Program-made: the position numbers and the translations under genes
Notes under the pieces: model-generated
The model's input: the letters and a program-made list of their open reading frames with translations, nothing else
Databases searched by the model: none
What the model was told of the DNA's origin: nothing
Source: an uncultured Verrucomicrobiae bacterium
Lineage (GTDB): Bacteria > Verrucomicrobiota > Verrucomicrobiia > Limisphaerales > Palsa-1400
Length of the DNA stretch: 64,000 bases
NCBI GenBank assembly: GCA_963702845.1
Contig: OY969763.1
Coordinates: forward strand, 1,312,001 to 1,376,000
Reading direction: 5' to 3'
Part shown: positions 1-64,000 of the stretch, one piece after another
Numbering within the stretch: position 1 is the stretch's first letter
Layout of the letters: every line of letters starts with the position of its first letter

Positions 1-259
1 GCGCCACTTTGGGGTAGTGCTCATAATAGCCTTTTGCGAAGTGCATCGGACTTCCGGGGAATCCGTGAGCGATGTAATCGTGGATCATCAGTCCGGTCAC
101 GTAATGAGCGGCTTCGTCGGGTTCGCTGCCGAATTCAGCGCGGTAGGCGCCGGTGAACGACTGAATCATTACGACCACTGCGAAGAAGAGCAGAAACGGG
201 AGCAGACAAGTGCGCCAATTGAATTTGCCTGGCTGAGGTGAACGATCTGCTTCGGACAT
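1..259 (-). CDS. N-terminal part of a membrane protein, probably a GT-C (ArnT/PMT-like) glycosyltransferase; runs off the window
   Basis: Translated by hand from ATG at 259: MSEADRSPQPGKFNWRTCLLPFLLFFAVVVMIQ...GSEPDEAAHYVTGLMIHDY. A TM helix followed by a DE motif is typical of GT-C enzymes. Not in the ORF track because it is truncated. Confidence 0.6.
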   Translation of the reverse strand, partial: MSEADRSPQPGKFNWRTCLLPFLLFFAVVVMIQSFTGAYRAEFGSEPDEAAHYVTGLMIHDYIAHGFPGSPMHFAKGYYEHYPKVA

Positions 260-309
260 TCGCAGCAGGCTAGCGACTTACTCGCCAACGCCCAATTCAA
301 TTTTTTCTT

Positions 310-337
310 TTAGCCTTTACCCTTTAACCCTTAGCCT
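310..337 (+). repeat. 4 x 7-bp tandem repeat (TTAGCCT-like)
   Basis: TTAGCCT TTACCCT TTAACCC TTAGCCT, ending 8 nt before ATG 346. Confidence 0.8.
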
Positions 338-345
338 TCACTTCG

Positions 346-1080
346 ATGCCGACGCCTGGTCCATTGTTGAGAGTTCAAGACATTTGGAAATCCTACGAAG
401 GCATGACGCCCGACGCGGCGGTGCGTGTCTTGAACGGAATCAGTTTCGACGTGAACCGCGGCGAATCCGTCGCCATCGTGGGACCGTCTGGCTCCGGCAA
501 GAGCACCTTGCTCAACATCATCGGCACATTGGACTCACCCTCGCGCGGGAAAGTTTTGCTCGAAAATCGTGACCTTTCCATTCTCGATGAACGGCAGATT
601 GCCGAGCTTCGAAACTTTCGCATCGGGTTTATTTTTCAAGCGCATCATTTGCTGCCGCAATGCACGGTGATGGAAAATGTCATGATTCCGACCTTGGCCT
701 CGCCTCAAGCGGATTGGAGGCAGATCGCGCAGGAACGCGCATTGCAGTTACTGGATCGAGTTGGATTGCGAACGCGTTTGAATCATCGGCCGGGCCAACT
801 TTCTGGCGGCGAACGTCAGCGTGTCGCGGTCGTGCGTGCGTTGATAAATCAACCACAGCTTTTATTGGCCGATGAACCCACCGGCGCGCTGGACAGCAAA
901 GCTTCGGAGGAACTGTCGCAATTACTCATTGACCTAAATGCGGAAGGGAAGGTGACGCTGATTGTTGTTACACACGCGTCCTCCCTGGCGAATCGGATGA
1001 AACGCATCCTGCATCTGACAGATGGTAGAATCAGCGATTCCACGTTGGCACCTGCGCGCAGTCGTGAGAACTTGTTGTAG
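346..1080 (+). CDS. ABC transporter ATP-binding protein, LolD/MacB-like
   Basis: Walker A GPSGSGKS, signature LSGGERQR, LLLADEPTGALD, VVTH. Confidence 0.93.
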   Translation: MPTPGPLLRVQDIWKSYEGMTPDAAVRVLNGISFDVNRGESVAIVGPSGSGKSTLLNIIGTLDSPSRGKVLLENRDLSILDERQIAELRNFRIGFIFQAHHLLPQCTVMENVMIPTLASPQADWRQIAQERALQLLDRVGLRTRLNHRPGQLSGGERQRVAVVRALINQPQLLLADEPTGALDSKASEELSQLLIDLNAEGKVTLIVVTHASSLANRMKRILHLTDGRISDSTLAPARSRENLL

Positions 1081-1082
1081 GT

Positions 1083-2801
1083 ATGGCAAAGCGATACAAA
1101 CGCATGCCTGGCGCTGATGTACCGCAGCGTCCAGCGGGCGGTGCTCAGAAGCCGTCAAAGCCCACAACCATCGGCGACTATTTAATTGAGCGCCTGTATG
1201 CGCTGGGCGTTCGGCACGTGTTTGGAATTCCCGGCGATTACGTCCTCGGTTTCTACGATTCACTTTCCAAAAGCAAACTGCAGTTGGTGAACACTTGCGA
1301 TGAGCAGGGGGCCGGCTTTGCAGCGGATGCATACGCACGCGTGAGCGGACTGGGAGTGGTTTGTGTTACCTATTGTGTCGGTGGTTTGAAGGTTGCCAAC
1401 ACAACCGCCGAAGCGTTTGCGGAGAAGTCGCCGGTAATCGTCATCAGTGGGGCCCCGGGAGTTCGCGAACGCGAAAAGAATCCGTTGCTCCATCACAAAG
1501 TCCGCGACTTCGACACGCAAAAGCGCGTCTTCGAACAACTGACGATTGCATCAACGGTCTTGAGCGATCCGCAAACTGCCTTTCAAGAGATCGATCGCGT
1601 GTTGCACGCTGCACTTCGTTACAAACGGCCGGTGTATATCGAGCTCCCGCGCGACATGGTTGGTGTTCCGGGAATCTCGGATTATACCCCCCGAGAGTTT
1701 CACGAAACGAGCGATGCGGTTTGTTTACGAGAGGCGCTGAGCGAAGCAGTGACAATGATCAATCGCGCGAAGAAACCGGTGATTTTGGCGGATGTGGAAG
1801 TGCATCGGTTCGGGTTGCAAAGCGAGTTGCTCAGGCTGGTGGAGAAAACAAACATTCCTGTGGCGGCTACGATCATGGGCAAATCGGTCGTTGGTGAAAG
1901 TTATCCATTTTATCTCGGCGTGTATGAAGGTGCGATGGGCCGTGAAGAAGTGCGCAAGTATGTGGAGGAAAGCGATTGCGTCATCATGCTCGGGGCGTTC
2001 ATGACGGATATTAACCTTGGGATTTTCACTGCTCGATTGGATCCGGCGCGGTCAATTTCCGCGACGAGCGAAAAAATCAGTATTCGTTACCACAACTTCG
2101 AGGGAATCCGTTTCAAAGATTTTTTGCGCGGCCTTTTAAAAGTAAAACTAAAAAAACGCGCAGCAGTAAAGATTCGTCGGCCCGAATCGCTGCCACCGAT
2201 TCAAAAGACCGCCGGTGATAAAAAAATTACCATCAAAACGTTGTTTCAACGGCTGAACGCGTTCCTCGCCGACGACACCATTGTTATCGCTGACGTTGGC
2301 GACGCGCTGTTTGGTGCGGCTGACTTGTTCATTCATCAGCACACGGAATTTCTCGGCACGGCCTACTACGCGTCCATGGGATTCGCGGTGCCTGCAGCAG
2401 TCGGTGCGCAATTGGCAGCGCCGACTCGGCGGCCGCTGGTGCTGGTGGGGGACGGTGCATTTCAGATGACCGGAGTCGAACTGACCACGGCAGTCCGCTA
2501 CGGACTAAACCCAATCGTCATTGTGTTGAACAACGCCGGTTACGGAACCGAACGCCATATGCAGGATGGGCCGTATAACGATGTCGTTCCGTGGAACTAC
2601 CATCTGCTCCCGCAGTTACTCGGGAACGGTTCGGGCTTTGCGGTGGAAACTGAAGGCCAGCTCGAAGAAGCGTTACAGCGGGCGAAGAACGAAACGCAGA
2701 CGTTTACGCTGCTGGACGTGAGATTAGATCCGTTCGATCGGTCACCCGCATTAGACCGATTGGCGAAAAACCTGGCCAAGCGTCTCAAAGGCTCGAAGTA
2801 A
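1083..2801 (+). CDS. ThDP-dependent alpha-keto acid decarboxylase (pyruvate/indolepyruvate decarboxylase family)
   Basis: FGIPGDY, DEQGAGFAADAYAR, LLHH, GDGAFQMT...LNN ThDP motif. Confidence 0.92.
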   Translation: MAKRYKRMPGADVPQRPAGGAQKPSKPTTIGDYLIERLYALGVRHVFGIPGDYVLGFYDSLSKSKLQLVNTCDEQGAGFAADAYARVSGLGVVCVTYCVGGLKVANTTAEAFAEKSPVIVISGAPGVREREKNPLLHHKVRDFDTQKRVFEQLTIASTVLSDPQTAFQEIDRVLHAALRYKRPVYIELPRDMVGVPGISDYTPREFHETSDAVCLREALSEAVTMINRAKKPVILADVEVHRFGLQSELLRLVEKTNIPVAATIMGKSVVGESYPFYLGVYEGAMGREEVRKYVEESDCVIMLGAFMTDINLGIFTARLDPARSISATSEKISIRYHNFEGIRFKDFLRGLLKVKLKKRAAVKIRRPESLPPIQKTAGDKKITIKTLFQRLNAFLADDTIVIADVGDALFGAADLFIHQHTEFLGTAYYASMGFAVPAAVGAQLAAPTRRPLVLVGDGAFQMTGVELTTAVRYGLNPIVIVLNNAGYGTERHMQDGPYNDVVPWNYHLLPQLLGNGSGFAVETEGQLEEALQRAKNETQTFTLLDVRLDPFDRSPALDRLAKNLAKRLKGSK

Positions 2802-2803
2802 CT

Positions 2804-4441
2804 TCACTTCGGCACCATCCCGACGAAGGGCGCGACGTAAGCCTGGAGAAAAACCAAAATGCCGACGAGCGCGGCGAGCACGAGGCTGTGGATAAAAACG
2901 AATCGCAAAATTTTTCCTTCTTGTCCGTACCAATTCGTGGCCGTGCTCGCTACAACGATGCTTTGCGCATCCACCATTTTGCCCATCACGCCGCCGGAGC
3001 TGTTCGCGGCGGCCATGAGCACGGGGCTGATGCCGGTTTGTTTGGCGGTGATCGTTTGCAGATTTCCGAACAAAACGTTTGAGGCGGTATCAGACCCGGT
3101 TAGTGCGACGCCCAGCCATCCCAGCAGCGTGCCGAAAAATGGATAGAGCACACCCGTTTTTGCGAGAGCCAGGCCGAGCGTTGCATCCGTTCCTGAATAG
3201 CGGGTGAGAAATCCGAGCGCGAGCATCGCCGCGATTGTCAGCAGCGAATGACGGACACGATACATTGTGGCGCGGTAAATCTTCCAAAGTTGGCGAGCGC
3301 TATAGCCCATCAACGCTCCTGAGAATACCGCGGCGAACAGAATTCCGCTGCCGGTTGCGGCCAGCCAATCGAGCGCGAAGATCGCTTTCTCGGGTGGAGC
3401 GTTTGGGGCTGACACTTCGGGTCCGCGCACGATTACGTTGTGGAGTGCAGGAACGGGAATCTGCGGATTCGAACCGGGCAGCGCGTGAAAGAAAGTTTTT
3501 ACCTGCGGAATTCCCCACACAAAAATCGCGAGAGTTAAAACGATCCACGGAAGCCATGCCCGACGAAGTTGGCGTGGGTCCGTCGCCTGAAGTGTTTGGT
3601 CTCTTGCTTGACCTGAGGTATTAGGCCGCCAGAACTTTAGCAGCACGATAACCGATACCATTGAGCAGACCGAGGCAACGATATCGACCAGCCATGGCCC
3701 ATGAAAATTTGAAATGACAAATTGCGGGATCGCAAATGCGACACCGGCAGTAAGCGCCGCGGGCCAGACCTGGAGCATGCCGCGAAATCCGGACATCGCG
3801 CACACGACCCAAAACGGAATGATGAGTGAAAAGAAGGGCAATTGGCGACCAATCATTGCCGACAAGATTTTCGCATCGATTCCCGTAACACCAGCGAGCG
3901 CTATCACTGGCGTGCCGAGCGCGCCGAACGCAACCGGCGCAGTGTTGGCGATGAGGGACAGTCCGGAAGCTTGCAGTGGCGAGAATCCAAGTTGGATTAA
4001 TATTGCTGCTGTGATCGCGACCGGTGTGCCGAAACCGGCTGCGCCTTCGAAGAACGCACCGAAGCAGAATGCGATCAGGATAACTTGGATTCGTGGGTCG
4101 GGCGCGATTGTCCCCAAACTCCCGCGCAACACCGTGAATAGGCCTTTTTCGACCGTGAGTTGATAAAGGAAGATCAAATTGAGAATGATCCATCCGATAG
4201 GGAAGAGTCCGTAGGCTGCGCCATAGAGCGACGCTGCTGAAGCCGAGACGACCGGCATCCCGTATCCGACTGTTGCAATCAAGAATGCCAACGCCAACGC
4301 AGTGATCGCGGCGTTGTGGATGCGAATGCGGAATAGAGAAATTGTTGCGAGTAATAAGACGACCGGGAGCGCAGCGACGATCGCCGACAACGCAGCGTTG
4401 TGAAACGGGTCGTAATGTTGCTGCCAAATGAGCGAGAGCAT
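2804..4441 (-). CDS. lctP: L-lactate/glycolate permease (LctP family)
   Basis: Highly hydrophobic; FEGAAGFGTPVAI, ANTAPVAFGALG, GSDTASNVLFG. Confidence 0.93.
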   Translation of the reverse strand: MLSLIWQQHYDPFHNAALSAIVAALPVVLLLATISLFRIRIHNAAITALALAFLIATVGYGMPVVSASAASLYGAAYGLFPIGWIILNLIFLYQLTVEKGLFTVLRGSLGTIAPDPRIQVILIAFCFGAFFEGAAGFGTPVAITAAILIQLGFSPLQASGLSLIANTAPVAFGALGTPVIALAGVTGIDAKILSAMIGRQLPFFSLIIPFWVVCAMSGFRGMLQVWPAALTAGVAFAIPQFVISNFHGPWLVDIVASVCSMVSVIVLLKFWRPNTSGQARDQTLQATDPRQLRRAWLPWIVLTLAIFVWGIPQVKTFFHALPGSNPQIPVPALHNVIVRGPEVSAPNAPPEKAIFALDWLAATGSGILFAAVFSGALMGYSARQLWKIYRATMYRVRHSLLTIAAMLALGFLTRYSGTDATLGLALAKTGVLYPFFGTLLGWLGVALTGSDTASNVLFGNLQTITAKQTGISPVLMAAANSSGGVMGKMVDAQSIVVASTATNWYGQEGKILRFVFIHSLVLAALVGILVFLQAYVAPFVGMVPK

Positions 4442-4444
4442 CGG

Positions 4445-4771
4445 CTAGTCGGTGCTGGATTTGATCCATTGCAAGTAGCGCTTTGTGCCACTGGCGATGT
4501 CCAAAACAACGAACTCGGGGGTGTCGTAAGGATGTTTTTCGAGCACCAACTTCTCCAGCGCGGCGAGTTGTTTCCGTGTTGTTTTAAACACGATCAAAAC
4601 TTCGGCGCTGATTTCGATTTTTCCGTTCCACCAATAGTGCGACTCAATTTTTGGCACGAGATTGCCGCATGCGACGACACGCTTTTGCAAAGCTGCCTTG
4701 GTCAGCATGCGTGCCGTTTTCAAATCAGGCGCGGTGACGAGAGCGATTGCAAAAGGGGAGGGGCGTTTCAT
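4445..4771 (-). CDS. cutA: Divalent-cation tolerance protein CutA
   Basis: ACGN...IESHYWWNGKIE...E, HPYDTPE, YLQWI. Confidence 0.93.
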   Translation of the reverse strand: MKRPSPFAIALVTAPDLKTARMLTKAALQKRVVACGNLVPKIESHYWWNGKIEISAEVLIVFKTTRKQLAALEKLVLEKHPYDTPEFVVLDIASGTKRYLQWIKSSTD

Positions 4772-4777
4772 GCTCGA

Positions 4778-5107
4778 TCAAACGACAGTCAACGGACCAT
4801 CGAAGTTTGTGACACTGATGACTTCCGTGCGCGCCATATGCGGTCCGTGCAATTCGCCTTTCGGCGCGAAGAAGAGCGTGCCGGGTGTGTAAATGACGCC
4901 GGATTCTTCCCATTCACCTTCGAGGATGTAAGCCGTTTCGTTAGCGTGCGGATGGATGTGGGCTGGTATGGTCACGCCGGCGTGAAATTTGCGCAACACG
5001 GTGACGCCACCAGTCTCTTCGTTTTTGTGGAGGATCATCAGTTCAACGCCGGCATAAGGGCCCGGCTGCCATTTCTTCTCCTTGGCAAGAGCGACGTATT
5101 GGAACAT
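4778..5107 (-). CDS. Cupin domain protein
   Basis: HIHPHANETAYILEG and PKGELHGP cupin motifs. Confidence 0.85.
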   Translation of the reverse strand: MFQYVALAKEKKWQPGPYAGVELMILHKNEETGGVTVLRKFHAGVTIPAHIHPHANETAYILEGEWEESGVIYTPGTLFFAPKGELHGPHMARTEVISVTNFDGPLTVV

Positions 5108-5186
5108 GCGGCGACGTTAAAGCGCGGTGCGAAAAAGATAAACTGTTTTTCACTTTGGGCTGCGGGCTTTTCTATTTAAGTTTTCC

Positions 5187-5762
5187 GTGATGCTGCTGTT
5201 TCGCGAAAAATTTCCGGCTGATTGGTTGCCGAAGGTGCTGGCGAATCTGCCCGACGTGTTGGTCGACCATGCCCATCTTGAGCGCAAGGCGGCCACGAGT
5301 GCCCTGAATTTGGAGAAGTATCGCGACCTGTATGGCCGCGTTCAGGAACTCAACGCGATTGCAATCGAAGAACTGCAACATTTCGATCTTGTGCTCAACC
5401 TGCTGAAGAAACGCGGGATTCCATTTGGGCAACCAATTCCAAGCCCGTTCATCAGTGGGCTGATGCGTTCAATACGAAATGGCCAGCGGCATCAAGCTAT
5501 CGATCACTTGCTGTGCTTTGCGTTAATCGAGGGACGAAGCTGCGAAAAATTCCAGGTGCTTGGGCGCGAATTGGAAACAATTGATCCAGAGCTTGCGATA
5601 TTTTACGCGAGCCTTGTGGAATCGGAGGGCAATCACTACGCGACGTATATCTTAATGGCGCGCGCGATTGATGATGCGGAGACGGAGCGGCGATTGGATT
5701 ATTATTTGGATTTGGATGCGAAGTTAATTCGAGAACCGAATCCACTGCCGATGTTGCATTGA
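5187..5762 (+). CDS. miaE: tRNA-(ms2io6A) hydroxylase MiaE-like, ferritin-like di-iron protein
   Basis: DHAHLERKAA, EELQHF, ALIEGRSCEKF, SEGNHY. Confidence 0.88.
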   Translation: MMLLFREKFPADWLPKVLANLPDVLVDHAHLERKAATSALNLEKYRDLYGRVQELNAIAIEELQHFDLVLNLLKKRGIPFGQPIPSPFISGLMRSIRNGQRHQAIDHLLCFALIEGRSCEKFQVLGRELETIDPELAIFYASLVESEGNHYATYILMARAIDDAETERRLDYYLDLDAKLIREPNPLPMLH

Positions 5763-5775
5763 ACTAAAGTAAAAG

Positions 5776-5852
<77 letters not shown>

Positions 5853-5968
5853 ACCAAATCGAAAAGCGAGCAGGATTGTAGGCGACGATTCAGTCGATTC
5901 AATCCTTTTGTCAGAGTAATGCAAAGAAGCTTAGACGCAACGCTACAACAGAACCTACGCTCAAAGGA

Positions 5969-6826
5969 CTATTTGACGCTGGCTTTCAGCGTGTCTATCT
6001 GCTTTTGCACAGACTCTGTGTCGAAGCCGAATCCTTTGAGCAGTTCCAGGTATTGAATCTGGCGTTGAATATTGCCGCTGGCACGCGCTTCTTTCACCAG
6101 CTCGCCGAGTATTTCGGCGCCGATGAGATCGTCGGGTTTCTTGCCGGCTGCTTGTTGTTTTTGCCATTTAGCCCACGCGAGTTCCCAGACATTGCGGGCG
6201 CGCGCTGCATCTTTTTTGTTCTCGTTATAGTATTTTCCCAGCTCCAGAAGAATCTCATAGCTGTCCGGATTCGCTCGCAATCCCTGGCGCAAGAACGGTT
6301 CGGCTTCGTCGGCGTGCTTTGGATCGTGGCGCAGCCAATACGATGCCGCAACATAGGTCGTAATTTTCTGTGGATCAAGTTCGGCGGAAAGTTTTAGCCA
6401 GGGCAGAATTTCGCGCGCTTCGCCGGGTTTGTCGAGATGCGTATGAGTAGTCGGAATAAAACTGTGCCCGAGCCATTCAATCCAATCATGCGGTTCACCG
6501 TAAATAGATTCTTCGTGGTGTTTCCCAACGCCCTCGTGTCCGTGCTCTGCATCGTGATCGTGGTCACCATGCGCTCCTCCAACAATTGCCACAGGTTCTT
6601 TGTTGGTGATGTTGTCGAAAATGGATGGATACGTGCCGCTGTGAAAATAGGCGTCGGCTTTAAGCAGAAAGTGGTTGGCGAACAATCGGCCGCTTTCTCC
6701 CATCAAAATGCCCAATGCGCTATCGCTGGCATTGGGATTTTTCTGCATGGCAGCAAATCGCGGTTGCAGCCAGGTCGAGAGACTGAACGCGCTGACAAAT
6801 CCGAGAGCAAGCAGCAGCCGCGTCAT
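5969..6826 (-). CDS. TPR-like exported or membrane-anchored protein with a His-rich segment
   Basis: Start reassigned to MTRLLLALG (ATGA overlap with the permease stop); hydrophobic N-terminus; AEPFLRQGLRANPDSYEILLELG is TPR-like. Confidence 0.75.
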   Translation of the reverse strand: MTRLLLALGFVSAFSLSTWLQPRFAAMQKNPNASDSALGILMGESGRLFANHFLLKADAYFHSGTYPSIFDNITNKEPVAIVGGAHGDHDHDAEHGHEGVGKHHEESIYGEPHDWIEWLGHSFIPTTHTHLDKPGEAREILPWLKLSAELDPQKITTYVAASYWLRHDPKHADEAEPFLRQGLRANPDSYEILLELGKYYNENKKDAARARNVWELAWAKWQKQQAAGKKPDDLIGAEILGELVKEARASGNIQRQIQYLELLKGFGFDTESVQKQIDTLKASVK

Positions 6827-7602
6827 AACGTGAGCGCCTTTCGACGAAACGCAAGACAGGCCAGACCTAGAAAAATTGCCGAATAAACCAGCCCGTAAAC
6901 CGCGGCAATCAACCACGGCCCCCACGCGACAACGCCACGATCGTGAATAATCCAATCGCGCAAATCATAGAATTCCAGATGCGGAATAACGTAGTAGACC
7001 GCCGAAGTGATCGTGGCGGAGACACCGCGCATCCGAGCCGCCAGTTGGTTCAAGTGCCCGCCGAGCAACATGATGCCGGCAACGACGATGAAGCAGATTG
7101 TCGCATTTGATGATACCGCTGTGAACACGAGCGACCCCCACAAAACCAGCGCAATGACAATGCCCAGAAAAATCCAGTGAAAGAACAGCGCCTGCAAGTA
7201 CGGGACCACCGGCCAGAAATGTTCACGCGCTCCGCTGATCACGCCGAAGAACAGGTAGAAAACGACCAGCACCAGTGCGCACGCCATCCAGCAGCCGGTA
7301 AATTTGCCAATGATCATTTGATTGCGGCTGACCGGTTTGGCGAGCAGCGGGAAAATCGTGCGGCTTTCGCGTTCAGCGGGAATCTGGCGCGCCGCTGTCG
7401 TAATCGCGATCACCAGGCTGGAAACCCAGATCAGAAGCAGACAGATTTCCTTCAAATAACGAACGATCTTGTCATCGTTGAAAATATTCACTGACCCCAT
7501 GACGAGCGTAATCAGCGCAGTCAGGACGAACAGCACATAGAAATCCTTGCGTCGATACATCTCCTTCAGGACAACGGTGGCGATGGCAAAAATGTTGTTC
7601 AT
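6823..7602 (-). CDS. ABC-2 type transporter permease
   Basis: About 6 TM helices; ERESRTIFPLLAKPVSR...IIGKF motif. Confidence 0.88.
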   Translation of the reverse strand: MNNIFAIATVVLKEMYRRKDFYVLFVLTALITLVMGSVNIFNDDKIVRYLKEICLLLIWVSSLVIAITTAARQIPAERESRTIFPLLAKPVSRNQMIIGKFTGCWMACALVLVVFYLFFGVISGAREHFWPVVPYLQALFFHWIFLGIVIALVLWGSLVFTAVSSNATICFIVVAGIMLLGGHLNQLAARMRGVSATITSAVYYVIPHLEFYDLRDWIIHDRGVVAWGPWLIAAVYGLVYSAIFLGLACLAFRRKALTL

Positions 7603-8345
7603 GCTTTGTCGTATCCGACGATTTTCAAAAACACGCGTTCAAGATTGGTTTGATATTTCGCGGTGATATCCGCAACGCGCCCTTCCTCTTTGAGTTCGCC
7701 CTGGCACAAAATTCCGATTCGATCGCAAACCGTTTCAACTTCTCCAAGTTCGTGCGACGAAAAGAAAACCGTTTTGCCCCGCTCTTTCAGGCGCTGGATA
7801 ATTTCTCGCACCTTCATGCGTCCCAACGGATCCAGGCCGCTGGTCGGTTCATCGAGAATCAGCAGGTCGGGATCATTAATGAGCGCCTGGGCCAGACCAG
7901 CACGTTGTTGCATGCCTTTTGAATATGTCTTGATCAGGCGCGTGCGAGCGTGGTCGAGTTCGACAAGTTTCAGAACCTCGTCGATGCGTTTTTCGCGCTC
8001 CGATTTGGGAATGTTGAAAATCTTAGCGTAAAACCTAAGCAGTTCTTCCGCGTTGAGAAACTTGTAGTAATAGGTCAGCTCCGGCAAATAGCCGATGCGT
8101 TGACGGGCGATCGGCTCGCGGACATCGACGCCAAAGATAGAAGCGCTCCCGCCGGTCGGATTCACGAACCCGAGCAGCACGTTCATCGTCGTTGTTTTGC
8201 CGGCGCCGTTCGGGCCAAGAAAGCCAAAGACTTCGCCTGCGGACACTTTGAGGCTCAGGCCATTGACGGCGAGCTTCGTCCGCTGGCCGAGTTCGCGCGA
8301 AGGGTATTCGACGCGTAAATCCTTGATTTCAACAACCGCGTTCAC
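7599..8345 (-). CDS. ABC transporter ATP-binding protein
   Basis: GPNGAGKT, YSKGMQQR, LDEPTSGLDP, SSH. Confidence 0.94.
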   Translation of the reverse strand: MNAVVEIKDLRVEYPSRELGQRTKLAVNGLSLKVSAGEVFGFLGPNGAGKTTTMNVLLGFVNPTGGSASIFGVDVREPIARQRIGYLPELTYYYKFLNAEELLRFYAKIFNIPKSEREKRIDEVLKLVELDHARTRLIKTYSKGMQQRAGLAQALINDPDLLILDEPTSGLDPLGRMKVREIIQRLKERGKTVFFSSHELGEVETVCDRIGILCQGELKEEGRVADITAKYQTNLERVFLKIVGYDKA

Positions 8346-8466
8346 GAGGTCAGAATATAGTAGGGTAAGGGAAAAATGGAAGGGAAACTAAGGAGTTCCA
8401 TTTGACTCCAATGTAACTTTGAACCTTTACTTGACCGCGCGCCTAACTTCCAAAATGTTTAAGGGA

Positions 8467-9396
8467 ATGCAACCGGACTCTCGAATTTACGTGGCGGGTC
8501 ACCGGGGATTAGTCGGCAGCGCCATTTGGCGTGAATTGGAACGACAGGGATGTCAGTGCCTCATCGGCAAAACGCGCAAGGAACTTGACCTGATGGACTC
8601 CGTGGTCGTCGACAGATTCTACGCACAAGAGCAGCCGGAATTCGTTTTCATCGCAGCGGCAAAAGTTGGCGGCATCCTGGCCAACAACAATCAACCGGCC
8701 GAGTTCCTGTTCGAGAATCTGGAAATTCAAAACAACCTCATCCACGGCGCCTATCGCGCAGGGGTGAAGAAGTTATTGTTCCTTGGCAGTTCGTGCATCT
8801 ACCCGAAACTCGCACCTCAACCGCTCAAAGAAGATTATCTGCTGACCGGCCCCCTCGAGCCGACCAACGAATGGTATGCCATTGCGAAAATCGCCGGCAT
8901 CAAGATGTGCCAAGCCTATCAGCGTCAATACGGCTGCAATTTCATCAGCGCCATGCCGACCAACATGTATGGGCCGAACGACAATTATAATTTGCAGACA
9001 TCGCACGTGTTACCGGCATTGATTCGCAAGTTTCACGAAGCGAAGGTTGCTGCTGCCGCGACAGTCACCTGCTGGGGAACAGGGTCTCCCTTACGCGAGT
9101 TCTTGTATTCCGATGATCTCGGCGCGGCCTGCGTTTTCCTCATGCGCAATTATAATGAGCAACAGTTCATCAATGTCGGCTCAGGGTGCGAAGCATCGAT
9201 TAAAGATGTGTCGGAGCTGGTCAAAGAGATCGTCGGGTTCAAAGGCGACATTGTTTGGGACAAATCAAAACCCGATGGCACACCGCGAAAGTTGATGGAC
9301 AGCTCCCGGCTTTTCGCGCTCGGTTGGAAGCCGAAATTCGACTTGCGCACGGGTATTGGTTTGGCTTACCAGGATTTCCTGCAAAAGACGAAGTAA
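8467..9396 (+). CDS. fcl: GDP-L-fucose synthase
   Basis: [47 protein letters not shown]; start set at MQPDSRIY. Confidence 0.95.
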
Positions 9397-9444
9397 GTCG
9401 TTCTTGAAATCGCGTGGCAACAGGAGCAAAACGGGCGTTACCTC

Positions 9445-10692
9445 ATGAGCACTTTGTTGAACCCCAAGCGGACAATCGCGGAACTTAAGGAACTTCGTCA
9501 ATTGACCGGTGATGAGAATGGCGCACAGCGCATTGCATTTACGAAAAATTGGTTGAAGGCGCGCGCCTGGTTTAAAGAAAAGGTCAAAGGCCTGCCGCTC
9601 GAGGTTCACAACGACGAAGCGGGCAACGCATGGCATACGTTGCACGGCCAATCGGATAAAGCGTTATTGATCGGTGGCCATATCGATTCCGTGCCGAACG
9701 GTGGCTGGCTTGATGGATGCCTGAACATTGTCGCCGGCATCGAAATTCTCCGACGCATCAACGCCCAATACAACGGCAAGCCGCCGGTGACCGTGCGATT
9801 GGTCGACTGGGCGGATGAAGAGGGAGCGCGGTTCGGTAAGAGCCTGTTCGGTTCGTCCGCATGTTCCGGCAATCTGGACATGAACGAAGCACGCGGCTTA
9901 AAGGATAAAGACGGAATTCGTTTGCCCGATGCGTTGAAGGATGTCGGTGTGGATTTTGAACGCGCCAAAGAAAGCGGCAAGGAATTGAAGAATGCCGCTG
10001 CATATATTGAACTCCACATCGAGCAAGGTCCGGTATTGCTGGACTTGAACCTTCCGCTTGGCGCCGTTCTCGGAACCTTCGGCGTGGAGCGTCATGCGAT
10101 TACTTTCAAAGGCCAGGCCGCGCATTCCGGCAGCACGCCGATGAACCGGCGCAAAGACGCGTTCCTCGCTGCCGCAAAAATGAGTCCCGAGATTTACAAG
10201 ATCGCGGAGCGCAGCAAAGGCGGCGTTTGCACGATTGGCTCATGCACGACCAAGCCCGGCATTGTGACCAGCGTTGTTGAAGAATGTCGCATCACGCTCG
10301 ACCAACGCCATCTCGACGGCCCCGCGCTGAACCGCATGTTCAAAGAAGCGCAAGAAGCCAGCCAGCGCTTTGCCACCAAAGGAAACGTAGGGGTTTCCTG
10401 GGAGCGCCTTTGGCAAATTGATCCGCGTCCCTTTAACAATGATCTCATCGCGCTCTGTGATGAATCGATTCGCGAAACGTGTGGGCAATCGCATCGACTG
10501 CCTTCGGGCCCGTTGCATGATGCCGCCGAAGTTGCGGCCGCCGGAGTGCCGACCGTCATGATGTTTGTCCAAAGCTTACACGGCATCAGCCACAACAAAA
10601 TCGAAGACACCAAAGAAGAGCACCTGGAAATGTGCGTGGCCGCTTTCGACAAGCTGGCGGAAAAGACGATGAATTGGATTTCGAGAAAATAA
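9445..10692 (+). CDS. M20 Zn-dependent hydrolase (N-carbamoyl-L-amino acid/allantoate amidohydrolase family)
   Basis: GGHIDSVPNGG, DEEGARF, ELHIEQG, HSGSTPM, SGPLHDA. Confidence 0.92.
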   Translation: MSTLLNPKRTIAELKELRQLTGDENGAQRIAFTKNWLKARAWFKEKVKGLPLEVHNDEAGNAWHTLHGQSDKALLIGGHIDSVPNGGWLDGCLNIVAGIEILRRINAQYNGKPPVTVRLVDWADEEGARFGKSLFGSSACSGNLDMNEARGLKDKDGIRLPDALKDVGVDFERAKESGKELKNAAAYIELHIEQGPVLLDLNLPLGAVLGTFGVERHAITFKGQAAHSGSTPMNRRKDAFLAAAKMSPEIYKIAERSKGGVCTIGSCTTKPGIVTSVVEECRITLDQRHLDGPALNRMFKEAQEASQRFATKGNVGVSWERLWQIDPRPFNNDLIALCDESIRETCGQSHRLPSGPLHDAAEVAAAGVPTVMMFVQSLHGISHNKIEDTKEEHLEMCVAAFDKLAEKTMNWISRK

Positions 10693-10695
10693 CAG

Positions 10696-10941
10696 ATGCC
10701 GAAATTCCGAATTCATTGGCAAGCATCCGGGAAAACCGAGACCTGTGATCTCAATGCTGCATCGGCATCGGATGCCTCTATCGCTTTTAGTGCATATCGT
10801 GTTAAAGGAGTTTCTGTCGTGAAGATTGAGCGTCTGGACGACGACGCGCCGGGTGTGCCGGTGCCGGCAGCTAATCCGGATCGTCCGTTCAATCCTCTCA
10901 AGTCACATCGTTTGTTGGACAGAGAAGATGATGCCCGTTAG
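10696..10941 (+). CDS. Small hypothetical protein
   Basis: Starts 3 nt after the upstream stop and fills the gap; no recognisable motif. Confidence 0.5.
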   Translation: MPKFRIHWQASGKTETCDLNAASASDASIAFSAYRVKGVSVVKIERLDDDAPGVPVPAANPDRPFNPLKSHRLLDREDDAR

Positions 10942-11957
10942 GAGGCGACGGCCTTCGGCGCCGCCGTGCTTTGACGAATCACGATTGCGGCGGATAGACG
11001 GGTTGAAACAGGTTGGTGTCCGTGCAGATACTGTTTCATTAATTCCACTGCGGCGCGGCCGAGACGTGCTTTTGGTTGGCGCACTGTCGTGAGCGGAATC
11101 CGGAAATGTTCGCTCGTCAGAATATTGCCAAAACCCGTGATTGAAATGTCCTCCGGAACCTTTGCTCCTTGCCGGATTAATGTGTTCGCCGCGCCGATTG
11201 CGACCATGTCATTCACGGCTTGAATGGCGGTGACCTGGGTTCCCTCATTAATCAGCTGCAACGCGGCCGATTCGCCTTCTTCGATCGTGGCACCGGCTGA
11301 GAAAATGAGTCTGTCGTCGACTTCCATGCCCGATTCCCGCAGGGCGCGCCGATAGCCTTCCAGACGTTCCTGCGCGAGCGGTGACGCCATCGGGCCGGAA
11401 AGGAAGGCGATCCGCTTGTGACCAAGTTCAAGCAGATGCTTTGTTATCGCGTAGCTGCCCTGAAGATCGTCACCTTCGACATTCACGAATTGCTGACAGA
11501 ACGGCGCGCGTTGGCCGAGGATAATCGTCGGCACGTGCCGATTGAAAATTTCGTTGTAAATCGGAGCAGTCGGTTCGAGCCGATACACCGGAACGATAAA
11601 CAGTCCATCAACTCGTCGAGCGAGCAGTCGTCGAATACACGCTTCTTCGCGCTCTTGAATATTTAACGTGTGCGCGATGATCAGGTCGTAGCCCATTTCG
11701 TGCGCACTTTCCTCAATCGCAGACACCATGCGCGCGAACACTGGATTCACAATGGTGGGCAGCAGCAGCCCGAGTAAGCGAGTTGTGCGACTGCGCAGTC
11801 CTTGCGCCGCCGAGTCCGGCACGTAACCCATTTGCTGCGCCAAAAGTTTGATGCGCGTTTTTGTGTTCGCCGAAATATCCGGCGCGTTGCGCATGGCCTT
11901 GGAGACGGTCATGACCGAAACTCCAGCGGCAGCGGCGATGTCTTTTAAGCGAACCAT
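10938..11957 (-). CDS. LacI-family transcriptional regulator
   Basis: LKDIAAAAGVSVMTVSKA HTH; periplasmic-binding-like C-terminal domain with LTTVRQP. Confidence 0.95.
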   Translation of the reverse strand: MVRLKDIAAAAGVSVMTVSKAMRNAPDISANTKTRIKLLAQQMGYVPDSAAQGLRSRTTRLLGLLLPTIVNPVFARMVSAIEESAHEMGYDLIIAHTLNIQEREEACIRRLLARRVDGLFIVPVYRLEPTAPIYNEIFNRHVPTIILGQRAPFCQQFVNVEGDDLQGSYAITKHLLELGHKRIAFLSGPMASPLAQERLEGYRRALRESGMEVDDRLIFSAGATIEEGESAALQLINEGTQVTAIQAVNDMVAIGAANTLIRQGAKVPEDISITGFGNILTSEHFRIPLTTVRQPKARLGRAAVELMKQYLHGHQPVSTRLSAAIVIRQSTAAPKAVAS

Positions 11958-11962
11958 TAGAG

Positions 11963-11997
11963 AAGTGACAAGTTATCAGTGATGAGTGGCAAGTGAT
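11963..11997. repeat. 5 x 7-bp tandem repeat
   Basis: AAGTGAC AAGTTAT CAGTGAT GAGTGGC AAGTGAT fills the nadK-lacI gap. Confidence 0.7.
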
Positions 11998-12000
11998 ACA

Positions 12001-12900
12001 TCATACAGCAGAGCCGCTCCAATGCAGTTTGCGACGAATCGTCTCGAAAAACGAAGTGCCGCCCGGATGCAACAAATTCACCACTCGCGCACTCCTGCGA
12101 ATGGTCACCACGTCGCCAACCGCCAATGACGTTTCGAGATGCCCATCAGCAGCTACAATGGTTTCCACGTTCTCGGTGACGAGCTTCACTTTGATCGTTG
12201 AATCGAGACTGACAACAAGCGATCGATTGGACAGCGCGTGCGCACAAATAGGCGTGATCGCAAAAACGTTCGCGTCAGGTTTGATGATCGGCCCGCCGGC
12301 AGAAAGTGAGTAAGCTGTCGAACCGGTTGGCGAGCTGACAATCAAACCGTCCCCGCGATAGCACGTCAGCGGCTCACCATCGACACTGACATCAACATCG
12401 ATGACGCGGGACGCTGCACCGTGGCTGATCACGATGTCGTTCAGGGCGGACATCGTTACCGGTTTCGTCGAGCATTCGGCGGCGGCTTCGATCAGCGAGC
12501 GGCGTTCGACGGAAAAATTGCGCTCCCAAATTTTCCTGAGCGCTGACGCGAGTTGATGTGATGGAACAGCCGTCAGAAAACCAAGCCGTCCAAGGTTAAT
12601 TCCCAATATCGGAGTCTGACTGCCGTCAATTTCCGCAACGACCCGCAAAATGGTTCCGTCACCGCCAAAAACAAGGAGCAGATCCACCGACCGGGCGAGC
12701 GCGGCAAAGTCGCGATACGTTTCGCACTTTAGCTTTGCAAACGACGCACTTGTTTCGTCAGTGGCAGCCGCGTGCCCGGCTTTTTTGATCAGCGAGACGG
12801 CGCGTTGCAACGCGGCGCGGCTGGCCGGTTTATCGGAATTTGCGATGAGGCCGACGCGATGAATCGACGGCGGGCGATTGTTGTTACGCGTCTTTTTCAA
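12001..12900 (-). CDS. nadK: NAD(+)/NADH kinase
   Basis: GGDGT, GRLGFL, LND, DGLIVSSPTGSTAYSLSAGGP. Confidence 0.95.
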   Translation of the reverse strand: MKKTRNNNRPPSIHRVGLIANSDKPASRAALQRAVSLIKKAGHAAATDETSASFAKLKCETYRDFAALARSVDLLLVFGGDGTILRVVAEIDGSQTPILGINLGRLGFLTAVPSHQLASALRKIWERNFSVERRSLIEAAAECSTKPVTMSALNDIVISHGAASRVIDVDVSVDGEPLTCYRGDGLIVSSPTGSTAYSLSAGGPIIKPDANVFAITPICAHALSNRSLVVSLDSTIKVKLVTENVETIVAADGHLETSLAVGDVVTIRRSARVVNLLHPGGTSFFETIRRKLHWSGSAV

Positions 12901-13624
12901 GGAGCACTAAAAATTCTTTGTTCCCGGCCGGACCGAGCAGGGGGGATTCAACTTGGACGCGCCACTTCAAGGTTGTTTTGTGGGTCACAAAATCGCGCAA
13001 TTCCTCTAGCACGCGCGTATGCACCGCTGGGTCGGTGATGACGCCGGCGCCTTTGTCGGCTTCTGCTTTGCCCGCTTCGAACTGAGGTTTAACAAGCGCC
13101 ACGATTTTTCCGAGAGGTTGCAGTAAACCGAACGCTGCGGGAAGAATTTTCCGCAACGAGATAAACGAACAGTCGATGACAATGATGTCTGCGCCGGTAA
13201 ATGGTTTGCGAAAATGTTCTTTCGTGAGCGCGCGGGCATTTGTCTTTTCCATGACAACGACGCGTGGATCGCGCCGGAGTTTCCAGGCGAGTTGACCGTG
13301 CCCAACATCGACCGCGTAAACCCGTTTAACCCCACGCTGCAAAAGACAGTCGGTAAACCCGCCCGTCGAAGCACCAAGGTCGACTGCGATCAGGCCGTTT
13401 ACATCAAGTTTGAATTCGTCGAGCGCATGTTCCAGTTTGTGCCCGCCGCGACTGACATATTTTTCGGGAGCATCGACGGTAATGGTGTCTTCGGGGCTGA
13501 CGTCGTCGCTTGGTTTTTTGGCTTGTTGCCCATTGACGCGAACCTGCCCGGCGAGAATAGAGCGTTTCGCTTTCTCGCGGCTTTCAGAGACGTGAAGATC
13601 AACCATTGCCTGGTCCAGGCGCAT
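12884..13624 (-). CDS. tlyA: TlyA-family rRNA 2'-O-methyltransferase
   Basis: S4 domain, YVSRGGHKL, DLGASTGGFTD, DCSFISL, LVKPQFE, GNKEF. Confidence 0.95.
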   Translation of the reverse strand: MRLDQAMVDLHVSESREKAKRSILAGQVRVNGQQAKKPSDDVSPEDTITVDAPEKYVSRGGHKLEHALDEFKLDVNGLIAVDLGASTGGFTDCLLQRGVKRVYAVDVGHGQLAWKLRRDPRVVVMEKTNARALTKEHFRKPFTGADIIVIDCSFISLRKILPAAFGLLQPLGKIVALVKPQFEAGKAEADKGAGVITDPAVHTRVLEELRDFVTHKTTLKWRVQVESPLLGPAGNKEFLVLLEKDA

Positions 13625-13637
13625 TGCTGGAACGTAA

Positions 13638-13665
13638 AGGCTAAGGGCTGAAGGCTAAAGGCTAA
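13638..13665 (-). repeat. 4 x 7-bp tandem repeat (TTAGCCT-like)
   Basis: Minus strand TTAGCCT TTAGCCT TCAGCCC TTAGCCT, 13 nt before the tlyA ATG. Confidence 0.8.
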
Positions 13666-13677
13666 ATTTCTCAAAAC

Positions 13678-13917
13678 GCGGAATTTTGCGGAATCTTACG
13701 GAAATCTGCGGGAGATTCCTTTCAAATGTGGCTGTTTTCGACATTGCTGATTAACGCAAACCCCCTCGCGCTCAGGTTGAAACATCAAAAGGTGCTTTTT
13801 TTGAGGGGGTGGTCGTTTTTAACCGAAACTACCCGCAACTATCCGTAACTGCCTTCGTTTTCCTAAGCAAAATCGCGTTTTCCAATTCGGACAAATTGGG
13901 ACGATTCCGGACATGCT
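13678..13917. repeat. Three clusters of 10-bp direct repeats
   Basis: GCGGAATTTT-like x4 (13678-13717), CCGNAACT-like x3 (13823-13852), NGGAC-like x3 (13888-13917). Confidence 0.65.
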
Positions 13918-14116
13918 GCCGGACCGAGATTTCAATGAACAAACGGACTCATCTAAGAAGAGCTTCGACGTTGCCCGATGCTGGGAAGGACCGGCGACCT
14001 CTGCACATTATATGGTGAAGTTACGGCTTGTCAATGTCTGGCGTCGCTCTACATTGGTTGTATGTTTCGCTTGCACACCCGCTGGTTGACAGGCAGCTAT
14101 AGGGAGGATCAGCGCC

Positions 14117-15187
14117 ATGAATGAGATCAAACTGAAACTGGAATATTATCTGGCGCTCGCGCTTATCCTCCTGCTGTTCGTTGGCTGCATTGTTGTCTTG
14201 TCTCCGTTCGTCTCCGCTTTGCTCTGGGCCATGATTCTCTGTTATTCCTGCTGGCCGATTTATGAACGCCTTCTGAAAATCCTCGGCGGGCGTCGCACGT
14301 TGGCGGCGTTTGTCATGGCGGTTCTGATCACCCTGGTAATCCTGCTTCCGTTTGCGATTGTTGGCTTCAGCCTTTCGGACAATGTCCGCGATTTAAATGT
14401 CGCTGCGCATCGCTGGATGGACGAAGGGTTGCCACCTGCGCCGATGTGGCTGGGAAAAACCCCACTTGCTGGCTCCTTCCTGGTTGAAAAATGGAACTCT
14501 ATCGGCGGCCAGAACACGGGAATGCTCAAGGAAGCTAAAGGCGTGATCGAGCCTCTCAGTGCGTGGTTCTTGAAAATCGGAATCGCCACCGGACTTGGCC
14601 TGACCCACATGGCCATGAGCATCTTTATTTCGTTCTTCCTGTTCCGCGACGGTCGCGCGATGGCTGAGTGGCTTCATACGGCAATCAACAAGATTTCCGG
14701 TGAACGCGGTAAACGTATGTTGGCGCTCGCTGGACAAACCGTTCGCGGTGTCGTCTATGGGATTTTGGGAACGGCAATTGTCCAGGCCGTTATGGCCGGA
14801 ATCGGCTTTCTCATCGCGGGCGTTCCCGGCGCACTGCTTCTGGGCTTCCTCACATTTTTTCTGTCGGTCATTCCGGCTGGACCGCCGCTCATTTGGATAC
14901 CGGTTTCGATCTGGCTATTTGCGCAAGGCCAACATGGCTGGGGAACCTTCATGGTCATTTGGGGAATTGGCGTCAGCAGCGTGGACAATGTTGTGAAACC
15001 GTGGTTGATCAGCCAGGGAAGCGACCTTCCGTTCCTCCTTATTTTCTTCGGAGTGGTCGGCGGTGCGATCGCGTTTGGGTTCATCGGCGTTTTCCTTGGA
15101 CCGACGTTGATTGCGGTTGGTTACCGAATGATTTCCGAATGGGCCGCTGAAAATCGTGCGGGAGAAACGAAGCCGGCCTTGCCCTAA
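14117..15187 (+). CDS. AI-2E family transporter (YdiK-like)
   Basis: Polytopic; VDNVVKPWLISQG, GVVGGAIAFGFIGVFLGP; GGAGG SD upstream. Confidence 0.9.
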   Translation: MNEIKLKLEYYLALALILLLFVGCIVVLSPFVSALLWAMILCYSCWPIYERLLKILGGRRTLAAFVMAVLITLVILLPFAIVGFSLSDNVRDLNVAAHRWMDEGLPPAPMWLGKTPLAGSFLVEKWNSIGGQNTGMLKEAKGVIEPLSAWFLKIGIATGLGLTHMAMSIFISFFLFRDGRAMAEWLHTAINKISGERGKRMLALAGQTVRGVVYGILGTAIVQAVMAGIGFLIAGVPGALLLGFLTFFLSVIPAGPPLIWIPVSIWLFAQGQHGWGTFMVIWGIGVSSVDNVVKPWLISQGSDLPFLLIFFGVVGGAIAFGFIGVFLGPTLIAVGYRMISEWAAENRAGETKPALP

Positions 15188-15236
15188 CGAATGCGAAGGC
15201 GAATGCGGGTGCGTCAAACTTCAAGCGCGACGCTGA

Positions 15237-17309
15237 TTACTTGCCGGATTCAAAAACCTTCTGGGACACCGTGATTGGGCCGTTCACTGTTGCGGACAGC
15301 GGCGGGAAACCTTGCTGTTCGTTTTGGCTGAAGTTGACGGTGATGGAGACGTTCCCGTTGGTCGTTTGGAAGGTGGTTCGCTGCACGAGTCGGTCCTGCG
15401 TTAGACAATCAAAAGCGGTTAGATGCGCGGTTGCGAGTTGACGGTGGAGCGGGCTCCAAAATGTGACGTGTTTCAGGATTTCATTGCGCCGCTTCGGCCA
15501 CATTTCGCGGTTCAGATGATACATGGGCGGAACCATGTAGAGGATTTCCATCAGTTCGCGGGTTTGTTTTACGTCGGATAATTTGAGCGAATCGAACGAC
15601 CAGTGGTGGTTGACAATCAGTTCGTCCCCGAGCGCGGCTTGAAAGAGAGGGATGCGCACGGTGGGATCGAAGTATGGCGTCATCAGCGATGGCGGCACGA
15701 CCGCGGGTTTAAACGAGTTGTCCGGTGTATCGGACGGCCAAAAACGGCCAAGGTAAGACTTGCTGCTCTTATCACGAAAAGCAGGATCGAGATGGCCGAT
15801 GTAGGGCGTTTGAATGCCGTGACCGAAATGGATGACATCGGCGAAAAGCACGGAACCGCCTTCGCTCCCGACGACCATGTGATGGTTGGTCTCGAGCCAG
15901 TCCAAACGCTGGCGTCGAATTTTCGTATCATCGATTCGCGTGGCGGGATGAGCGGGATTGTAATCATCAAAACATTCGGCGGTGGCATCGCAATCAATGA
16001 ACCAGGCGGAGTAAGGCGCTTGGGCGGTGATACGGTTGACGCGTTGTTTGACGTAAGGCCAGGCGGCTTGCGGGGCGAAGAAGTAGCCTCGTTTTTTGAA
16101 TCCCGCGCGGCCCGAGCCATCGGCTTTGAGGACACGGCCATTCTCGTAGGCGGCGTTATCGAATTGGGCGGTTTCCCACGTGTTATCCGGAAGGGCTTTG
16201 GGCGAATGGACGGAGTGATAGGAATCGTAGGGGCCGAGCAGAAAGCCAAACTTGTCCGCTTGCGCGACGACGTCGGGCCGGAACGATTCGCTGTAAAGAT
16301 CGCCTAACAGCAGGAGAGCGCGGTCGATTCCCGCTGCGTGGAGGTTCTCCAACATCGGAAGGGACAGGCCGTCACCCCAGGTCTCGGGGGAATTGAGGTA
16401 ATCGGGAAAGGCATCGTGCAACGCCTTTTGATTTCGGTGGATTACTTCGGATGGAGCAACGTCGGGGGCTGGTTTTAGTAGATCACCTTTGCTGAGCGCT
16501 TTGTTGATGGCTTCCGAAATGGCGACGGTCAGATAGTTCATCGGCCATTGCGCGGAGGCTAATTCATTCACCGCTTGGCGATCTGCTTTGGAAAAAGTTT
16601 GTAAGAGTAGACCGCCGAAACTGTTGCTGGGCGCACTCTGCAGGGCTTTCGCAAACGGACTCCAGTTCTTCGCTGGAACATCGTGCTTCGAAAAGAGCGC
16701 CGGGCCCCACAGATAGAAATGAGGTGCGCCGGCGAGGCGGCCGGCTTTTTCGAGGTCGGCGAATTTTTGCGTGAGCGTTCGCGGTCGGGGGATCTCGCCG
16801 ATGTCGGCGGCGGTGCATCGCCATTCGCGAAAGGCTCGCGCGACTTCCAACGGATCGCCCGCGCGTTGTTGGACGACGATATCGACGGGCGATGCGTTCG
16901 GGCGTCCTTTCGGCATCGTGAATTGAATGCCGATGCGATTGGAGACAACCAACTCCGCGTAGCTTGGCCACGGGACGATGACGACGAGCAATTTATCGCG
17001 GTAACGCACGCCCAGGGCCGGAAGGTCGGTGAGTTCCCACGGCGAGTCGTTGGTCAGGAAATGCATCTGGTCGGCGCGGGCCGGGTTGACGACGATCCCG
17101 GCGGAGATGGGCAGGACGTATTCGTCGGCGCCGGCGGGCAGCCACCAGGTGAATTGTCCGGAATCGCCGACCTCAGCTTTGAGGACGGTTGGGCTGTTGC
17201 TGATTTGGTTGAGAGTGAGGGTGCGTTCCTGGGCTGCGGGCGCGTTGAGTGAAAGTGCGGCGATGAACGCGAGCAAGAATCGAAACGGAAGGGCAATAGG
17301 TTGGGTCAT
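15237..17309 (-). CDS. Secreted glycoside hydrolase, GH101/GH129-related
   Basis: Signal peptide; GFLLGPYDSYHSVH, WFIDCDATAE, VVGSEGG motifs. Family assigned from recall. Confidence 0.65.
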   Translation of the reverse strand: MTQPIALPFRFLLAFIAALSLNAPAAQERTLTLNQISNSPTVLKAEVGDSGQFTWWLPAGADEYVLPISAGIVVNPARADQMHFLTNDSPWELTDLPALGVRYRDKLLVVIVPWPSYAELVVSNRIGIQFTMPKGRPNASPVDIVVQQRAGDPLEVARAFREWRCTAADIGEIPRPRTLTQKFADLEKAGRLAGAPHFYLWGPALFSKHDVPAKNWSPFAKALQSAPSNSFGGLLLQTFSKADRQAVNELASAQWPMNYLTVAISEAINKALSKGDLLKPAPDVAPSEVIHRNQKALHDAFPDYLNSPETWGDGLSLPMLENLHAAGIDRALLLLGDLYSESFRPDVVAQADKFGFLLGPYDSYHSVHSPKALPDNTWETAQFDNAAYENGRVLKADGSGRAGFKKRGYFFAPQAAWPYVKQRVNRITAQAPYSAWFIDCDATAECFDDYNPAHPATRIDDTKIRRQRLDWLETNHHMVVGSEGGSVLFADVIHFGHGIQTPYIGHLDPAFRDKSSKSYLGRFWPSDTPDNSFKPAVVPPSLMTPYFDPTVRIPLFQAALGDELIVNHHWSFDSLKLSDVKQTRELMEILYMVPPMYHLNREMWPKRRNEILKHVTFWSPLHRQLATAHLTAFDCLTQDRLVQRTTFQTTNGNVSITVNFSQNEQQGFPPLSATVNGPITVSQKVFESGK

Positions 17310-17471
17310 GTCGGCTGCTTTGCTTTTGCGTGGCGCAAAGGTGAAACCGGATGGGTTAAACTTCAAGAAGCTTTGATTAACAATTCCGGAATCACTGATT
17401 TGAATTGGTCGAGGCGGAACCTTCTACTGTTACCTTCCACGAAACCGCGACTGGAGGGCGCGTAGTCTGTA

Positions 17472-17747
17472 TTAAGGTGTGGAGAGCCTGCAGATCGCTT
17501 CGGACTCGACGAAACCGGACACATTCAGCTGGCCGGAAAACCATCCCGAGAAGTCGATGTTAAAAAAACGCCTGTCCTCGGCAATGATTTGCCTCAGTTT
17601 CTCCTCGTGTGCCTTAGCAAGTCGATCTCGATGCCTCACTGCAGCCACCTCAGCATCATGCCGATATTGTAGTATGCAGCAGAAGGCGAAGAAGAACGCG
17701 ATCGCGATAATTACTAGTATGACTATTTTCTTCGCTCGCGTAAGCAT
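17472..17747 (-). CDS. Small membrane-anchored hypothetical protein, possibly chimeric or decayed
   Basis: N-terminal TM segment KKIVILVIIAIAFFFAFCCIL; locally lower GC. Confidence 0.4.
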   Translation of the reverse strand: MLTRAKKIVILVIIAIAFFFAFCCILQYRHDAEVAAVRHRDRLAKAHEEKLRQIIAEDRRFFNIDFSGWFSGQLNVSGFVESEAICRLSTP

Positions 17748-17827
17748 TTTAGTGAACGACCAATGTTCGCATATCTTATCCGAACAGCGGGTTGTATATC
17801 ACCAACCCGCCATTCGCCGCAATGTAA

Positions 17828-17920
17828 TCAAGGGACCATCTTGGTGGCCGGTTCACTCCAGGGGTCGGCGCCGCCGATTGCGCCGACGCGGAACCAGAGT
17901 TTGGATAATATTTTTGACAT
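17828..17920 (-). pseudogene. Internally deleted remnant of an FN3-terminated protein gene
   Basis: MSKILSKLWFRVGAIGGADPWSEPATKMVP*. WFRVxAI...PWSEP resembles the last two strands of an FN3 domain. Confidence 0.65.
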
Positions 17921-17983
17921 ATGTTTCTTATTTATAGCCATTTATACAATCGTTTCGTTCTGGTTTTCGGAGGTTTTGAGGGT

Positions 17984-18172
17984 TTGTCCAGCGCCGCTGG
18001 ACAAGTGTCCAGAGCTTCTGGCTACTTGGCTGGAGCCGCTGGACGGTTGTCCAGGACGGCTGGCTTCTTGTCCAGAACGGCTGGACAATTGGCCAGAGCC
18101 GCCAGCCACTTGTCCAGCGCCTCTGGACTGTTGGCCAATGCCGCCAGACAGTTGTCCAGAACGGTCGGCTAA
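17984..18172. repeat. 21-bp tandem array A, 9 degenerate palindromic units
   Basis: Unit e.g. TTGTCCAGCGCCGCTGGACAA; exact 21-bp register with no indels. Confidence 0.93.
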
Positions 18173-18207
18173 CGATGATTTTTCCTTAACGGGAAAAGGT
18201 TTTCCGG

Positions 18208-18274
18208 ACCTAAACTATTTTCTGAACTGGGCCTTTCGCCCAATATCCTCAAAGCCATCGATAAGCTCGGCTTC
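18208..18274 (+). repeat. Diverged duplicate of the deaD 5' end (direct repeat of 23327-23393)
   Basis: 62/67 identical; encodes PKLFSELGLSPNILKAIDKLGF; no start codon. Confidence 0.92.
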
Positions 18275-18303
18275 AACAAGGTCCTAATTCAAGTGTCCCT
18301 GTG

Positions 18304-21300
18304 TTAAGGAACGGTCAGGAGATAAAACGTCCGGGGAGTAGATGGATTTGCCGGGAGCGTGATATTGAAACTGCCGGAGCTGTCAAAATTGCCGCTTTGC
18401 ACAACCGGCCATGCCGATAACGGTCGCAAATCCACGTTTGTGGAACTCACTATATGATAAGAGCCGTTGGCCGGACCATTCACCGCTGAAAAACTGATGC
18501 CGGAGAACGCGCCGCCGGTGGTGACCGCGGCGGCATTCGCAAATGATGGCATGGGCGGAGGCGGAGGTGTGTAAGTCAGAGTCACTGTCCGGTTTGCGAT
18601 GTTGTCATATATGTATGCCCCCGAAGGCACGTTGCCCGCGACGAAGGTGCCGGAGCCTGTGCGGCTGGTGTAACTGAGCAGCACCTCGTCGTTGGAGTCG
18701 GCGGGCGCATTGGTTACGTCCACGGTGATGGGGCCGTTCATCGTTATGGCACCGGCAGAGATGAGAGATGAGGCGGCATCACCAAAAGCGCCAGATGCCA
18801 AATCGAAGCCAATTCGACTGCCGCTTCCAAAAGTCAGGTTGCTCATCGTCATTTGTAATTTGGCCCCGATTGGATCGAGGATTACTTCCAGCTCTCCAGC
18901 GGCGACAGTGTAATTCCGGTTGGCGCTGGTTGCGGTGGTGACGGTGAGCAATCCGTTGCTGACTGTGGTTGAACCGGTATAGGAGTTGGTGCCGGTGAGA
19001 TTCAGCGCGCCTGAACCAATCTTCACGAGCGAGCCAGCGCCCGAGATAGCCCGAAGGAGAGTTAACGTGCTGCTTGTCACCACGTCAAAATTGCAGGCTG
19101 CGCCGTTGAGCAAAAAGTTGTTCGATACCGTCAGCGTTGCTGCGGTCGCACTGCTGTTTTGCAACGTGCCGGAATTAAATGTGAGCTGATATGCGGTTTC
19201 GCTGCTGCCGAACAGGTCGAGCGTGCCGCCGCCGAGCACGATCGGACCAGCCGACGTGGCAATGATCTGTCGGCCGCCAGTTCCGGTGACTCGGGCCGTC
19301 CCGCTCGTGTTCACTGTCAATCCACCTTGAACACTGTGCACGTTGGCGCTGCTGGTTTTGTCCATGAGGTATGTTCCGCCGTTGACGACGACAGAGAGGC
19401 CAGCGTTGTTTTTATTGCCGCTGGTTTGAAACGTGCCGTTGCCCTGCAGGGTCATGGTCGCGGCAGCGCCACTGCCGACCGCAGTCATTGCGCCCTCAGT
19501 CTTCAAAATACCGTTGCCTTGCAGCGTTAGCGTCAACGTCGAAACATTCAGCGTTCCCGATCCAAGGTCGAGGTTTCCGGCACCGCCAAAGCTAAAGCTG
19601 GCCGTCCAGGATTCCGCGACGGTAGGGTGGAGTAAAATGTCCGATCCCGATGTGTTATCGATCGTGCCTCCATTGATTGTGAAAATTGTGTTACCGAGAG
19701 CGGAATTGGGGCCGCCGTCGCCACCATTATTGATGTTCAATTTGCCGGAGTTAAGAATCGTGCCACCGCTATAGTTATTGAGTCCCGATAACGTCAATGT
19801 CCCCGGCCCCTGCACGGTCAGTTGATACTTCAGGCCACTATCGGTAATAATGCCGCCGCAGCTGAGCATGTTTGATCGAACGGTCACGGCCAGACTGCTT
19901 CCCAATGTCACGGGGCCGTTGCCTAAATCCAGATTGGTTCGTGAACCCGCGTAGGTGAAGTTTCCGTTCCAATTTTCCTGGTTGGAAAAGTTCAAAATAA
20001 CATTTGTCCCACTGGTATTATCTAGCGTCGCGCCCGGATTCAGCGTGAGGGGCCCGGTGCCGATGGCGGATGGTCCGGTGCCGTCTCCGCCGTTATTGAT
20101 GGCCAGCGTACCCGAATTCACTATTGTGCCTCCGCTATACGTGTTTGCACTGGCGAGAGCGAGCAGTCCCGAGCCTTGTAACAGAACGCTGGTGTTCCCA
20201 GCGATCGCGCCCGAACCGTTGACGCTGTAGGTGGCCGTCCCACCCGCTGTATTGTTGACGGTCAGGCTCCCCGGCTGGACGGTGGTGTTCAACGCGATCG
20301 CCACCGCGCTATTCGCGTTATCATCAAAATTCAGCGCGATTCCGTCCGAATAATTCGTTGCAGTGCCAGCTCCCGACACGATCCAATCTTTTGTGGCGAA
20401 GTCCCACGGGCCGGAGGCCGAGGGTCCCCAGGAAATAGAGACATTGGGCGAACTGCTGACCACCAGGTTGATCGTGTTGCCGTTTTGCACAAGATTGGCG
20501 GTAACTCCTGCAGGCAGCGATGTGATCGACGGCAAGGTGCCGCCCGTCAATGTCAGGGTCCCGCTGCACGTCATCAGTGGATAAGTTCCGACGAGTATCG
20601 CGTTGCCTTCAATGGTCACACTGTCCGAACTGTCCAACGACAGATCGCCGGCAACACGAATTACGCTGGCCAACGGACTGAGTTGAACATTGGCGAAGTT
20701 AAAATCCACTGTGGCGTTGTTTGCCATAGCAAGACCTGCATTGGTCCAGGATTGTCCTTTGGCTCCGAGCACCGTGGAGAGAACCGTTCCGCTATTCATG
20801 CTGACTGTCCCGATTGAAGTCCCAACGGCGTTACTGAAAGTCAATTGCCCGTTGAAGACCGTCGTTGACCCTGCGTAAGAGTTGGAGCCGCCTAAAGTGA
20901 GAATGCCGCCGCCGGTTTTGTTCAAGCCGCCAGGACCAGAAACTCCGCCCGTGAAACTAATATTGAATGGTGTTCCATTCGCGTCGGTGGCTTGCGCGGT
21001 CAGGTTGCCGTTGGTTGTGGTCAAAGTGACGGGCACCGACGAGACCCAATTCGCCGTAGCTCCAATCGTGCCTCCGGAAAGATTCACTGCCAGCGTGTTC
21101 AAGCCAGTCACTCCGTTGACGACAGCCATGCCGTTGACATCGAGGTAGAGCTGCCCGCCGGTCAGGTTGATCTGACAAGGAGGATTATTCGTATAAACCG
21201 CCGCCGCGCTGCCGATCAGGAATCCTTTCGCCGTCGTTATTCCACCGGAAATGTTGATCACCGCTCCGGCATTGGTCGTATACGCTCCCGAACTGATCGC

Positions 21301-22187
21301 CAGCATCGTGAAGTTCGAGATGGTAGAGGCGGTCACCCCGGGCGGCGCGGAAATGCTGGAGCCGATATTAACGGTCCCGCCCAACACATTCAGGGTGCTG
21401 TTATCGGCGAGTTGAAAGGTCACAAAGAGCCATGTTACCAAGCGTGCCCAGCACTCCCGTCCCGCTGACGTTAAAATATCCCGGCTGGCCTCGTGAAATC
21501 TTCATTCCGCCAACCGCGGTGTTCCGCAATGTTCCCCCGCTCAAGTTCCATATCGCCGGTGCAGCTATGTTTCGTCCGAGGGTGAAGGAGTTGAAGGCAA
21601 CCGCTCCACCCGTCTGGTTTACCGTGACGGCATCGGCCAGGAACGTTCCGCCTTCTGTAAAGTTTCCGTTGGTGATGTTGATAGTGCTAAAGGCAGCGCC
21701 GACACCTTTCCAAATGGGGTTGCCGGTCGTGCTCGCCCAACCATTCCCGATCGTCAGCGTTGCGTTGCTGCCCACAGAAATTGTCTGGCCTGTCGTGCTT
21801 AATGGGCAATTCAGTACGACACTGACGTCATTGGACAACGTCATGGTGCTGGTGTTGGTCAACCGTGACCCGGAGAGGGTGTAACCACTCATCCGGAATG
21901 CCACGACTGCGGCGCCGACGTTGCCATCCACATTGATGCTGTAAGTGCCGGGAGTGGACGCGCCAATGATGGCGTCATTGGCATTGGCCCAGGTCTGGTC
22001 GCTGGCGTTGTTATACCAGGCGCTGGCGGCATGCCAGTTTCCGCTGCCATCGGAAGCAGCACCGCCCACAGCCGGGTCCCAGTAAAGGGTGATCGCGCGG
22101 GCTGTGGCCGTTGCCAGAAATAAGGCGGCCAAAGCAAGGGGTGAGATACGAAGCGTATCGGGCGTGAGAGGTTTTAACGGTTTTCAT
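18304..22187 (-). CDS. Large secreted protein with autotransporter-associated beta-strand repeats; two frameshifts (~22183, ~21410)
   Basis: Repeated KxGxGxLTLxGxNxYxGxTxV motifs. ORFs 21401-22132 and 18304-21441 join after removing one base. Removing one A after ATG 22187 gives MKPLKPLTPDTLRISPLALAALFLATATARA. Confidence 0.85.
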
Positions 22188-22336
22188 TTATATATGAACC
22201 GCAGGCGTGCTTGAATAACACGCGCGCATTGGGTATTGGCCGACAATGCGTTGATTGAAAATCGTGGTCAAACTTATATTTTTCTGCGGCTGGCAATTTT
22301 TCCGGGCGCGAGCCGCAACGTTCGTTGGAGCATTCC

Positions 22337-22354
22337 TCAGGGGGCCATCTTGTG
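22337..22354 (-). pseudogene. Terminal codons (KMAP*) of a deleted gene homologous to the 17828 remnant
   Basis: AAG ATG GCC CCC TGA versus AAG ATG GTC CCT TGA; 14/16 nt identical; lies on the same side of a homologous leader. Confidence 0.55.
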
Positions 22355-22418
22355 TATGTTGCGTATTTATAGACGTTTATGCAGTGTTTTTAGGCTGGTT
22401 ATCGGCGGGTTAGGAGGC

Positions 22419-22754
22419 TTGTACAGCGCCGTCGTACACGTGTACAGCGGCGCTGTGCACTTGAACGGAGCCGCTGTGCACTTGAACGGAGCCGCTGTGC
22501 ACTTGAACGGAGCCGCTGTGCACTTGAACGGAGCCGCTGTACACTTGCACGGAGCCGCTGTACACTTGCACGGAGCCGCTGTACACTTGCACGGAGCCGC
22601 TGTACACTTGCACGGAGCCGCTGTACACTTGCACGACGGGACGGTAAAGTGGTACGGAGCCGCCGTCCAAATGGACGCCGCCGCTGTACGGGTGGACGGA
22701 GCGGCTGTACGGGTGGACGAAGGCGCGGTACACTTGCACGGCGGGATTGTTCAA
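22419..22754. repeat. 21-bp tandem array B, 16 units
   Basis: TTGAACGGAGCCGCTGTGCAC x3, one intermediate unit, TTGCACGGAGCCGCTGTACAC x4, degenerate flanking units. Confidence 0.97.
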
Positions 22755-22895
22755 TCGAGCGGACCTCGCGTAAGTGGGGTCACGCGGGGAAAATGGTTTT
22801 ATGAGCCCATAAAACGATAAAATGGGTCAATAAAATCGTTTTATGAGGTGGTGGGGAAATTGATGGAGGTGGCTGGAATCTAGCTATTTGCCGGT

Positions 22896-23276
22896 TCATG
22901 CCCAAAGCCGACTCACAAGTGAAAAAAGAACGGTAATCAGCAATCCAAATGCGACGGTAAAAAGAAGTGCTACAGCGCCTTTCCCAATCGCGCGAAATAA
23001 TCCACCGCCCGGGAATGTGGCGTTTAGGATATAATAATATCCGGACACCGGAACTACCACTTGCGCGATCATCATAAAAGCCGAGTCCCAATTACCACGA
23101 AACAAATCCGGTTTCGCGATTAAGATGAGACCTAGGACGACAGTCACGGCGAACTGAGCGGCCATTACACAGAGGATTTGAATGAAAGGCGATTTGCGCA
23201 TTCCCGCTTTCGTATCTACCAGATGCACATTTTCCATGTTGATGTATAGCTCAAATCCCCTCAAGAATTCCCTCAC
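22896..23276 (-). CDS. Small membrane hypothetical protein (3 TM), lower GC
   Basis: Three hydrophobic segments; start uncertain. Confidence 0.55.
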   Translation of the reverse strand: MREFLRGFELYINMENVHLVDTKAGMRKSPFIQILCVMAAQFAVTVVLGLILIAKPDLFRGNWDSAFMMIAQVVVPVSGYYYILNATFPGGGLFRAIGKGAVALLFTVAFGLLITVLFSLVSRLWA

Positions 23277-23321
23277 ATATTCCCCATTTGTAGCGTATGG
23301 TCACCGTTCGGTAAGACTCAA

Positions 23322-25400
23322 ATGACACCTAAACTATTTTCAGAACTCGGCCTTTCACCCAATATCCTCAAGGCCATCGAGAAGCTCGGCTTCGAACAGG
23401 CCTCGCCCATTCAGGCCGAATCGATCCCGGTCTTGATGTCCGGACGCGATGTCGTCGGCCAATCCCAAACCGGCTCCGGCAAAACCGTCGCCTTCGCCGC
23501 GCCCGCCATCGAGAAGGTCGATGTCGCCGTGCGCGCCGTGCAGATTTTGATTCTTTGCCCGACGCGCGAGTTGGCGGTGCAGGTTTCTGAAGAGGTGCAT
23601 AAGCTGGCGTTTTTCACGCGCGGCATTCATGCGCTGCCCATTTACGGCGGGCAATCGTATGACCGGCAAATTTCGGGGTTGCGCCAGGGCGCGCAGATCG
23701 TCATCGGCACGCCGGGACGTGTCATGGACCACATGCGTCGCGGGACGTTGCGGCTGGATAAGGTGAAGATGGTGATCCTCGACGAGGTGGACATCATGTT
23801 GAACATGGGTTTCCGCGATGACATGGAAACGATTCTCAAAGAGACGCCCAAGGAACGGCAGACGGTGCTGTTCTCGGCGACGATTCCGCGCGCGATCCAG
23901 GATTTGATTTCCAAATACACGCGCGACCCTCAAAGGGTGGCCATCGAGCGCAAGGAGCTGACGGTGCCGACGGTGGAGCAGGTGTATTACGAAGTGGATC
24001 GCCGCTTCAAAATCGAACTACTGACGCGCTTGATCGATATTTATGATCTGAAGCTCGGGATTATTTTCTGCAACACGAAGCGCATGGTGGATGATCTGGT
24101 GGATCATTTGAACGCGCAGGGGTATTCGGCGGATCGTTTGCACGGTGACATGAACCAGCAGCAGCGCGATCGCGTGATGATGAAGTTTCGCAAGAGCGGT
24201 TTGGAATTTCTCGTCGCGACAGACATCGCGGCGCGCGGCATCGACGTGGATGACGTGCAGGTTGTTTTCAATTACGACCTGCCCTACGACGTGGAAGATT
24301 ATTTGCATCGCATTGGCCGAACCGGTCGCGCGGGCAAGAGTGGTCGCGCCATATCGTTTGTTGGCGGGCGTGAGTTGTTTCAAATCCAAAACATCGAACG
24401 CTTCACGAAAGTGCGCATTCACCGTTCGCAAGTCCCCACCGCTCAGGCAGTGGAAGAAGCGCGCGCGAATGTTTTCATCGAAGAGCTGCGCAATATTTTA
24501 AAGACCGGTGAGTTCAAGAAACAGGATCATTTGGTCGAGCGTTTGTTGGAAGAAGGGTTTACTTCGACGGATATTGCGTCGGCGTTGATCCATCAATTGC
24601 AAAACGGCGCCGGCGCACCCGCCAAACCCGCTCCGCAACCTGAAGAGCAACGGCCGCGCTACGACGATTCACGCGGACGTCGCGATGATGGCCCCCGTGG
24701 TTTTAGCGATCGGCGCGAGGAGCGTTTTGACCGACGTGATGAGCGTCCCATGCGCCGCGATGATCGTCCGCCGATGCGTCGTGACGACCGTCCAGCGCGA
24801 GATGAGCGTCCGGCACGATCAAATTTCGCTGGCGACCGTCAAGCCCCGGCAACGCGCAAGCCGTGGACTACCGGCGAACCGCGCCCTGTGCGAACACCAG
24901 CCCCAACAGCAAAACCACAAATCGCGCCAGTTTCTGAAACCGCGCCGGTTGAAAAGATCGAAAAGAAATCCACTCCAAAAGAACCGGCCGTTGCCAAAGC
25001 CCCCGTCGCCAAAGCTCAAGCTCCCGCAGCTGAAACCTCCGCTGCTGTCGAAGAAGCAACGCAACCGGCGCGTGTCGAAAAGCCAAGTCGGCCTGCAAAA
25101 TCTCGCGGCCCCTTCGCCGCACCATTCGGCGCTCCCCCGCCCAAGCCCGCGAGCCGTCGCACACCCGATGAACAAACCCGTCTCTTCATGAATGTTGGCG
25201 TGGAAATGGGAGTCGAAAAAGGCGATGTCGTAGGAGCAATTTTAGGTGAAACAGGATTGCCCGGCGCGACCGTAGGGACAGTGGACCTTCGCGAACGTCA
25301 TGTATTTGTCGACGTCGCGAAAGAGCACGCCAACGCCATTATTTCCAAGTTGAACCGCACGCAAATCAAAGGGCATAAACTTAAGGTGAAGGTCGCTTAG
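23322..25400 (+). CDS. deaD: DEAD-box RNA helicase (DeaD/CsdA type) with C-terminal DbpA RNA-binding domain
   Basis: Q motif, QTGSGKT, PTRELA, TPGR, DEVD, SAT, HRIGRTGRAG; DbpA-like C-terminus. Confidence 0.95.
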   Translation: MTPKLFSELGLSPNILKAIEKLGFEQASPIQAESIPVLMSGRDVVGQSQTGSGKTVAFAAPAIEKVDVAVRAVQILILCPTRELAVQVSEEVHKLAFFTRGIHALPIYGGQSYDRQISGLRQGAQIVIGTPGRVMDHMRRGTLRLDKVKMVILDEVDIMLNMGFRDDMETILKETPKERQTVLFSATIPRAIQDLISKYTRDPQRVAIERKELTVPTVEQVYYEVDRRFKIELLTRLIDIYDLKLGIIFCNTKRMVDDLVDHLNAQGYSADRLHGDMNQQQRDRVMMKFRKSGLEFLVATDIAARGIDVDDVQVVFNYDLPYDVEDYLHRIGRTGRAGKSGRAISFVGGRELFQIQNIERFTKVRIHRSQVPTAQAVEEARANVFIEELRNILKTGEFKKQDHLVERLLEEGFTSTDIASALIHQLQNGAGAPAKPAPQPEEQRPRYDDSRGRRDDGPRGFSDRREERFDRRDERPMRRDDRPPMRRDDRPARDERPARSNFAGDRQAPATRKPWTTGEPRPVRTPAPTAKPQIAPVSETAPVEKIEKKSTPKEPAVAKAPVAKAQAPAAETSAAVEEATQPARVEKPSRPAKSRGPFAAPFGAPPPKPASRRTPDEQTRLFMNVGVEMGVEKGDVVGAILGETGLPGATVGTVDLRERHVFVDVAKEHANAIISKLNRTQIKGHKLKVKVA

Positions 25401-25414
25401 GTCTCGGGAGACGA

Positions 25415-27313
25415 ATGTCCGCAATCCTGACTGCCGCAGATCTTGAAGTCCGGCACAACGAACTCGTTGTGCTCGACCGCGCCTCGCTTGCGATTGAAGA
25501 GAACGGGCGCGTTGGAATGGTCGGTCGCAATGGTTGTGGCAAATCGACTTTCTTAAAAATCATTGCGGGTCAGATCACTCCGGATGCCGGGGAAGTTGTG
25601 CGCCGACGCGATTTGGTGGTCGGTTATTTGCCCCAGGAATTCGCGCTCGACCCGACTCTAACGGTCGAAGGCAACGTCCGCACCGGCGCAAAACAGGTGC
25701 TCGATTTAATTCACGAATTTGAATCGTTGCCAGCCGATTCCAAAAAACATGGTGAACTTGAAGAGCACATTCTGCGGCTGGACGGCTGGGGAATTGATCG
25801 ACACATCCAAACCGCGATGGCGCATCTGAGTTGTCCCGCTGCTGATCGCCAAATCTCAACATTAAGCGGCGGTGAAAAACGGCGCGTCGCGTTGTGCAGG
25901 GCAATTATTGCGCAGCCTGACCTTCTGATTCTCGATGAGCCGACAAACCATCTCGATACAGAGTCAATCGAGTGGTTGGGCGAATTCCTGCTAAACTATC
26001 GCGGTGCATTTTTGATGGTCACGCACGACCGCTATTTTCTGGATCGCATTACCAATAGCATCGTCGAACTGGCCAATGGCCGATTTTATTCCTACACCGG
26101 TAACTACACCGATTATCTACAAGCCAAAGAGCAACGACAGGCCGCCGAAGAATCGGTCGAACACGCGCGGCAGACGTTTTTGAAACGCGAACTGGAATGG
26201 GTTCGCAGTGGCGTGCAGGCCCGTCGCACAAAAAAGAAAGATCGCTTCGAACGCTATTACGAAGTCGCCGCCCAATCCGGTCCTAATGTTGAGAGCGATA
26301 TCGAACTGGTCATTCCGCCGCCGCCCCCATTGGGCAATCGCGTGGTTGAACTAACTCGCGTCGGCGTGGAACTGGGGGGGCGCACTTTGTTTTCCGGATT
26401 GGATTTGGAATTCAAGGCCGGCGATCGCATCGGGATCACTGGCCGAAATGGACTTGGTAAGACGACGTTGTTGAAAGTCGTCTTAGGCGAGTTGCAACCG
26501 ACCGAAGGCACGGTGAAGATCGGGCAGTTGACTCAGTACAATTACGTCGACCAGGGCCGATTGCAGTTGCGCGATGACCGGACGGTTCTCGAGGAGATTA
26601 GCGATGGAACGGAGTTCGTGGTGTTCGGCGATGAAACCCTGTCCCTGCGCGCATATCTGAAACGATTTCTGTTCACCGACGATCGCATCAGCACGCAGGT
26701 GAAATTTCTCAGCGGCGGCGAGCGAAGCCGGTTGTTGTTGGCGCGAATTCTCAAGAACGGCGGTAACTTTCTCGTGCTCGACGAACCGACAAATGATCTG
26801 GACCTGCCGACGTTGCGCATTTTGGAAGAGGCGCTGGTGGCGTTCCCCGGCGTTGTGCTGGTTGTCAGCCACGACCGTTATTTTTTGAACCGTGTTTGCA
26901 CCGGTATCCTTGCGTTCGAAGGGCAGGGGAAAGTGCATTACAGCGTTGGTGATTACGATTATTACCTCGAAAAGCGGGTGCGCACTGCCGTGTCGCAACC
27001 GGTCGAGCCAAAGGTTAAGGCCGGCGAACCTAACGAACCGAAGAAGCAATCTTCGTCACGTCCGCGCAAGTTGTCGTTCAAGGAACAGCGCGAGTTGGAC
27101 GGAATGGAAGCGGCGGTGCTTGCCGCCGAGGAGAACGTCGCTCGCATTGAAGCGTTGTTCGTCGATCCTGATTTTCATCGTAAATACGGCCAGCGGATTG
27201 ACGAGCTGCAAGCTGAGTTGGCGGCCGAAAAAGAGCGGATAGCGAAGCTCTACGAACGCTGGCAGGAACTTGAGGCTATTCGCACCGCATCCGCCACGAA
27301 CCCCGTGTCTTAA
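25415..27313 (+). CDS. ABC-F family ATPase (Uup/EttA-like)
   Basis: Two ABC domains (GRNGCGKS, GRNGLGKT; LSGGE twice), C-terminal coiled coil RKLSFKEQRE, no TM. Confidence 0.93.
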   Translation: MSAILTAADLEVRHNELVVLDRASLAIEENGRVGMVGRNGCGKSTFLKIIAGQITPDAGEVVRRRDLVVGYLPQEFALDPTLTVEGNVRTGAKQVLDLIHEFESLPADSKKHGELEEHILRLDGWGIDRHIQTAMAHLSCPAADRQISTLSGGEKRRVALCRAIIAQPDLLILDEPTNHLDTESIEWLGEFLLNYRGAFLMVTHDRYFLDRITNSIVELANGRFYSYTGNYTDYLQAKEQRQAAEESVEHARQTFLKRELEWVRSGVQARRTKKKDRFERYYEVAAQSGPNVESDIELVIPPPPPLGNRVVELTRVGVELGGRTLFSGLDLEFKAGDRIGITGRNGLGKTTLLKVVLGELQPTEGTVKIGQLTQYNYVDQGRLQLRDDRTVLEEISDGTEFVVFGDETLSLRAYLKRFLFTDDRISTQVKFLSGGERSRLLLARILKNGGNFLVLDEPTNDLDLPTLRILEEALVAFPGVVLVVSHDRYFLNRVCTGILAFEGQGKVHYSVGDYDYYLEKRVRTAVSQPVEPKVKAGEPNEPKKQSSSRPRKLSFKEQRELDGMEAAVLAAEENVARIEALFVDPDFHRKYGQRIDELQAELAAEKERIAKLYERWQELEAIRTASATNPVS

Positions 27314-27397
27314 CTCAAAGTGAATTTACTTGACGGTTGTAACGTCTAATCCAGCGAGTCGCGCGATTGATGTTGAGACGTTATGTTAGATGAACAT

Positions 27398-27829
27398 ATG
27401 AAGATACTTCTGGCAATTCTGCTGACAGTAATGGTCGGATGGGGAACGGCTACGCTGGCGCAAAACAGTCCGGCCACGGCTCACTCTGCGGCTGGTGATG
27501 CTCACCCAGCAGCGGCAGATCCGCATCCCGCCAAAGCGGACGCGCATCCTGCGGCCCCAACTGAAATCCATCCGTCGTTCCCGGGCCATTCTTCTGAAAC
27601 GAATTTTGCAGTCGGCGCCGTTGCAGCCACTGTGCCACTCGCAACGACCGCCCTGAACGCCACAACGCCGACGCCCATTGAAAATCTCTCAATTCCAACA
27701 TTTATTGCAACGCCGCCGCCTGCTCAGGGCACTTCTGTAACGACGACCAATCTGTCGACGACGTCAACTAATCAGACCGCAGTCACCGCGCCCGTGACGA
27801 CAAGTCCTCCACCGACCGGCACGCCCTGA
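27398..27829 (+). CDS. Secreted Ala/Thr/Pro-rich low-complexity protein
   Basis: Signal peptide MKILLAILLTVMVGWGTATLA; AHP heptads; Thr-rich tail. Confidence 0.6.
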   Translation: MKILLAILLTVMVGWGTATLAQNSPATAHSAAGDAHPAAADPHPAKADAHPAAPTEIHPSFPGHSSETNFAVGAVAATVPLATTALNATTPTPIENLSIPTFIATPPPAQGTSVTTTNLSTTSTNQTAVTAPVTTSPPPTGTP

Positions 27830-27850
27830 CCTTGCCGTGGACTGTGAGGT

Positions 27851-28882
27851 TTAGAATGTGGGATGTTTTTGCATTACCGCGATGGCGTCTTCGTAAGTAA
27901 ACGCGCCCGGGCTGCCGCGGTATTCCTTGAAGCTCCAGAAGATGTAGTTCACGTGCAGTTTCTCGTGGGCGAATCGGAAAATTTCGTCGAGCGGAACGTA
28001 CCCTGCAGGCGGCGCGGCGAGGTTTCGGCCGGCATTGCCCATGTTGCGGGAATCGTTTTTGTCGTGGCGATAGGAATCGTCCTGTGCGCTGCAAAATAGT
28101 TTTAAGCGACCATTGAATTTGTCGTAGAGCTGATAGGCGGGTTGAAGTCGTTTGCGATAGGGAAGAATGTCGGGACCACCCATTACGATTTTGCCGGGAG
28201 CGAGCGCTTCTGCGACATCGGCAAGATATGCGCTGTTTTGCTCGAGGTGGTTCATATACCAAAAGACCTGACTTCGACTGAAGGCTTTGCTGGCCGCGCT
28301 GAGAATTTGAATGAGGGCGTCGCGATATTTTTCGGGAGTGTAGCTGTTTCGGTTCAGCGTTGACGGCGAGAGCATCAAGGCCGATTCCTGAAAGGCGATG
28401 CCTTCAAACGTGGGATCGTTGTCGAATTGTTTGGCAAGCGCCTCGCTCAGCGCGATGAGTCGCGCAACGACGACGGGTTCCCAACGTTTGGCGGTGTAGC
28501 CCCGAAGGTTGGGCAACGCGTATTGGGCGAGGTATTGCGGCAGTGGATTGTGATTTGGCTGAAAAGTTTTGTCGGTGATGAAGACGACAAGTTGTTTATG
28601 GTGGGCTGCGGCGTATTTGAGGTCGCTACGGATTGAAGCAAAGTCGTAACGGTCCTTTTGCGGTTCGAGTTCCGACCAGTAGTAACGCTTGTTGACGCCG
28701 CGCACGGCTGGTTCGTCGAGATGACTGATGGACGAAATCGATTCGCGTTCAGTGATCGCGACGTAATGGCCGCCGTGGAATTTGCGTTCAGCGGCGTGGC
28801 CGGTTGCGACAGCGAAGAGAAAAAGCAATGCCGCGACAAGTGTGTGTGAATGGCCGGAGCGCATGTGCATCATCAGGCACAA
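27851..28882 (-). CDS. Secreted glycoside-hydrolase-like (TIM barrel) protein
   Basis: Signal peptide; YYWSELEPQKDRYDF, FEGIAFQES. Confidence 0.6.
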   Translation of the reverse strand: MCLMMHMRSGHSHTLVAALLFLFAVATGHAAERKFHGGHYVAITERESISSISHLDEPAVRGVNKRYYWSELEPQKDRYDFASIRSDLKYAAAHHKQLVVFITDKTFQPNHNPLPQYLAQYALPNLRGYTAKRWEPVVVARLIALSEALAKQFDNDPTFEGIAFQESALMLSPSTLNRNSYTPEKYRDALIQILSAASKAFSRSQVFWYMNHLEQNSAYLADVAEALAPGKIVMGGPDILPYRKRLQPAYQLYDKFNGRLKLFCSAQDDSYRHDKNDSRNMGNAGRNLAAPPAGYVPLDEIFRFAHEKLHVNYIFWSFKEYRGSPGAFTYEDAIAVMQKHPTF

Positions 28883-28969
28883 AACGCGACGAAAATTCCA
28901 TTTTATTCGCGTTTGATTTTATCACGCGCAGCAGTGATAAAGCGGCGATCGAGATTCGGCTGAATTGCG

Positions 28970-29434
28970 TTACTTAACTTTAGTATACAACCTGTGTTGA
29001 GCGTCGCGGTAGGGGGCTAAAAAGGTATCATTGTCGGCCATGGTTTTTTGGACGAGCTGGCCGATGAGTTGCATCTCCGAAGGATTCACTACGCAATGCA
29101 CGCTTTGGGCGAAGGCTTGCATGGTGTTGAGGGTTTCAAATTGTTCGCCGATGAGCAGAAAAACGACGTGCCGACGTTGGACCATCTGCATACGTTGGAC
29201 CAGTCGGAGACTGTGGTTTTCGCCAGGTGCGCTGTTGGCAAAGGTTTCTTCAACGATGACGATGTGGTAATTGACCTGGTTTAAACGGGTGTTGAAATGG
29301 GCGTGGGTGTCGACGTTGTGGACTTTGTAGCCCATGTCGACCAAGGAAGCGCGGGTTTGGGCCAGGTTCTCCGGGTTGCTGATGGCAAGCAGCGCCGGGC
29401 GATCTACTGGACTTATAAAATCAAATTCTTCCAT
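28970..29434 (-). CDS. Hypothetical receiver-like protein in the pilT operon
   Basis: Co-oriented after the pilT genes; alpha/beta pattern. Confidence 0.65.
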   Translation of the reverse strand: MEEFDFISPVDRPALLAISNPENLAQTRASLVDMGYKVHNVDTHAHFNTRLNQVNYHIVIVEETFANSAPGENHSLRLVQRMQMVQRRHVVFLLIGEQFETLNTMQAFAQSVHCVVNPSEMQLIGQLVQKTMADNDTFLAPYRDAQHRLYTKVK

Positions 29435-29457
29435 ATAGTTACTTCAGTTGGAATGGG

Positions 29458-30711
29458 CTATTTCAGTTTCAACCCTTGCATCTGCATAGGCGCGGAGGTT
29501 GTTGTGCCGCGTTTGCCATTGCCATTGACCTCGGGAATTCTCATCTTCAGTTCGCCGAACTGCGCGATGTCTTCGCCGCGTTTCTTTTTGATGTTATCGA
29601 TGCCCCGCGCGACGTATCCGCGCTTCGTGGCGTAGAGCAGGGCGGTTTCTTCGGTGACGGTGTTTTGTTCGTAGGCCTCAAGGCAAGCGGAGTCAAAGGT
29701 TTTCCAGCCGAACGTTTCGCTGGCGGTAGTGATTTCGTAGAATGATTTTCCTTCGCTTTCGCCGTGCACGATTGTTTCTTTAGTGCGGAGGTTGTTGCCC
29801 ATGATTTCGAGAAGGGCATGACGCCCGCCACCAATGCGGGGCGCGAGGCGCTGGCCGATAACCCACCGAAGAGTGTCGGCGAGGCGGAAGCGCACTTGTT
29901 CTTGTTCCTCGGGTTCGAACATACCGAGAATACGGTTAATGGTCTGGCCGGCGTCAATGGTGTGCAGGGTGCTCAGGACGAGATGGCCGGTTTCGGCGGC
30001 GCTCAGAGCGATTTCGACGGTTTGGCGATCGCGCATTTCACCGACGAATATAATTTTGGGCGCCTGGCGCAATGCAGCACGTAAGCCGGTGGCAAAATCG
30101 CTGAAATCATTGCCCATTTCGCGTTGGTTGATCGTGGCTACTTTCTGCGGGTGCACGAATTCGACCGGATCCTCGAGTGTGACGATATGGACGGAGCGAT
30201 TTTCGTTAACGTGATTGAGCAGGGCGGCGGTAGTGGTTGATTTACCGGAACCGGTAGCGCCTGTGATGAGCACCATTCCCACCTTCTCCTTCGCGACTTC
30301 ACGAAAAATGGGCGGAAGTTGCAGGGCGTCGAGCGTCGGAACTTCTGTGTTCAACTTACGCATGACGACCGAGACGTTGCCACGTTGCGAGAAAATGTTC
30401 ACACGGAAGCGAGCAATATCGGCCAGGCTGTAACCGGCGTCGCAAGAGCCGGTGCGGAGGAGATCTTCGGTCAGGCGCGGATTGCTATTGATGATATTGA
30501 GCGCGATCGATTCGACCTGGTAAGGAGTCAGCGAGTCAATTGGCGGAGTGGTGTAAACGGGATTCAGGTCACCGCTTTGTTCAACCTGCAACGGTTTGTC
30601 GACGGTGAAATTGAAATCAGAGACATCCTTTTTGCCGCTCAAGATCGCCCCGGTTTCCTTGGCGGAATCAAGCATCGTCGCGAGAATGTAATCTAGTTCG
30701 GGTCGGCGCAT
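29458..30711 (-). CDS. PilT/PilU-family type IV pilus retraction ATPase (second paralogue)
   Basis: GATGSGKST, TLEDPVE, AALRQAP, VGEMRD, AETGHLVLSTLH. Confidence 0.93.
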   Translation of the reverse strand: MRRPELDYILATMLDSAKETGAILSGKKDVSDFNFTVDKPLQVEQSGDLNPVYTTPPIDSLTPYQVESIALNIINSNPRLTEDLLRTGSCDAGYSLADIARFRVNIFSQRGNVSVVMRKLNTEVPTLDALQLPPIFREVAKEKVGMVLITGATGSGKSTTTAALLNHVNENRSVHIVTLEDPVEFVHPQKVATINQREMGNDFSDFATGLRAALRQAPKIIFVGEMRDRQTVEIALSAAETGHLVLSTLHTIDAGQTINRILGMFEPEEQEQVRFRLADTLRWVIGQRLAPRIGGGRHALLEIMGNNLRTKETIVHGESEGKSFYEITTASETFGWKTFDSACLEAYEQNTVTEETALLYATKRGYVARGIDNIKKKRGEDIAQFGELKMRIPEVNGNGKRGTTTSAPMQMQGLKLK

Positions 30712-30728
30712 AGTCTCTCGTCTTTAGT

Positions 30729-31820
30729 TTATTCCTCATCTTCCGGCGGATTGGCCAGGAAGGGACGGAATTTCTTTTTGTCGATACACTTATCGTAAGC
30801 GTCTTCGGCAGAAATGTGTTTTTGTTTCAAGTGGTCCATGATCGCGTCGTCGAGCGGGGTGTTCCCGTATTTCTTGCCGACTTGAATCATGCCCGGAATT
30901 TGGTGCGTCTTGCCTTCGCGAACGAGGTTGGCGACGGCGGTGTTGAAGACGAGCACTTCGAGCGCGGCAACACGGCCTTTTTTATCGATGCGCTTGAAAA
31001 GGTTTTGGGCGACGACGCCTTTAAGTGCTTCGGAGAGCGTGGCGCGAATTTTGTTCTGCTGATCGGCAGGGAATACGTCGATGATACGATCGACCGTCTT
31101 GGCGGCGCTCGGCGTGTGGAGCGTGCCGAAAACCAAGTGACCGGTGCTGGCGGCGACGAGCGCGAGTTCGATCGTTTCAAGGTCGCGCAATTCACCGACC
31201 ATGATGATGTCCGGGTCTTCGCGCAGTGCGCCGCGCAGAGCGGCCGCAAAACCTTTGGTGTGTACGCCGACTTCGCGGTGGTTCACGAGACTGTTTTTGC
31301 TTTCGTGAACAAATTCGATCGGGTCCTCAATGGTGAGGATGTGGTCTTTGCGGTTCCTGTTACAGTAATCGACCATCGCAGCGAGCGTGGTAGATTTACC
31401 GGAACCGGTTGGGCCCGTCACCACGACAAGGCCGCGATGCAGCATGCAAAATTTCTTGAGAACAGCGGGCAGAGGCGCGCCAATTTTTTCAAAATCTTCA
31501 AACGACATCACCTTGCTCGGGATTTGCCGGAACACCGCGCCGATGCCGTATTTTTGTTCGAAGAAGTTAACACGAAAACGCGACAGACCTTCGATTTCAT
31601 AGCCGAAGTCAACGTCGTGAGTTTCTTCAAAAGTCTTAATTTTATAGTCGGGCGCGATTTCGTAGAGCATGGCCTTGAGAGTGTCATTCTCGAGGGGTGG
31701 GAAATCCACACGCTGCAGTTCGCCGTTAATGCGAAGCATCGGCTGATTGCCGGAAGCAAGGTGCAAGTCCGAAGCTTTTTGCTCGAACATCAAATGAAAG
31801 AAGGCGTCGATCTTTGCCAT
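30729..31820 (-). CDS. pilT: Type IV pilus twitching motility ATPase PilT
   Basis: ASDLHL, GPTGSGKSTT, TIEDPIE, ALREDPD, TGHLVFGTLH, NLVREGKTHQI. Confidence 0.95.
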   Translation of the reverse strand: MAKIDAFFHLMFEQKASDLHLASGNQPMLRINGELQRVDFPPLENDTLKAMLYEIAPDYKIKTFEETHDVDFGYEIEGLSRFRVNFFEQKYGIGAVFRQIPSKVMSFEDFEKIGAPLPAVLKKFCMLHRGLVVVTGPTGSGKSTTLAAMVDYCNRNRKDHILTIEDPIEFVHESKNSLVNHREVGVHTKGFAAALRGALREDPDIIMVGELRDLETIELALVAASTGHLVFGTLHTPSAAKTVDRIIDVFPADQQNKIRATLSEALKGVVAQNLFKRIDKKGRVAALEVLVFNTAVANLVREGKTHQIPGMIQVGKKYGNTPLDDAIMDHLKQKHISAEDAYDKCIDKKKFRPFLANPPEDEE

Positions 31821-31928
31821 AGTCTCGCTAGTGAGATAGCAAGTTATCGACCAACTCGCGCGAAGAAGTGGAACCGTTTGGAATTGCGCTGCTTAGAACG
31901 GGTGCAGCGATGCGAAAACCAATGTCGT

Positions 31929-32486
31929 TTACGACAATTCGGCGTGACGGAAGCAGCTCACAATGTGGTCGTTAACCATCCCGGTGGCCTGCATGTGCGC
32001 ATAGCAAATGGTCGAGCCAACAAATTTAAAGCCGCGCGCCTGGAGGTCTTTGCTCATTGCGTCGGATTCTTTAGTCTTGGCCGGGATTTGTTTGCTGACT
32101 TTCCAACGGTTGATCTTCGGCGCGCCATCCGTGAACTGCCATATATACTTGTCGAACGTTCCAAATTCGTCCTGGGTCGCAAGAAAGGCTTTGGCGTTCT
32201 GGACGGCTGCGGCGATTTTCAAACGATTACGAATGATGCCCGCATCAGCCATTAATTTCGCAACTTTCGCTTCGGTGTAGCGCGCGACTTTTTCGGGATC
32301 GAATTGGTCAAACGCTTTGCGGAAGTTCTCGCGCTTTTTCAAAACGCAATACCAGCTCAATCCCGCCTGCATGCCTTCGAGAATGAGGAATTCAAAGAGC
32401 TTGCGATCATCGTGAAGCGGCACGCCCCATTCTTTGTCGTGGTAGGCGATGTAGAGTTCATCGGTTGGCCAGGTGCATCGGGTCAT
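31929..32486 (-). CDS. tag: DNA-3-methyladenine glycosylase I
   Basis: RCTW, YHDKEWG, QAGLSW, IIRNRLKI, GMVNDH. Confidence 0.96.
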   Translation of the reverse strand: MTRCTWPTDELYIAYHDKEWGVPLHDDRKLFEFLILEGMQAGLSWYCVLKKRENFRKAFDQFDPEKVARYTEAKVAKLMADAGIIRNRLKIAAAVQNAKAFLATQDEFGTFDKYIWQFTDGAPKINRWKVSKQIPAKTKESDAMSKDLQARGFKFVGSTICYAHMQATGMVNDHIVSCFRHAELS

Positions 32487-32492
32487 ATCAAT

Positions 32493-33110
32493 TTAGGCGG
32501 CGCGAACGGCGGCGATGAAGTCGCGAACTTTTTTATGGTCCTTTTTGCCGGGAGCCGATTCAACCCCACTCGAAACGTCCACGCCGAACGGCACAACGTG
32601 TTTAACTGCGGCTCCAATATTTTCGGGAGTCAACCCACCGGACAGAAAGATCGGACGTTTAAAGTTTTTCGCTGCGATGGCGAGGTCCCAGTTGAATTTC
32701 TCGCCCGTGCCGCCTTGTTTTCCGGCGACGTAACTATCGAGCAGAAATGCGTCGGTCTCGTAGTTCGCAAGCTCCTGCAGCGTGCTTTCATCCTTCATGC
32801 GGAAGGCTTTCATGCTCATCATGCCGAACTGGCAGCAAAACTCGTTTGTTTCGTCGCCATGGAACTGAAGCATGGTCAATCCGCAATGGGACAGGGCTGT
32901 GCCGACAAGACCGGGCTCCGGATTAACGAAGACCCCAACGCGTATAATATATGGTGGCAGTTGTTGGTGGATGATTTCGGCTTGTTCGAGTGTTACGAAA
33001 CGGGGGCTCTTATCGTAAAACATCAGGCCAATAGCATCGGCCCCTGCTTCCGCAGCGGCCAGAGCGTCTTCGACATTGGTGATACCACAGATTTTTACTT
33101 TAACGTCCAC
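32493..33110 (-). CDS. trpF: Phosphoribosylanthranilate isomerase
   Basis: VKICGIT, SPR, QFHGDE, GGTGEKFNW, SGGLTPEN, VDVSSGVE. Confidence 0.96.
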   Translation of the reverse strand: MDVKVKICGITNVEDALAAAEAGADAIGLMFYDKSPRFVTLEQAEIIHQQLPPYIIRVGVFVNPEPGLVGTALSHCGLTMLQFHGDETNEFCCQFGMMSMKAFRMKDESTLQELANYETDAFLLDSYVAGKQGGTGEKFNWDLAIAAKNFKRPIFLSGGLTPENIGAAVKHVVPFGVDVSSGVESAPGKKDHKKVRDFIAAVRAA

Positions 33111-33256
33111 GTGCCCACAGTTTTCCACACCCGCTGGGAAAATCCAGACTGGGTTAACGGGTAGGGCGTTTCGCTCGGTGATCTCCGTGGTTTAGCGTCC
33201 CGCGTGCTCGCGGAACGAAGTTTGCACATGTCTTCTTCGAAACCGATGTTCTAGGT

Positions 33257-33895
33257 ATGCGACGCATCTTTCTCCTCTCACCGGCTCGGGCCGACGGCGA
33301 GCGGGCACAGATGTTGTTACGTGGCGGCGGCGTTATAGGAGGCAAGCTCCGTCGAGGCGAAGCCATTCCAATCGGAGAAATATTTACCTTCCTGAGCGGA
33401 CTCTATTTTCGCGGCAAAATCGCCTATGCTCGACAATTTGGCGACCCGCCGCGTGGCCTGGCGGGATCGTACGTTATCACCACCAACTGCGGCCTTGTGC
33501 CACCGGAAACAAAATTCACGCTGGCGCAAATGCAGGCTTTGGCAAAAAACCAAATCGACCTTACCGACAAACACTACTGTCACACGTTGCGGAATAGCGC
33601 CGTCGAAATTGCCGAAAAGCTCACCAAACAATCCCAAATCGTTCTCTTGGGCAGCATCGCAACACGCAAGTATGTCGATTTATTATTGGAGGTCTTCGAA
33701 GAACGCCTCTTGTTCCCCATCGAGTTCGTCGGTCGCGGCGATATGAGTCGCGGTGGGCTGTTGCTGCGTTGCGCCCATGATGGTGTGGAATTGAATTATG
33801 TGCCGGTTCGCGGCGCAATCCGGCACGGCGCCAGACCTCCAAAACTTACGCCGCGTCGCTATGGGGCTTTTGGCACTGCGGGCACCAGCAAGTAG
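33257..33895 (+). CDS. Conserved hypothetical protein
   Basis: FLSGLYFRGK, VLLGSIAT, GRGDMSRGGLLLR look like conserved blocks. Confidence 0.7.
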   Translation: MRRIFLLSPARADGERAQMLLRGGGVIGGKLRRGEAIPIGEIFTFLSGLYFRGKIAYARQFGDPPRGLAGSYVITTNCGLVPPETKFTLAQMQALAKNQIDLTDKHYCHTLRNSAVEIAEKLTKQSQIVLLGSIATRKYVDLLLEVFEERLLFPIEFVGRGDMSRGGLLLRCAHDGVELNYVPVRGAIRHGARPPKLTPRRYGAFGTAGTSK

Positions 33896-34656
33896 TTCGG
33901 CCGCCGATGGTGGCGTGTTGGAGCGGCGCTTTATCGCGTGGACATTCGCCGCCGCGTTTCCAGCGGTAATTGAACAACCAATTGTTCGGCAAGTCGCCCC
34001 AATCTTTGCCGACGATGCGCATCGCTTCATTGCACACCAAGCGAACGGAGCCATGAAGTTTTTTGACTTCCGCTGCGCTCAAAGTATTCGGCTTCCTCGA
34101 AGGATGAACCTTCGCTTGCCATAAAATTTCATCGGCCATCCAATTTCCAACACCCGGAAAACCGGCCTGGGCCAGCAACACCGCTTTCAACGGTGCCTTT
34201 CCATGCCGCATCAAGAAATTGCGCATGTGTTCCAGCGTGAATTCCTTCGATAAAACTGAAACAGGCAACTCGTCCCACCAACCCGGCGCATCTTTACTCA
34301 CGCTGAAACGGATTCGTCCGAACTGTCGTGGATCGCTGAAAACCAATGACCGTTTGGCTTGTTGCAGAACCAGATGGTCGTGCTTTTTCGGTTCGTAATC
34401 GGCGGCTTCAACTCGAAGTTCACCGGTCATGCCAAGGTGCAACCCAAGCCACGCATCTTTCGAAAAGCGAAACAGCATCTGTTTGCCGTGCGTCTCGGAA
34501 CGTTGAAGAGCTGCGCCAGTGAGAGTCTTTCGTAATTGTGGGAGATCGCTCCCGCGAAAAATCCGATTCTCATGCGTCAGCACGTGGCGAACTTGTTTCA
34601 CCGATACCGGGATCCCATTGCTTTCGATAGTATTCGACTTCAGCCAATTCAGGCAT
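33846..34656 (-). CDS. Fpg/Nei-family DNA glycosylase; frameshift near 34597
   Basis: True N-terminus MPELAEVE at 34656 is in another frame; HGKQMLF, HLGMTG, DPRQFG, GVGNWMADE, CPR...CPQCQ zinc finger. Confidence 0.9.
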
Positions 34657-34767
34657 GTCGACAGTCTACGCAAACTGAGCAATCCGCCGACCAAAAAAAA
34701 GGCGCATGCCTGAAGTTGTTAGAAAACGATGCGCGGTTAGTTTCGATCAGGGAGGGAACTAAGAATT

Positions 34768-35268
34768 ATGAAAAAATTAACGACAATCCTTTTTGCTATG
34801 GCCTTAGGGGCAATGACTCCACAAATGGTGCGCGCCGCGAACACCGACAATCGTGACGCGGAGTTCATCCGTAAAGCTGCCGAAAGCAATCTGGTCGAAA
34901 TCCAAACCGCTCACATCGCATTGCAACGCAGCCAGAATCCGCAGATCCGGGCTTTTGCTGACAAACTTGTTACGGAGCATGTCCAGGCCAATCAGCAGTT
35001 GCAGCAGATCGCCACTGCCAAAGGCGTGGATTTTCCGAACTCAGCCACCACCGGTAAGAAACACGAAAACCAGCACCTGCAAAACATATCTCCAGCCAAA
35101 TTCGATCGTGAAGTCGTCGATTATTGGGTGAAGGATCACAAGGAAGACATCAAGGAATACGATTCTGCGGCCAAGAAAGCGAAAGATCCGCAAGTCAAAC
35201 AATACGCCGCGGGGCAGTTGCCGACGTTGCAACAACAGCTCGACTCCGCAAAAGCGCTTAAGCCTTAA
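34768..35268 (+). CDS. DUF4142-like secreted protein
   Basis: Signal peptide; FIRKAAESNLVEI, EH, DH ferritin-like pattern. Confidence 0.85.
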   Translation: MKKLTTILFAMALGAMTPQMVRAANTDNRDAEFIRKAAESNLVEIQTAHIALQRSQNPQIRAFADKLVTEHVQANQQLQQIATAKGVDFPNSATTGKKHENQHLQNISPAKFDREVVDYWVKDHKEDIKEYDSAAKKAKDPQVKQYAAGQLPTLQQQLDSAKALKP

Positions 35269-35348
35269 ATAGCAACACCACGAACCTCAACAAGCCGGTG
35301 GTTGGTCATTACAACAACACCACCGGCATTTTGTTGTCCCCCCAATTT

Positions 35349-35855
35349 ATGGACACTGTCGAAAAAATCATCGAAGTGAACGCGCCGCTCAGTGTTGTCT
35401 ACAACCAATGGACGCAATTCGAAACGTTCCCCGAATTCATGGAAACCGTTGAAGAAGTGCAGCAGCTGGATTCCAAACGAGTGCATTGGAAATCAAAATT
35501 CTCGGGGAAAGTGAAGGAGTGGGACGCCGAAATTTTCCAGCAGGAACCCGATTCGTTAATCGCCTGGCGCACGACCTCAGGTCCCGTGCAAACCGGCACC
35601 GTTTCATTTCGCACCCGCAGCCCCAGTCGCACTGAAGTCGCCGTGCGCATCGAATATCAACCCGAAACCCTGGTCGAAAGGCTGGCTGGTCGTTTTGGAA
35701 TCATTGGCCGTCGCCTTAAGAGAGACCTGGAAGCCTTTAAGGAATTCATCCAAAACCGACCCGCCGAAACCGGAGGCTGGCGCGGGCGTATCCACGGCCG
35801 GCATATCGATCAGCCCACTGAACCCCGCAGCAAAAGGCCGGACAGTTTAGGGTGA
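35349..35855 (+). CDS. SRPBCC/polyketide-cyclase family protein
   Basis: VYNQWTQFETFPEFM, WDAEI, DLEAFKEFI, ETGGWRG. Confidence 0.88.
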   Translation: MDTVEKIIEVNAPLSVVYNQWTQFETFPEFMETVEEVQQLDSKRVHWKSKFSGKVKEWDAEIFQQEPDSLIAWRTTSGPVQTGTVSFRTRSPSRTEVAVRIEYQPETLVERLAGRFGIIGRRLKRDLEAFKEFIQNRPAETGGWRGRIHGRHIDQPTEPRSKRPDSLG

Positions 35856-35995
35856 CTGTTTTTTTGACTCAGGGAAACCTTGTCATTAGAATCAGGCGGC
35901 TTCCCTGATTGTCAAACCAACGGTTATCGAGTTTTTTTGACAGGGATTAGTACGCCCGGTTTTTACCATATGGGCGCGGAGGAACTAAAAAAAAT

Positions 35996-36578
35996 ATGAA
36001 ATCAAAACTATTCGTTGCGGCGGCGGCTTTTAGCCTGTGCGCATTTTCAACATTCGCAGAATAGTGTGACGACGACTACCACTACAAGTTGGTGGAACCA
36101 GCATGCGTGTTACGACCGCGATTCTATAAAATACAACGCGAACGAACTTCAACTCGATCTGTTCGGCACCTACAACCATGCCATCGCTAACTTCGATGAC
36201 ATCTTTGAGAATTCATGGAAACATGGCCATTGGGGTGGTGGCGTGGGCATGAATTATTTCTTCACAAGATATATCGGTTTCGGCGCGGACACGTTTTTCC
36301 AGGGGACACGGACATTTCTTCAACAACTGTCGCTGGCAATCTGTTTGTGCGCTTGCCGATCGGTAACTCCGGCTTTGCACCGTACATTTACGGTGGCGCT
36401 GGTTGGCGGGATGGAAGCACGATTCCGTTTGGGACCGATACGTTTACGGCGGATGGTGGCGTCGGCCTTGAATACCGTTTCAACCCGCATCTCGGCCTTT
36501 TCGGTGACGTCCGTTATACCTGGACCGACAAGAACGCTGATGAATGTCTCGCCCGGGCCGGTTTCCGGATCGGACTAA
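35996..36578 (+). CDS. Outer-membrane beta-barrel protein with several frameshifts
   Basis: Signal peptide MKSKLFVAAAAFSLCAFSTFA, then GGGVGMNYFFTRYIGFGAD and FAPYIYGGAG...GVGLEYRF in different frames. Confidence 0.7.
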
Positions 36579-36625
36579 TAATAAATAAATACGCAAAACT
36601 GCAGACGTGCAGTCGCGCATTGAAC

Positions 36626-36667
36626 CGAGCGCCCCGACACCAAATGTCGGGGCGCTCGTTCTGTTTT
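36626..36667 (+). terminator. Rho-independent terminator
   Basis: 14-bp stem CGAGCGCCCCGACA/TGTCGGGGCGCTCG, 5-nt loop, then TTCTGTTTT. Confidence 0.8.
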
Positions 36668-36721
36668 GCCCAAAAGCTGAATTGCTAACCGGGGCTATTT
36701 CTGGCAAACAATCTCGCTCTT

Positions 36722-38294
36722 ATGGTGAAAGTCTTTTGTAAATCGCTGGCCTTGGTTGCAATTGGGGTCGGCGTTTTTGTTGTCATGCCGCGGACGAGAA
36801 TGACCCCGTTGTCGGCTCGTTATCATTTCATCGGCACGTCTCAGCTCACGGCTAAAAATTACGATACACCCGCAAAGTCTTCAACCTGCCCAGTTCGGTT
36901 GAATACCGCGATCTCGTGTTAAACCGGTCTCGCCGGACAAATCGCCGTCATTCGATTTCCGAAAATTCTGCCGTAGTCCGCGCCGATGTTGAACGATCTC
37001 TTGCCAACGAATCAACTGGTCTTTTCGGCGTGCCCGGTGCCGGAGCCCGAATCTTTCGTCATCGCCGCTCGCACTTCCAACAGATCGCGCCGCAGTCTGG
37101 AAACAGAATCTCGGCAAGTCCTCCGACAATGTTAATTCAGTGCATCGTCCATCAAGAGGGCGAATGGTTGATCGTCGCGCGCGGCGCGGCGTTGAAAACA
37201 GCAGAAGACAAATTTACTGCCGAAATCCGTAAAAATCATCGTCCGGTGCCCGGCGTTGAAGGACACCATTCTCGAAGCAAACATCGATTGGCCGCGCTTG
37301 AGCAACGTTCCGGCATCGCTGCGCTGCCGTTCAAACCGGCCGTGCTCAAATCAAAGTCTCTCCGAAAGGCAACCATCTTCGCACCGAAGTTCACGCGCAT
37401 TATCCGCAAGCGATCGCATGGAAATCGCAGCAATGGCAACTGCCCACCGAAACCATCCACGATCCCTTGTGAGTTTCACCGCCGGACAAGACGTCGGCTG
37501 CGTTTATGAAGCCGTCGCAATTGGCGAGCGCATCGGCGAAAATCCGTTCACCAACCAATTTTTCCTCTGGGCCAATCTGAACCTTCCGTTCGAAACTTCG
37601 GCGCTGTTCCCGATGAAAAACGCGCAGCGCCACTTGCAATCACTGGGTCGGGAATTGCCTACCAGGTTCAATGCGGAATTGAAGAAGAACTATAATGGCC
37701 AATTGAAATACCTCGAAGAGAACAAACAATTGGTCTGGCAGGGGGTGCCAATCCTCGCTCCATTCGTCAAGCCGATTCACGAAAAAGCCGGAGACTTTTT
37801 TTGCGTTGGAACGTTCGCATTCAATCGCCAGGGCCGCGCCCGCCCGCCGGAACTCTGGTCGCAATTCAAAGGACGCACCGATCTGGTATATTACGACTGG
37901 GAAATTGCTGGTCCGCGGTTTGCTGCAGTGGCGCATGGTCAGGCCGTTGTTGCCGATCTTCCCTGTGAAACGCGCCGGCGAAGATTCAGTTCCGCGCATC
38001 ACAAAAACTAACAAGGTGTCACATACCCCCACGGCTATCGTGGACAGTTGGATCAGTGATTTGATCCCGGGCTCTCGCCATCAAATAAAATCACTCGAAT
38101 GGCAACGTCGTGACCGAGATGACTCGCAACAGCGCCACCGATTACACGGTCGTTCGCAGTTCTCAATTTGGTTTTACCGGCATCGAGTTGTTCCTGTTGT
38201 CCCATTGGCTTGCTGATACACATCCGATGGAAGTGCGACGACCGGCACGCCGGTATCAATGCCCCCAGGATCCGTCCGCGTGCCTGTAAAATAA
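36722..38294 (+). pseudogene. Secreted hypothetical protein gene fragmented by many frameshifts
   Basis: Signal-like start; protein-like segments alternate among the three + frames (e.g. QFFLWANLNLPFE, KGRTDLVYYDWEI). Confidence 0.55.
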
Positions 38295-38327
38295 CTGGGC
38301 CGCGAACGTGTAGCTTACGAACACGCT

Positions 38328-39065
38328 ATGTTGAAATTCGGCGTAAACATCGACCACGTAGCCACGCTCCGTGAAGCGCGCTATCGCGGACTCGCCAAAG
38401 GCGAGCCCGACCCGATTGGCGCGGCCATCGTCTGTGAAGCCGCGGGTTGCGATGGCATTACTGCACATCTGCGCGAAGACCGCCGTCACATGCAGGACCG
38501 CGACATCACGCGTCTGCGCGACGTCGTAAAGACGCGGCTCAATTTAGAGATGGCGAACTCGCCAGAGATCATTGCCTTCGCCTTGAAAACCAAGCCCGAG
38601 ATCGTTTGCATTGTCCCGGAGCGCCGGCAAGAGGTGACGACGGAAGGTGGATTGGACGCCGCCGGCCATCGCGCCTCGTTGACCGAGACCTGCAAAAAAA
38701 TGAAGGACGCCGGGATCGAAGTCAGTCTGTTCATCGCGCCCGATCCCGCGCAGGTGGAGGCGTCAGCACAAATTGGTGCGCAATTCATCGAGCTTCACAC
38801 AGGTTCGTTTGCTGAACATTTCGATGATCCGGCTGCGCAGAAACGTGAGCTGGATCGACTCATTGCAGCCGCCAACCAGGCACATCAACTCGGGCTGAAA
38901 GTGAATGCCGGGCACGGCTTGAATTACAAGAACACAGAAGTTTTGTTTGCCGTCCCGCACATGGTTGAGTTGAACATCGGCCACAGTATCATCAGCCGCG
39001 CTGTGTTTGTCGGCCTCGACCGCGCCGTCCGCGAGATGTTAGGCATCATGGAGAAATATCCCTAA
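38328..39065 (+). CDS. pdxJ: Pyridoxine 5'-phosphate synthase
   Basis: [40 protein letters not shown]. Confidence 0.97.
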
Positions 39066-39068
39066 GCC

Positions 39069-39446
39069 ATGATCCTTGGCACCGGCATCGACATCATCGA
39101 AGTCGAACGCATTGAAGCGTCGCACGAAAAGTTTGGAGAGCGATTTCTCAATCGCATCCTCGTTCCCGGTGAGATGGAATATTGCCTCTCCCACAAGAAG
39201 CCCGGCCCCTTTCTCGCGGCGCGATTTGCCGCGAAGGAAGCTGTCTCAAAAGCCTTCGGTACGGGCATCGGCGCGCACCTCAGTTGGCAGGACATTGAAG
39301 TGAAGCGCAAAGAATCCGGAGAACCCTACGTCGTCATGCATGGCAAAGGCGCGGAGCTGCTGAAACAACGTGGCGCCCGCATCGTGCACCTCACCATCAG
39401 CCACACCGAAAAGCACGCCACCGCCATGGCGATCCTTGAATCGTAA
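39069..39446 (+). CDS. acpS: Holo-ACP synthase
   Basis: GTGIDIIE, RFAAKEAVSKAFGTG, TISH. Confidence 0.96.
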   Translation: MILGTGIDIIEVERIEASHEKFGERFLNRILVPGEMEYCLSHKKPGPFLAARFAAKEAVSKAFGTGIGAHLSWQDIEVKRKESGEPYVVMHGKGAELLKQRGARIVHLTISHTEKHATAMAILES

Positions 39447-39514
39447 TCTGCAAGCACCGTAGGTGCGGAATTGTCTATGATTCCTTTCTGGAGAAATACA
39501 GTAGCTACAAAAAC

Positions 39515-39586
39515 TTGACAGACAATCTCGTCACTCTGTATAATGTAGTTCGGAAATTCCTAATGAATTTCCGAACTACATTATAC
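39515..39586 (+). promoter_or_regulatory. Consensus sigma70 promoter overlapped by a perfect 22-bp inverted repeat
   Basis: TTGACA 39515-39520, N18, TATAAT 39539-39544; repeat arms 39538-39559 and 39565-39586. Confidence 0.6.
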
Positions 39587-39682
39587 CTGCCGGAGCGACA
39601 TGGCTTTTACTTTGTAAGTGATTGAACGTGTGTAGTTTGCAAGAGTTTCGTTTTATACGTCTCAAGTCTAAAAACGCTGAGA

Positions 39683-41572
39683 CTAGTTTTTAGACTGAGA
39701 CTTCAACCACACCGCCATATCACCGTCGTCGCGATTGTCCCATGCGAAATACGGTATCGCCCGGGTGTTACCTTTCAACATGGTGACACCGCCTAACAAA
39801 CTTGGACGATATTCCGGCGTCAGCGAGTCGTTGCTCGATAAGGTGAGGGTGCGTGCGCGGTCGTCGTTGTCGTCGCCTTCGAAGCAATACACGACCGGGC
39901 CGCGCTGGATCGCCACTCGGCCGCGATCGGCGGCGACTTTCTCGATGGCTTTCACACGCCGAACCGGCATCGGCAGATTGAGCTGAACAACGTCGCCGGA
40001 TTTCCATTTTCGATCGATTGTCGCGTAGCCGTTTTCAATTTTCGTTTTCGTTGATTTGCCGTTCACCAAAATCGTGACTGGCTGGGCTTTGTCTTCGAAT
40101 TGATAGAGGTCGTTTGTCGAGGAGTTGCCGCACCAATTCGGAATCCGCAATGCGAGGGTGAACCTGGAGTTTTTTTGCAGGTCGAGGGTGATCTTCACCT
40201 CGCCATCCCACGGGTATTTGGTCTCTTCTTTCAACGAAACGGTCGTGCCCGCTACATCTATGTGCGCGCGGCTCGCGGTGTATTGACTGACGAGAATTTG
40301 TTTATCGTCGTGCGCGTAGAGATAGCCACCGATCGTTGGCAGAAACCGCACGACGTTGACGGGGCAACAGGCGCAGCCGAACCATTGTTGGCGATGATGT
40401 TTGCCGGCGGATTCGAGCGGGTTGACGTAGAAGAATTTTCCTCCGTCAAGCGAGACGCCGCTGAGCGCGCCATTGTAGAGGACGCGTTCGACGACGTCGG
40501 CGTATTTGGCATCGCCGTGCAGCAAGGCCATGCGTTGGTTCCAAAAGGCCATACCGATACTCGCGCACGTTTCGCAATAGGCAGATTCATTCGGTAGATC
40601 ATACGCGACCGTAAAGCCTTCGTTCTTGGCGGACGGACCGATGCCGCCAGTCAGATACATTTTGCGTTGGGTAACGTCGTTCCAAATCGCGTCGAGTGTG
40701 GCGATGTATTTTGGATTGTGCGTGATCGCGGCGATGTCGGCGACGGCGCTGTAGAGATACATCGCACGCACGGCGTGGCCCTGAATTTCACGCTGGTCTT
40801 CGATGGGAACGTGGTCCTGGCAATACTCGCCGTAGAGCTGGCGTTTGCAGTCATGGCCGCGTTCAGCGATGAAGAATTCCGCAAGCTTCAGGTATTTGTC
40901 GTTGCCGGTGATGCGCCACAGTTTTACCAGCGCGAGTTCGATTTCTTCGTGGCCGGGGACGTCGTGTTTTTTTTCGGGACCGAAGACGCTATCAATGTGA
41001 TCTGCGACACGAATGGCGACGTCGAGGAGTTTGCGTTTGCCGGTGGCCTGGTAATAGGCGATCGCGCCTTCGATCAGGTGACCGGCGCAGTAGGTCTCGT
41101 GCATGGACTTTTCGTTGGTCCAACGTTTACCGAGCTCTTTGTTGATGGTGTAGAAGGTGTAGAGATAACCGTCGGGTTGTTGGGCGGCGGCGATTTTGTC
41201 GATGACTCCGTCGATGGTTTTTTCAAGTTCCGGATCGCGTTGTTGCGAGAGCGAGTAAGCTACGCCTTCGATCACTTTGTAAACGTCCGAGTCATCGAAG
41301 AAAATCCCTTCGAATTTCCCCGGCATGAGTCCGGCCGCTTTTGCGAAATTATTGATGCGGCCTTCGCAAAACTGCAGATCGTGCGGAACAATCTTCTCGC
41401 GATTCATTTTGATGCGCGGCGCCCAGAACTCGCTGTCGATTTGGACGTCGGTGAAAGGGACCGCGACGAGCTCTGATTGTTTCGCGGCGAAACAACTGAG
41501 CGCGATGACAAAGAAGAAAAGCGGGAGCAAGCTCCACGCATTCCATATGCAATTCTTAGTCCAACGGCTCAC
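39683..41572 (-). CDS. GH127 beta-L-arabinofuranosidase-like protein
   Basis: FDDSDVYK, HETYCAGH, GHEEIE, GHAVR, YCETCASIG, CACCP. Confidence 0.92.
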   Translation of the reverse strand: MSRWTKNCIWNAWSLLPLFFFVIALSCFAAKQSELVAVPFTDVQIDSEFWAPRIKMNREKIVPHDLQFCEGRINNFAKAAGLMPGKFEGIFFDDSDVYKVIEGVAYSLSQQRDPELEKTIDGVIDKIAAAQQPDGYLYTFYTINKELGKRWTNEKSMHETYCAGHLIEGAIAYYQATGKRKLLDVAIRVADHIDSVFGPEKKHDVPGHEEIELALVKLWRITGNDKYLKLAEFFIAERGHDCKRQLYGEYCQDHVPIEDQREIQGHAVRAMYLYSAVADIAAITHNPKYIATLDAIWNDVTQRKMYLTGGIGPSAKNEGFTVAYDLPNESAYCETCASIGMAFWNQRMALLHGDAKYADVVERVLYNGALSGVSLDGGKFFYVNPLESAGKHHRQQWFGCACCPVNVVRFLPTIGGYLYAHDDKQILVSQYTASRAHIDVAGTTVSLKEETKYPWDGEVKITLDLQKNSRFTLALRIPNWCGNSSTNDLYQFEDKAQPVTILVNGKSTKTKIENGYATIDRKWKSGDVVQLNLPMPVRRVKAIEKVAADRGRVAIQRGPVVYCFEGDDNDDRARTLTLSSNDSLTPEYRPSLLGGVTMLKGNTRAIPYFAWDNRDDGDMAVWLKSQSKN

Positions 41573-41841
41573 GGTGTAATCTCCAGATCATCTAAACCGG
41601 AGTCCTCCATAAAATTCTCATAAAACCTGAGCGTATCAGTGCGGGCGAAACCGGCGCGTTCGTCCGCTATCAGCTCTTTAAGCGCTTCCCGAATCGCTGC
41701 GAGTTCCTCGGGTGTGGCCGAACGCAAATTGAAAGCGATATCTTCCAAAGCCTTGATTGCATTGTCTGGATCAACGATATCGTCTCCAGCCAATTCAAGG
41801 AACGCTGCAGCCCCGATTAAAGCCTTCGCAAGTGTTTTCAT
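41569..41841 (-). CDS. Small acidic hypothetical protein
   Basis: Tightly coupled to both neighbours (3-nt gap and GTGA overlap). Confidence 0.6.
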   Translation of the reverse strand: MKTLAKALIGAAAFLELAGDDIVDPDNAIKALEDIAFNLRSATPEELAAIREALKELIADERAGFARTDTLRFYENFMEDSGLDDLEITP

Positions 41842-41844
41842 TTC

Positions 41845-43304
41845 CTACTCATTATGCGGAACTTTCACCGTGCCTCCTCCCACGAATTCGCGGATGACGG
41901 CGTCGCCTGGGATGATGTCGTAGCTGGTGACTTGGTCGCGCGTGAGGCCTTCGATGGAGTCGAGCAGCGTCTTTGACGCGTTTGTGGCGGATGTGGGCGT
42001 CGAGGAAGCCGGGGTAGGAATCCAACGCTTCGGCGGGCGGGAAGTATCCGCTCGGGCCGGAGAAAAATGGCTTGAGCGCGGGCAGGTCGAACGGGAAGCC
42101 GCCGTTGACGACGTGGTCGGCGGTGCCGTTGAGCGGGATGATGCTGAAGAGTTCGCCGGCGCGGACGTAATGCCAGTGCAACAAGGTGAGCAGGGGACTG
42201 TGATTGCGATGCTGCACGTCGCGCAACATGCGGCGGACGAGGCGCACGTCGGTAAACTTCGTCAACGCGCTTCGTGCTGCCGTCGCCTTCGTACATCGCG
42301 TTCTGCGTTTCGATGTAGAGCTTGAACTGCGCGCTCGCGTCGATGCCTTCGGTGATCGGCGGATACAAACCGTGCAAGCAATCGAGCAACAGGATCTGGT
42401 CCTTCTCGAGCTTCACCGGTTTGGTGGTGGTGCGGCGGCCTTCTTTGAAACTGTAAACCGGTTTCTCGATCGTCTCGCCGTTGAGCAACGCGACGAGGTG
42501 CTGGTTCAAGAGCTGGATGTCCAAGGCTTCGGGCGTTTCGTAATTGCGATCGTTGATCCAATCGGTCGGATGTTCCACGAGCGACCAAAAATAATCGTCG
42601 AGGTTCAACATCAGGAAACGCAGGCCTTGTTTCTGAAGACGTTCGGTGAGCTTGACGGTCGTGGTCGTCTTGCCGCTGGAACTCGGGCCGCTGACCCACA
42701 TCATGCGCAACTTGTCGCCTTTGTTGAGGCGGGCCATGACTTTGGCGGCGGCTTCGTCGAGGGACTTCTCGTAATTGCCGAGGGACTCTTCGACGAGCCC
42801 CTTGAGTTTGCCGCGTCGCACCACTTCGTTCAGGCCGGCGACGGTGTCGACGCCGCGGGCGCGATTCCACTCGAGCACCTTGCTCATGGCCGCGTCCGGG
42901 AAACCGTTGCCGACGAACGTTTCCTTCGTGACCGCGCCTTCGCGCAACCAATGGCGGCCCCAACGATAACAGGCGTAAGCATCGGCCGTGTTCTGGAAAC
43001 CGTAACTGCGCAGCACGTGCAGGACGGTGTCCTGGATCATCTCGATGGTCGGCGGGAAATTGGTGATGAGATGGTGCTCGTCGGAATTGAGGCCGACGAT
43101 GACGGCATCGGCGAGAAACCCGGCGAGGGCTTCATCGGAGTTCCACGTCGCGAAAAGTTTCTCGTTGATGCCGGTGAGGCAATCTTGTTGGAAGCCGCCG
43201 ATGGATTGGCCGGCGCGGAGGATGGCGCGGCGGATTTTGTCGGCATCGAATTTGACGAGCGCCCGATTGCGCTTTTGAACTTTGACAATGCGATTTTGAA
43301 CCAT
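41845..43304 (-). CDS. ATP-cone plus uridine-kinase-like (PRK/UK) fusion protein; frameshifts at ~42265 and ~41972
   Basis: VQKRNRALVKFDADKIRRAI...IEMIQDTV...AYACYR (ATP-cone); SGPSSSGKTT, LDDYF, YETPEALD, DVRLVRRMLRD (Udk-like); repaired end VIREFVGGGTVKVPHNE*. Confidence 0.85.
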
Positions 43305-43381
43305 GGGCGAGTATAGGGAAAGTGGGAGCGAGAGTGAAAGTGAAAGTGCGTCACATCGTTGAGAAACATCAATGTTTGCGG

Positions 43382-43397
43382 CCACAAGATGTAGTGC
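43382..43397. promoter_or_regulatory. Putative NrdR box
   Basis: CCACAAGATGTAGTGC versus consensus acaCwAtATaTwGtgt; weaker copy at 43412. Confidence 0.5.
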
Positions 43398-43425
43398 GTG
43401 AAGTTAAATCACCACAAGGGTGCGA

Positions 43426-43494
43426 GCACTAACGATCCAAAGGCGTCGATAAACTCAAGGGACAGTCGGTGTTGCCTGCGGGGCGGTGTTAGGC
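43426..43494 (-). mobile_element. Truncated attC-like site at the 3' end of the DUF805-like gene
   Basis: Minus strand GCCTAAC (RYYYAAC) ACCGCCCCGCAGGCAAC...; TTAGAC (TTRRRY) lies 10 nt before the gene's ATG. Confidence 0.5.
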
Positions 43495-43823
43495 TGCTTT
43501 TGAGCAGGACACAAAAGCAGGAACATCACGAGTAAAAGGTTGGCCAATGGAACTAAAAGCAAAAGAGCAACCCAACGATTCGTACCAGTCGAAGCGAGTC
43601 TGGGGATAATCGCGAAACGAACGAAGCAGACGACCAAAAAGAGAAATGCCACAAACCACAAGCCGAACAACAGAGTAAGCACAGGCAAATTCTCTTTGCC
43701 CCGGCCGGTGGAAAAATACAAAGCCCACCGAAAGGAAACCTGGAGAGCCATTGAAGCGATGACGCCAAGAATAAACCAGCCCAGAAAAGCTGCTCTACCA
43801 ATCGGCTTTGGAAATGTGCTCAT
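43455..43823 (-). CDS. DUF805-like small membrane protein
   Basis: PIGRAAF, RLASTGTNRW, LLLVPLANL; 3 TM; lower GC. Confidence 0.75.
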   Translation of the reverse strand: MSTFPKPIGRAAFLGWFILGVIASMALQVSFRWALYFSTGRGKENLPVLTLLFGLWFVAFLFLVVCFVRFAIIPRLASTGTNRWVALLLLVPLANLLLVMFLLLCPAQKQPNTAPQATPTVP

Positions 43824-43912
43824 ATTTCTGGTGGTCTAATAATTAATGTACGACAACTGTTCGCATGTTTTCGAAAGATGAACAAGGCTTTTTGCTGCGG
43901 GCACGGAATGGG

Positions 43913-44034
43913 AAAGCGGCAGGGGAGTCGAACGTCGGCCTCGCATGCAGCCGCAGTCCAAAAGCTTCGCCGGTTTCGGGGCGCGGTGGATTGTCGCGGC
44001 AGCGTCTTGGAGTGCGCCAGTCCTCTGGCGCTTT
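43913..44034. repeat. Inverted pair of REP-like palindromes
   Basis: Right copy GCGTCTTGGAGTGCGCCAGTCCTCTGGCGCTTT; left copy AAAGCGGCAG...GCCGCAGTCCAAAAGC is a diverged inverted version. Confidence 0.6.
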
Positions 44035-44081
44035 CCCATTGGCGGTTCAGCGGAGGGTTTATCTATGCGCCGGATAGCATC

Positions 44082-44270
44082 GGGCGCACGCCGGAGTGTT
44101 TACGGCGCACAGTTAGAGGCAGGCGGCGTGAGTCTTGGAAAAACAGGCGTGGGCCGGAAGCATTACGGCGTGCCACTTAATAAAATCGGCGTGCGTCTTT
44201 ACATATAAGGCGTGCGACTGAATTTATCAGTCGTGCACCGGAAATGTTCCGGCGTGCGGTTATTCGCTTC
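44082..44270 (+). repeat. 21-bp periodic array C: conserved GGCGTG/GGCGCA core plus variable remainder, 9 units
   Basis: Units start at 44082, 44103, 44124, 44145, 44166, 44187, 44208, 44229, 44250. Confidence 0.9.
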
Positions 44271-44360
44271 AGCCAGCACCGCGAAGCCTTCGTCGGCCCC
44301 AACCAACCAGTCAACTAAGTGGTTGACTGTCAAGCGCAGGTTGATATTTTGAGCGGCCTT

Positions 44361-44981
44361 ATGGCTAAATCGGACTTCATGCCCAAACAGGACGGCGCTA
44401 TCGCCACCTGGCACGATTGCTTCACCCACGGTTTGCCCGGCCTCGCCGCCAAATACGGCATCAGTGCGGGCGATGTTGCTACCGCTGTCACCCATAATTC
44501 TACCTACAAAACAAATTTGACCGATGCCAACGCCAAGGTCGCCGCGGCCCAGGCCTCCGTGTCCGAGAAGGACGCCAGTCGCGACACCGCCGTCTCGTTC
44601 GCGCGCGCGGTGGGTCGCCGCATCAAGGCGCATCCGGATTACGACCCCGCCGACGGCGCGTTGCTTGGCATCATCGGGCACGATCGCACGGTGGACTTGC
44701 GCACGCGCGCGCCGCACTTGCTCGGGCGCGACCACGGGCGCGGCCGGGTGGAGTTGCGGTTCAAGAAGTCTTCGGCCGATGGCATCAAGGTTTATTGCAA
44801 GCGCGGCGAGGAGACGACGTGGACGCATATTTCGACGAACACGCGCACAAAGTTTTTCGATGAACGCCCGTTGTTGGTGGCGGGCAAGCCGGAGCTGCGC
44901 CTTTATCGCGCGCATTATATTTTGCGCGACGCGGACATCGGCGAGTACAGCCAGGAATTGGAAATCACCTGCGCGCCGTGA
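44361..44981 (+). CDS. Hypothetical protein: N-terminal helical domain plus C-terminal FN3-like beta domain
   Basis: Ala-rich amphipathic helices, then VELRFKK..GIKVYCKR..W..FFDERP..LYRAHY..GEYS..ITCAP; no signal peptide. Confidence 0.8.
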   Translation: MAKSDFMPKQDGAIATWHDCFTHGLPGLAAKYGISAGDVATAVTHNSTYKTNLTDANAKVAAAQASVSEKDASRDTAVSFARAVGRRIKAHPDYDPADGALLGIIGHDRTVDLRTRAPHLLGRDHGRGRVELRFKKSSADGIKVYCKRGEETTWTHISTNTRTKFFDERPLLVAGKPELRLYRAHYILRDADIGEYSQELEITCAP

Positions 44982-45028
44982 GCCATCGCGCTCCGGAACA
45001 TGTCACTTGTTCGGCCTGTGGTGGAAGA

Positions 45029-45220
45029 TCAGTCGAACAGGTCCATAATCGCTCTCTGAAATTTTGGCGCGTGGTCTAATGCGTAAAGGAGTGGGGCGTA
45101 AATGTGTTGAAGAACGGTCAACGCATGGCTGCTGGTATTCCAATGCCCGGTACGGACCAAACAAACTGCCACGCCAAAACTCAACAGATACAAAAAGCAG
45201 ATCGACACGAGAATCTCCAC
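45029..45220 (-). CDS. Possible small membrane protein
   Basis: One TM segment and IYAPL; frame open about 50 codons further upstream without ATG. Confidence 0.35.
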   Translation of the reverse strand: MEILVSICFLYLLSFGVAVCLVRTGHWNTSSHALTVLQHIYAPLLYALDHAPKFQRAIMDLFD

Positions 45221-45425
45221 GGCGTTCTTGAAAAATCTCCAAGTGGTCCAGAGCTTCGGACTGTCCTCCTCGTTACTGTTCGGCGTCGTTTTCGTTTCCG
45301 CAGAGTAGAACGGAACAACGCCCTGGTGTCGACGCGGTTGTTTGCGGGCGGTGGTGAGAATTGCGAGGCGACATTAAAGCAACTCCCGATACCGGCACAT
45401 CGGCAGGCGTGTCATAAATGCCGGC

Positions 45426-45722
45426 ATGAAAAAGCGCCTGATTCCGATTGCCTGTGCACTCACCGTCGGTTTGCTGTCCGCCAGGTCTCAATCTCTGTCC
45501 ACGGAGAGCGTCACTGATGTTGCGGCTGACGCATTCGTCGTGCGACCGGTGGCATTTGTGGGAACGGTTATTGGCTCGGTGGTGTTCGTGGTGACTCTGC
45601 CGTTCACAGCACCTAGTTGTGGCGTGCGGACGGCGGCTCACGCCCTGGTAGTGGTCCCGGCGCACTATACTTTCACGCGTCCACTCGGCGAGCTGGAGAC
45701 ATGGGACGTGGATGCTTTTTGA
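45426..45722 (+). CDS. Small exported/membrane hypothetical protein
   Basis: Signal-like N-terminus; DAFVVRPV...LPFTAP...TFTRPLG. Confidence 0.75.
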   Translation: MKKRLIPIACALTVGLLSARSQSLSTESVTDVAADAFVVRPVAFVGTVIGSVVFVVTLPFTAPSCGVRTAAHALVVVPAHYTFTRPLGELETWDVDAF

Positions 45723-45734
45723 TCTTCGCGCAAG

Positions 45735-46718
45735 TTAGGGCACGAGAACAGCGGCGCCCTGGAGCTCGCCATGACGCAACGCGTCGAGTGCTTCGTTGGC
45801 TTTCACGAGCGGGAATGGTTCTGTTTGTGTCCGAACCGGAACCTTCGGCGCAATCGCCAGGAATTCCTCGCCGTCGCGACGGGTGAGATTGGCGACGGAG
45901 GTGATGGTGCGTTCGTGCCACAGGAGTTCGTAGGGGAAGCTTGGGATGTCGCTCATGTGAATGCCGCCGCAGACGACGGTGCCGCCGGGAGCAAGAGCTG
46001 CGAGAGCTTGCGGAATGAGCGAGCCGACGGGAGCGAAGAGGATGGCGGCGTCGAGAGGTTCGGGTGGTTGATCGCCGGAGTTGCCGGCCCAAACTGCGCC
46101 GAGTGATTTGGCGAAAGTTTGTGCCGTGGTGTCGCCGGGTCGGGTGAAGGCGAACACTTTGCGGCCCTGAAATGTTGCGACTTGCGCAATGATGTGAGCC
46201 GCGGCGCCGAAACCGTAGATGCCGAGACGTTGGGCGTCGCCAGTTTTCCCGAGTGAACGGTAACCGATCAGGCCGGCACAAAGTAACGGGGCGGCTTCGA
46301 CGTCGGTGTAGTCGCCGTGGATTGGGAAGCAGAAACGTTCGTCGGCGACGGTGTATTCGGCGTAACCGCCATCGAGTGTGTAGCCGTTGAAACGGGCGTT
46401 CGGGCAAAGGTTTTCGCGGCCGCTACGGCAATACGTGCATTCACCATCAGTCCAGCCGAGCCACGGAATTCCGACGCGGTCGCCGGGGTTGAATCGTTTT
46501 GCGTCCGCGCCAGATTCGACGACGTGGCCGATGATTTGGTGGCCGAGGATGAGTGGGAGTTTTGGATTTGGTAACTCGCCATCGATGACGTGGAGATCAG
46601 TCCGGCAAACGGCGCAGGCGGAGACTTTGATGAGGACCTGGCGCGGGGTTGGTGTGGGAGTTGGTTGGTCTGATTCGACCAGCGGTTTGCCGATTTCAGT
46701 TAGTAGCATCGCGCGCAT
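45735..46718 (-). CDS. Zn-dependent alcohol dehydrogenase family protein
   Basis: CRTDLH, GHQ, CTYC...ENLC, LLCAGLIGY, GIYGFGAAA. Confidence 0.93.
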   Translation of the reverse strand: MRAMLLTEIGKPLVESDQPTPTPTPRQVLIKVSACAVCRTDLHVIDGELPNPKLPLILGHQIIGHVVESGADAKRFNPGDRVGIPWLGWTDGECTYCRSGRENLCPNARFNGYTLDGGYAEYTVADERFCFPIHGDYTDVEAAPLLCAGLIGYRSLGKTGDAQRLGIYGFGAAAHIIAQVATFQGRKVFAFTRPGDTTAQTFAKSLGAVWAGNSGDQPPEPLDAAILFAPVGSLIPQALAALAPGGTVVCGGIHMSDIPSFPYELLWHERTITSVANLTRRDGEEFLAIAPKVPVRTQTEPFPLVKANEALDALRHGELQGAAVLVP

Positions 46719-46771
46719 AACAAAAGTTAGCACGGCTTGAACCAGCACGGCGGGTCTGTTACAAACGCACG

Positions 46772-47179
46772 ATGGCAAAAGCATCTGCAAACAAGGACCA
46801 GCAACGGCTCACTAAACTCGCGCGCGAGGCGATGAAGAATGCTTACGCGCCCTATTCGGACTTTCGCGTGGGAGCGGCGATTTTGTTGAAGGACGGACGA
46901 GTTTTCACCGGGTGCAACGTGGAGAATGCTTCTTACGGGCTGACGATTTGCGCGGAGCGGAATGCGATTTTTGCAGCGGTCGCGGCGAGTAAGAAGAAGC
47001 CAGAGATCGAGGCGGTGGTGGTTTTGAATCATCGCGGGGTGCCTTGTTCGCCATGTGGAGCATGCCGGCAGGTGATCGCGGAGTTCGGGCCGAATGCGGC
47101 GGTGTCGTATCTCGGTGTAAAAAGCATGGTGACCCGGACGATGCGGGAACTTTTGGTGGATGGGTTTGTGTTGGAATAA
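46772..47179 (+). CDS. cdd: Cytidine deaminase
   Basis: AYAPYS, GCNVENASY, CAER, PCGACRQ. Confidence 0.96.
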   Translation: MAKASANKDQQRLTKLAREAMKNAYAPYSDFRVGAAILLKDGRVFTGCNVENASYGLTICAERNAIFAAVAASKKKPEIEAVVVLNHRGVPCSPCGACRQVIAEFGPNAAVSYLGVKSMVTRTMRELLVDGFVLE

Positions 47180-47253
47180 TCTTTTCGTAAGGCCCCGATT
47201 GCTGTAGAAGATAACTGCAAAAAAGCAGGGCTTCTTCCCCGCAACAAAAGCAA

Positions 47254-47796
47254 ATGGACCAGTCTCAACAAGGCGAAGTGTTGTTTCGCGAAATTCAATG
47301 GTACCAGCCACGGTGGCTGTGGGTGCTCGTATTAGGCGTGGCCGCACTGGATTGGTATTTCGGGTTCGCGCACGGTTTGTTGCACAACCCGATGCGGCAT
47401 GGTCTCTATACTATTTCCTTGGTTATTCTAGGCGTGCTCGCGCCGCTGTTTCTTTGCACGTATCGGCAATTGACCGAGGTGCGTCGGGACGGGATCCACG
47501 TCACACGTTCGCCTTTTCCGCGTAGTTCGACAGTGATTCGGTTTTCGCAGTTTTACCGGTATCAACCGCGCGTTTGCAGTCCGATTTATGCGGCCGGCGG
47601 TTGGGGAATTTCACAAGGCTGGCAAGGACAGGCGTTCAACATGGGCGGACCGAACGCGGTGGAATTGTGTTTAGTTGGTGGTGGCCGCGTCCTGATTGGC
47701 TCATGCAAGCAGCGGCAGTTGCTCGATACGTTGCATCACTTGTGCCAGCCGAAACGAACCAGTGCGTCGACCGAATCTGCCATCAGCGTCAGCTAG
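47254..47796 (+). CDS. Hypothetical membrane protein (2 TM plus soluble domain)
   Basis: FREIQ, two TMs, GGWGI, VLIGS. Confidence 0.7.
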   Translation: MDQSQQGEVLFREIQWYQPRWLWVLVLGVAALDWYFGFAHGLLHNPMRHGLYTISLVILGVLAPLFLCTYRQLTEVRRDGIHVTRSPFPRSSTVIRFSQFYRYQPRVCSPIYAAGGWGISQGWQGQAFNMGGPNAVELCLVGGGRVLIGSCKQRQLLDTLHHLCQPKRTSASTESAISVS

Positions 47797-48929
47797 GGCG
47801 ATTGGAGCAGAACGAGGGTGTTGGCGACGTGGCGTAGAACGCCTTTTTCGGAGGGGTGATTTATAACTTTCCCATTCAGCCACATGGTCGTGGAACCGCC
47901 ACCGTCGAGATTCATCGCTTCTTTACAACCTAAACGAACCATCAGCGCCCCGAGTTCGGGAAAGGTCATGCCCACGGACAGATCGGGTTTGCGCCCGTCG
48001 ACGACGACCATCAAAAACTCATGATCGTTCCAGCCAATGGCGGTGCGCGGATTGCGTTCACGGAGGTGGTCGGCCTTGCCGGGTTTTAGCTCTTGAAGGT
48101 TTTTGCCGTTGCGCACGAGAGCGGGGCCGCCGCCAATCGCGGTGCGAATGCCGGTGAGAGCAGGAGTGACGGATAAGCTGATTGTGACGTCGTCGCCGGT
48201 GGAGAGGGTGGGTAGACGTTGGGCGAGTTTTGGTCCAAGCGACAGGACCATTGTGTCCGGACGGATGGCGGTGTTCCCGCTATTGTGAACTTCGGCGATT
48301 TTGGCGGAGATCTTTTCTCCGGTGTGGGCGGGCAACCATTCGGTCGCGCCGTTTGATTGCAGCACAACTTCAACACCGTTGCTGGTGCGAGTCGATGGCC
48401 CGAGGGCGGGAGTGAGCAAGGTTGCTTTGTTGTCTGCGCGAGTTTCGTTGAACCCAATGTTGATGGTTTTGGATTGCGGCAAAGTGACTTTGAAATCTGG
48501 CTTAACGCGATCCATGTGCGGCTTGCCGTCGGCATCGACCCAGAACGCAACCTCGCGCCACGGGCCGCTGACGAGTTCGCCGTCGATGATTTGCAGGCCG
48601 CGCGGGTCGCCTTGATAAGGTTCTTTTTTGATGAGGAAGAAGTCGCCGTTCACGGCAGCGATCGGGCGACCGAGAGTTTTTGGCATGGCGGCGACTTGTT
48701 CAGGCACTGTGGCGAGACCGAAGACGGTTCCGCGCGCGAGCGTGGTGGTCAGATGGAGTTCGGGATGGTTTAGCTCGAACCTGGTGACGTGAATGGACCA
48801 CGGGCCGGATTTGTCGGTCAGATGGGTATAAGTGACGCCCGGCACGATGGGTCGATTATCGGCAGCGGCAGCATCGAATGAAATAAAAACTATCAGAAGC
48901 GCCAGAAGCGCGGAAATTGAGCGACTCAT
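47793..48929 (-). CDS. Phosphodiester glycosidase (NAGPA-like) family protein
   Basis: AAVNGDFF, NPRTAIG, VVDGR, AMNLDGGGS. Confidence 0.9.
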   Translation of the reverse strand: MSRSISALLALLIVFISFDAAAADNRPIVPGVTYTHLTDKSGPWSIHVTRFELNHPELHLTTTLARGTVFGLATVPEQVAAMPKTLGRPIAAVNGDFFLIKKEPYQGDPRGLQIIDGELVSGPWREVAFWVDADGKPHMDRVKPDFKVTLPQSKTINIGFNETRADNKATLLTPALGPSTRTSNGVEVVLQSNGATEWLPAHTGEKISAKIAEVHNSGNTAIRPDTMVLSLGPKLAQRLPTLSTGDDVTISLSVTPALTGIRTAIGGGPALVRNGKNLQELKPGKADHLRERNPRTAIGWNDHEFLMVVVDGRKPDLSVGMTFPELGALMVRLGCKEAMNLDGGGSTTMWLNGKVINHPSEKGVLRHVANTLVLLQSP

Positions 48930-50113
48930 TGGGTTTGAGTGTCGAGCCAACGTTGGAAGGCTTCGGGGCCGAGAATTTTTTCGAGTGATTTTTGTTGTTC
49001 CACCTGTGCGGCGCCCAGCGCTTCAACTTTTTCTTCGGTCGTCATCGTGTCGTCAGAGCGAATGCGATCGAGTTCACTTTGTGTCAAACGATTGATTTGG
49101 TAAATCGGAATAATTGACTCAGCCGGGACACCGAGGCGTTCGGCGGTGGCTTTGGAAGTGCGGAAGACGGGGTCCTGATTCAGTTCGTAGACGGCGAAGC
49201 GTTCGTCGCCGAGGGCGCGGCGCATGATTTCGTCACGCTGGGCTTCGAGCTGGGCGCGGTGCTGGAGGCGAGTGGCATCGTCACCGGTGTAATTAAGGTC
49301 GGGGTCGGTTTGGATTTGATCGCGCTGTTTGTAGAGCGCGCGGAATTCGTCGGGGTTGAGATCCATGCCATGGAGTTCGTCACGGAGCTGGTTGGCGGTT
49401 GAGGAATAGCGCAGTTGGTATTCTTCGAGCTGTTGTTGGTTGAGAACCTTGGCGAGTTCGTCACGGAGTTCCTGGCGGATTTTTGCAATCTCGCGCGGAT
49501 CAATTGGTTTGTCGGCCTGACGTTGTGCGTCCTGGTAAGCGTCGATGCGTTGCTGGGCGCGAACGGCAGCGTCGTAGACGAATTGTTTGGTGGCAGGAGC
49601 GAGGTCGCCAAGAATTGGACCGGCCAGGCTGACGCCAGTGCGAGCGGGCGGGAGCGCGTTGCTTTCGGTATCCCAGCCGGGGCCGAGAAGTTTGGTGAGC
49701 AGGTTTTTTCGTTCCGTCTCGAGTTCTTTGACTTTGGCGGCGGCTTTGTTGATGAGTTCAGGATCAGGGTCGGAACGCCACCATTGTTGCTCGGGCGCGA
49801 CGACTTCGGTGACGCGACGATGGGAGTAGAGTTGGTTGACGTCGGCGACGATGATGTCGCGAATGGTTTTTTCCGGGCAGCCGATGGAACGAAGATTTTT
49901 GATGTAGGTGACGTAGTCGATGGATTCGACTTCTTCCCAGGTGAAATTTTGGCGACGGACGACGACGTTGGTGCGGTAGCGCGTTTCGCCGATACCAGCG
50001 ACCTCAGGTGCGGAGGCGCCTGGCGTACCCGAGTTGTGCCGTGCAACGAGCCATGCCCCGAGCAGGAGCACGTTCAGGCCCAACGAAATAATGAACCAAG
50101 AGCGCGACCGCAT
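48926..50113 (-). CDS. Membrane-anchored helical hypothetical protein
   Basis: N-terminal TM; YIKNLRSIGCPEKTIRDII; repeated xxLGxxxF helices. Confidence 0.8.
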   Translation of the reverse strand: MRSRSWFIISLGLNVLLLGAWLVARHNSGTPGASAPEVAGIGETRYRTNVVVRRQNFTWEEVESIDYVTYIKNLRSIGCPEKTIRDIIVADVNQLYSHRRVTEVVAPEQQWWRSDPDPELINKAAAKVKELETERKNLLTKLLGPGWDTESNALPPARTGVSLAGPILGDLAPATKQFVYDAAVRAQQRIDAYQDAQRQADKPIDPREIAKIRQELRDELAKVLNQQQLEEYQLRYSSTANQLRDELHGMDLNPDEFRALYKQRDQIQTDPDLNYTGDDATRLQHRAQLEAQRDEIMRRALGDERFAVYELNQDPVFRTSKATAERLGVPAESIIPIYQINRLTQSELDRIRSDDTMTTEEKVEALGAAQVEQQKSLEKILGPEAFQRWLDTQTQ

Positions 50114-50212
50114 GAGTTATGTTTCGCCGAAAGAGGGGGCGGTTGCAATCCGTTTCGGCGGTTGGTTACCGAATCGATCAAGAATGGAACGGCACGCGCG
50201 GAGCGACGCGAC

Positions 50213-51379
50213 CTACCTTTGGAGCAATTCCATGTAAGCGGTGGAGGCTTTGTCCCAGGAAAATTGCGAGGCGTGCGAAATGATTTTGTCTTCTTCCACG
50301 GGTTGATTGAGGATATTTGCGACAGTTGCCGCGAAGTTTTTTGGAGTTGGGGCGTCGGCCAAAGCACCAAAGGCCGGTTCGTTCACGACTTCGCTAATTC
50401 CGCCGACGTTCGTGGAAACGACGCGCAGGCCGCAGGCGAAGGCTTCAAGGATGACGTTGGGCAATCCTTCGTTGTGACTGGACATGCAAAGCAAATCGGC
50501 GGCTTGCATGTAACGAGCGACTTCGGCGGGCGATTTGCGGCCGGGCATCACGACATTTGAGCCTATGCCGAGTGCTTCAGCCTGGCGGCGCATTTCGGTT
50601 TCGAGCGGACCGCTGCCCAGGAATATAAGGTTGTAGGTGCGGTTAGGGTGAAGACGGCAGAGTTCGGCATGGGCCGCAATCAGCAATTTTGGATTTTTGA
50701 TCGGCAGGAAATTGCCGACGAAAAGAAGGACGGTTGCTGATTGGTTGAGCTTGAGTTCGCGTCGGGCTGCGGTTTTGTCGCTGGGATGGAAAATGCGAAA
50801 GTCGACGCCGTTGTAGATGACTTTTAGTTTCTGTTTATCGAAACCGGCGTCAGCAAGCATCGTGGACAATTGCGCGCTACGAGTGATGATCGATTCGGCG
50901 CTGGGCAGATATTTTTGGATGATGCGCCGGCGCGTGGGCATGCGGAGGTATTGATGGATGTCGGAGCCCTGGGCGATGGCGATGAATTTGAAATTTTGTT
51001 CGACGGCGATTTTGGCGACGGCGCAAGCGTCGGGATAAATCCACGAGCAGAGGACAATGTCGAAAGGGAATGATTGGCGCACGCGCGCGATTTCGTTGCG
51101 TATTCCGCGCGCCATCAAGAGATGATTGAAGGGGCCGCCGATTTTCGGGAGGTAACTGACCGTTGGGTAAAACGGCGCAAACGGTTTGTCGTCCATGCAC
51201 GCTACCGGTTGACGTGTGCGGCTTTTGAAGGGCAGGGTGGGACGTGGCGCGATGACGCGAATGTCGCAGTCGCGCGCAAGGAGGCGCAGGAGAACGGCAT
51301 TGTCAGAGCCGCGATTTGGATTTTCGGCGTCGGGGAAGAGATTCGAAACGAACAGGACTTTTAGTTTCTGTCCGTTCAC
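50213..51379 (-). CDS. GT4 glycosyltransferase
   Basis: LFVGNFLPIKN, EGLPNVILEAFACG; start reassigned to GTG overlapping the upstream stop. Confidence 0.92.
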   Translation of the reverse strand: MNGQKLKVLFVSNLFPDAENPNRGSDNAVLLRLLARDCDIRVIAPRPTLPFKSRTRQPVACMDDKPFAPFYPTVSYLPKIGGPFNHLLMARGIRNEIARVRQSFPFDIVLCSWIYPDACAVAKIAVEQNFKFIAIAQGSDIHQYLRMPTRRRIIQKYLPSAESIITRSAQLSTMLADAGFDKQKLKVIYNGVDFRIFHPSDKTAARRELKLNQSATVLLFVGNFLPIKNPKLLIAAHAELCRLHPNRTYNLIFLGSGPLETEMRRQAEALGIGSNVVMPGRKSPAEVARYMQAADLLCMSSHNEGLPNVILEAFACGLRVVSTNVGGISEVVNEPAFGALADAPTPKNFAATVANILNQPVEEDKIISHASQFSWDKASTAYMELLQR

Positions 51380-52479
51380 GACACACCTCGCGTGTAGAGG
51401 TAGTTGCGGAACTGCCCAGCGTTGCCGGTGTGACCATCTTCCGCGGCATGAACGATGTTGACCATCTCGCGCGCGGTGACGAAGTGGAGGCGGTAATTTT
51501 TCCCGTCGTTGTAAGTGGTGAGAAGGTGTTGGTAAAAATCGGCCATCGGTTTTTCGAGCAGGGTGGCCATATTCCGAGGAATGCCGGCGTGGGTGTAGAG
51601 CTTGATGAAAATCCAATTCGGCTGTTGTTCGACATGGATGTTCAAGCCGCGCCAGATGTTCATTCGGTCCGGACGGGGAGGGTTCGCGCCGGTGAGATCA
51701 CCGTTTTCAATGCGCGGCAATAAACCGAATTTGCGACGTTGCCAATTCAGAGCGAGTGGGCCCTGGACCATTAGTAAATGGTCAATGGAGTCGCGGAGCG
51801 ATTTGGCATTTGCCGGCAGGACACGTGTGCGAGTGCCGCGGTCGTGTGATTTTGGTGCGGGTGTGTCTTGTGCGTAATAGATGCTGTTGATGGCGTGCGT
51901 CTGCGTGGCGTCGGGAGCGGAGGGCATGGTGAAGTCGGCGTAGCAGCCGGCTTTGCGCAAGACACCGAGTTCATCGGAGACGCCACAGTGCTTGCCTTGC
52001 GGATGGGAATTGTCCAACGCCCAATCGCCGTGAATGAAGCCAAAGCGCAGTTGACCGGTTTTGTCGCGCGCGAGAAATTTGTGCGCGGAAAAAAGTTCTT
52101 TGGCTCGTTCTAAAATTTCGCGGAGCGTTTCGGCGGTGTCGTTTTCGTGATGGAGATGAAATTCGAGTTCGCCTCCGCACATCTCGCAGAGTTCGGAGAG
52201 TTCATTGGCGATGTCGCGGTCGTATTGTTCAACCGGATAGAAGAACGAGTGCTTCGGATGACAACCATCAGTATCACGAAAGTTTTCGATCAACTTCGGC
52301 CATTTTGCCTTCCACGTTTCGAGGCGACGCAATGCTTCGGGTTTGTCTGCGTGATGCAATGGTTCGAAGTGATCGCACACGGCGAACATGATGTCCACGA
52401 CTCCATCGACGCGCGCGGAGCGACGCGCCCTACCATCGAGCAGGTATTGCGGGAGCCAATGTGTGAGTCCTCGAAACAT
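51376..52479 (-). CDS. Conserved hypothetical protein, possible metal-dependent carbohydrate esterase
   Basis: CDHFEP, EFHLHH, FIHGDWALDNS, KLYTHA; inside a polysaccharide operon. Confidence 0.75.
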   Translation of the reverse strand: MFRGLTHWLPQYLLDGRARRSARVDGVVDIMFAVCDHFEPLHHADKPEALRRLETWKAKWPKLIENFRDTDGCHPKHSFFYPVEQYDRDIANELSELCEMCGGELEFHLHHENDTAETLREILERAKELFSAHKFLARDKTGQLRFGFIHGDWALDNSHPQGKHCGVSDELGVLRKAGCYADFTMPSAPDATQTHAINSIYYAQDTPAPKSHDRGTRTRVLPANAKSLRDSIDHLLMVQGPLALNWQRRKFGLLPRIENGDLTGANPPRPDRMNIWRGLNIHVEQQPNWIFIKLYTHAGIPRNMATLLEKPMADFYQHLLTTYNDGKNYRLHFVTAREMVNIVHAAEDGHTGNAGQFRNYLYTRGVS

Positions 52480-52481
52480 GG

Positions 52482-53429
52482 CTAGGCTGTGGGACGATGG
52501 AGACGCCAGGCCAGCAGATCGGGTTCGGTGGCGGCGGAGACGCGCGGGAGGCAGTGCGGGTCGTCGCCGTTTACGACTGCTTTGGCTTTTACGGCGATTG
52601 CACCGGTGTAGGTTTTGCGAACGGCTGCGACGGTTTTGTCGTCGTAGTTGCCGTTCGGATAGCAGAAGTATTCGACCGGGCGCTGCAAACGTTCTTCGAG
52701 AAGGCGGCGGCTGCCAACGATTTCGTTATCGATTTCGTCTTCAGAAATCATCGAGAGAATCGGATGGTTCATCGAATGACTGCCGATCGTGATCAGGCGC
52801 GGATTGAGGCTGGTTAATTCTTCCCAGGTCATCAAATCAAATTGTTCGTGCTGCAATGGAGTGGGAACAAATTTCTTTGTGCGTTCGCGAATGCGCTGTT
52901 GAATTTCCAACCGTTGTTTGTTCGGAATTGTTTTCATCCAGTCAACGATCCCGGGACAATCTGAGGCGGGGGCTTGCAGTTCGCCAGCGAAGACGTAGCA
53001 GTCGACGTCGGTCAAGGATAAGAGGCGTTCGCGCGCGTCGTGCGTCCAAATCCATTCGTTGCGTTCGACAGCGCCGGGGACGACAAAAAACGTGGCGGGT
53101 GTTTCGACGCGTTGGAGAATCGGATACAGGACGGTGAGATTGTTGCGCAGGCCGTCGTCGAACGTGAGCGCAACCTCGCGGCCGGTGCCGGGGTCGCCTG
53201 TCAGCACATTTTTTATGATAGTTGAAAGGGGAACAACTTTGAATTTGCGCCGTAGAAAGCGCAGGCCGGCGACGAATGTTTGAGTCGGGAACTCGTTCGT
53301 GCCAACGCCGTGATACATCAGGATGCGCATGCCGCCCTGACGACGAGCTATGATGGCCGAAATGCCGGTCGCAAAACCCACCCGATGCAGGTGAGGGCTG
53401 AGGCGGCGTTTCAGTGACATGGCGGACAT
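52482..53429 (-). CDS. Polysaccharide deacetylase (CE4/NodB)
   Basis: LMYH, LTFDDG, GSHSMNHP, FCYPNG. Confidence 0.92.
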   Translation of the reverse strand: MSAMSLKRRLSPHLHRVGFATGISAIIARRQGGMRILMYHGVGTNEFPTQTFVAGLRFLRRKFKVVPLSTIIKNVLTGDPGTGREVALTFDDGLRNNLTVLYPILQRVETPATFFVVPGAVERNEWIWTHDARERLLSLTDVDCYVFAGELQAPASDCPGIVDWMKTIPNKQRLEIQQRIRERTKKFVPTPLQHEQFDLMTWEELTSLNPRLITIGSHSMNHPILSMISEDEIDNEIVGSRRLLEERLQRPVEYFCYPNGNYDDKTVAAVRKTYTGAIAVKAKAVVNGDDPHCLPRVSAATEPDLLAWRLHRPTA

Positions 53430-53460
53430 CTTTGGGAGGCGGTTCGGGATGTCAAAACTT

Positions 53461-54597
53461 TTACCATTTGCCCTCGCGATAGGTGCCTCGGAGATAGTTC
53501 CAGAAGCCGCCGACGGTCATGAGGTTGAGAAAGAAAAAACCGGTGGGAATGGATATGACGCGCAGGTTGAGCGATTGAAAAACGAGGCCGATGCAGGCCA
53601 GTCCGTAAAAAGTAATTTGGCAAGCGAAGATCGCGCGATACACGGGCGACGAGGCGAGGAAGGCGTTGGAGACGAAAAGCGTTGCGAGAAACAAGGGCGC
53701 AAAGATGCGCAGGTACTTGTGTGAGATGAGTTGCCACCAGAGGCGATGTTTCCACGGCAAGAGCCAGTGGGGGAAACGAAACAGCATCTGAAAGTTGCCG
53801 GCGAGTGTCCGCTTTTTGCGGCGGTTTTCGCGCGAGGCTTCGATGTTCATGGGGTCGAGGGAAATGGCGTCGTCATCGAATCCGATTCGATAACCTTGCT
53901 CGGCAATGGTCATCGGAATGACGACGTCGTCGAGGAGGACGTCGCCGGGGAGAGGCCGGAATAGTTCGCGGCGGATGGCATAGATCGCACCGGTGCAGCC
54001 GATCGAGGAATCCCATTTTGCTTCGGCGTTACGGATGAATTTTTCGAGGCGCCAATAGGCATCGACGCCGCCGCCGACGGATGAGGCTGATTTTTCGATG
54101 GAGTAGTTTCCGGAAACAGCGCCGGTTTTTGGGTCAGCGAAATTGCGAACCAGATTTGGGATGGTGGCGCGATTGAATTTTTGGCGCGCGTCACAGAAGA
54201 CGATGATCTCACCTTTTGCGACCGCAACGGAGGCGTTGAGACCTTTGGCTTTGCCGGAGCGTTGGTTCGACAAAATGGCGTGAACGCGTTTGTCGAGGAA
54301 CGATTGGATGAGGTTTGAGGTGTCGTCGGTCGAACCGTCGGAGTAGACGATTAACTCAATCTTGTCAGCAGGGTGGTCGGTGGCGAAAATGTTTTCGATG
54401 CGCGACCGAATGCGTTGGGATTCGTTATAGGCAACGAGAACGACGGAGACGGTTTGTGCAGGCGTCCGGCTCGAGTGCGAGTCGTTGCGTTTGAGTCGTG
54501 CGAGAAGGCCGATAAAAATCGGATATCCGAGGAACGTGTAAAAAACCACCGCGAAGCTGCCCCAGAAAACACCGCTCAGGAACAGTGGCGAGTTCAT
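53461..54597 (-). CDS. GT2 glycosyltransferase
   Basis: AYNE, SDGSTD, FCDA, GAIYAIRR, DD. Confidence 0.92.
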   Translation of the reverse strand: MNSPLFLSGVFWGSFAVVFYTFLGYPIFIGLLARLKRNDSHSSRTPAQTVSVVLVAYNESQRIRSRIENIFATDHPADKIELIVYSDGSTDDTSNLIQSFLDKRVHAILSNQRSGKAKGLNASVAVAKGEIIVFCDARQKFNRATIPNLVRNFADPKTGAVSGNYSIEKSASSVGGGVDAYWRLEKFIRNAEAKWDSSIGCTGAIYAIRRELFRPLPGDVLLDDVVIPMTIAEQGYRIGFDDDAISLDPMNIEASRENRRKKRTLAGNFQMLFRFPHWLLPWKHRLWWQLISHKYLRIFAPLFLATLFVSNAFLASSPVYRAIFACQITFYGLACIGLVFQSLNLRVISIPTGFFFLNLMTVGGFWNYLRGTYREGKW

Positions 54598-54604
54598 GTC
54601 CTCT

Positions 54605-56065
54605 TTAGAAGTGCGTGATGATGTAGGCCCAGAGACGAATCGTGGCGTAGGTCATTGCAACGGTGAGCAACAGGTCAATCCACGTAATGCGATTCCATAC
54701 AGGTTTTTGCACTTCGGCTTCTTCCCTGGCTTCGACTGCGGATATGCGTGCGCCGGAGCCGGTCAAAGTTCCGGGCAGTGCGGCGGTGAGGCCGGTCATG
54801 GGAACGATTGTGGCGGCAAGGGTATAGGCAGGTTGCAATGGAGTCAGGCGCAGCGCGGGGTCCAGCTGCGATTCGCGTTTTCGCGCGGCAGCGACTTCTT
54901 TTGCTTCTTCGGTTTCTGGAGATTCCTGAGCGAGCAAGTGACGGTGGAACGCGGCGATGGCCGCAGCCATCAGGAAAAAGGTCGCACGCCAGGCCTGACC
55001 AACCATCCACGACGAAACTACATAACAGATCACCAGGACGAAGAGGAGACGACGGACACGTTCTTCGGCGACGGTAGTTGTTTTTGCCATGATGACGGTT
55101 CGCAAGCAGCAATAGATAATGCCGAGAAACAGAAACAGCCCGGGTTCGCCCTCTTCACCGCCGATGTGAACGTAAGAGCTGTGGGGTGATTTCTGGTAGT
55201 GATTTTGACTGATGAAGGCCGGGTCCCAGTTTCCATAACCGACGCCGGATGTTTCGGAGCGCATTTCGTTCAAGCCCCAGCCGAAGGCGGCGATACGGCC
55301 CTGAATACCTTGCTCGCCACTGTTCAACTGTTGCATACGCGGTAGGGCGTAAAGCGCGCCAAAGCCGACTGTGATGGCGAAGAATAGAATGCCCAGTTGA
55401 ATGGCTTTTGGACGCCCGAGCGTCAAGCAACTGACAATGGCCACGAACCCGGCAAGGTAGGCACCTTTCGATTGCGTGAGATAGATGCAATAGAGAGGCA
55501 AGAGCAGGAGTGGGAACAGAAGAATTTTCACTGCGACGGGACGCTTCCAAAAACAGAGGTAAAACAACATCACGACAACGGGCACGATGCTGTGACCGAG
55601 TCCGTTGGGATTATTGAAGATTGACGTATTCAGGACGAGACGACCTTTCATTGCGCCGTTAGTGAGGTCGAAGCTGTTCATGGGATCAAAGCCGTAGAGA
55701 GAGACCACGGCGAGTCCGGCGATGACAATCAGCATCACTGCCCAAAGCGTCAGGAACCATTGCAACCTGTCCAAACGGCAGAGTGCCTGCACGCTCATAA
55801 TGTAATATAGGAACACTGGATACACCTGGCCCCAGGTCCAATTTGGGCCGGTGGCGACGGTCCAAATGAGAAACGCGACCATGAACCAATCGTGCGGCGT
55901 CTTGACGAGGTCTTTGAGTTTGAAACCGCGTTCACGCATGAGCGTGGCGATAATTGCGAAAGCCATCGAGAACGCGACGAGTCGAAGCGAACGCGCAACA
56001 CTCAACCATTCCTGCAAACGCAGGTGGTAAAGCACGAGAAATAGCGCGATGGCCGCAAAATCCAT
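54605..56065 (-). CDS. O-antigen ligase/Wzy-family polymerase
   Basis: Polytopic; NPN, TQSKG, R...GVGYGN...PHSSY...GLF. Confidence 0.85.
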   Translation of the reverse strand: MDFAAIALFLVLYHLRLQEWLSVARSLRLVAFSMAFAIIATLMRERGFKLKDLVKTPHDWFMVAFLIWTVATGPNWTWGQVYPVFLYYIMSVQALCRLDRLQWFLTLWAVMLIVIAGLAVVSLYGFDPMNSFDLTNGAMKGRLVLNTSIFNNPNGLGHSIVPVVVMLFYLCFWKRPVAVKILLFPLLLLPLYCIYLTQSKGAYLAGFVAIVSCLTLGRPKAIQLGILFFAITVGFGALYALPRMQQLNSGEQGIQGRIAAFGWGLNEMRSETSGVGYGNWDPAFISQNHYQKSPHSSYVHIGGEEGEPGLFLFLGIIYCCLRTVIMAKTTTVAEERVRRLLFVLVICYVVSSWMVGQAWRATFFLMAAAIAAFHRHLLAQESPETEEAKEVAAARKRESQLDPALRLTPLQPAYTLAATIVPMTGLTAALPGTLTGSGARISAVEAREEAEVQKPVWNRITWIDLLLTVAMTYATIRLWAYIITHF

Positions 56066-56154
56066 ATCTTAAGCGCCAGATTTTAGCAGAGGCGATGCTG
56101 TGCCGAAATAAAAAACTCAGTGTTTTCCCTCATGCTGCCGGTTGCGGCGCAGGG

Positions 56155-56832
56155 CTAAGTGAGTTGGCCGTCCACCACCTGAAGGACGCGCGGCGCGCGG
56201 GCGGCAATGGTGGCGTCGTGGGTGGCCATGATGAGCGTTGCCTGGCGCTCGGTGCGAAGCGCGCAGAGAAGTTGGATAATTTCGTCGCCGGTGTGGGAAT
56301 CGAGATTGCCGGTTGGTTCGTCGGCGAGGACAAGGTCGGGTTCGTTGATCAAAGCGCGTGCGATGGCAACGCGTTGTTGTTCGCCACCGGAAAGTTCGTA
56401 GGGCCGATGCTCCATGCGTTGGCCAAGGCCGACGCGTTCGAGTAGATGGCGAGCGCGCGGGACGACGACGTCGATAGCTACGCGGGCCATGCGCGCGGGG
56501 AGCATGACGTTTTCGATGGCACTGAGCTCCGGGAGTAAGTGATAGGCCTGGAACACGAAACCGACGCGGCGATTGCGCAGCTGAGTCAATTTGTTGCTGG
56601 ATAGTTGGCGGAGATTTTGATTATCGAAAATTACGTCGCCCTCGTTCGGCAGGTCGAGTCCGCCGAGCAGGTGCAATAAAGTGCTCTTGCCGGCGCCGGA
56701 TGCGCCGCGAAGCGCAAGGAATTCGCCGCGTTGCACGGAAAGCGAAACGTCGCGCAGGACGTCGAGTTTTCGCGCGCCCATAATGTAGGTCTTGCAAACG
56801 TTTTGGGCGATGAGGATTGGGGCATCACTCAT
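56155..56832 (-). CDS. lolD: Lipoprotein-releasing ABC ATPase
   Basis: GASGAGKS, LSGGEQQR, ADEPTGNLD; coupled to a lolC/E-like gene. Confidence 0.85.
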   Translation of the reverse strand: MSDAPILIAQNVCKTYIMGARKLDVLRDVSLSVQRGEFLALRGASGAGKSTLLHLLGGLDLPNEGDVIFDNQNLRQLSSNKLTQLRNRRVGFVFQAYHLLPELSAIENVMLPARMARVAIDVVVPRARHLLERVGLGQRMEHRPYELSGGEQQRVAIARALINEPDLVLADEPTGNLDSHTGDEIIQLLCALRTERQATLIMATHDATIAARAPRVLQVVDGQLT

Positions 56833-58102
56833 AGCGCAACGCCTCCACCGGTTGCAGACGACTGGCTTTCCACGCGGGGAACAGGCCGGCCAGAATGCAG
56901 GCCAGAAATGCAGTGCCGCAGATCACGGCAATGTCGAACGGTTCGACGGAAGCGGGCAGTTCGTAAACTTGGTAAATCGATGCCGGAAGCAAAGGCATGT
57001 TGGTGATGTGACGCATGAATTGCAGGAATTCATTGCGGTAATGCACTGCAATGAGCGCGAGTCCAAGGCCGAGCCCAACCCCGAGCACGCCAACGACAAC
57101 GCTTTGGCTCAGGAAAATCCACAGAACCTGACGGCTGCCGGCACCCAGTGCTTTTAAAATTCCTATCTCGCGGGTTTTTTGAACAACGAAGGTAATTTGG
57201 CAATTCACGATGCCGAACGCGGCGACGATCATGATGAAGAATAGCAGGAAGAACATCATGTTTTTTTCGACGGCGAGCGCACTGAAGATTTCAGGGTTCA
57301 ATTGTTTCCAGGTGCGAACCGATAAATCGCCGCCCAATGTTTTGTAGAGACGTTGCGCGACAGCTTCGGCGGCGAACGGGTCTTTGAGTTTAACTTGCAG
57401 GCCGTGGACAGAGCCTTCTTCGAGGCCGAGGAGTTCCTGCGCGTTATCAATTGAGGTGACGACGATCTGACTGTTGAAATCAGCGAAGCCGACATCGAAA
57501 ATCCCCCGGATGACGTATTCTTCCGGAACATAGCCTTCGGCGGGCGCATTTGTTTTATTGGCCGAGGCGTATTTTTCCAATGCTTTTGGTCCGGACACGG
57601 CGATTCGGTCACCGATTTCAAGGCCCATGCCTTCGGCAAAATCTCTGCCGATGACAACGCCGTTGCCGGTGAGATCGAGCTCGCCGCGGACGATGCTGGT
57701 AGGCAGGACGCTGACGCTGCCTTGCTGTTTCGGGTCGATGCCGAGGACCATCGGGACGTCGAAACGGGGGGAGCCGGAGGAGGGCTGTGTTTTTACCAGG
57801 ACTTTGCTGGCGATAAATGGAGCGACGCCGACTACTTCCGGATCTTTTTTGATCTGTTCGGTGAGCGTGTCGTAATTCGTCATGATTCCGCTGGCGGGAA
57901 GGACTTTCAAATGCGCGTTGAAACCGAGAATGCGATTGCGCCATTCCTGGTCAAAGCCGCTCATGACGCTGATGACAACGATCAACACCGCCACGCCGAC
58001 GAGCACTCCGAGAACGGAGATAATTGTGATAATCGAAACGAATGTGCGGCGTGGTCGCAGATAGCGAAACGCGAGCATTGCTTCGAATGGGAGCCTTGAC
58101 AT
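56825..58102 (-). CDS. lolC: Lipoprotein-releasing ABC permease LolC/E family
   Basis: VISVMSGF, EKNMMF, KTREIGILKALGA, PAWKASRLQPVEALRYE. Confidence 0.88.
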   Translation of the reverse strand: MSRLPFEAMLAFRYLRPRRTFVSIITIISVLGVLVGVAVLIVVISVMSGFDQEWRNRILGFNAHLKVLPASGIMTNYDTLTEQIKKDPEVVGVAPFIASKVLVKTQPSSGSPRFDVPMVLGIDPKQQGSVSVLPTSIVRGELDLTGNGVVIGRDFAEGMGLEIGDRIAVSGPKALEKYASANKTNAPAEGYVPEEYVIRGIFDVGFADFNSQIVVTSIDNAQELLGLEEGSVHGLQVKLKDPFAAEAVAQRLYKTLGGDLSVRTWKQLNPEIFSALAVEKNMMFFLLFFIMIVAAFGIVNCQITFVVQKTREIGILKALGAGSRQVLWIFLSQSVVVGVLGVGLGLGLALIAVHYRNEFLQFMRHITNMPLLPASIYQVYELPASVEPFDIAVICGTAFLACILAGLFPAWKASRLQPVEALRYE

Positions 58103-58152
58103 CTCGCTGGCAGGTTAGAACTCGCCAAGTTGACTGTCAACGTCGCGACACC

Positions 58153-60156
58153 TTAAGCAGCTTCGGGGATTCCTATGACGCTGACGAAGGGGGGAAGCGG
58201 ACAGCCGATGGCGTCGGCGATGGCCCGGAGCATTTCGGCTTCTTCTTCTTTGACCAAAGAATCACACGCGACCACGAGCGCGCAGGCGTTCAGGATTTGC
58301 CTTTTCACCGGGGGAGCGGCCTGGGTGATTTTTTGAATGGCCGCGTCAATCTGCGGGAGATTGCATTCATCGTGAGACAGCAGCGAAATTTGTTTGTTCG
58401 GCGGAAGTTCCAGGTCGTCGGCGCCGGTTTGGAACGCGGCGGCAATCTCGGAATTGACCTCGCTGCCTTCATAAGCAAGGGCTGAAAACAGAACGGCGCA
58501 TTCCGGTGCGAGGCCGGCAGCGGCGTAGTATTGCGCGATTGCGGGTTTGGCTGGTTTGAAATAAGGCGCAAGGTGGCGGAGCAGGGCTTTTTGCAGACCG
58601 TATTCAAATAGCGATATTTCGGCGTCGCTCTCGATCAATTGTTGGACGATGTTCGAAAAGTCGTCGAATTGCTGTCGCGACATTTGCCGGAGGGACGGGG
58701 TTGCAAGATTTACGAGCGCGAGTTTTTGTCCATTGGTCAGATTGCCGGTAGTCGGAAAATATTGCTGGGCGACGCTGATGAGCGACGTGTTTGCGGCTGG
58801 GCCTAAATCGTTGAGCTGCCTGGCGCGGGCGCGTTCGTCGGGCAGAAGCAACATCGCATAGATAAGGGCGGTCGCGCCAAATGGTTCGCGGGCGGCAGCG
58901 GCGATGTCCGGGGGTATCGATGCGGTTAGCCCAGCGGCGTAGGTGAGATGTTGTGGGGTGAGCCGATGCCTTTGGACGGGTGGCGTCCTGTCGTTGAGTA
59001 CTTGTGCGATTTGAACGATGGTCGCGGTTGGCATCCGTGTAATCCGTGGAATGTCGTTGACGGAGGTGATAAGCGGTGGTGCCTCGCCGGCTTCCCGCTT
59101 TTGTGCAGGTATACTTTTGATGTACTCGAAATTGCCTTTAAAGGAGGGATCGAGCGCACGGATTCGCTGTTCGAGGGGCGGATGCGTGGAAAGTAGTCCG
59201 AGGAAGGAATCTGGCATGACATCACTGAAGAACATGTGACTGGCTTCATCGGCTTCTGCACCGGTAATTCGTGAACCGAAAACCAGTCCGCCGATTTTTT
59301 TCAGCGCCCCGGCGAGTGCTTGCGGGTTACGGGTGAATTGGACAGCCGCAGCGTCGGCAAGACATTCGCGCTGGCGACAGACTGCGCATTTGATAAGACG
59401 TCCGAAGAAGTAGCCGATGGAGCCAATTGCGAACAGCGCGGCGCCGATAACGACGAGCGGAGCACCACGTCGGCCGCCCGACCAGCCACAGCTATCCTCG
59501 TCCCAATACAGATTCGCGAGGAACTTGCCAGTGAGTGAAATGAACAGGATGCCATAGAGAAAAGACATCAGCCACAGATTCAGGTGCATGTCGCCATTCA
59601 GGAGATGGCTGAATTCGTGGCCCACGATGGCTTGGAGTTCGTCGCGGTTCAGAAGTCGAATTGCGCCGTCCGTGACGCCGAGTGCTGCATCTTTCGAATC
59701 GTGCCCAGCGACGAACGCATTAATGCAGTTTTCTTCCGCGAGCACGTAAACTTCCGGCACGGGAACGCCTGAAGCGATCGCCATTTCTTCGACGACATCA
59801 AGTAGTCGCCGTTCATCTGGATCGGTCGTGTTGCTGTTGACGCGCCGTCCGCCGAGCATGGCTGCGACTGCCGGACCGCCACAGGCGAGTTGTTGGGCTT
59901 TGTAGAGCGCGGCGAGGGTAACGGCAAAAATAGTGACGCCCGACACGATGCCAAGCAGTTGCCAATCGATGGCGGAGGGATGATAGACCTGTTGTATATA
60001 ATTATGACGGCGCGAATGGAACCCGTGAAACGCCAGGGCGAAAATAACCACGAAGTAAATGCCAAGAATCGTGAGCGCTACCGATGGCAGAAAGTAACAA
60101 AGCAACAGCTTTGTCTTTCGGCGGGCAATATTTTGTCGCTCAAAGAAGTCGGTCAT
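58153..60156 (-). CDS. M48 (HtpX-like) metalloprotease with C-terminal TerB-like extension
   Basis: INAFVAG, HEFSH, RQRECLAD, STHPPLEQRI. Confidence 0.9.
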   Translation of the reverse strand: MTDFFERQNIARRKTKLLLCYFLPSVALTILGIYFVVIFALAFHGFHSRRHNYIQQVYHPSAIDWQLLGIVSGVTIFAVTLAALYKAQQLACGGPAVAAMLGGRRVNSNTTDPDERRLLDVVEEMAIASGVPVPEVYVLAEENCINAFVAGHDSKDAALGVTDGAIRLLNRDELQAIVGHEFSHLLNGDMHLNLWLMSFLYGILFISLTGKFLANLYWDEDSCGWSGGRRGAPLVVIGAALFAIGSIGYFFGRLIKCAVCRQRECLADAAAVQFTRNPQALAGALKKIGGLVFGSRITGAEADEASHMFFSDVMPDSFLGLLSTHPPLEQRIRALDPSFKGNFEYIKSIPAQKREAGEAPPLITSVNDIPRITRMPTATIVQIAQVLNDRTPPVQRHRLTPQHLTYAAGLTASIPPDIAAAAREPFGATALIYAMLLLPDERARARQLNDLGPAANTSLISVAQQYFPTTGNLTNGQKLALVNLATPSLRQMSRQQFDDFSNIVQQLIESDAEISLFEYGLQKALLRHLAPYFKPAKPAIAQYYAAAGLAPECAVLFSALAYEGSEVNSEIAAAFQTGADDLELPPNKQISLLSHDECNLPQIDAAIQKITQAAPPVKRQILNACALVVACDSLVKEEEAEMLRAIADAIGCPLPPFVSVIGIPEAA

Positions 60157-60747
60157 GAGAAGGACACGGACGGGGTTTGGCGATCGGTTGCATTGTCGAT
60201 TTGGAAGAATTCAGCGGGCGTAAAATGATACCAGTTGGCAATCATGTTTGCGGGCACTTTTTGGATCGCTGTGTTGTAGAACATGACCGAGTCATTGTAG
60301 GCCTGCCGGGCGAGGCCGACGCGGTTTTCGGTGGTGGTGAGTTCTTCCATCAATTGAAGCATGACCTGATTCGCTTTCGAGATCCGGATAAGCTTCGGCG
60401 ATGGCAAACAGCCGGCTCAGTGAGGTGGTGAGATTTGTTTCGGCACTGCCGAGTTGGGTCATCGCGGCAGCTTCCCCGGGCGCAGCAGCGGCGGCTTGCG
60501 CGGCATTGACAGCAGCGCCGCGGGCAGTTGCGACTTCGTCAAGTGTTCCACGCTCGTGTTGGAGGTATCCCTTGGCGGTTTCGACGATGTTCGGGATTAA
60601 GTCGTGCCGACGTTTTAGTTGCACGTCGATTTGTGAAAAGGCGTTTTTGTAGGCGTTGCGCAATGCGATCAATCGATTGTAAAACGCAAAGCCAAGGAGT
60701 GCCGCGAGCATCGGCAAAGCAACCAGCGCCAAAATAGCGTAGATCAT
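60153..60747 (-). CDS. lemA: LemA family protein; frameshift near 60379
   Basis: YNRL, IDVQLKRRHDLIPN, EAYPDL then KANQ...TENRV..ARQAYND in another frame. Confidence 0.92.
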
Positions 60748-61027
60748 ACACACCAGTAAATAAGACCAGCGGCGTGCAAGCAATTACAGGATTACGATGA
60801 TTTTGGAATGTGTCCGCCGCGGCCGATCAATTGGCCGCGGATTCAAGCCGTTCGCATTTCGGTTTCTGCGCGCATCTTTGCACAGCCTTCAGCCAGCCAT
60901 TTACGTCGACTCTCGCAGCTACCAAACCGCGCATGTCGAAGGGCGCGCCTTTGCTATCGTCGGTCATTATCCGGAGACGGATTCGCAGATGTTGTCGGTC
61001 CAATTGGCACGCTGATCGGGCGGTCGT

Positions 61028-64000
61028 TCAATGACGTGGGGCCGCTTTCAATTGGTCCTGGGCCGTGGTGTAGCCGGAAAATTTTTGTCCATTGCTGTTG
61101 GCACCGATGAAGAATCCGGAGGCGGCATTCGAGGCCTGCATTACTGCGCCGAAAATGCTCACGGGCGGAAGGGCGGGGTCAGGAACGAAACTGCCGGTCA
61201 ACAGGCCGGTGGGAGCGATGGTGAGCCTGACTTTGTTGGGATTGCTCGCGGATGGGATTGTAATTTTGGCCGGTGTGCCGCCATAGGTGGCGTCGGTGAT
61301 AACCATTGCGGAAGCGAGCCCGCCATCCTGCAAAACGATTCCCATGTTTGGAACGTCGATTACGCGTATGCCCGTCAGGGGTCTGACGTAAAGCCAGGCA
61401 CGAGCCGAACTGGTATTGGAGAAGCCAGTCGAGTAGGGAATGTTCGGAACCGGGCCGTGCGACCAATAGAGGCTGTCAGAATGGACAACCTTCGGATCTG
61501 TATCGAGGGTGAGCCAGCCGATTGCGGAACCTGAGAATGTTGTCGGGGTGCTCGCCGCGTTTTTATAGAGAGCTTGATAGAAGGGGATTTTTAGGTCTGA
61601 AGACAGCGGAATGGATGCGCTGAGAGCTGTGCCATCAGCGTATTTGCCGGCGAAAGAAGCCGTACCTGTCGGGGTGATCCTCAACGACGCAAAGCCGTCG
61701 CCGGCCGGAATTGACGGGTCGGCCGTTCCACTGCCCGAAATGATGACTGTGTAATTCGAACCGCCCAGCGGACAGGGTCTGGTTGAGGAAAATGCCGCCT
61801 GATTCGCGGTGAAGGGTGCGGTCCACCCGCTCGTGCTCGTCAACGAACCTGCCGTTTGGCATTGACCCGCTGGGGCGAACGCAATCTTTGCGGTGGGGGT
61901 CAAAGCCTCTGCAGCTGTGGGCCACTTCCATTGCGTTACCGTGCCGTCCAAACCGAGCGCACCAGAGAAGCTGATCTTTTGTCCTAGCAAAAGTAGAGTT
62001 CCGCTGAATGCACCGGTCTTCGTCAATTTGAAGGTGATTGGGCCTGAATCGGTGTAGTCCCCACTGTTGGTGGGCATATAGAGACCGCTATACAAACCAG
62101 CGGCCGCGATGAAACGGTTGGTAACGAAGTTCACTGTGATTGCCGTATTGCTACCCATCGTGAAGCTGACTTTCTTAGGACTTGTGATGATCGACGGGAC
62201 ATCGTTTTGATAGAGAACGATGTTAGAGAACAGGTTATTCGGCGAAGGAACGGCGTTGAATGTGTATACCTGCCCCGGATTTAGCGTGTTCGCGCCGATG
62301 ACGAGTTTAGCGGGACCGGTAACTGAGCCGGCGCCATTGACGGTCAGAACCATCTGCGTTGGATCCGATACAAAAACGAACCGAACCATGCGGTTGACGT
62401 TTCCACATGAATCCTGCGCGACGACAATGATGGTGTGTTTGCCGCCTTTGGCGTTCAGGCTCGCGCTCCACGTCGCTGATTTGTGGGTCGTGCCGACGTA
62501 GGTGAGGGAGGCTTCCTGCAGCGGGTCGTTGTCTAGTGCGACTAGGACCCGGTCCACTGCAACATCGTCGGAGGCGGTACCTATTGCGGTGACGGTTCCG
62601 GCTGGGACTGGCACATTATTTTTTGGCGTGCTGATTACGACAACCGGAGGCTTGGTGTCGGCGCAACCAGGGGTGGTGCGGATTGTGAATTGCTGAGCGC
62701 TGGTGCAGCCGTTGAAATCAGTCACCGTGATCGTAAATGTGCTGCTACCAGCAGTCGTGGGTGATCCAGACAATGCTCCGCTCGGTGATAGGCTCAGGCC
62801 ATCGGGCAACGTTCCTGAGGTGAGCGCGAACGAGTAAGGCGACTGACCACCCGTTGCGGACAGCGTTTGGCTGTAAGCAGCGGTTATCTGTCCGTAAGGC
62901 AAGGTGGTTGGGCTCAACACGATTGTGGGACAATCGGGTGTGGTGAGCACCAACGTGATGGGCTCTGAACTGCTCGCAGTCCAAGTGGAGCCACCGTCAA
63001 GGCTGATTTCGGCGGCGATGTCGAGGAAGCTGCTGATTCGGTAAGCTCCGTTGACCGGCCGAATGGTAGTTTGGCCGGACTTTATTAAGGTGGGGCTTTC
63101 GCGCAACTTGAATAAACTCGGGAGATTGCCGCCAGATATGTCCAACGCCAGGATTTCGGTTGAACAGACAATCGCAAGGTTGAAGTCCCCCTGAGTTTTC
63201 GTGGTTGCTTTAAGTTTCTCCCTGCCAGATGCGTGGAACGGTTGGAACGAATTGCCGCCATCGAGCGACAGGCTGCCTGTGACTTGAAATTGCACGTCGT
63301 TGGTCTGCGGCGGATCGCCCGGCCGGGGTGTGGCAAATGACGTGTCAAAGTTCTGCGCAACGATGTTGCTGAGAACAACTCCATTCGGGAAAGTGCGATA
63401 AGCCGAGGTAGGCGGGAAAGCGGGCGACGCTGTGTCTTGAAGTTTACCTTTCAACGGCGGCAGATTGGGTGAGCTGAACGGTTGTTCGGGCGCGAGGCCG
63501 TCCAAGGCGACGTGCAGTGGGCCGTCAGCAGGTATCCAGGTTGTGCCTGCGTCCGTGCTGATTTCGGTGAAGATATCGAAAAAGCTGGTGGTGCGATAGC
63601 TGCCATCCTGTACATGAATGACGTAGAATTGGCCCCGCGAAGGCAGTGTGGGACTTTCGCGAATCATCAAACCGTTCGGCATGTCGGGACCGACGATGTC
63701 GAATTGTGTCAGTTCGAGGGCAGCGTATTGCGAAGTGCAAGCGCTACAGCTACTACTTGGTTTAACGGTGATGATGCCGCGTGTTTTTGCGCTGCCTTGT
63801 TGCCAGTTATTGCCGCCATCGAAGGACACTTGCGTTTGCACCGTGAAGTAGTTGTCATTGGTTCCTTCGCCGACAGGTGTTGGTTGGCCAGTCACGCTAA
63901 ACAATTTGTAGTGTAGGGACGAAAGGAGAACACTACCACCGCTTCCACCATTACCGCCGCCGTAAGTGACCATCGCACTTGAAGCATATTCGTCGGTTGG
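61028..64000 (-). CDS. Large multidomain surface protein, 5' part outside the window; duplicated RESPT domain and Ig-like domains
   Basis: Frame open to the window edge; two IRESPTL...SFFDIFTEIS.DGG.TW-like units; putative Ig domain (LPDGLSLSPSGALSGSPT); Big-like domain (DTKPPVVVISTP). Confidence 0.85.
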   Translation of the reverse strand, partial: PTDEYASSAMVTYGGGNGGSGGSVLLSSLHYKLFSVTGQPTPVGEGTNDNYFTVQTQVSFDGGNNWQQGSAKTRGIITVKPSSSCSACTSQYAALELTQFDIVGPDMPNGLMIRESPTLPSRGQFYVIHVQDGSYRTTSFFDIFTEISTDAGTTWIPADGPLHVALDGLAPEQPFSSPNLPPLKGKLQDTASPAFPPTSAYRTFPNGVVLSNIVAQNFDTSFATPRPGDPPQTNDVQFQVTGSLSLDGGNSFQPFHASGREKLKATTKTQGDFNLAIVCSTEILALDISGGNLPSLFKLRESPTLIKSGQTTIRPVNGAYRISSFLDIAAEISLDGGSTWTASSSEPITLVLTTPDCPTIVLSPTTLPYGQITAAYSQTLSATGGQSPYSFALTSGTLPDGLSLSPSGALSGSPTTAGSSTFTITVTDFNGCTSAQQFTIRTTPGCADTKPPVVVISTPKNNVPVPAGTVTAIGTASDDVAVDRVLVALDNDPLQEASLTYVGTTHKSATWSASLNAKGGKHTIIVVAQDSCGNVNRMVRFVFVSDPTQMVLTVNGAGSVTGPAKLVIGANTLNPGQVYTFNAVPSPNNLFSNIVLYQNDVPSIITSPKKVSFTMGSNTAITVNFVTNRFIAAAGLYSGLYMPTNSGDYTDSGPITFKLTKTGAFSGTLLLLGQKISFSGALGLDGTVTQWKWPTAAEALTPTAKIAFAPAGQCQTAGSLTSTSGWTAPFTANQAAFSSTRPCPLGGSNYTVIISGSGTADPSIPAGDGFASLRITPTGTASFAGKYADGTALSASIPLSSDLKIPFYQALYKNAASTPTTFSGSAIGWLTLDTDPKVVHSDSLYWSHGPVPNIPYSTGFSNTSSARAWLYVRPLTGIRVIDVPNMGIVLQDGGLASAMVITDATYGGTPAKITIPSASNPNKVRLTIAPTGLLTGSFVPDPALPPVSIFGAVMQASNAASGFFIGANSNGQKFSGYTTAQDQLKAAPRH

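Follow-up and report, generated by a model that had tools for sequence, protein, structure and literature searches.

Arrays of tandem 21-bp units, non-coding and lying upstream of genes from two protein families (here F1 and F2), form with these genes an apparently undescribed module that recurs across phyla. The module was recognised in a window of 64,000 nucleotides, the whole stretch of DNA that was analysed, from an uncultured Verrucomicrobiae bacterium, where one array precedes an intact F1 gene and two others precede gene remnants (Table 1). A literature search found no description of a module combining such an array with a gene for a protein with a fibronectin type III (FN3) domain.

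Table 1. Features of the three array loci in the window (nucleotide positions counted from its first letter) and of the protein encoded at the third locus (residue numbers).
Feature	Position	Strand	Description
30-aa remnant ORF (ending WSEPATKMVP, then stop)	17828..17920	-	start codon joined to the final strands of an FN3 domain of F2 type
A1 leader, 63 nt	17921..17983	-	TATAAA box ~30 nt before ATG
Array A1	17984..18172	.	9 units of 21 bp
HKMAP-stop piece	22337..22354	-	last residues and stop of an F2-type gene, remainder of gene deleted
A2 leader	22355..22418	-	homologous to A1 leader
Array A2	22419..22754	.	~16 units of 21 bp, more uniform than A1 and A3
Array A3	44082..44270	.	9 units of 21 bp, upstream of intact F1 gene
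A3-side leader, 90 nt	44271..44360	+	between A3 and F1 ATG
6-6-6 palindrome	44310-44327		overlaps sigma-70-like promoter match
Sigma-70-like match TTGACT-16-TATTTT	44323-44350		ends 11 nt before F1 ATG
F1 gene, intact, 206 aa	44361..44981	+	ORF, ATG at 44361, C-terminal end ITCAP, then stop
F1 N-terminal domain helices	residues 11-28, 36-90, 96-102		predicted structure
F1 C-terminal FN3 sandwich	residues 120-204		predicted structure

The sequence-only reading had placed three arrays in an exact 21-bp register, and all three are found where it put them. Identity at lags of 21 and 42 bp is 0.62 and 0.68 in A1, 0.81 and 0.79 in A2, and 0.51 and 0.49 in A3, with z = 16, 38 and 10, respectively, for the lag-21 values against 1000 dinucleotide shuffles, whose best lag never exceeded 0.42. 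TRF reports A2 with 13.9 copies and 84% matches and misses A3. The A1 unit is a 7-5-7 inverted repeat that can also be read as a 7-2-7 repeat spanning unit borders; in each A3 unit, about 7 nt form a conserved G+C-rich core and the next 14 nt or so vary. A1 and A2 are homologous to each other and represent a single leader-plus-array type that elsewhere in the genome heads intact F1 genes. In particular, the leader of A1 is homologous to those of A2 and of the F1 paralogues of this genome, and A1 aligns in register with five other arrays of the same genome. The gaps between array and gene, proposed to measure 63-90 nt, are 63 nt at A1, 67 nt at A2 and 90 nt at A3. The single sigma-70-like match in the 90-nt leader, set against a shuffle mean of 0.5, gives a weak indication of a promoter.

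The flanking features that had been described, namely the ORF at 44361 ending in ITCAP, the remnant ending in WSEPATKMVP and the KMAP end, are all correct. The proposal that the three arrays head the same kind of gene holds as far as FN3-type C-termini are concerned, but the two remnants derive from F2 and not from F1. F2 is a second family with the layout of F1, a helical N-domain followed by an FN3 domain; its protein has 208 aa and the C-terminus SDPATKMVP, its FN3 domain matches PF00041 (E = 6.4e-6), and its C-termini finish in ATK[MIV][VA]P. The 30-aa remnant matches the F2 profile at positions 181-207 (E = 1.2e-7) and has P0080 as its intact relative, and the HKMAP piece, too small for a profile match, is assigned via the C-terminal pattern. 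Both remnants align with the C-termini of array-associated FN3 proteins. Many decayed copies and gene scraps are present in the source genome.

The claim that array and gene form one recurrent unit is borne out by the homologues, among which upstream arrays are strongly enriched, to a degree far above chance. In the source genome, which carries at least five intact modules, a 21-bp array lies upstream of 5/5 intact F1 paralogues. At F1 loci from other taxa, sampled in genomes and metagenomes of Methylomonas, Methylobacter, Verrucomicrobia and a Tannerella MAG and including several near-duplicates, the top upstream lag is 21 or 42 bp with an identity of at least 0.5 in 35/48 cases, and at any identity in 43/48 of the same set, compared with 0/51 at an identity of at least 0.5 in the downstream control. 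At F2 loci the upstream array is present in 7/11, and downstream identity reaches 0.5 in 0/12. A genome-wide count gave 37 blocks with lag 21, whereas lags 18, 20 and 24 yielded 11-15 and lag 22 a single one. At least three arrays of the source genome stand before or beside genes outside the two families, and one such orphan array lies between a hybrid histidine kinase gene and a REC-PAS gene. The 60 ORFs flanking homologous loci contain no recurrent partner gene, and the module moves unaccompanied across at least three phyla; neither F1 nor F2 occurs among 72,556 plasmid records.

The superfamily made up of F1 and F2 comprises thousands of sequence clusters (4087 at 50% identity for F1) and is yet without a name, a Pfam model or an assigned function. 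The AF2 model of the F1 protein (pLDDT 90) shows a C-terminal seven-strand sandwich that is of FN3 (PF00041) type by structure comparison (VIA Z = 11.7, rmsd 1.9 over 88 residues) and by Foldseek (E = 1.7e-5), in line with the FN3-like character first proposed for it. The N-domain is predicted to be a helical dimerisation domain. The F1 homodimer prediction scores 0.74, compared with 0.00 for the best of 3 controls, a mark that 20/30 proteins with solved structures of two identical chains and 1/23 solved as single chains also reached; at least 95% of contacts are common to the runs, and the pLDDT of the partner is at least 86. The two copies are predicted to pack antiparallel about a dyad near residues 59-63, and each contributes its conserved N-terminal residues 4-7 to the interface.

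What is conserved in the arrays is the period and not the sequence. They comprise 4-18 units, and the period is 21 bp almost everywhere, with the exceptions of a Haloferula locus with 12 near-identical units of 22 bp and of one paralogous array that includes single 22-nt units. The motif is locus-specific even between paralogues in one cell, and sequences can be aligned only between recent paralogues; one Methylomonas methanica strain has two array types and the source genome about four. Between Methylomonas orthologues whose genes are 85-97% identical, the arrays change by steps of 42 bp, as both within-array indels measure exactly that length. The arrays are also self-complementary in excess of expectation: when compared with column-permuted controls that keep the period, 34/42 fold better at z < -1.64 (median -2.7). 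Perfect consensus dyads are significant in only 6/42 arrays, and the lengths of dyad arms and loops differ from locus to locus.

Several known classes of repeats can be set against this picture. CRISPR repeats measure about 23-55 bp and alternate with unique spacers of similar length; here one full period measures 21 bp, the units follow each other in tandem and no more than about 14 nt vary in each, and no Cas family was found among 19 ORFs around the three arrays or the 60 flanking ORFs, so that CRISPR is rejected, as the sequence-only reading had rightly held. REP or MITE-like dispersed palindromes are rejected as well, since the array sequences are locus-specific and only the period is common. 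Iterons, as in R6K, pSC101, F and P1, are system-specific direct repeats of about 17-22 bp, spaced about 22 bp apart at replication origins beside the winged-helix Rep gene whose product binds them. An iteron or plasmid origin is rejected because the adjacent gene lacks a Rep or winged-helix match and plasmid records are lacking; unlike iterons, the array units have dyads and several module copies occur per chromosome.

The sequence-only reading had put forward two mechanisms, binding of the DNA array by the protein or processing of a repeat RNA into 21-nt units, and either may apply. We favour, with a probability of about 0.4, a reading in which the array is a set of cis-acting double-stranded DNA sites on one face of the helix, bound cooperatively by a two-fold-symmetric protein that sets transcription of the gene. 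The module would consist of a non-coding 21-bp array, a short leader with the promoter and one gene for an F1 or F2 protein of about 207 aa. Since 21 bp correspond to two turns of B-DNA, the array would be a row of short, often dyad-symmetric sites facing one side, immediately upstream of the promoter. Such a phased platform is consistent with the absence of a strand signature, the 42-bp indel steps, the excess of self-complementarity and the stops that interrupt every one of the six frames across A3. The position fits as well, with an intrinsic terminator immediately ahead of the array in Methylomonas and the sigma-70-like match between A3 and the F1 ATG in the window. Action of the array as DNA, protein binding, the identity of the binder and the effect on transcription are all inferred here. 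The candidate binder is the module's own product, possibly as the predicted antiparallel homodimer, in which case the module would be autoregulated; it is the most economical candidate because the motif differs at every locus and there is no conserved neighbouring gene.

Other observations weigh against parts of this scheme. F1 and F2 resemble no DNA binder, with no match to a known DNA-binding family in Pfam, NCBIfam, PHROGs, PADLOC or PDB profiles, and the proteins are near-neutral (median pI about 6). The F1 N-terminus is near-invariant (MAKSDY.P) while the array motifs differ, and in the source genome one leader-plus-array type heads both F1 genes and F2 scraps; both facts speak against specificity residing in the own product. 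Variation of dyad arms and loops by locus is unexpected for one conserved dimer geometry, and the arrays away from F genes, together with array-to-ATG distances of 20 to 417 nt, likewise count against the scheme.

A precedent for a protein coating repeats upstream of its own gene is offered by ParR-parC (R1, pSK41) and by the omega heptad arrays. In these plasmid systems, a small symmetric dimer with a ribbon-helix-helix fold coats a system-specific repeat that doubles as promoter operator, and a partner NTPase is present. The module likewise has tandem short repeats directly upstream of a gene, the role of binder being here that of a candidate only, but it has neither a partner gene in the 60 flanking ORFs nor plasmid records. 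No ParA/ParM-type NTPase is conserved there, the one CbiA/ParA-like domain being part of a DRTGG-domain protein. The resemblance to ribbon-helix-helix proteins, to which neither Pfam nor PDB profiles link the F proteins by sequence, is only topological, as both N-terminal segments lie at the dyad of the predicted F1 dimer. It is conceivable, although doubtful, that F1 and F2 represent a new DNA-binding class, a rod-shaped dimer polymerising on its own array. In such a class, the two conserved N-terminal segments would come together at the dyad much as in ribbon-helix-helix proteins, and the FN3 domains at the ends of a rod about 42 bp long would join neighbouring dimers into a nucleoprotein filament. 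This would make a portable, self-specifying and autoregulating protein-plus-site module, which could also serve as a programmable regulator for other genes with a matching array, such as those beside the orphan arrays of the source genome.

Alternatively, the array could be transcribed, either as a long 5' leader or as a separate non-coding RNA of tandem 21-nt hairpins, which would serve to stabilise the mRNA, to gate it or to act as a scaffold on which the rod-shaped dimer forms a ribonucleoprotein. The excess self-complementarity would fit such an RNA, as stems of 5-7 bp closed by loops of 4-7 nt are possible in many units, and several arrays end merely 20-60 nt before the ATG, with scant room for a promoter. 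A transcript of about 400 nt could be bounded, in Methylomonas, by the intrinsic terminator that precedes the array and by a hairpin resembling a terminator that separates array and gene; this hairpin would also fit a separate array transcript and weighs against the phased platform. However, the better-folding strand is the sense one in 24 arrays and the antisense one in 17, with no G skew, the loops of several palindromic motifs, at 0-2 nt, do not allow RNA hairpins to form, the arms show no visible co-variation between units, and RNA folding alone does not explain a fixed 21-nt period. Rfam gives no match to the arrays, a tRNA being the sole match at gathering score in the window, and nothing beyond E = 0.4 at nine paralogous loci. 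We regard a role as RNA as a minority possibility.

Somewhat less probable is that the arrays are phased operators for host factors encoded elsewhere, for instance BvgA-like response regulators, the FN3 gene being their commonest target. At the Bordetella fha and ptx promoters, BvgA (NarL/FixJ) binds as multiple dimers to phased inverted repeats placed every two turns up to the core promoter; there are about 3-6 sites with one heptad motif, and the regulator, encoded elsewhere, serves many genes. Units of 21 or 22 bp with dyads that reach the promoter resemble such sites, units of the A1 type allow a reading as 7-2-7 inverted heptads, orphan arrays adjoin two-component genes in the source genome, and an AAAG/CTTT dyad is common to 5/6 F2 arrays of genome G142. 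Unlike BvgA sites, the module has arrays of up to 18 units that are tied to one protein superfamily and a motif that differs at every locus; as motifs differ even within one genome, each module would need a host factor of its own, and the spread of the module without a conserved neighbour is a further difficulty. LytTR operators (AgrA, ComE), with 9-bp direct repeats and 12-bp spacers, share the 21-bp centre-to-centre spacing upstream of a promoter and usually have two or three repeats of one consensus. They are rejected, as the single-contig source genome (estimated completeness 89.8%) has 0 matches to PF04397, for which control genomes responded.

An unlikely alternative is that the array acts by DNA shape alone, through coherent curvature, a supercoil-sensitive structure or an insulator, in which case any tandem repeat spanning integral helical turns would do. 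This would account for a period conserved without its sequence and for the position directly upstream of the promoter. In a wedge model, the curvature of the arrays slightly exceeds that of aperiodic shuffles (25/32 cases) but not that of random tandem 21-mers (15/32; medians 0.965 and 0.961). Arms of 4-7 bp are, moreover, too short for ready cruciform extrusion, and shape leaves unexplained why one protein superfamily carries the arrays.

Very improbable is a lack of function, in which replication slippage at a hotspot would have left the arrays as mere by-products that accompany the gene: copy number and sequence do change fast and decayed copies and scraps abound in the source genome, but slippage by itself has no preference for a period of 21, and one period is kept upstream of two families across phyla despite complete sequence turnover, with the genome-wide excess of lag-21 blocks given above. 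That the arrays encode heptad-repeat peptides (21 nt being 7 codons), such as an antisense ORF back-to-back with the gene ATG, is hardly credible: A1 and A2 have open frames, at least one stop-free frame exists in 39/42 arrays and the back-to-back ATG is common to six paralogous leaders, but chance predicts stop-free frames in G+C-rich periodic DNA, A3 and two other arrays lack one, a 22-bp period and 22-nt units exist, strand and frame are inconsistent across loci, and in Methylomonas, where 350-560 nt separate array and gene, no ORF of at least 90 aa covers it.

Members of the superfamily occur in Verrucomicrobiota, methanotrophic Gammaproteobacteria and Bacteroidota, and members are accompanied by a cis element whose defining property is a geometry of two helical turns per unit and not its sequence. 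Should the protein bind its own array, the compact (about 1 kb) and portable module would provide a new DNA-binding architecture and modular orthogonal protein-operator pairs, and if the array works as RNA or through DNA shape, it would represent a new class of regulatory element. Annotators, in turn, gain a simple rule for recognising F genes and their control regions.

The three intergenic arrays of the window (A1, A2 and A3) and the 21-bp register that the sequence-only reading had assigned to them were confirmed by TRF, lag identity and shuffles. TRF gave periods of 21 and 42 for A1 and A2 and missed A3, because each 21-bp unit of the latter keeps just a short G+C-rich core. Lag-21 identity was 0.62 in A1, 0.81 in A2 and 0.51 in A3, while 1000 dinucleotide shuffles per array stayed at or below 0.42 at their best lag in the 5-45 range (z = 16, 38 and 10, respectively). 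A1 and A2 are homologous, with leaders of ~63 nt that align and units that share one register. Just past A1, at 18209-18290, the first ~26 codons of the helicase gene (23327-23410) recur as a copy with 81% identity, and the whole block of scar, leader, array and helicase start has therefore been duplicated, its copies flanking a PATR-repeat gene (18304-21441) and a 243-aa ORF. Between A2 and a convergent 126-aa membrane ORF, a strong A/T-flanked hairpin (22808-22848) looks like a bidirectional terminator. In the leader that follows A3, the 3' end of a sigma-70-like match is found 11 nt ahead of the ATG, which is weak evidence as shuffles average 0.5 such matches. The search of RNA runs returned one soil metatranscriptome (8% of words), whose single 167-nt contig over 43993-44112 is mostly the interspersed repeat upstream of A3 and thus uninformative on transcription of the array or the gene.

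Arrays, genes and related features (window positions, or positions in G000, the genome of the window, or in an individual locus with an L-number)
Feature	Position	Remark
Array A1	window 17984-18172	
30-aa remnant ORF	window 17920-17828, minus	beside A1
Array A2	window 22419-22754	
HKMAP-stop scrap	window 22354-22337, minus	beside A2
DEAD-box helicase gene	window, start 23322	beyond A2
Short interspersed repeat copy	window 43912-44040	between DUF805 gene and A3; other copies elsewhere in genome
Array A3	window 44082-44270	
206-aa gene	window 44361-44981	
Orphan 21-bp array, ~10 units	G000 5103802-5104124 (L104 ~2303-2625)	between kinase and REC-PAS genes
(CCATTTT)n microsatellite	G000 ~4104595-4104700	caught by lag-21 scan as multiple of 7
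(GAGTGAC)n microsatellite	G000 5404094-5404150	caught by lag-21 scan as multiple of 7
12 near-identical 22-bp units	L038 1809-2072, Haloferula luteola record	upstream of longer-subfamily F1 gene

The ORF downstream of A3, which indeed starts at 44361 and encodes 206 aa as had been claimed, has no match in Pfam, NCBIfam, PHROGs or PADLOC, and its ESM Atlas matches are unnamed clusters only. A word-indexed search returned 79 relatives, all "hypothetical" and including Methylomonas and Methylococcaceae proteins, while a profile of the family (hereafter F1) matched 4087 proteins at E ≤ 1e-3 in 1.84 billion cluster representatives, of which 1790 remained at E ≤ 1e-10; nearly all are 200-210 aa long. 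In the AlphaFold2 model (pLDDT 90), three helices (11-28, 36-90 and 96-102) lead into an FN3 sandwich. Whole-model structure searches retrieved generic FN3 domains only (best VIA Z 11.7), and a PDB profile search with the N-domain gave nothing above coiled-coil noise (E ≥ 0.16). Homodimer prediction scored 0.74 against 0.00 for the best of three controls; among proteins of solved structure, 20 of 30 same-chain pairs and 1 of 23 single chains attain the former mark. The runs had at least 95% of contacts in common, with a partner pLDDT of 86 or more. In the model, the two copies meet in an antiparallel helical bundle whose dyad lies near residues 59-63 and which takes in residues 4-7 of both, so that modelling supports a symmetric F1 dimer.

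The proposed linkage of array and gene held, with enrichment upstream of the genes and C-termini that could be aligned. In particular, TRF and an autocorrelation scan placed an array upstream of all five intact F1 paralogues of this genome, and several truncated copies also adjoin arrays. Genome-wide, 37 blocks were periodic at lag 21, as compared with 14 at lag 18, 15 at lag 24, 11 at lag 20 and 1 at lag 22, and 10 of the 37 had a profile match to F1 or to a second family (F2) within 1.2 kb. About a dozen blocks inside long ORFs are probably coding heptad repeats and two are pure 7-nt microsatellites, and these were set aside; A2 and one gene-less copy are of the same kind as the F-linked arrays, and a few blocks are orphan arrays. 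Outside this genome, all loci from genome and metagenome scans whose upstream sequence extended to 350 nt or more were considered, and the 700 nt upstream were searched for the top lag in the 5-45 range. For F1, the top lag was 21 or 42 with an identity of at least 0.5 in 35/48 loci and at any identity in 43/48, counts that overstate the independent cases because some loci are near-duplicates (L045/46, L050/51, L042/77, L085/86/88), and no downstream region reached the threshold (0/51). For F2, an array was present in 7 of the 11 loci with enough upstream sequence, six of these seven being from one genome, and in none of 12 downstream regions at 0.5. Named F1 records come from Methylomonas, Methylobacter, Verrucomicrobia, Chthoniobacterales, Haloferula and a Tannerella MAG; the module of array, leader and gene extends over Verrucomicrobiota-type and methanotroph genomes. 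Its spread is patchy: of 401 sampled genomes from the phylum, 4 yielded F1 and 6 yielded F2.

The F2 family emerged from the gene ends beside A1 and A2, both of which are present as described. Through a more extended copy of the scrap at another genomic site, an intact 208-aa protein, P0080, was identified, which belongs to a family with at least 392 relatives. The F2 C-terminus, ...SDPATK[MIV][VA]P, agrees with both remnants, and the F2 profile matches that beside A1 with E = 1.2e-7. The remnants are therefore the C-termini of array-associated FN3 proteins, as had been suggested, but not of the family of the 206-aa gene, since F1 proteins do not end in the KMVP peptide. Further F2 C-terminal scraps, free of arrays, are found in the genome at 1696398, 5256290, 2656108 and 1694204. 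The F2 model (pLDDT 87), with helices 13-27, 40-92 and 97-102 and an FN3 domain, has the layout and positions of F1, and profile-profile comparison connects the two families only weakly, along the long helix (E = 1.7e-4, probability 49%). F1 and F2 are treated here as one architectural superfamily; their common descent is likely, though unproven.

The module appears to be self-contained. Indeed, no recurrent partner gene was present among 60 flanking ORFs from different loci, and carriage by mobile elements was rejected as F1 and F2 were missing from the viral contigs and plasmids searched. Arrays also occur without an F gene. The neighbours of the orphan array between kinase and REC-PAS genes encode a hybrid histidine kinase of poly-HAMP/GAF type (2097 aa) and a REC-PAS protein of 305 aa; its conserved core overlaps that of A3, and both fit a GGCG-YR-CGCC dyad. 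Two other arrays (G000 1071649-1071967 and 181211-181425) have a CGTTGG..CCAACG dyad in common: one precedes a transporter-like ORF of 462 aa by ~100 nt, while the other still has the flank found upstream in an F1 module but no longer the gene.

Our best explanation is that the array works in cis as a helically phased platform of double-stranded DNA upstream of the gene's promoter, a tentative reading to which, as a whole, we give a probability of about 0.4. Array length (92-376 bp) and distance to the ATG (20-417 nt) vary. In Methylomonas, an intrinsic terminator directly precedes the array and a well-conserved block follows it, and at six loci of Methylomonas and related contigs (L028-L031, L042, L048) a ~17-nt box of the GCGAC-ATTT-RGCCGCA type, conserved in subfamilies with differing arrays, lies between array and putative promoter. 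Upstream of one F2 gene (L092, genome G048), GATC occurs twice in each 21-bp unit at a spacing of about one helical turn, making a link to Dam-type methylation possible at that locus.

The arrays fold better than a control in which the 21 columns were permuted identically in every unit, keeping period, composition and divergence: z was below -1.64 in 34/42 arrays (median -2.7), a dyad content that fits the platform reading. Transcription of the array into a row of hairpins, an unlikely alternative, draws on the same folding, and the long leader of L028 holds a terminator-like hairpin (2234-2257). The self-complementarity shows only in whole-array folding against such controls, the arms being imperfect; perfect consensus-dyad arms of at least 5 occur in 16/42 arrays, with p ≤ 0.05 in only 6/42, and arm and loop lengths differ from locus to locus. 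Strand preference is absent from folding energy (24 vs 17) and G skew, which fits duplex DNA better than RNA.

Within the platform reading, it is doubtful that the F protein binds its own array. The portability of the module, the variation of motifs among modules of one cell and the predicted symmetric dimer speak for it. However, F1 and F2 proteins are near-neutral and show no likeness to known DNA binders; the F1 N-terminus is invariant, yet the motifs vary; the dyad geometry is inconstant; a single type of leader and array heads F1 genes as well as the remains of F2 genes; and orphan arrays precede other genes. That host regulators are the binders seems quite unlikely. Action through DNA shape alone is improbable, as intrinsic curvature, in a wedge model, exceeded that of random tandem 21-mers in only 15/32 arrays. 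Origin as a slippage by-product is very improbable. The array is period-constrained: in five Methylomonas orthologues (gene identity 85-97%) both array indels are exactly 42 bp. L038 is the sole clear departure from the 21-bp period in 48 loci. A dispersed repeat family was rejected, since the unit changes at almost every locus and only recent paralogues can be aligned. Coding heptads are negligible, because stops interrupt all six frames of A3, strand or frame never recurs across loci, and 22-bp units occur at the Haloferula locus and, singly, in a paralogous array.

CRISPR and Rfam families were excluded. ParR-parC/omega centromere-operator arrays with their own small dimer, BvgA-type phased sites, iterons and LytTR operators are what we take to be the closest analogues by mode of action, and the module seems to lack at least one testable defining feature of each. 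Unlike ParR-parC/omega arrays, it comes with no partner NTPase, and F1 and F2 are absent from the plasmid records searched; unlike iterons, it has no Rep domain; the genome has no LytTR protein; and no motif is common to the loci, where BvgA-type sites would be expected to share one. The accessible portions of the literature yielded no description of such arrays or of the protein family. Added here are the occurrence in Verrucomicrobiota-type and methanotroph genomes, the second family of the same layout, the identification of the window remnants as its scraps, the excess of self-complementarity, the change of orthologous arrays in 42-bp steps, the 22-bp exception and the predicted dimer. If the array is a DNA platform, it would present a row of sites on one helix face just upstream of the promoter, where a two-fold-symmetric protein would bind cooperatively and may thereby set the expression of the gene.

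Follow-up and report, generated by a model that had tools for sequence, protein, structure and literature searches.

The feature under study lies in a window of 64,000 nucleotides (the whole stretch of DNA that was analyzed) and consists of a tandem array of 21-bp units followed by an intact gene. The locus has the following features.

43455–43823, minus strand: DUF805 gene, starting just past the putative att-like repeat
43830–43900, no strand assigned: copy of a putative att-like repeat of the kind that bounds cassettes in this genome, ending 167 bp short of the array
43950–44035, no strand assigned: short REP-like repeat, dispersed in many related genomes and lying outside the module
44067–44276, no strand assigned: 21-bp array of 10 gap-free units, read from the sequence
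44308–44329, no strand assigned: inverted repeat with perfect 8-bp arms and a 6-bp spacer, overlapping the putative −35 box
44323–44350, plus strand: weak sigma-70-like promoter match (9/12, with a TG extension)
44361–44981, plus strand: intact gene for a protein of 206 amino acids with no Pfam match and no signal peptide
44391–44666, plus strand: N-terminal helical domain (helices at residues 11–28, 36–90 and 96–102)
44688–44978, plus strand: fibronectin type III (FN3) domain, residues 110–206, assigned by structure match

The REP-like repeat (query positions ~151–236) accounts for nearly all matches in other genomes. Between the array and the start codon, the promoter-like motif TTGACT-N16-TATTTT pointed out in an earlier note on this DNA is present at 44323–44350 but weak, with one such match found and 0.6 ± 0.9 expected in shuffled sequences. 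The inverted repeat that overlaps it is centered at 44318.5, a point that coincides exactly with one of the dyad axes between units when the array lattice is extended (12 × 21 bp from 44066.5); this is a post hoc observation. Farther from the array, an ATP-cone and uridine-kinase gene (41852–43304, minus strand) has an apparent frameshift near 42230 with its tail in another frame, possibly a read error.

The predicted structure of the linked protein (pLDDT 90) comprises three helices, one of them 55 residues long, followed by the FN3 domain; a single-sequence model of the N-terminal domain was poor (pLDDT 53). The FN3-like fold suspected from the sequence was confirmed for residues 110–206 (best match 3f7q_A, Z 11.6, rmsd 2.0, 88 residues aligned), and the absence of a signal peptide was upheld by the lack of a hydrophobic N-terminal stretch (best 9-residue hydropathy, 0.81); the protein has no membrane helix either. 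All six listed differences between the gene and sequencing run X5 fall on third codon positions. In the N-terminal helical domain the basic residues R82, R86/R87 and K89 are conserved, R82 and K89 being kept in at least 90% of 114 diverse family members. The protein has no recognized DNA-binding fold; neither it nor its family shows a Rep, winged-helix or ribbon-helix-helix fold, and the median net charge of the family is −3. PDB sequence searches with the protein returned nothing below E 0.01, and the Atlas returned unnamed clusters only, the nearest named cluster being 18% fn3. Pfam, NCBIfam, PHROGs and PADLOC gave no named family for the 114 members, only scattered weak matches. Among these the NCBIfam PQLLE family (NF052641) was rejected, as it scored 13.6 to 16.4 bits against a curated cutoff of 80; the match covered the long helix only, in three of four proteins scanned, and was weak in 7 of the 114 members. 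Weak searches found neither fused longer forms of the protein nor a stand-alone helical form.

The nine units that the earlier note placed at 44082 and every 21 bp thereafter, with zero indels, are seen in the sequence as quoted. In the register that starts at 44067, the unit is a decayed palindrome centered on base 11 with arms of 8 to 9 bp, and its best-kept part is the right arm, which is the core of about 6 nt that the note held to be the only conserved portion. The other 14 nt or so had been regarded as free, and this is not what we found. Columns 1 to 3, 5 and 14 are also identical in 7 to 8 of the 10 units, the pairwise identity of the supposed spacers is 0.381 versus 0.247 ± 0.017 in shuffles, and columns 2 to 6 complement the core at 35 of 50 positions versus 12.4 ± 2.9 in shuffles, a result with which the free-spacer reading fails. 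What varies between the units is a decayed version of the arm that complements the core. Decay is greatest in units 3, 4, 6, 7 and 10. The array scores 96, compared with 165 to 211 in four paralogous arrays; the studied array is more decayed than its paralogs and therefore resembles a core plus a spacer. Compensated hairpins in units 8 and 10 were considered and rejected (own-arm pairing, 49 versus 45.0 ± 2.9; p = 0.11).

The 6.03-Mb genome was scanned in full for clusters of phased motifs at periods of 15 to 45 bp. Period 21 accounted for eight clusters (one of them a simple 7-bp repeat), periods 42 and 20 for a single cluster each, and the other periods for none; because the clusters concentrate in this way, the 21-bp period is beyond chance. 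The genome holds 16 arrays of about seven consensus types. Five of the arrays precede intact genes, six precede stubs or broken genes, and five have no gene, one of these last being among the most symmetric. The proteins of the five intact paralogs are 34 to 87% identical, and the consensus types track the paralog subfamilies. An att-like repeat lies 96 to 314 bp upstream of 8 of the 16 arrays, always in the same orientation, which suggests local spread of arrays with cassette traffic; no integron integrase scored over the cutoff in the genome. Two further arrays lie on the minus strand of the window. At 17985–18170, a leader of the family type and its start codon are fused to the last ~25 codons of an FN3-type gene, the joined ends amounting to an internal deletion. 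Beside this array (~18205–18290) the 5′ end of a DEAD-box helicase-like gene, which itself starts near 23324, recurs as a short copy (matching 23327 onward). At 22420–22750, runs of identical units reflect recent tandem copying and are followed by a leader of the same family type and then apparently only the last few gene codons. Elsewhere in the genome, a gene-less array of 12 units (G000:C1:5103837-5104088) is of the studied array's consensus type, with units that lack positional correspondence, and tandem 10-bp repeats at G000:C1:2302595-2302700 lie beside an HTH-like gene and a terminase-like gene.

The protein belongs to a family of 3,971 clusters at 50% identity with a patchy distribution, being carried by 31 of 301 genomes of the class. 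Its carriers include cultured Methylomonas (loci L002–L004). With the single protein or patterns drawn from it as queries, tblastn included, no family match turned up in the plasmid, phage and viral collections. We examined the flanks of family genes in two sets. The first, made up of 137 fetched loci and 7 from the studied genome, was reduced to 113 loci once partial genes, short flanks and duplicates were dropped, and 47 of these (45 of them nonredundant) were scored as arrays. The second consisted of 74 loci from related genomes with enough flank, 65 of which have an upstream array, compared with 2 of 77 downstream controls. Array and gene are thus a family-wide pairing. What had been called an intact module is indeed an intact gene with an upstream array, and it is one of many such pairs. 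The 147 nearest flanking ORFs are miscellaneous; they include no recurrent partner besides the family gene and no integrase, reverse transcriptase, Cas, Rep or partition gene. Several loci show features of their own. At L171 and L228 a 21-bp array lies downstream of the gene, and in one lineage (L017, L034, L036 and L119) the family gene is succeeded by a gene for a peptidoglycan-binding CHAP-domain protein. Longer subfamilies (L175, L184, L221, L241 and others) have an in-frame N-terminal extension of 35 to 55 residues rich in tryptophan and proline, and some of these extended members have a second ribosome-binding site before a downstream start.

The consensus varies by locus yet is palindromic, with complementary majority bases in 263 of 414 column pairs and a palindrome score of 5.19 versus 2.72 for the median rotation (second set). 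Period, symmetry, size and position thus persist across Verrucomicrobiota and Gammaproteobacteria while the sequence turns over. The arrays also have a 42-bp super-period (lag-2 excess, 0.79 ± 0.12 nt), and unit matches outside the main block occur in phases 0, +1, −1 and −2 only, the −2 class coming largely from one lineage, and never at codon multiples. At the gammaproteobacterial loci L007, L009, L018, L041, L047, L049, L050 and L053, a gap, often AT-rich, interrupts the array, which continues beyond it with a phase offset of 2 bp. The distance from array to start codon is not phased to 10.5 bp (R 0.09), a search for a promoter position common to the family came up empty, and IHF-like sites, scored with a consensus sequence, are not enriched (55 of 82 versus 51.4).

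Comparison of relatives indicates how the arrays evolve. Close relatives share their units and also the order of these: of 12 pairs with a protein identity of at least 87%, 10 have a diagonal unit identity of 0.64 to 1.00 versus 0.41 to 0.70 off the diagonal, and the two exceptions have register mismatches. Several arrays consist of near-identical tandem unit copies, and arrays differ between proteins that are 83 to 84% identical. One orthologous pair has 11 units at identical coordinates, with 51% identity in the array and 54% in the linker, together with a 63-bp leader in which 59 of 63 positions are identical and a TTGACA that is conserved 85 bp upstream of the array; because of this element, some arrays are probably transcribed. 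Compensated consensus switches outnumbered one-sided switches 9 to 4 in hand-picked pairs, and the counts were 3 versus 7 in 14 stricter, independent pairs. No residue covaried with the array consensus among 21 sister pairs, a comparison of low power (best p = 0.77). A candidate claim that the array evolves faster than silent sites was discarded, as it is confounded by register errors and GC bias.

Our results show that the array is real, conserved, noncoding and vertically inherited. We infer that it reads as DNA rather than RNA, namely as duplex sites lined up for a symmetric dimer, because its consensus is symmetric without covariation within units (3,622 pairs versus 3,630 ± 26 in the second set; per-position z of −1.1 to 1.4 in the first), because the two strands fold alike relative to column-permuted arrays (−0.88 and −0.95), and because its period is two helical turns. 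Absent covariation and strand-alike folding are what is expected of duplex sites, not of hairpins, and the four-turn super-period and the intolerance of larger phase shifts speak for the same reading. The selection on spacing proposed in the earlier note, and its alternative of phased binding sites, are in keeping with the evidence; its mini repeat-spacer guide array is not.

The explanation that we favor, if tentatively, is a platform of double-stranded DNA on which sites for protein dimers follow one another every two turns and which the linked protein probably reads. The array would act as duplex DNA with about 10 pseudo-palindromic 21-bp sites, one per two helical turns, on which two-fold symmetric protein dimers would bind side by side along one helix face and form a cooperative nucleoprotein tract beside the gene's promoter. 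The linked protein is the likeliest reader because its gene is the sole constant partner of the arrays and because array types track paralog subfamilies. Its long helix would dimerize, its conserved basic residues may touch DNA, and its FN3 domain could link dimers or recruit a partner; the simplest output would be control of the gene's own expression. Several observations run counter to this explanation, namely the lack of a DNA-binding fold, the net charge of −3, the lack of a covarying residue, the difference between arrays at 83 to 84% protein identity, and the existence of intact gene-less arrays. In addition, the evidence from consensus switches is mixed, the start codon is not in helical phase with the array, the promoter position is not consistent, the orthologous pair has its TTGACA ahead of the array, and the dyad register falls in the gene frame in 61 of 107 arrays, which the model leaves unexplained. 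We also speculate, with more doubt, on a paralog-specific protein-DNA code in which family members would polymerize on their own 21-bp palindrome lattices, with a specificity that is rewritten faster than the protein diverges, and in which the cell would keep several orthogonal lattices along with gene-less decoy or anchor copies.

The same DNA platform may have another reader, a regulator encoded elsewhere or a nucleoid protein that recognizes the shape or spacing of the array, while the product of the controlled gene does something else. We regard this as unlikely. It would accommodate the well-kept gene-less arrays and a linked protein with neither a DNA-binding fold nor a covarying residue, and regulators of the TetR, MerR and HTH_20 types do flank some loci, but none of them recurs across lineages and no regulator gene is seen beside the studied locus. 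In the first set the consensus types have a pooled purine/pyrimidine pattern in common, which would suit such a reader, but this pattern is far fainter in the second set, and with about seven consensus types in one genome that track the paralogs, one host factor is not an easy explanation.

Quite unlikely, in our view, is a transcribed leader RNA whose interchangeable hairpins or long duplex would be coated by the protein for translational feedback or ribonucleoprotein assembly. The plus strand of the studied array folds better than dinucleotide shuffles (z −3.6; minus strand, −2.5), with 6 to 7 stem pairs possible in units 1, 2, 5, 8 and 9, but this advantage disappears against column-permuted versions of the array (z −0.25), and the arms do not covary at unit offsets of −3 to +3. 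A slight excess of G-T over A-C in the second set (666 versus 596) does not recur in the first, where the two are equal (497 versus 479). As for transcription, the orthologous pair has its promoter-like −35 upstream of the array, and one 167-nt metatranscriptome contig, which may be DNA, covers 43993–44112, the contigs from sequencing runs reaching into the array over its first two units only; the sole promoter match at the studied locus, however, lies downstream of the array, and there is no Rfam match.

Since 21 nt equals seven codons, the array might encode, or might once have encoded, a heptad-repeat leader peptide or N-terminal extension, which we consider very unlikely. At the studied locus, the TAA at 44206–44208 does end the Gly-Val frame (ORF 43945–44208), as had been noted, and the nine scored units have stops in all six frames, so that no open frame crosses them on either strand; this speaks against the translated heptad ORF that the earlier note allowed for. 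Across the family, the dyad frame coincides with that of the gene in 25 of 46 arrays and in another 36 of 61, and the array forms an extension of a few proteins in the database (P0125 and P0131). In the first set, frame +1 has 47 stops where 67 are expected, and in its verrucomicrobial part, taken post hoc, the dyad/gene frame is open in 19 of 22 arrays versus 11 of 22 for the mirror frame. The second set does not replicate this. Its six frames are about equally open (26 to 35 of 61), the gene frame is open in 28 and the mirror in 32, and the plus-strand open frame from the post hoc subset gives 33 versus 28 of 61. Moreover, the linker shows no stop depletion, neither set has an excess of third-position variability, and the phase breaks are of 1 to 2 bp.

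Equally improbable is a selectively neutral minisatellite carried by a mobile or often-duplicated gene. Identical units recently copied in tandem, the many orphans and stubs, and the orthologous pair whose array has diverged as much as its linker would all suit such an origin, but the same pair has kept its 11 units in place despite 49% divergence, the architecture has persisted across Verrucomicrobiota and Gammaproteobacteria despite sequence turnover, and no other period in the genome behaves likewise.

The remaining reading, a miniature guide array of repeats and spacers from which 21-nt guides for the protein would be cut, has in its favor the strict unit length, the adjoining single protein family and the existence of short-period guide arrays (TIGR and VIPR), but it is rejected, as the variable parts complement the core and so are not free, units are positionally inherited without polarity (arrays decay at both ends) and in some arrays are identical, and no Nop, Cas or nuclease domain lies in or beside the gene. 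Nor did the comparison with phage and host sequences that the earlier note suggested yield targets: the variable segments match the host genome no better than shuffles do (mean best, 13.1 versus 12.7 of 14), and the 2 of 10 units scanned against viral contigs had 0 and 1 exact matches; a single viral 18-nt match (L191) is taken as chance on a rough estimate.

CRISPR arrays likewise combine a constant period with conserved and variable parts, but the studied array lacks unique 25- to 40-nt spacers, polarity and, in the host genome and for the two units scanned against viral contigs, targets; there are no cas genes nearby and no Rfam repeat match, only single weak PADLOC matches. In parC/ParR arrays and in plasmid iterons, whose Rep is autoregulated, sites recur at about two helical turns just ahead of the gene that encodes their binder; the studied array resembles them in its spacing and, should the linked protein be the reader, in its position. 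Iterons, however, are nonpalindromic and mark an origin. TIGR-Tas systems also pair a compact array of 5 to 15 short units with one small adjacent protein gene, and they have 36-nt units with two alternating repeats, free 9-nt spacers and box C/D motifs and a Nop-domain protein (PMC12045711). The units here are instead self-complementary and 21 bp long, their variable parts are not free, and the protein is modeled as helices plus FN3, with no Nop family among the 114 members in Pfam. In the F plasmid, sopC likewise consists of tandem direct repeats beside a gene, whose product, SopB, binds them; its 12 repeats of 43 bp each contain a 16-bp inverted repeat and form a nucleoprotein complex with SopB (PMC3177203). 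The studied array differs in its period of 21 bp, its chromosomal and multicopy occurrence, a consensus that varies between paralogs, a helical and FN3 protein, and the absence of a nearby ParA/ParB-type gene and of a plasmid match. The array works most like sopC/SopB or iterons, yet it lacks their characteristic genes and replicons: the family has tandem, helically phased sites beside a gene, but no partition NTPase or Rep gene among the 147 nearest flanking ORFs and no replicon match in plasmids, phages or viral contigs.

This class of array is apparently undescribed. The papers searched contain no description of it, and the main text of two 2026 preprints on intergenic mining has no mention of fibronectin, fn3, 21-nt or 21 bp; one of the two excluded certain periods divisible by 3. 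A family of 3,971 clusters without a Pfam or NCBIfam name stands beside strictly phased palindrome arrays in most of the members examined. If the protein reads its own array, it would represent an unrecognized DNA-binding architecture and provide a natural set of orthogonal protein-site pairs. The five intact paralogs and about seven array types in one genome make cognate versus noncognate binding directly testable, and a paralog-specific code, if true, would define both a new class of DNA-binding proteins in bacteria and a novel type of dispersed nucleoprotein element.
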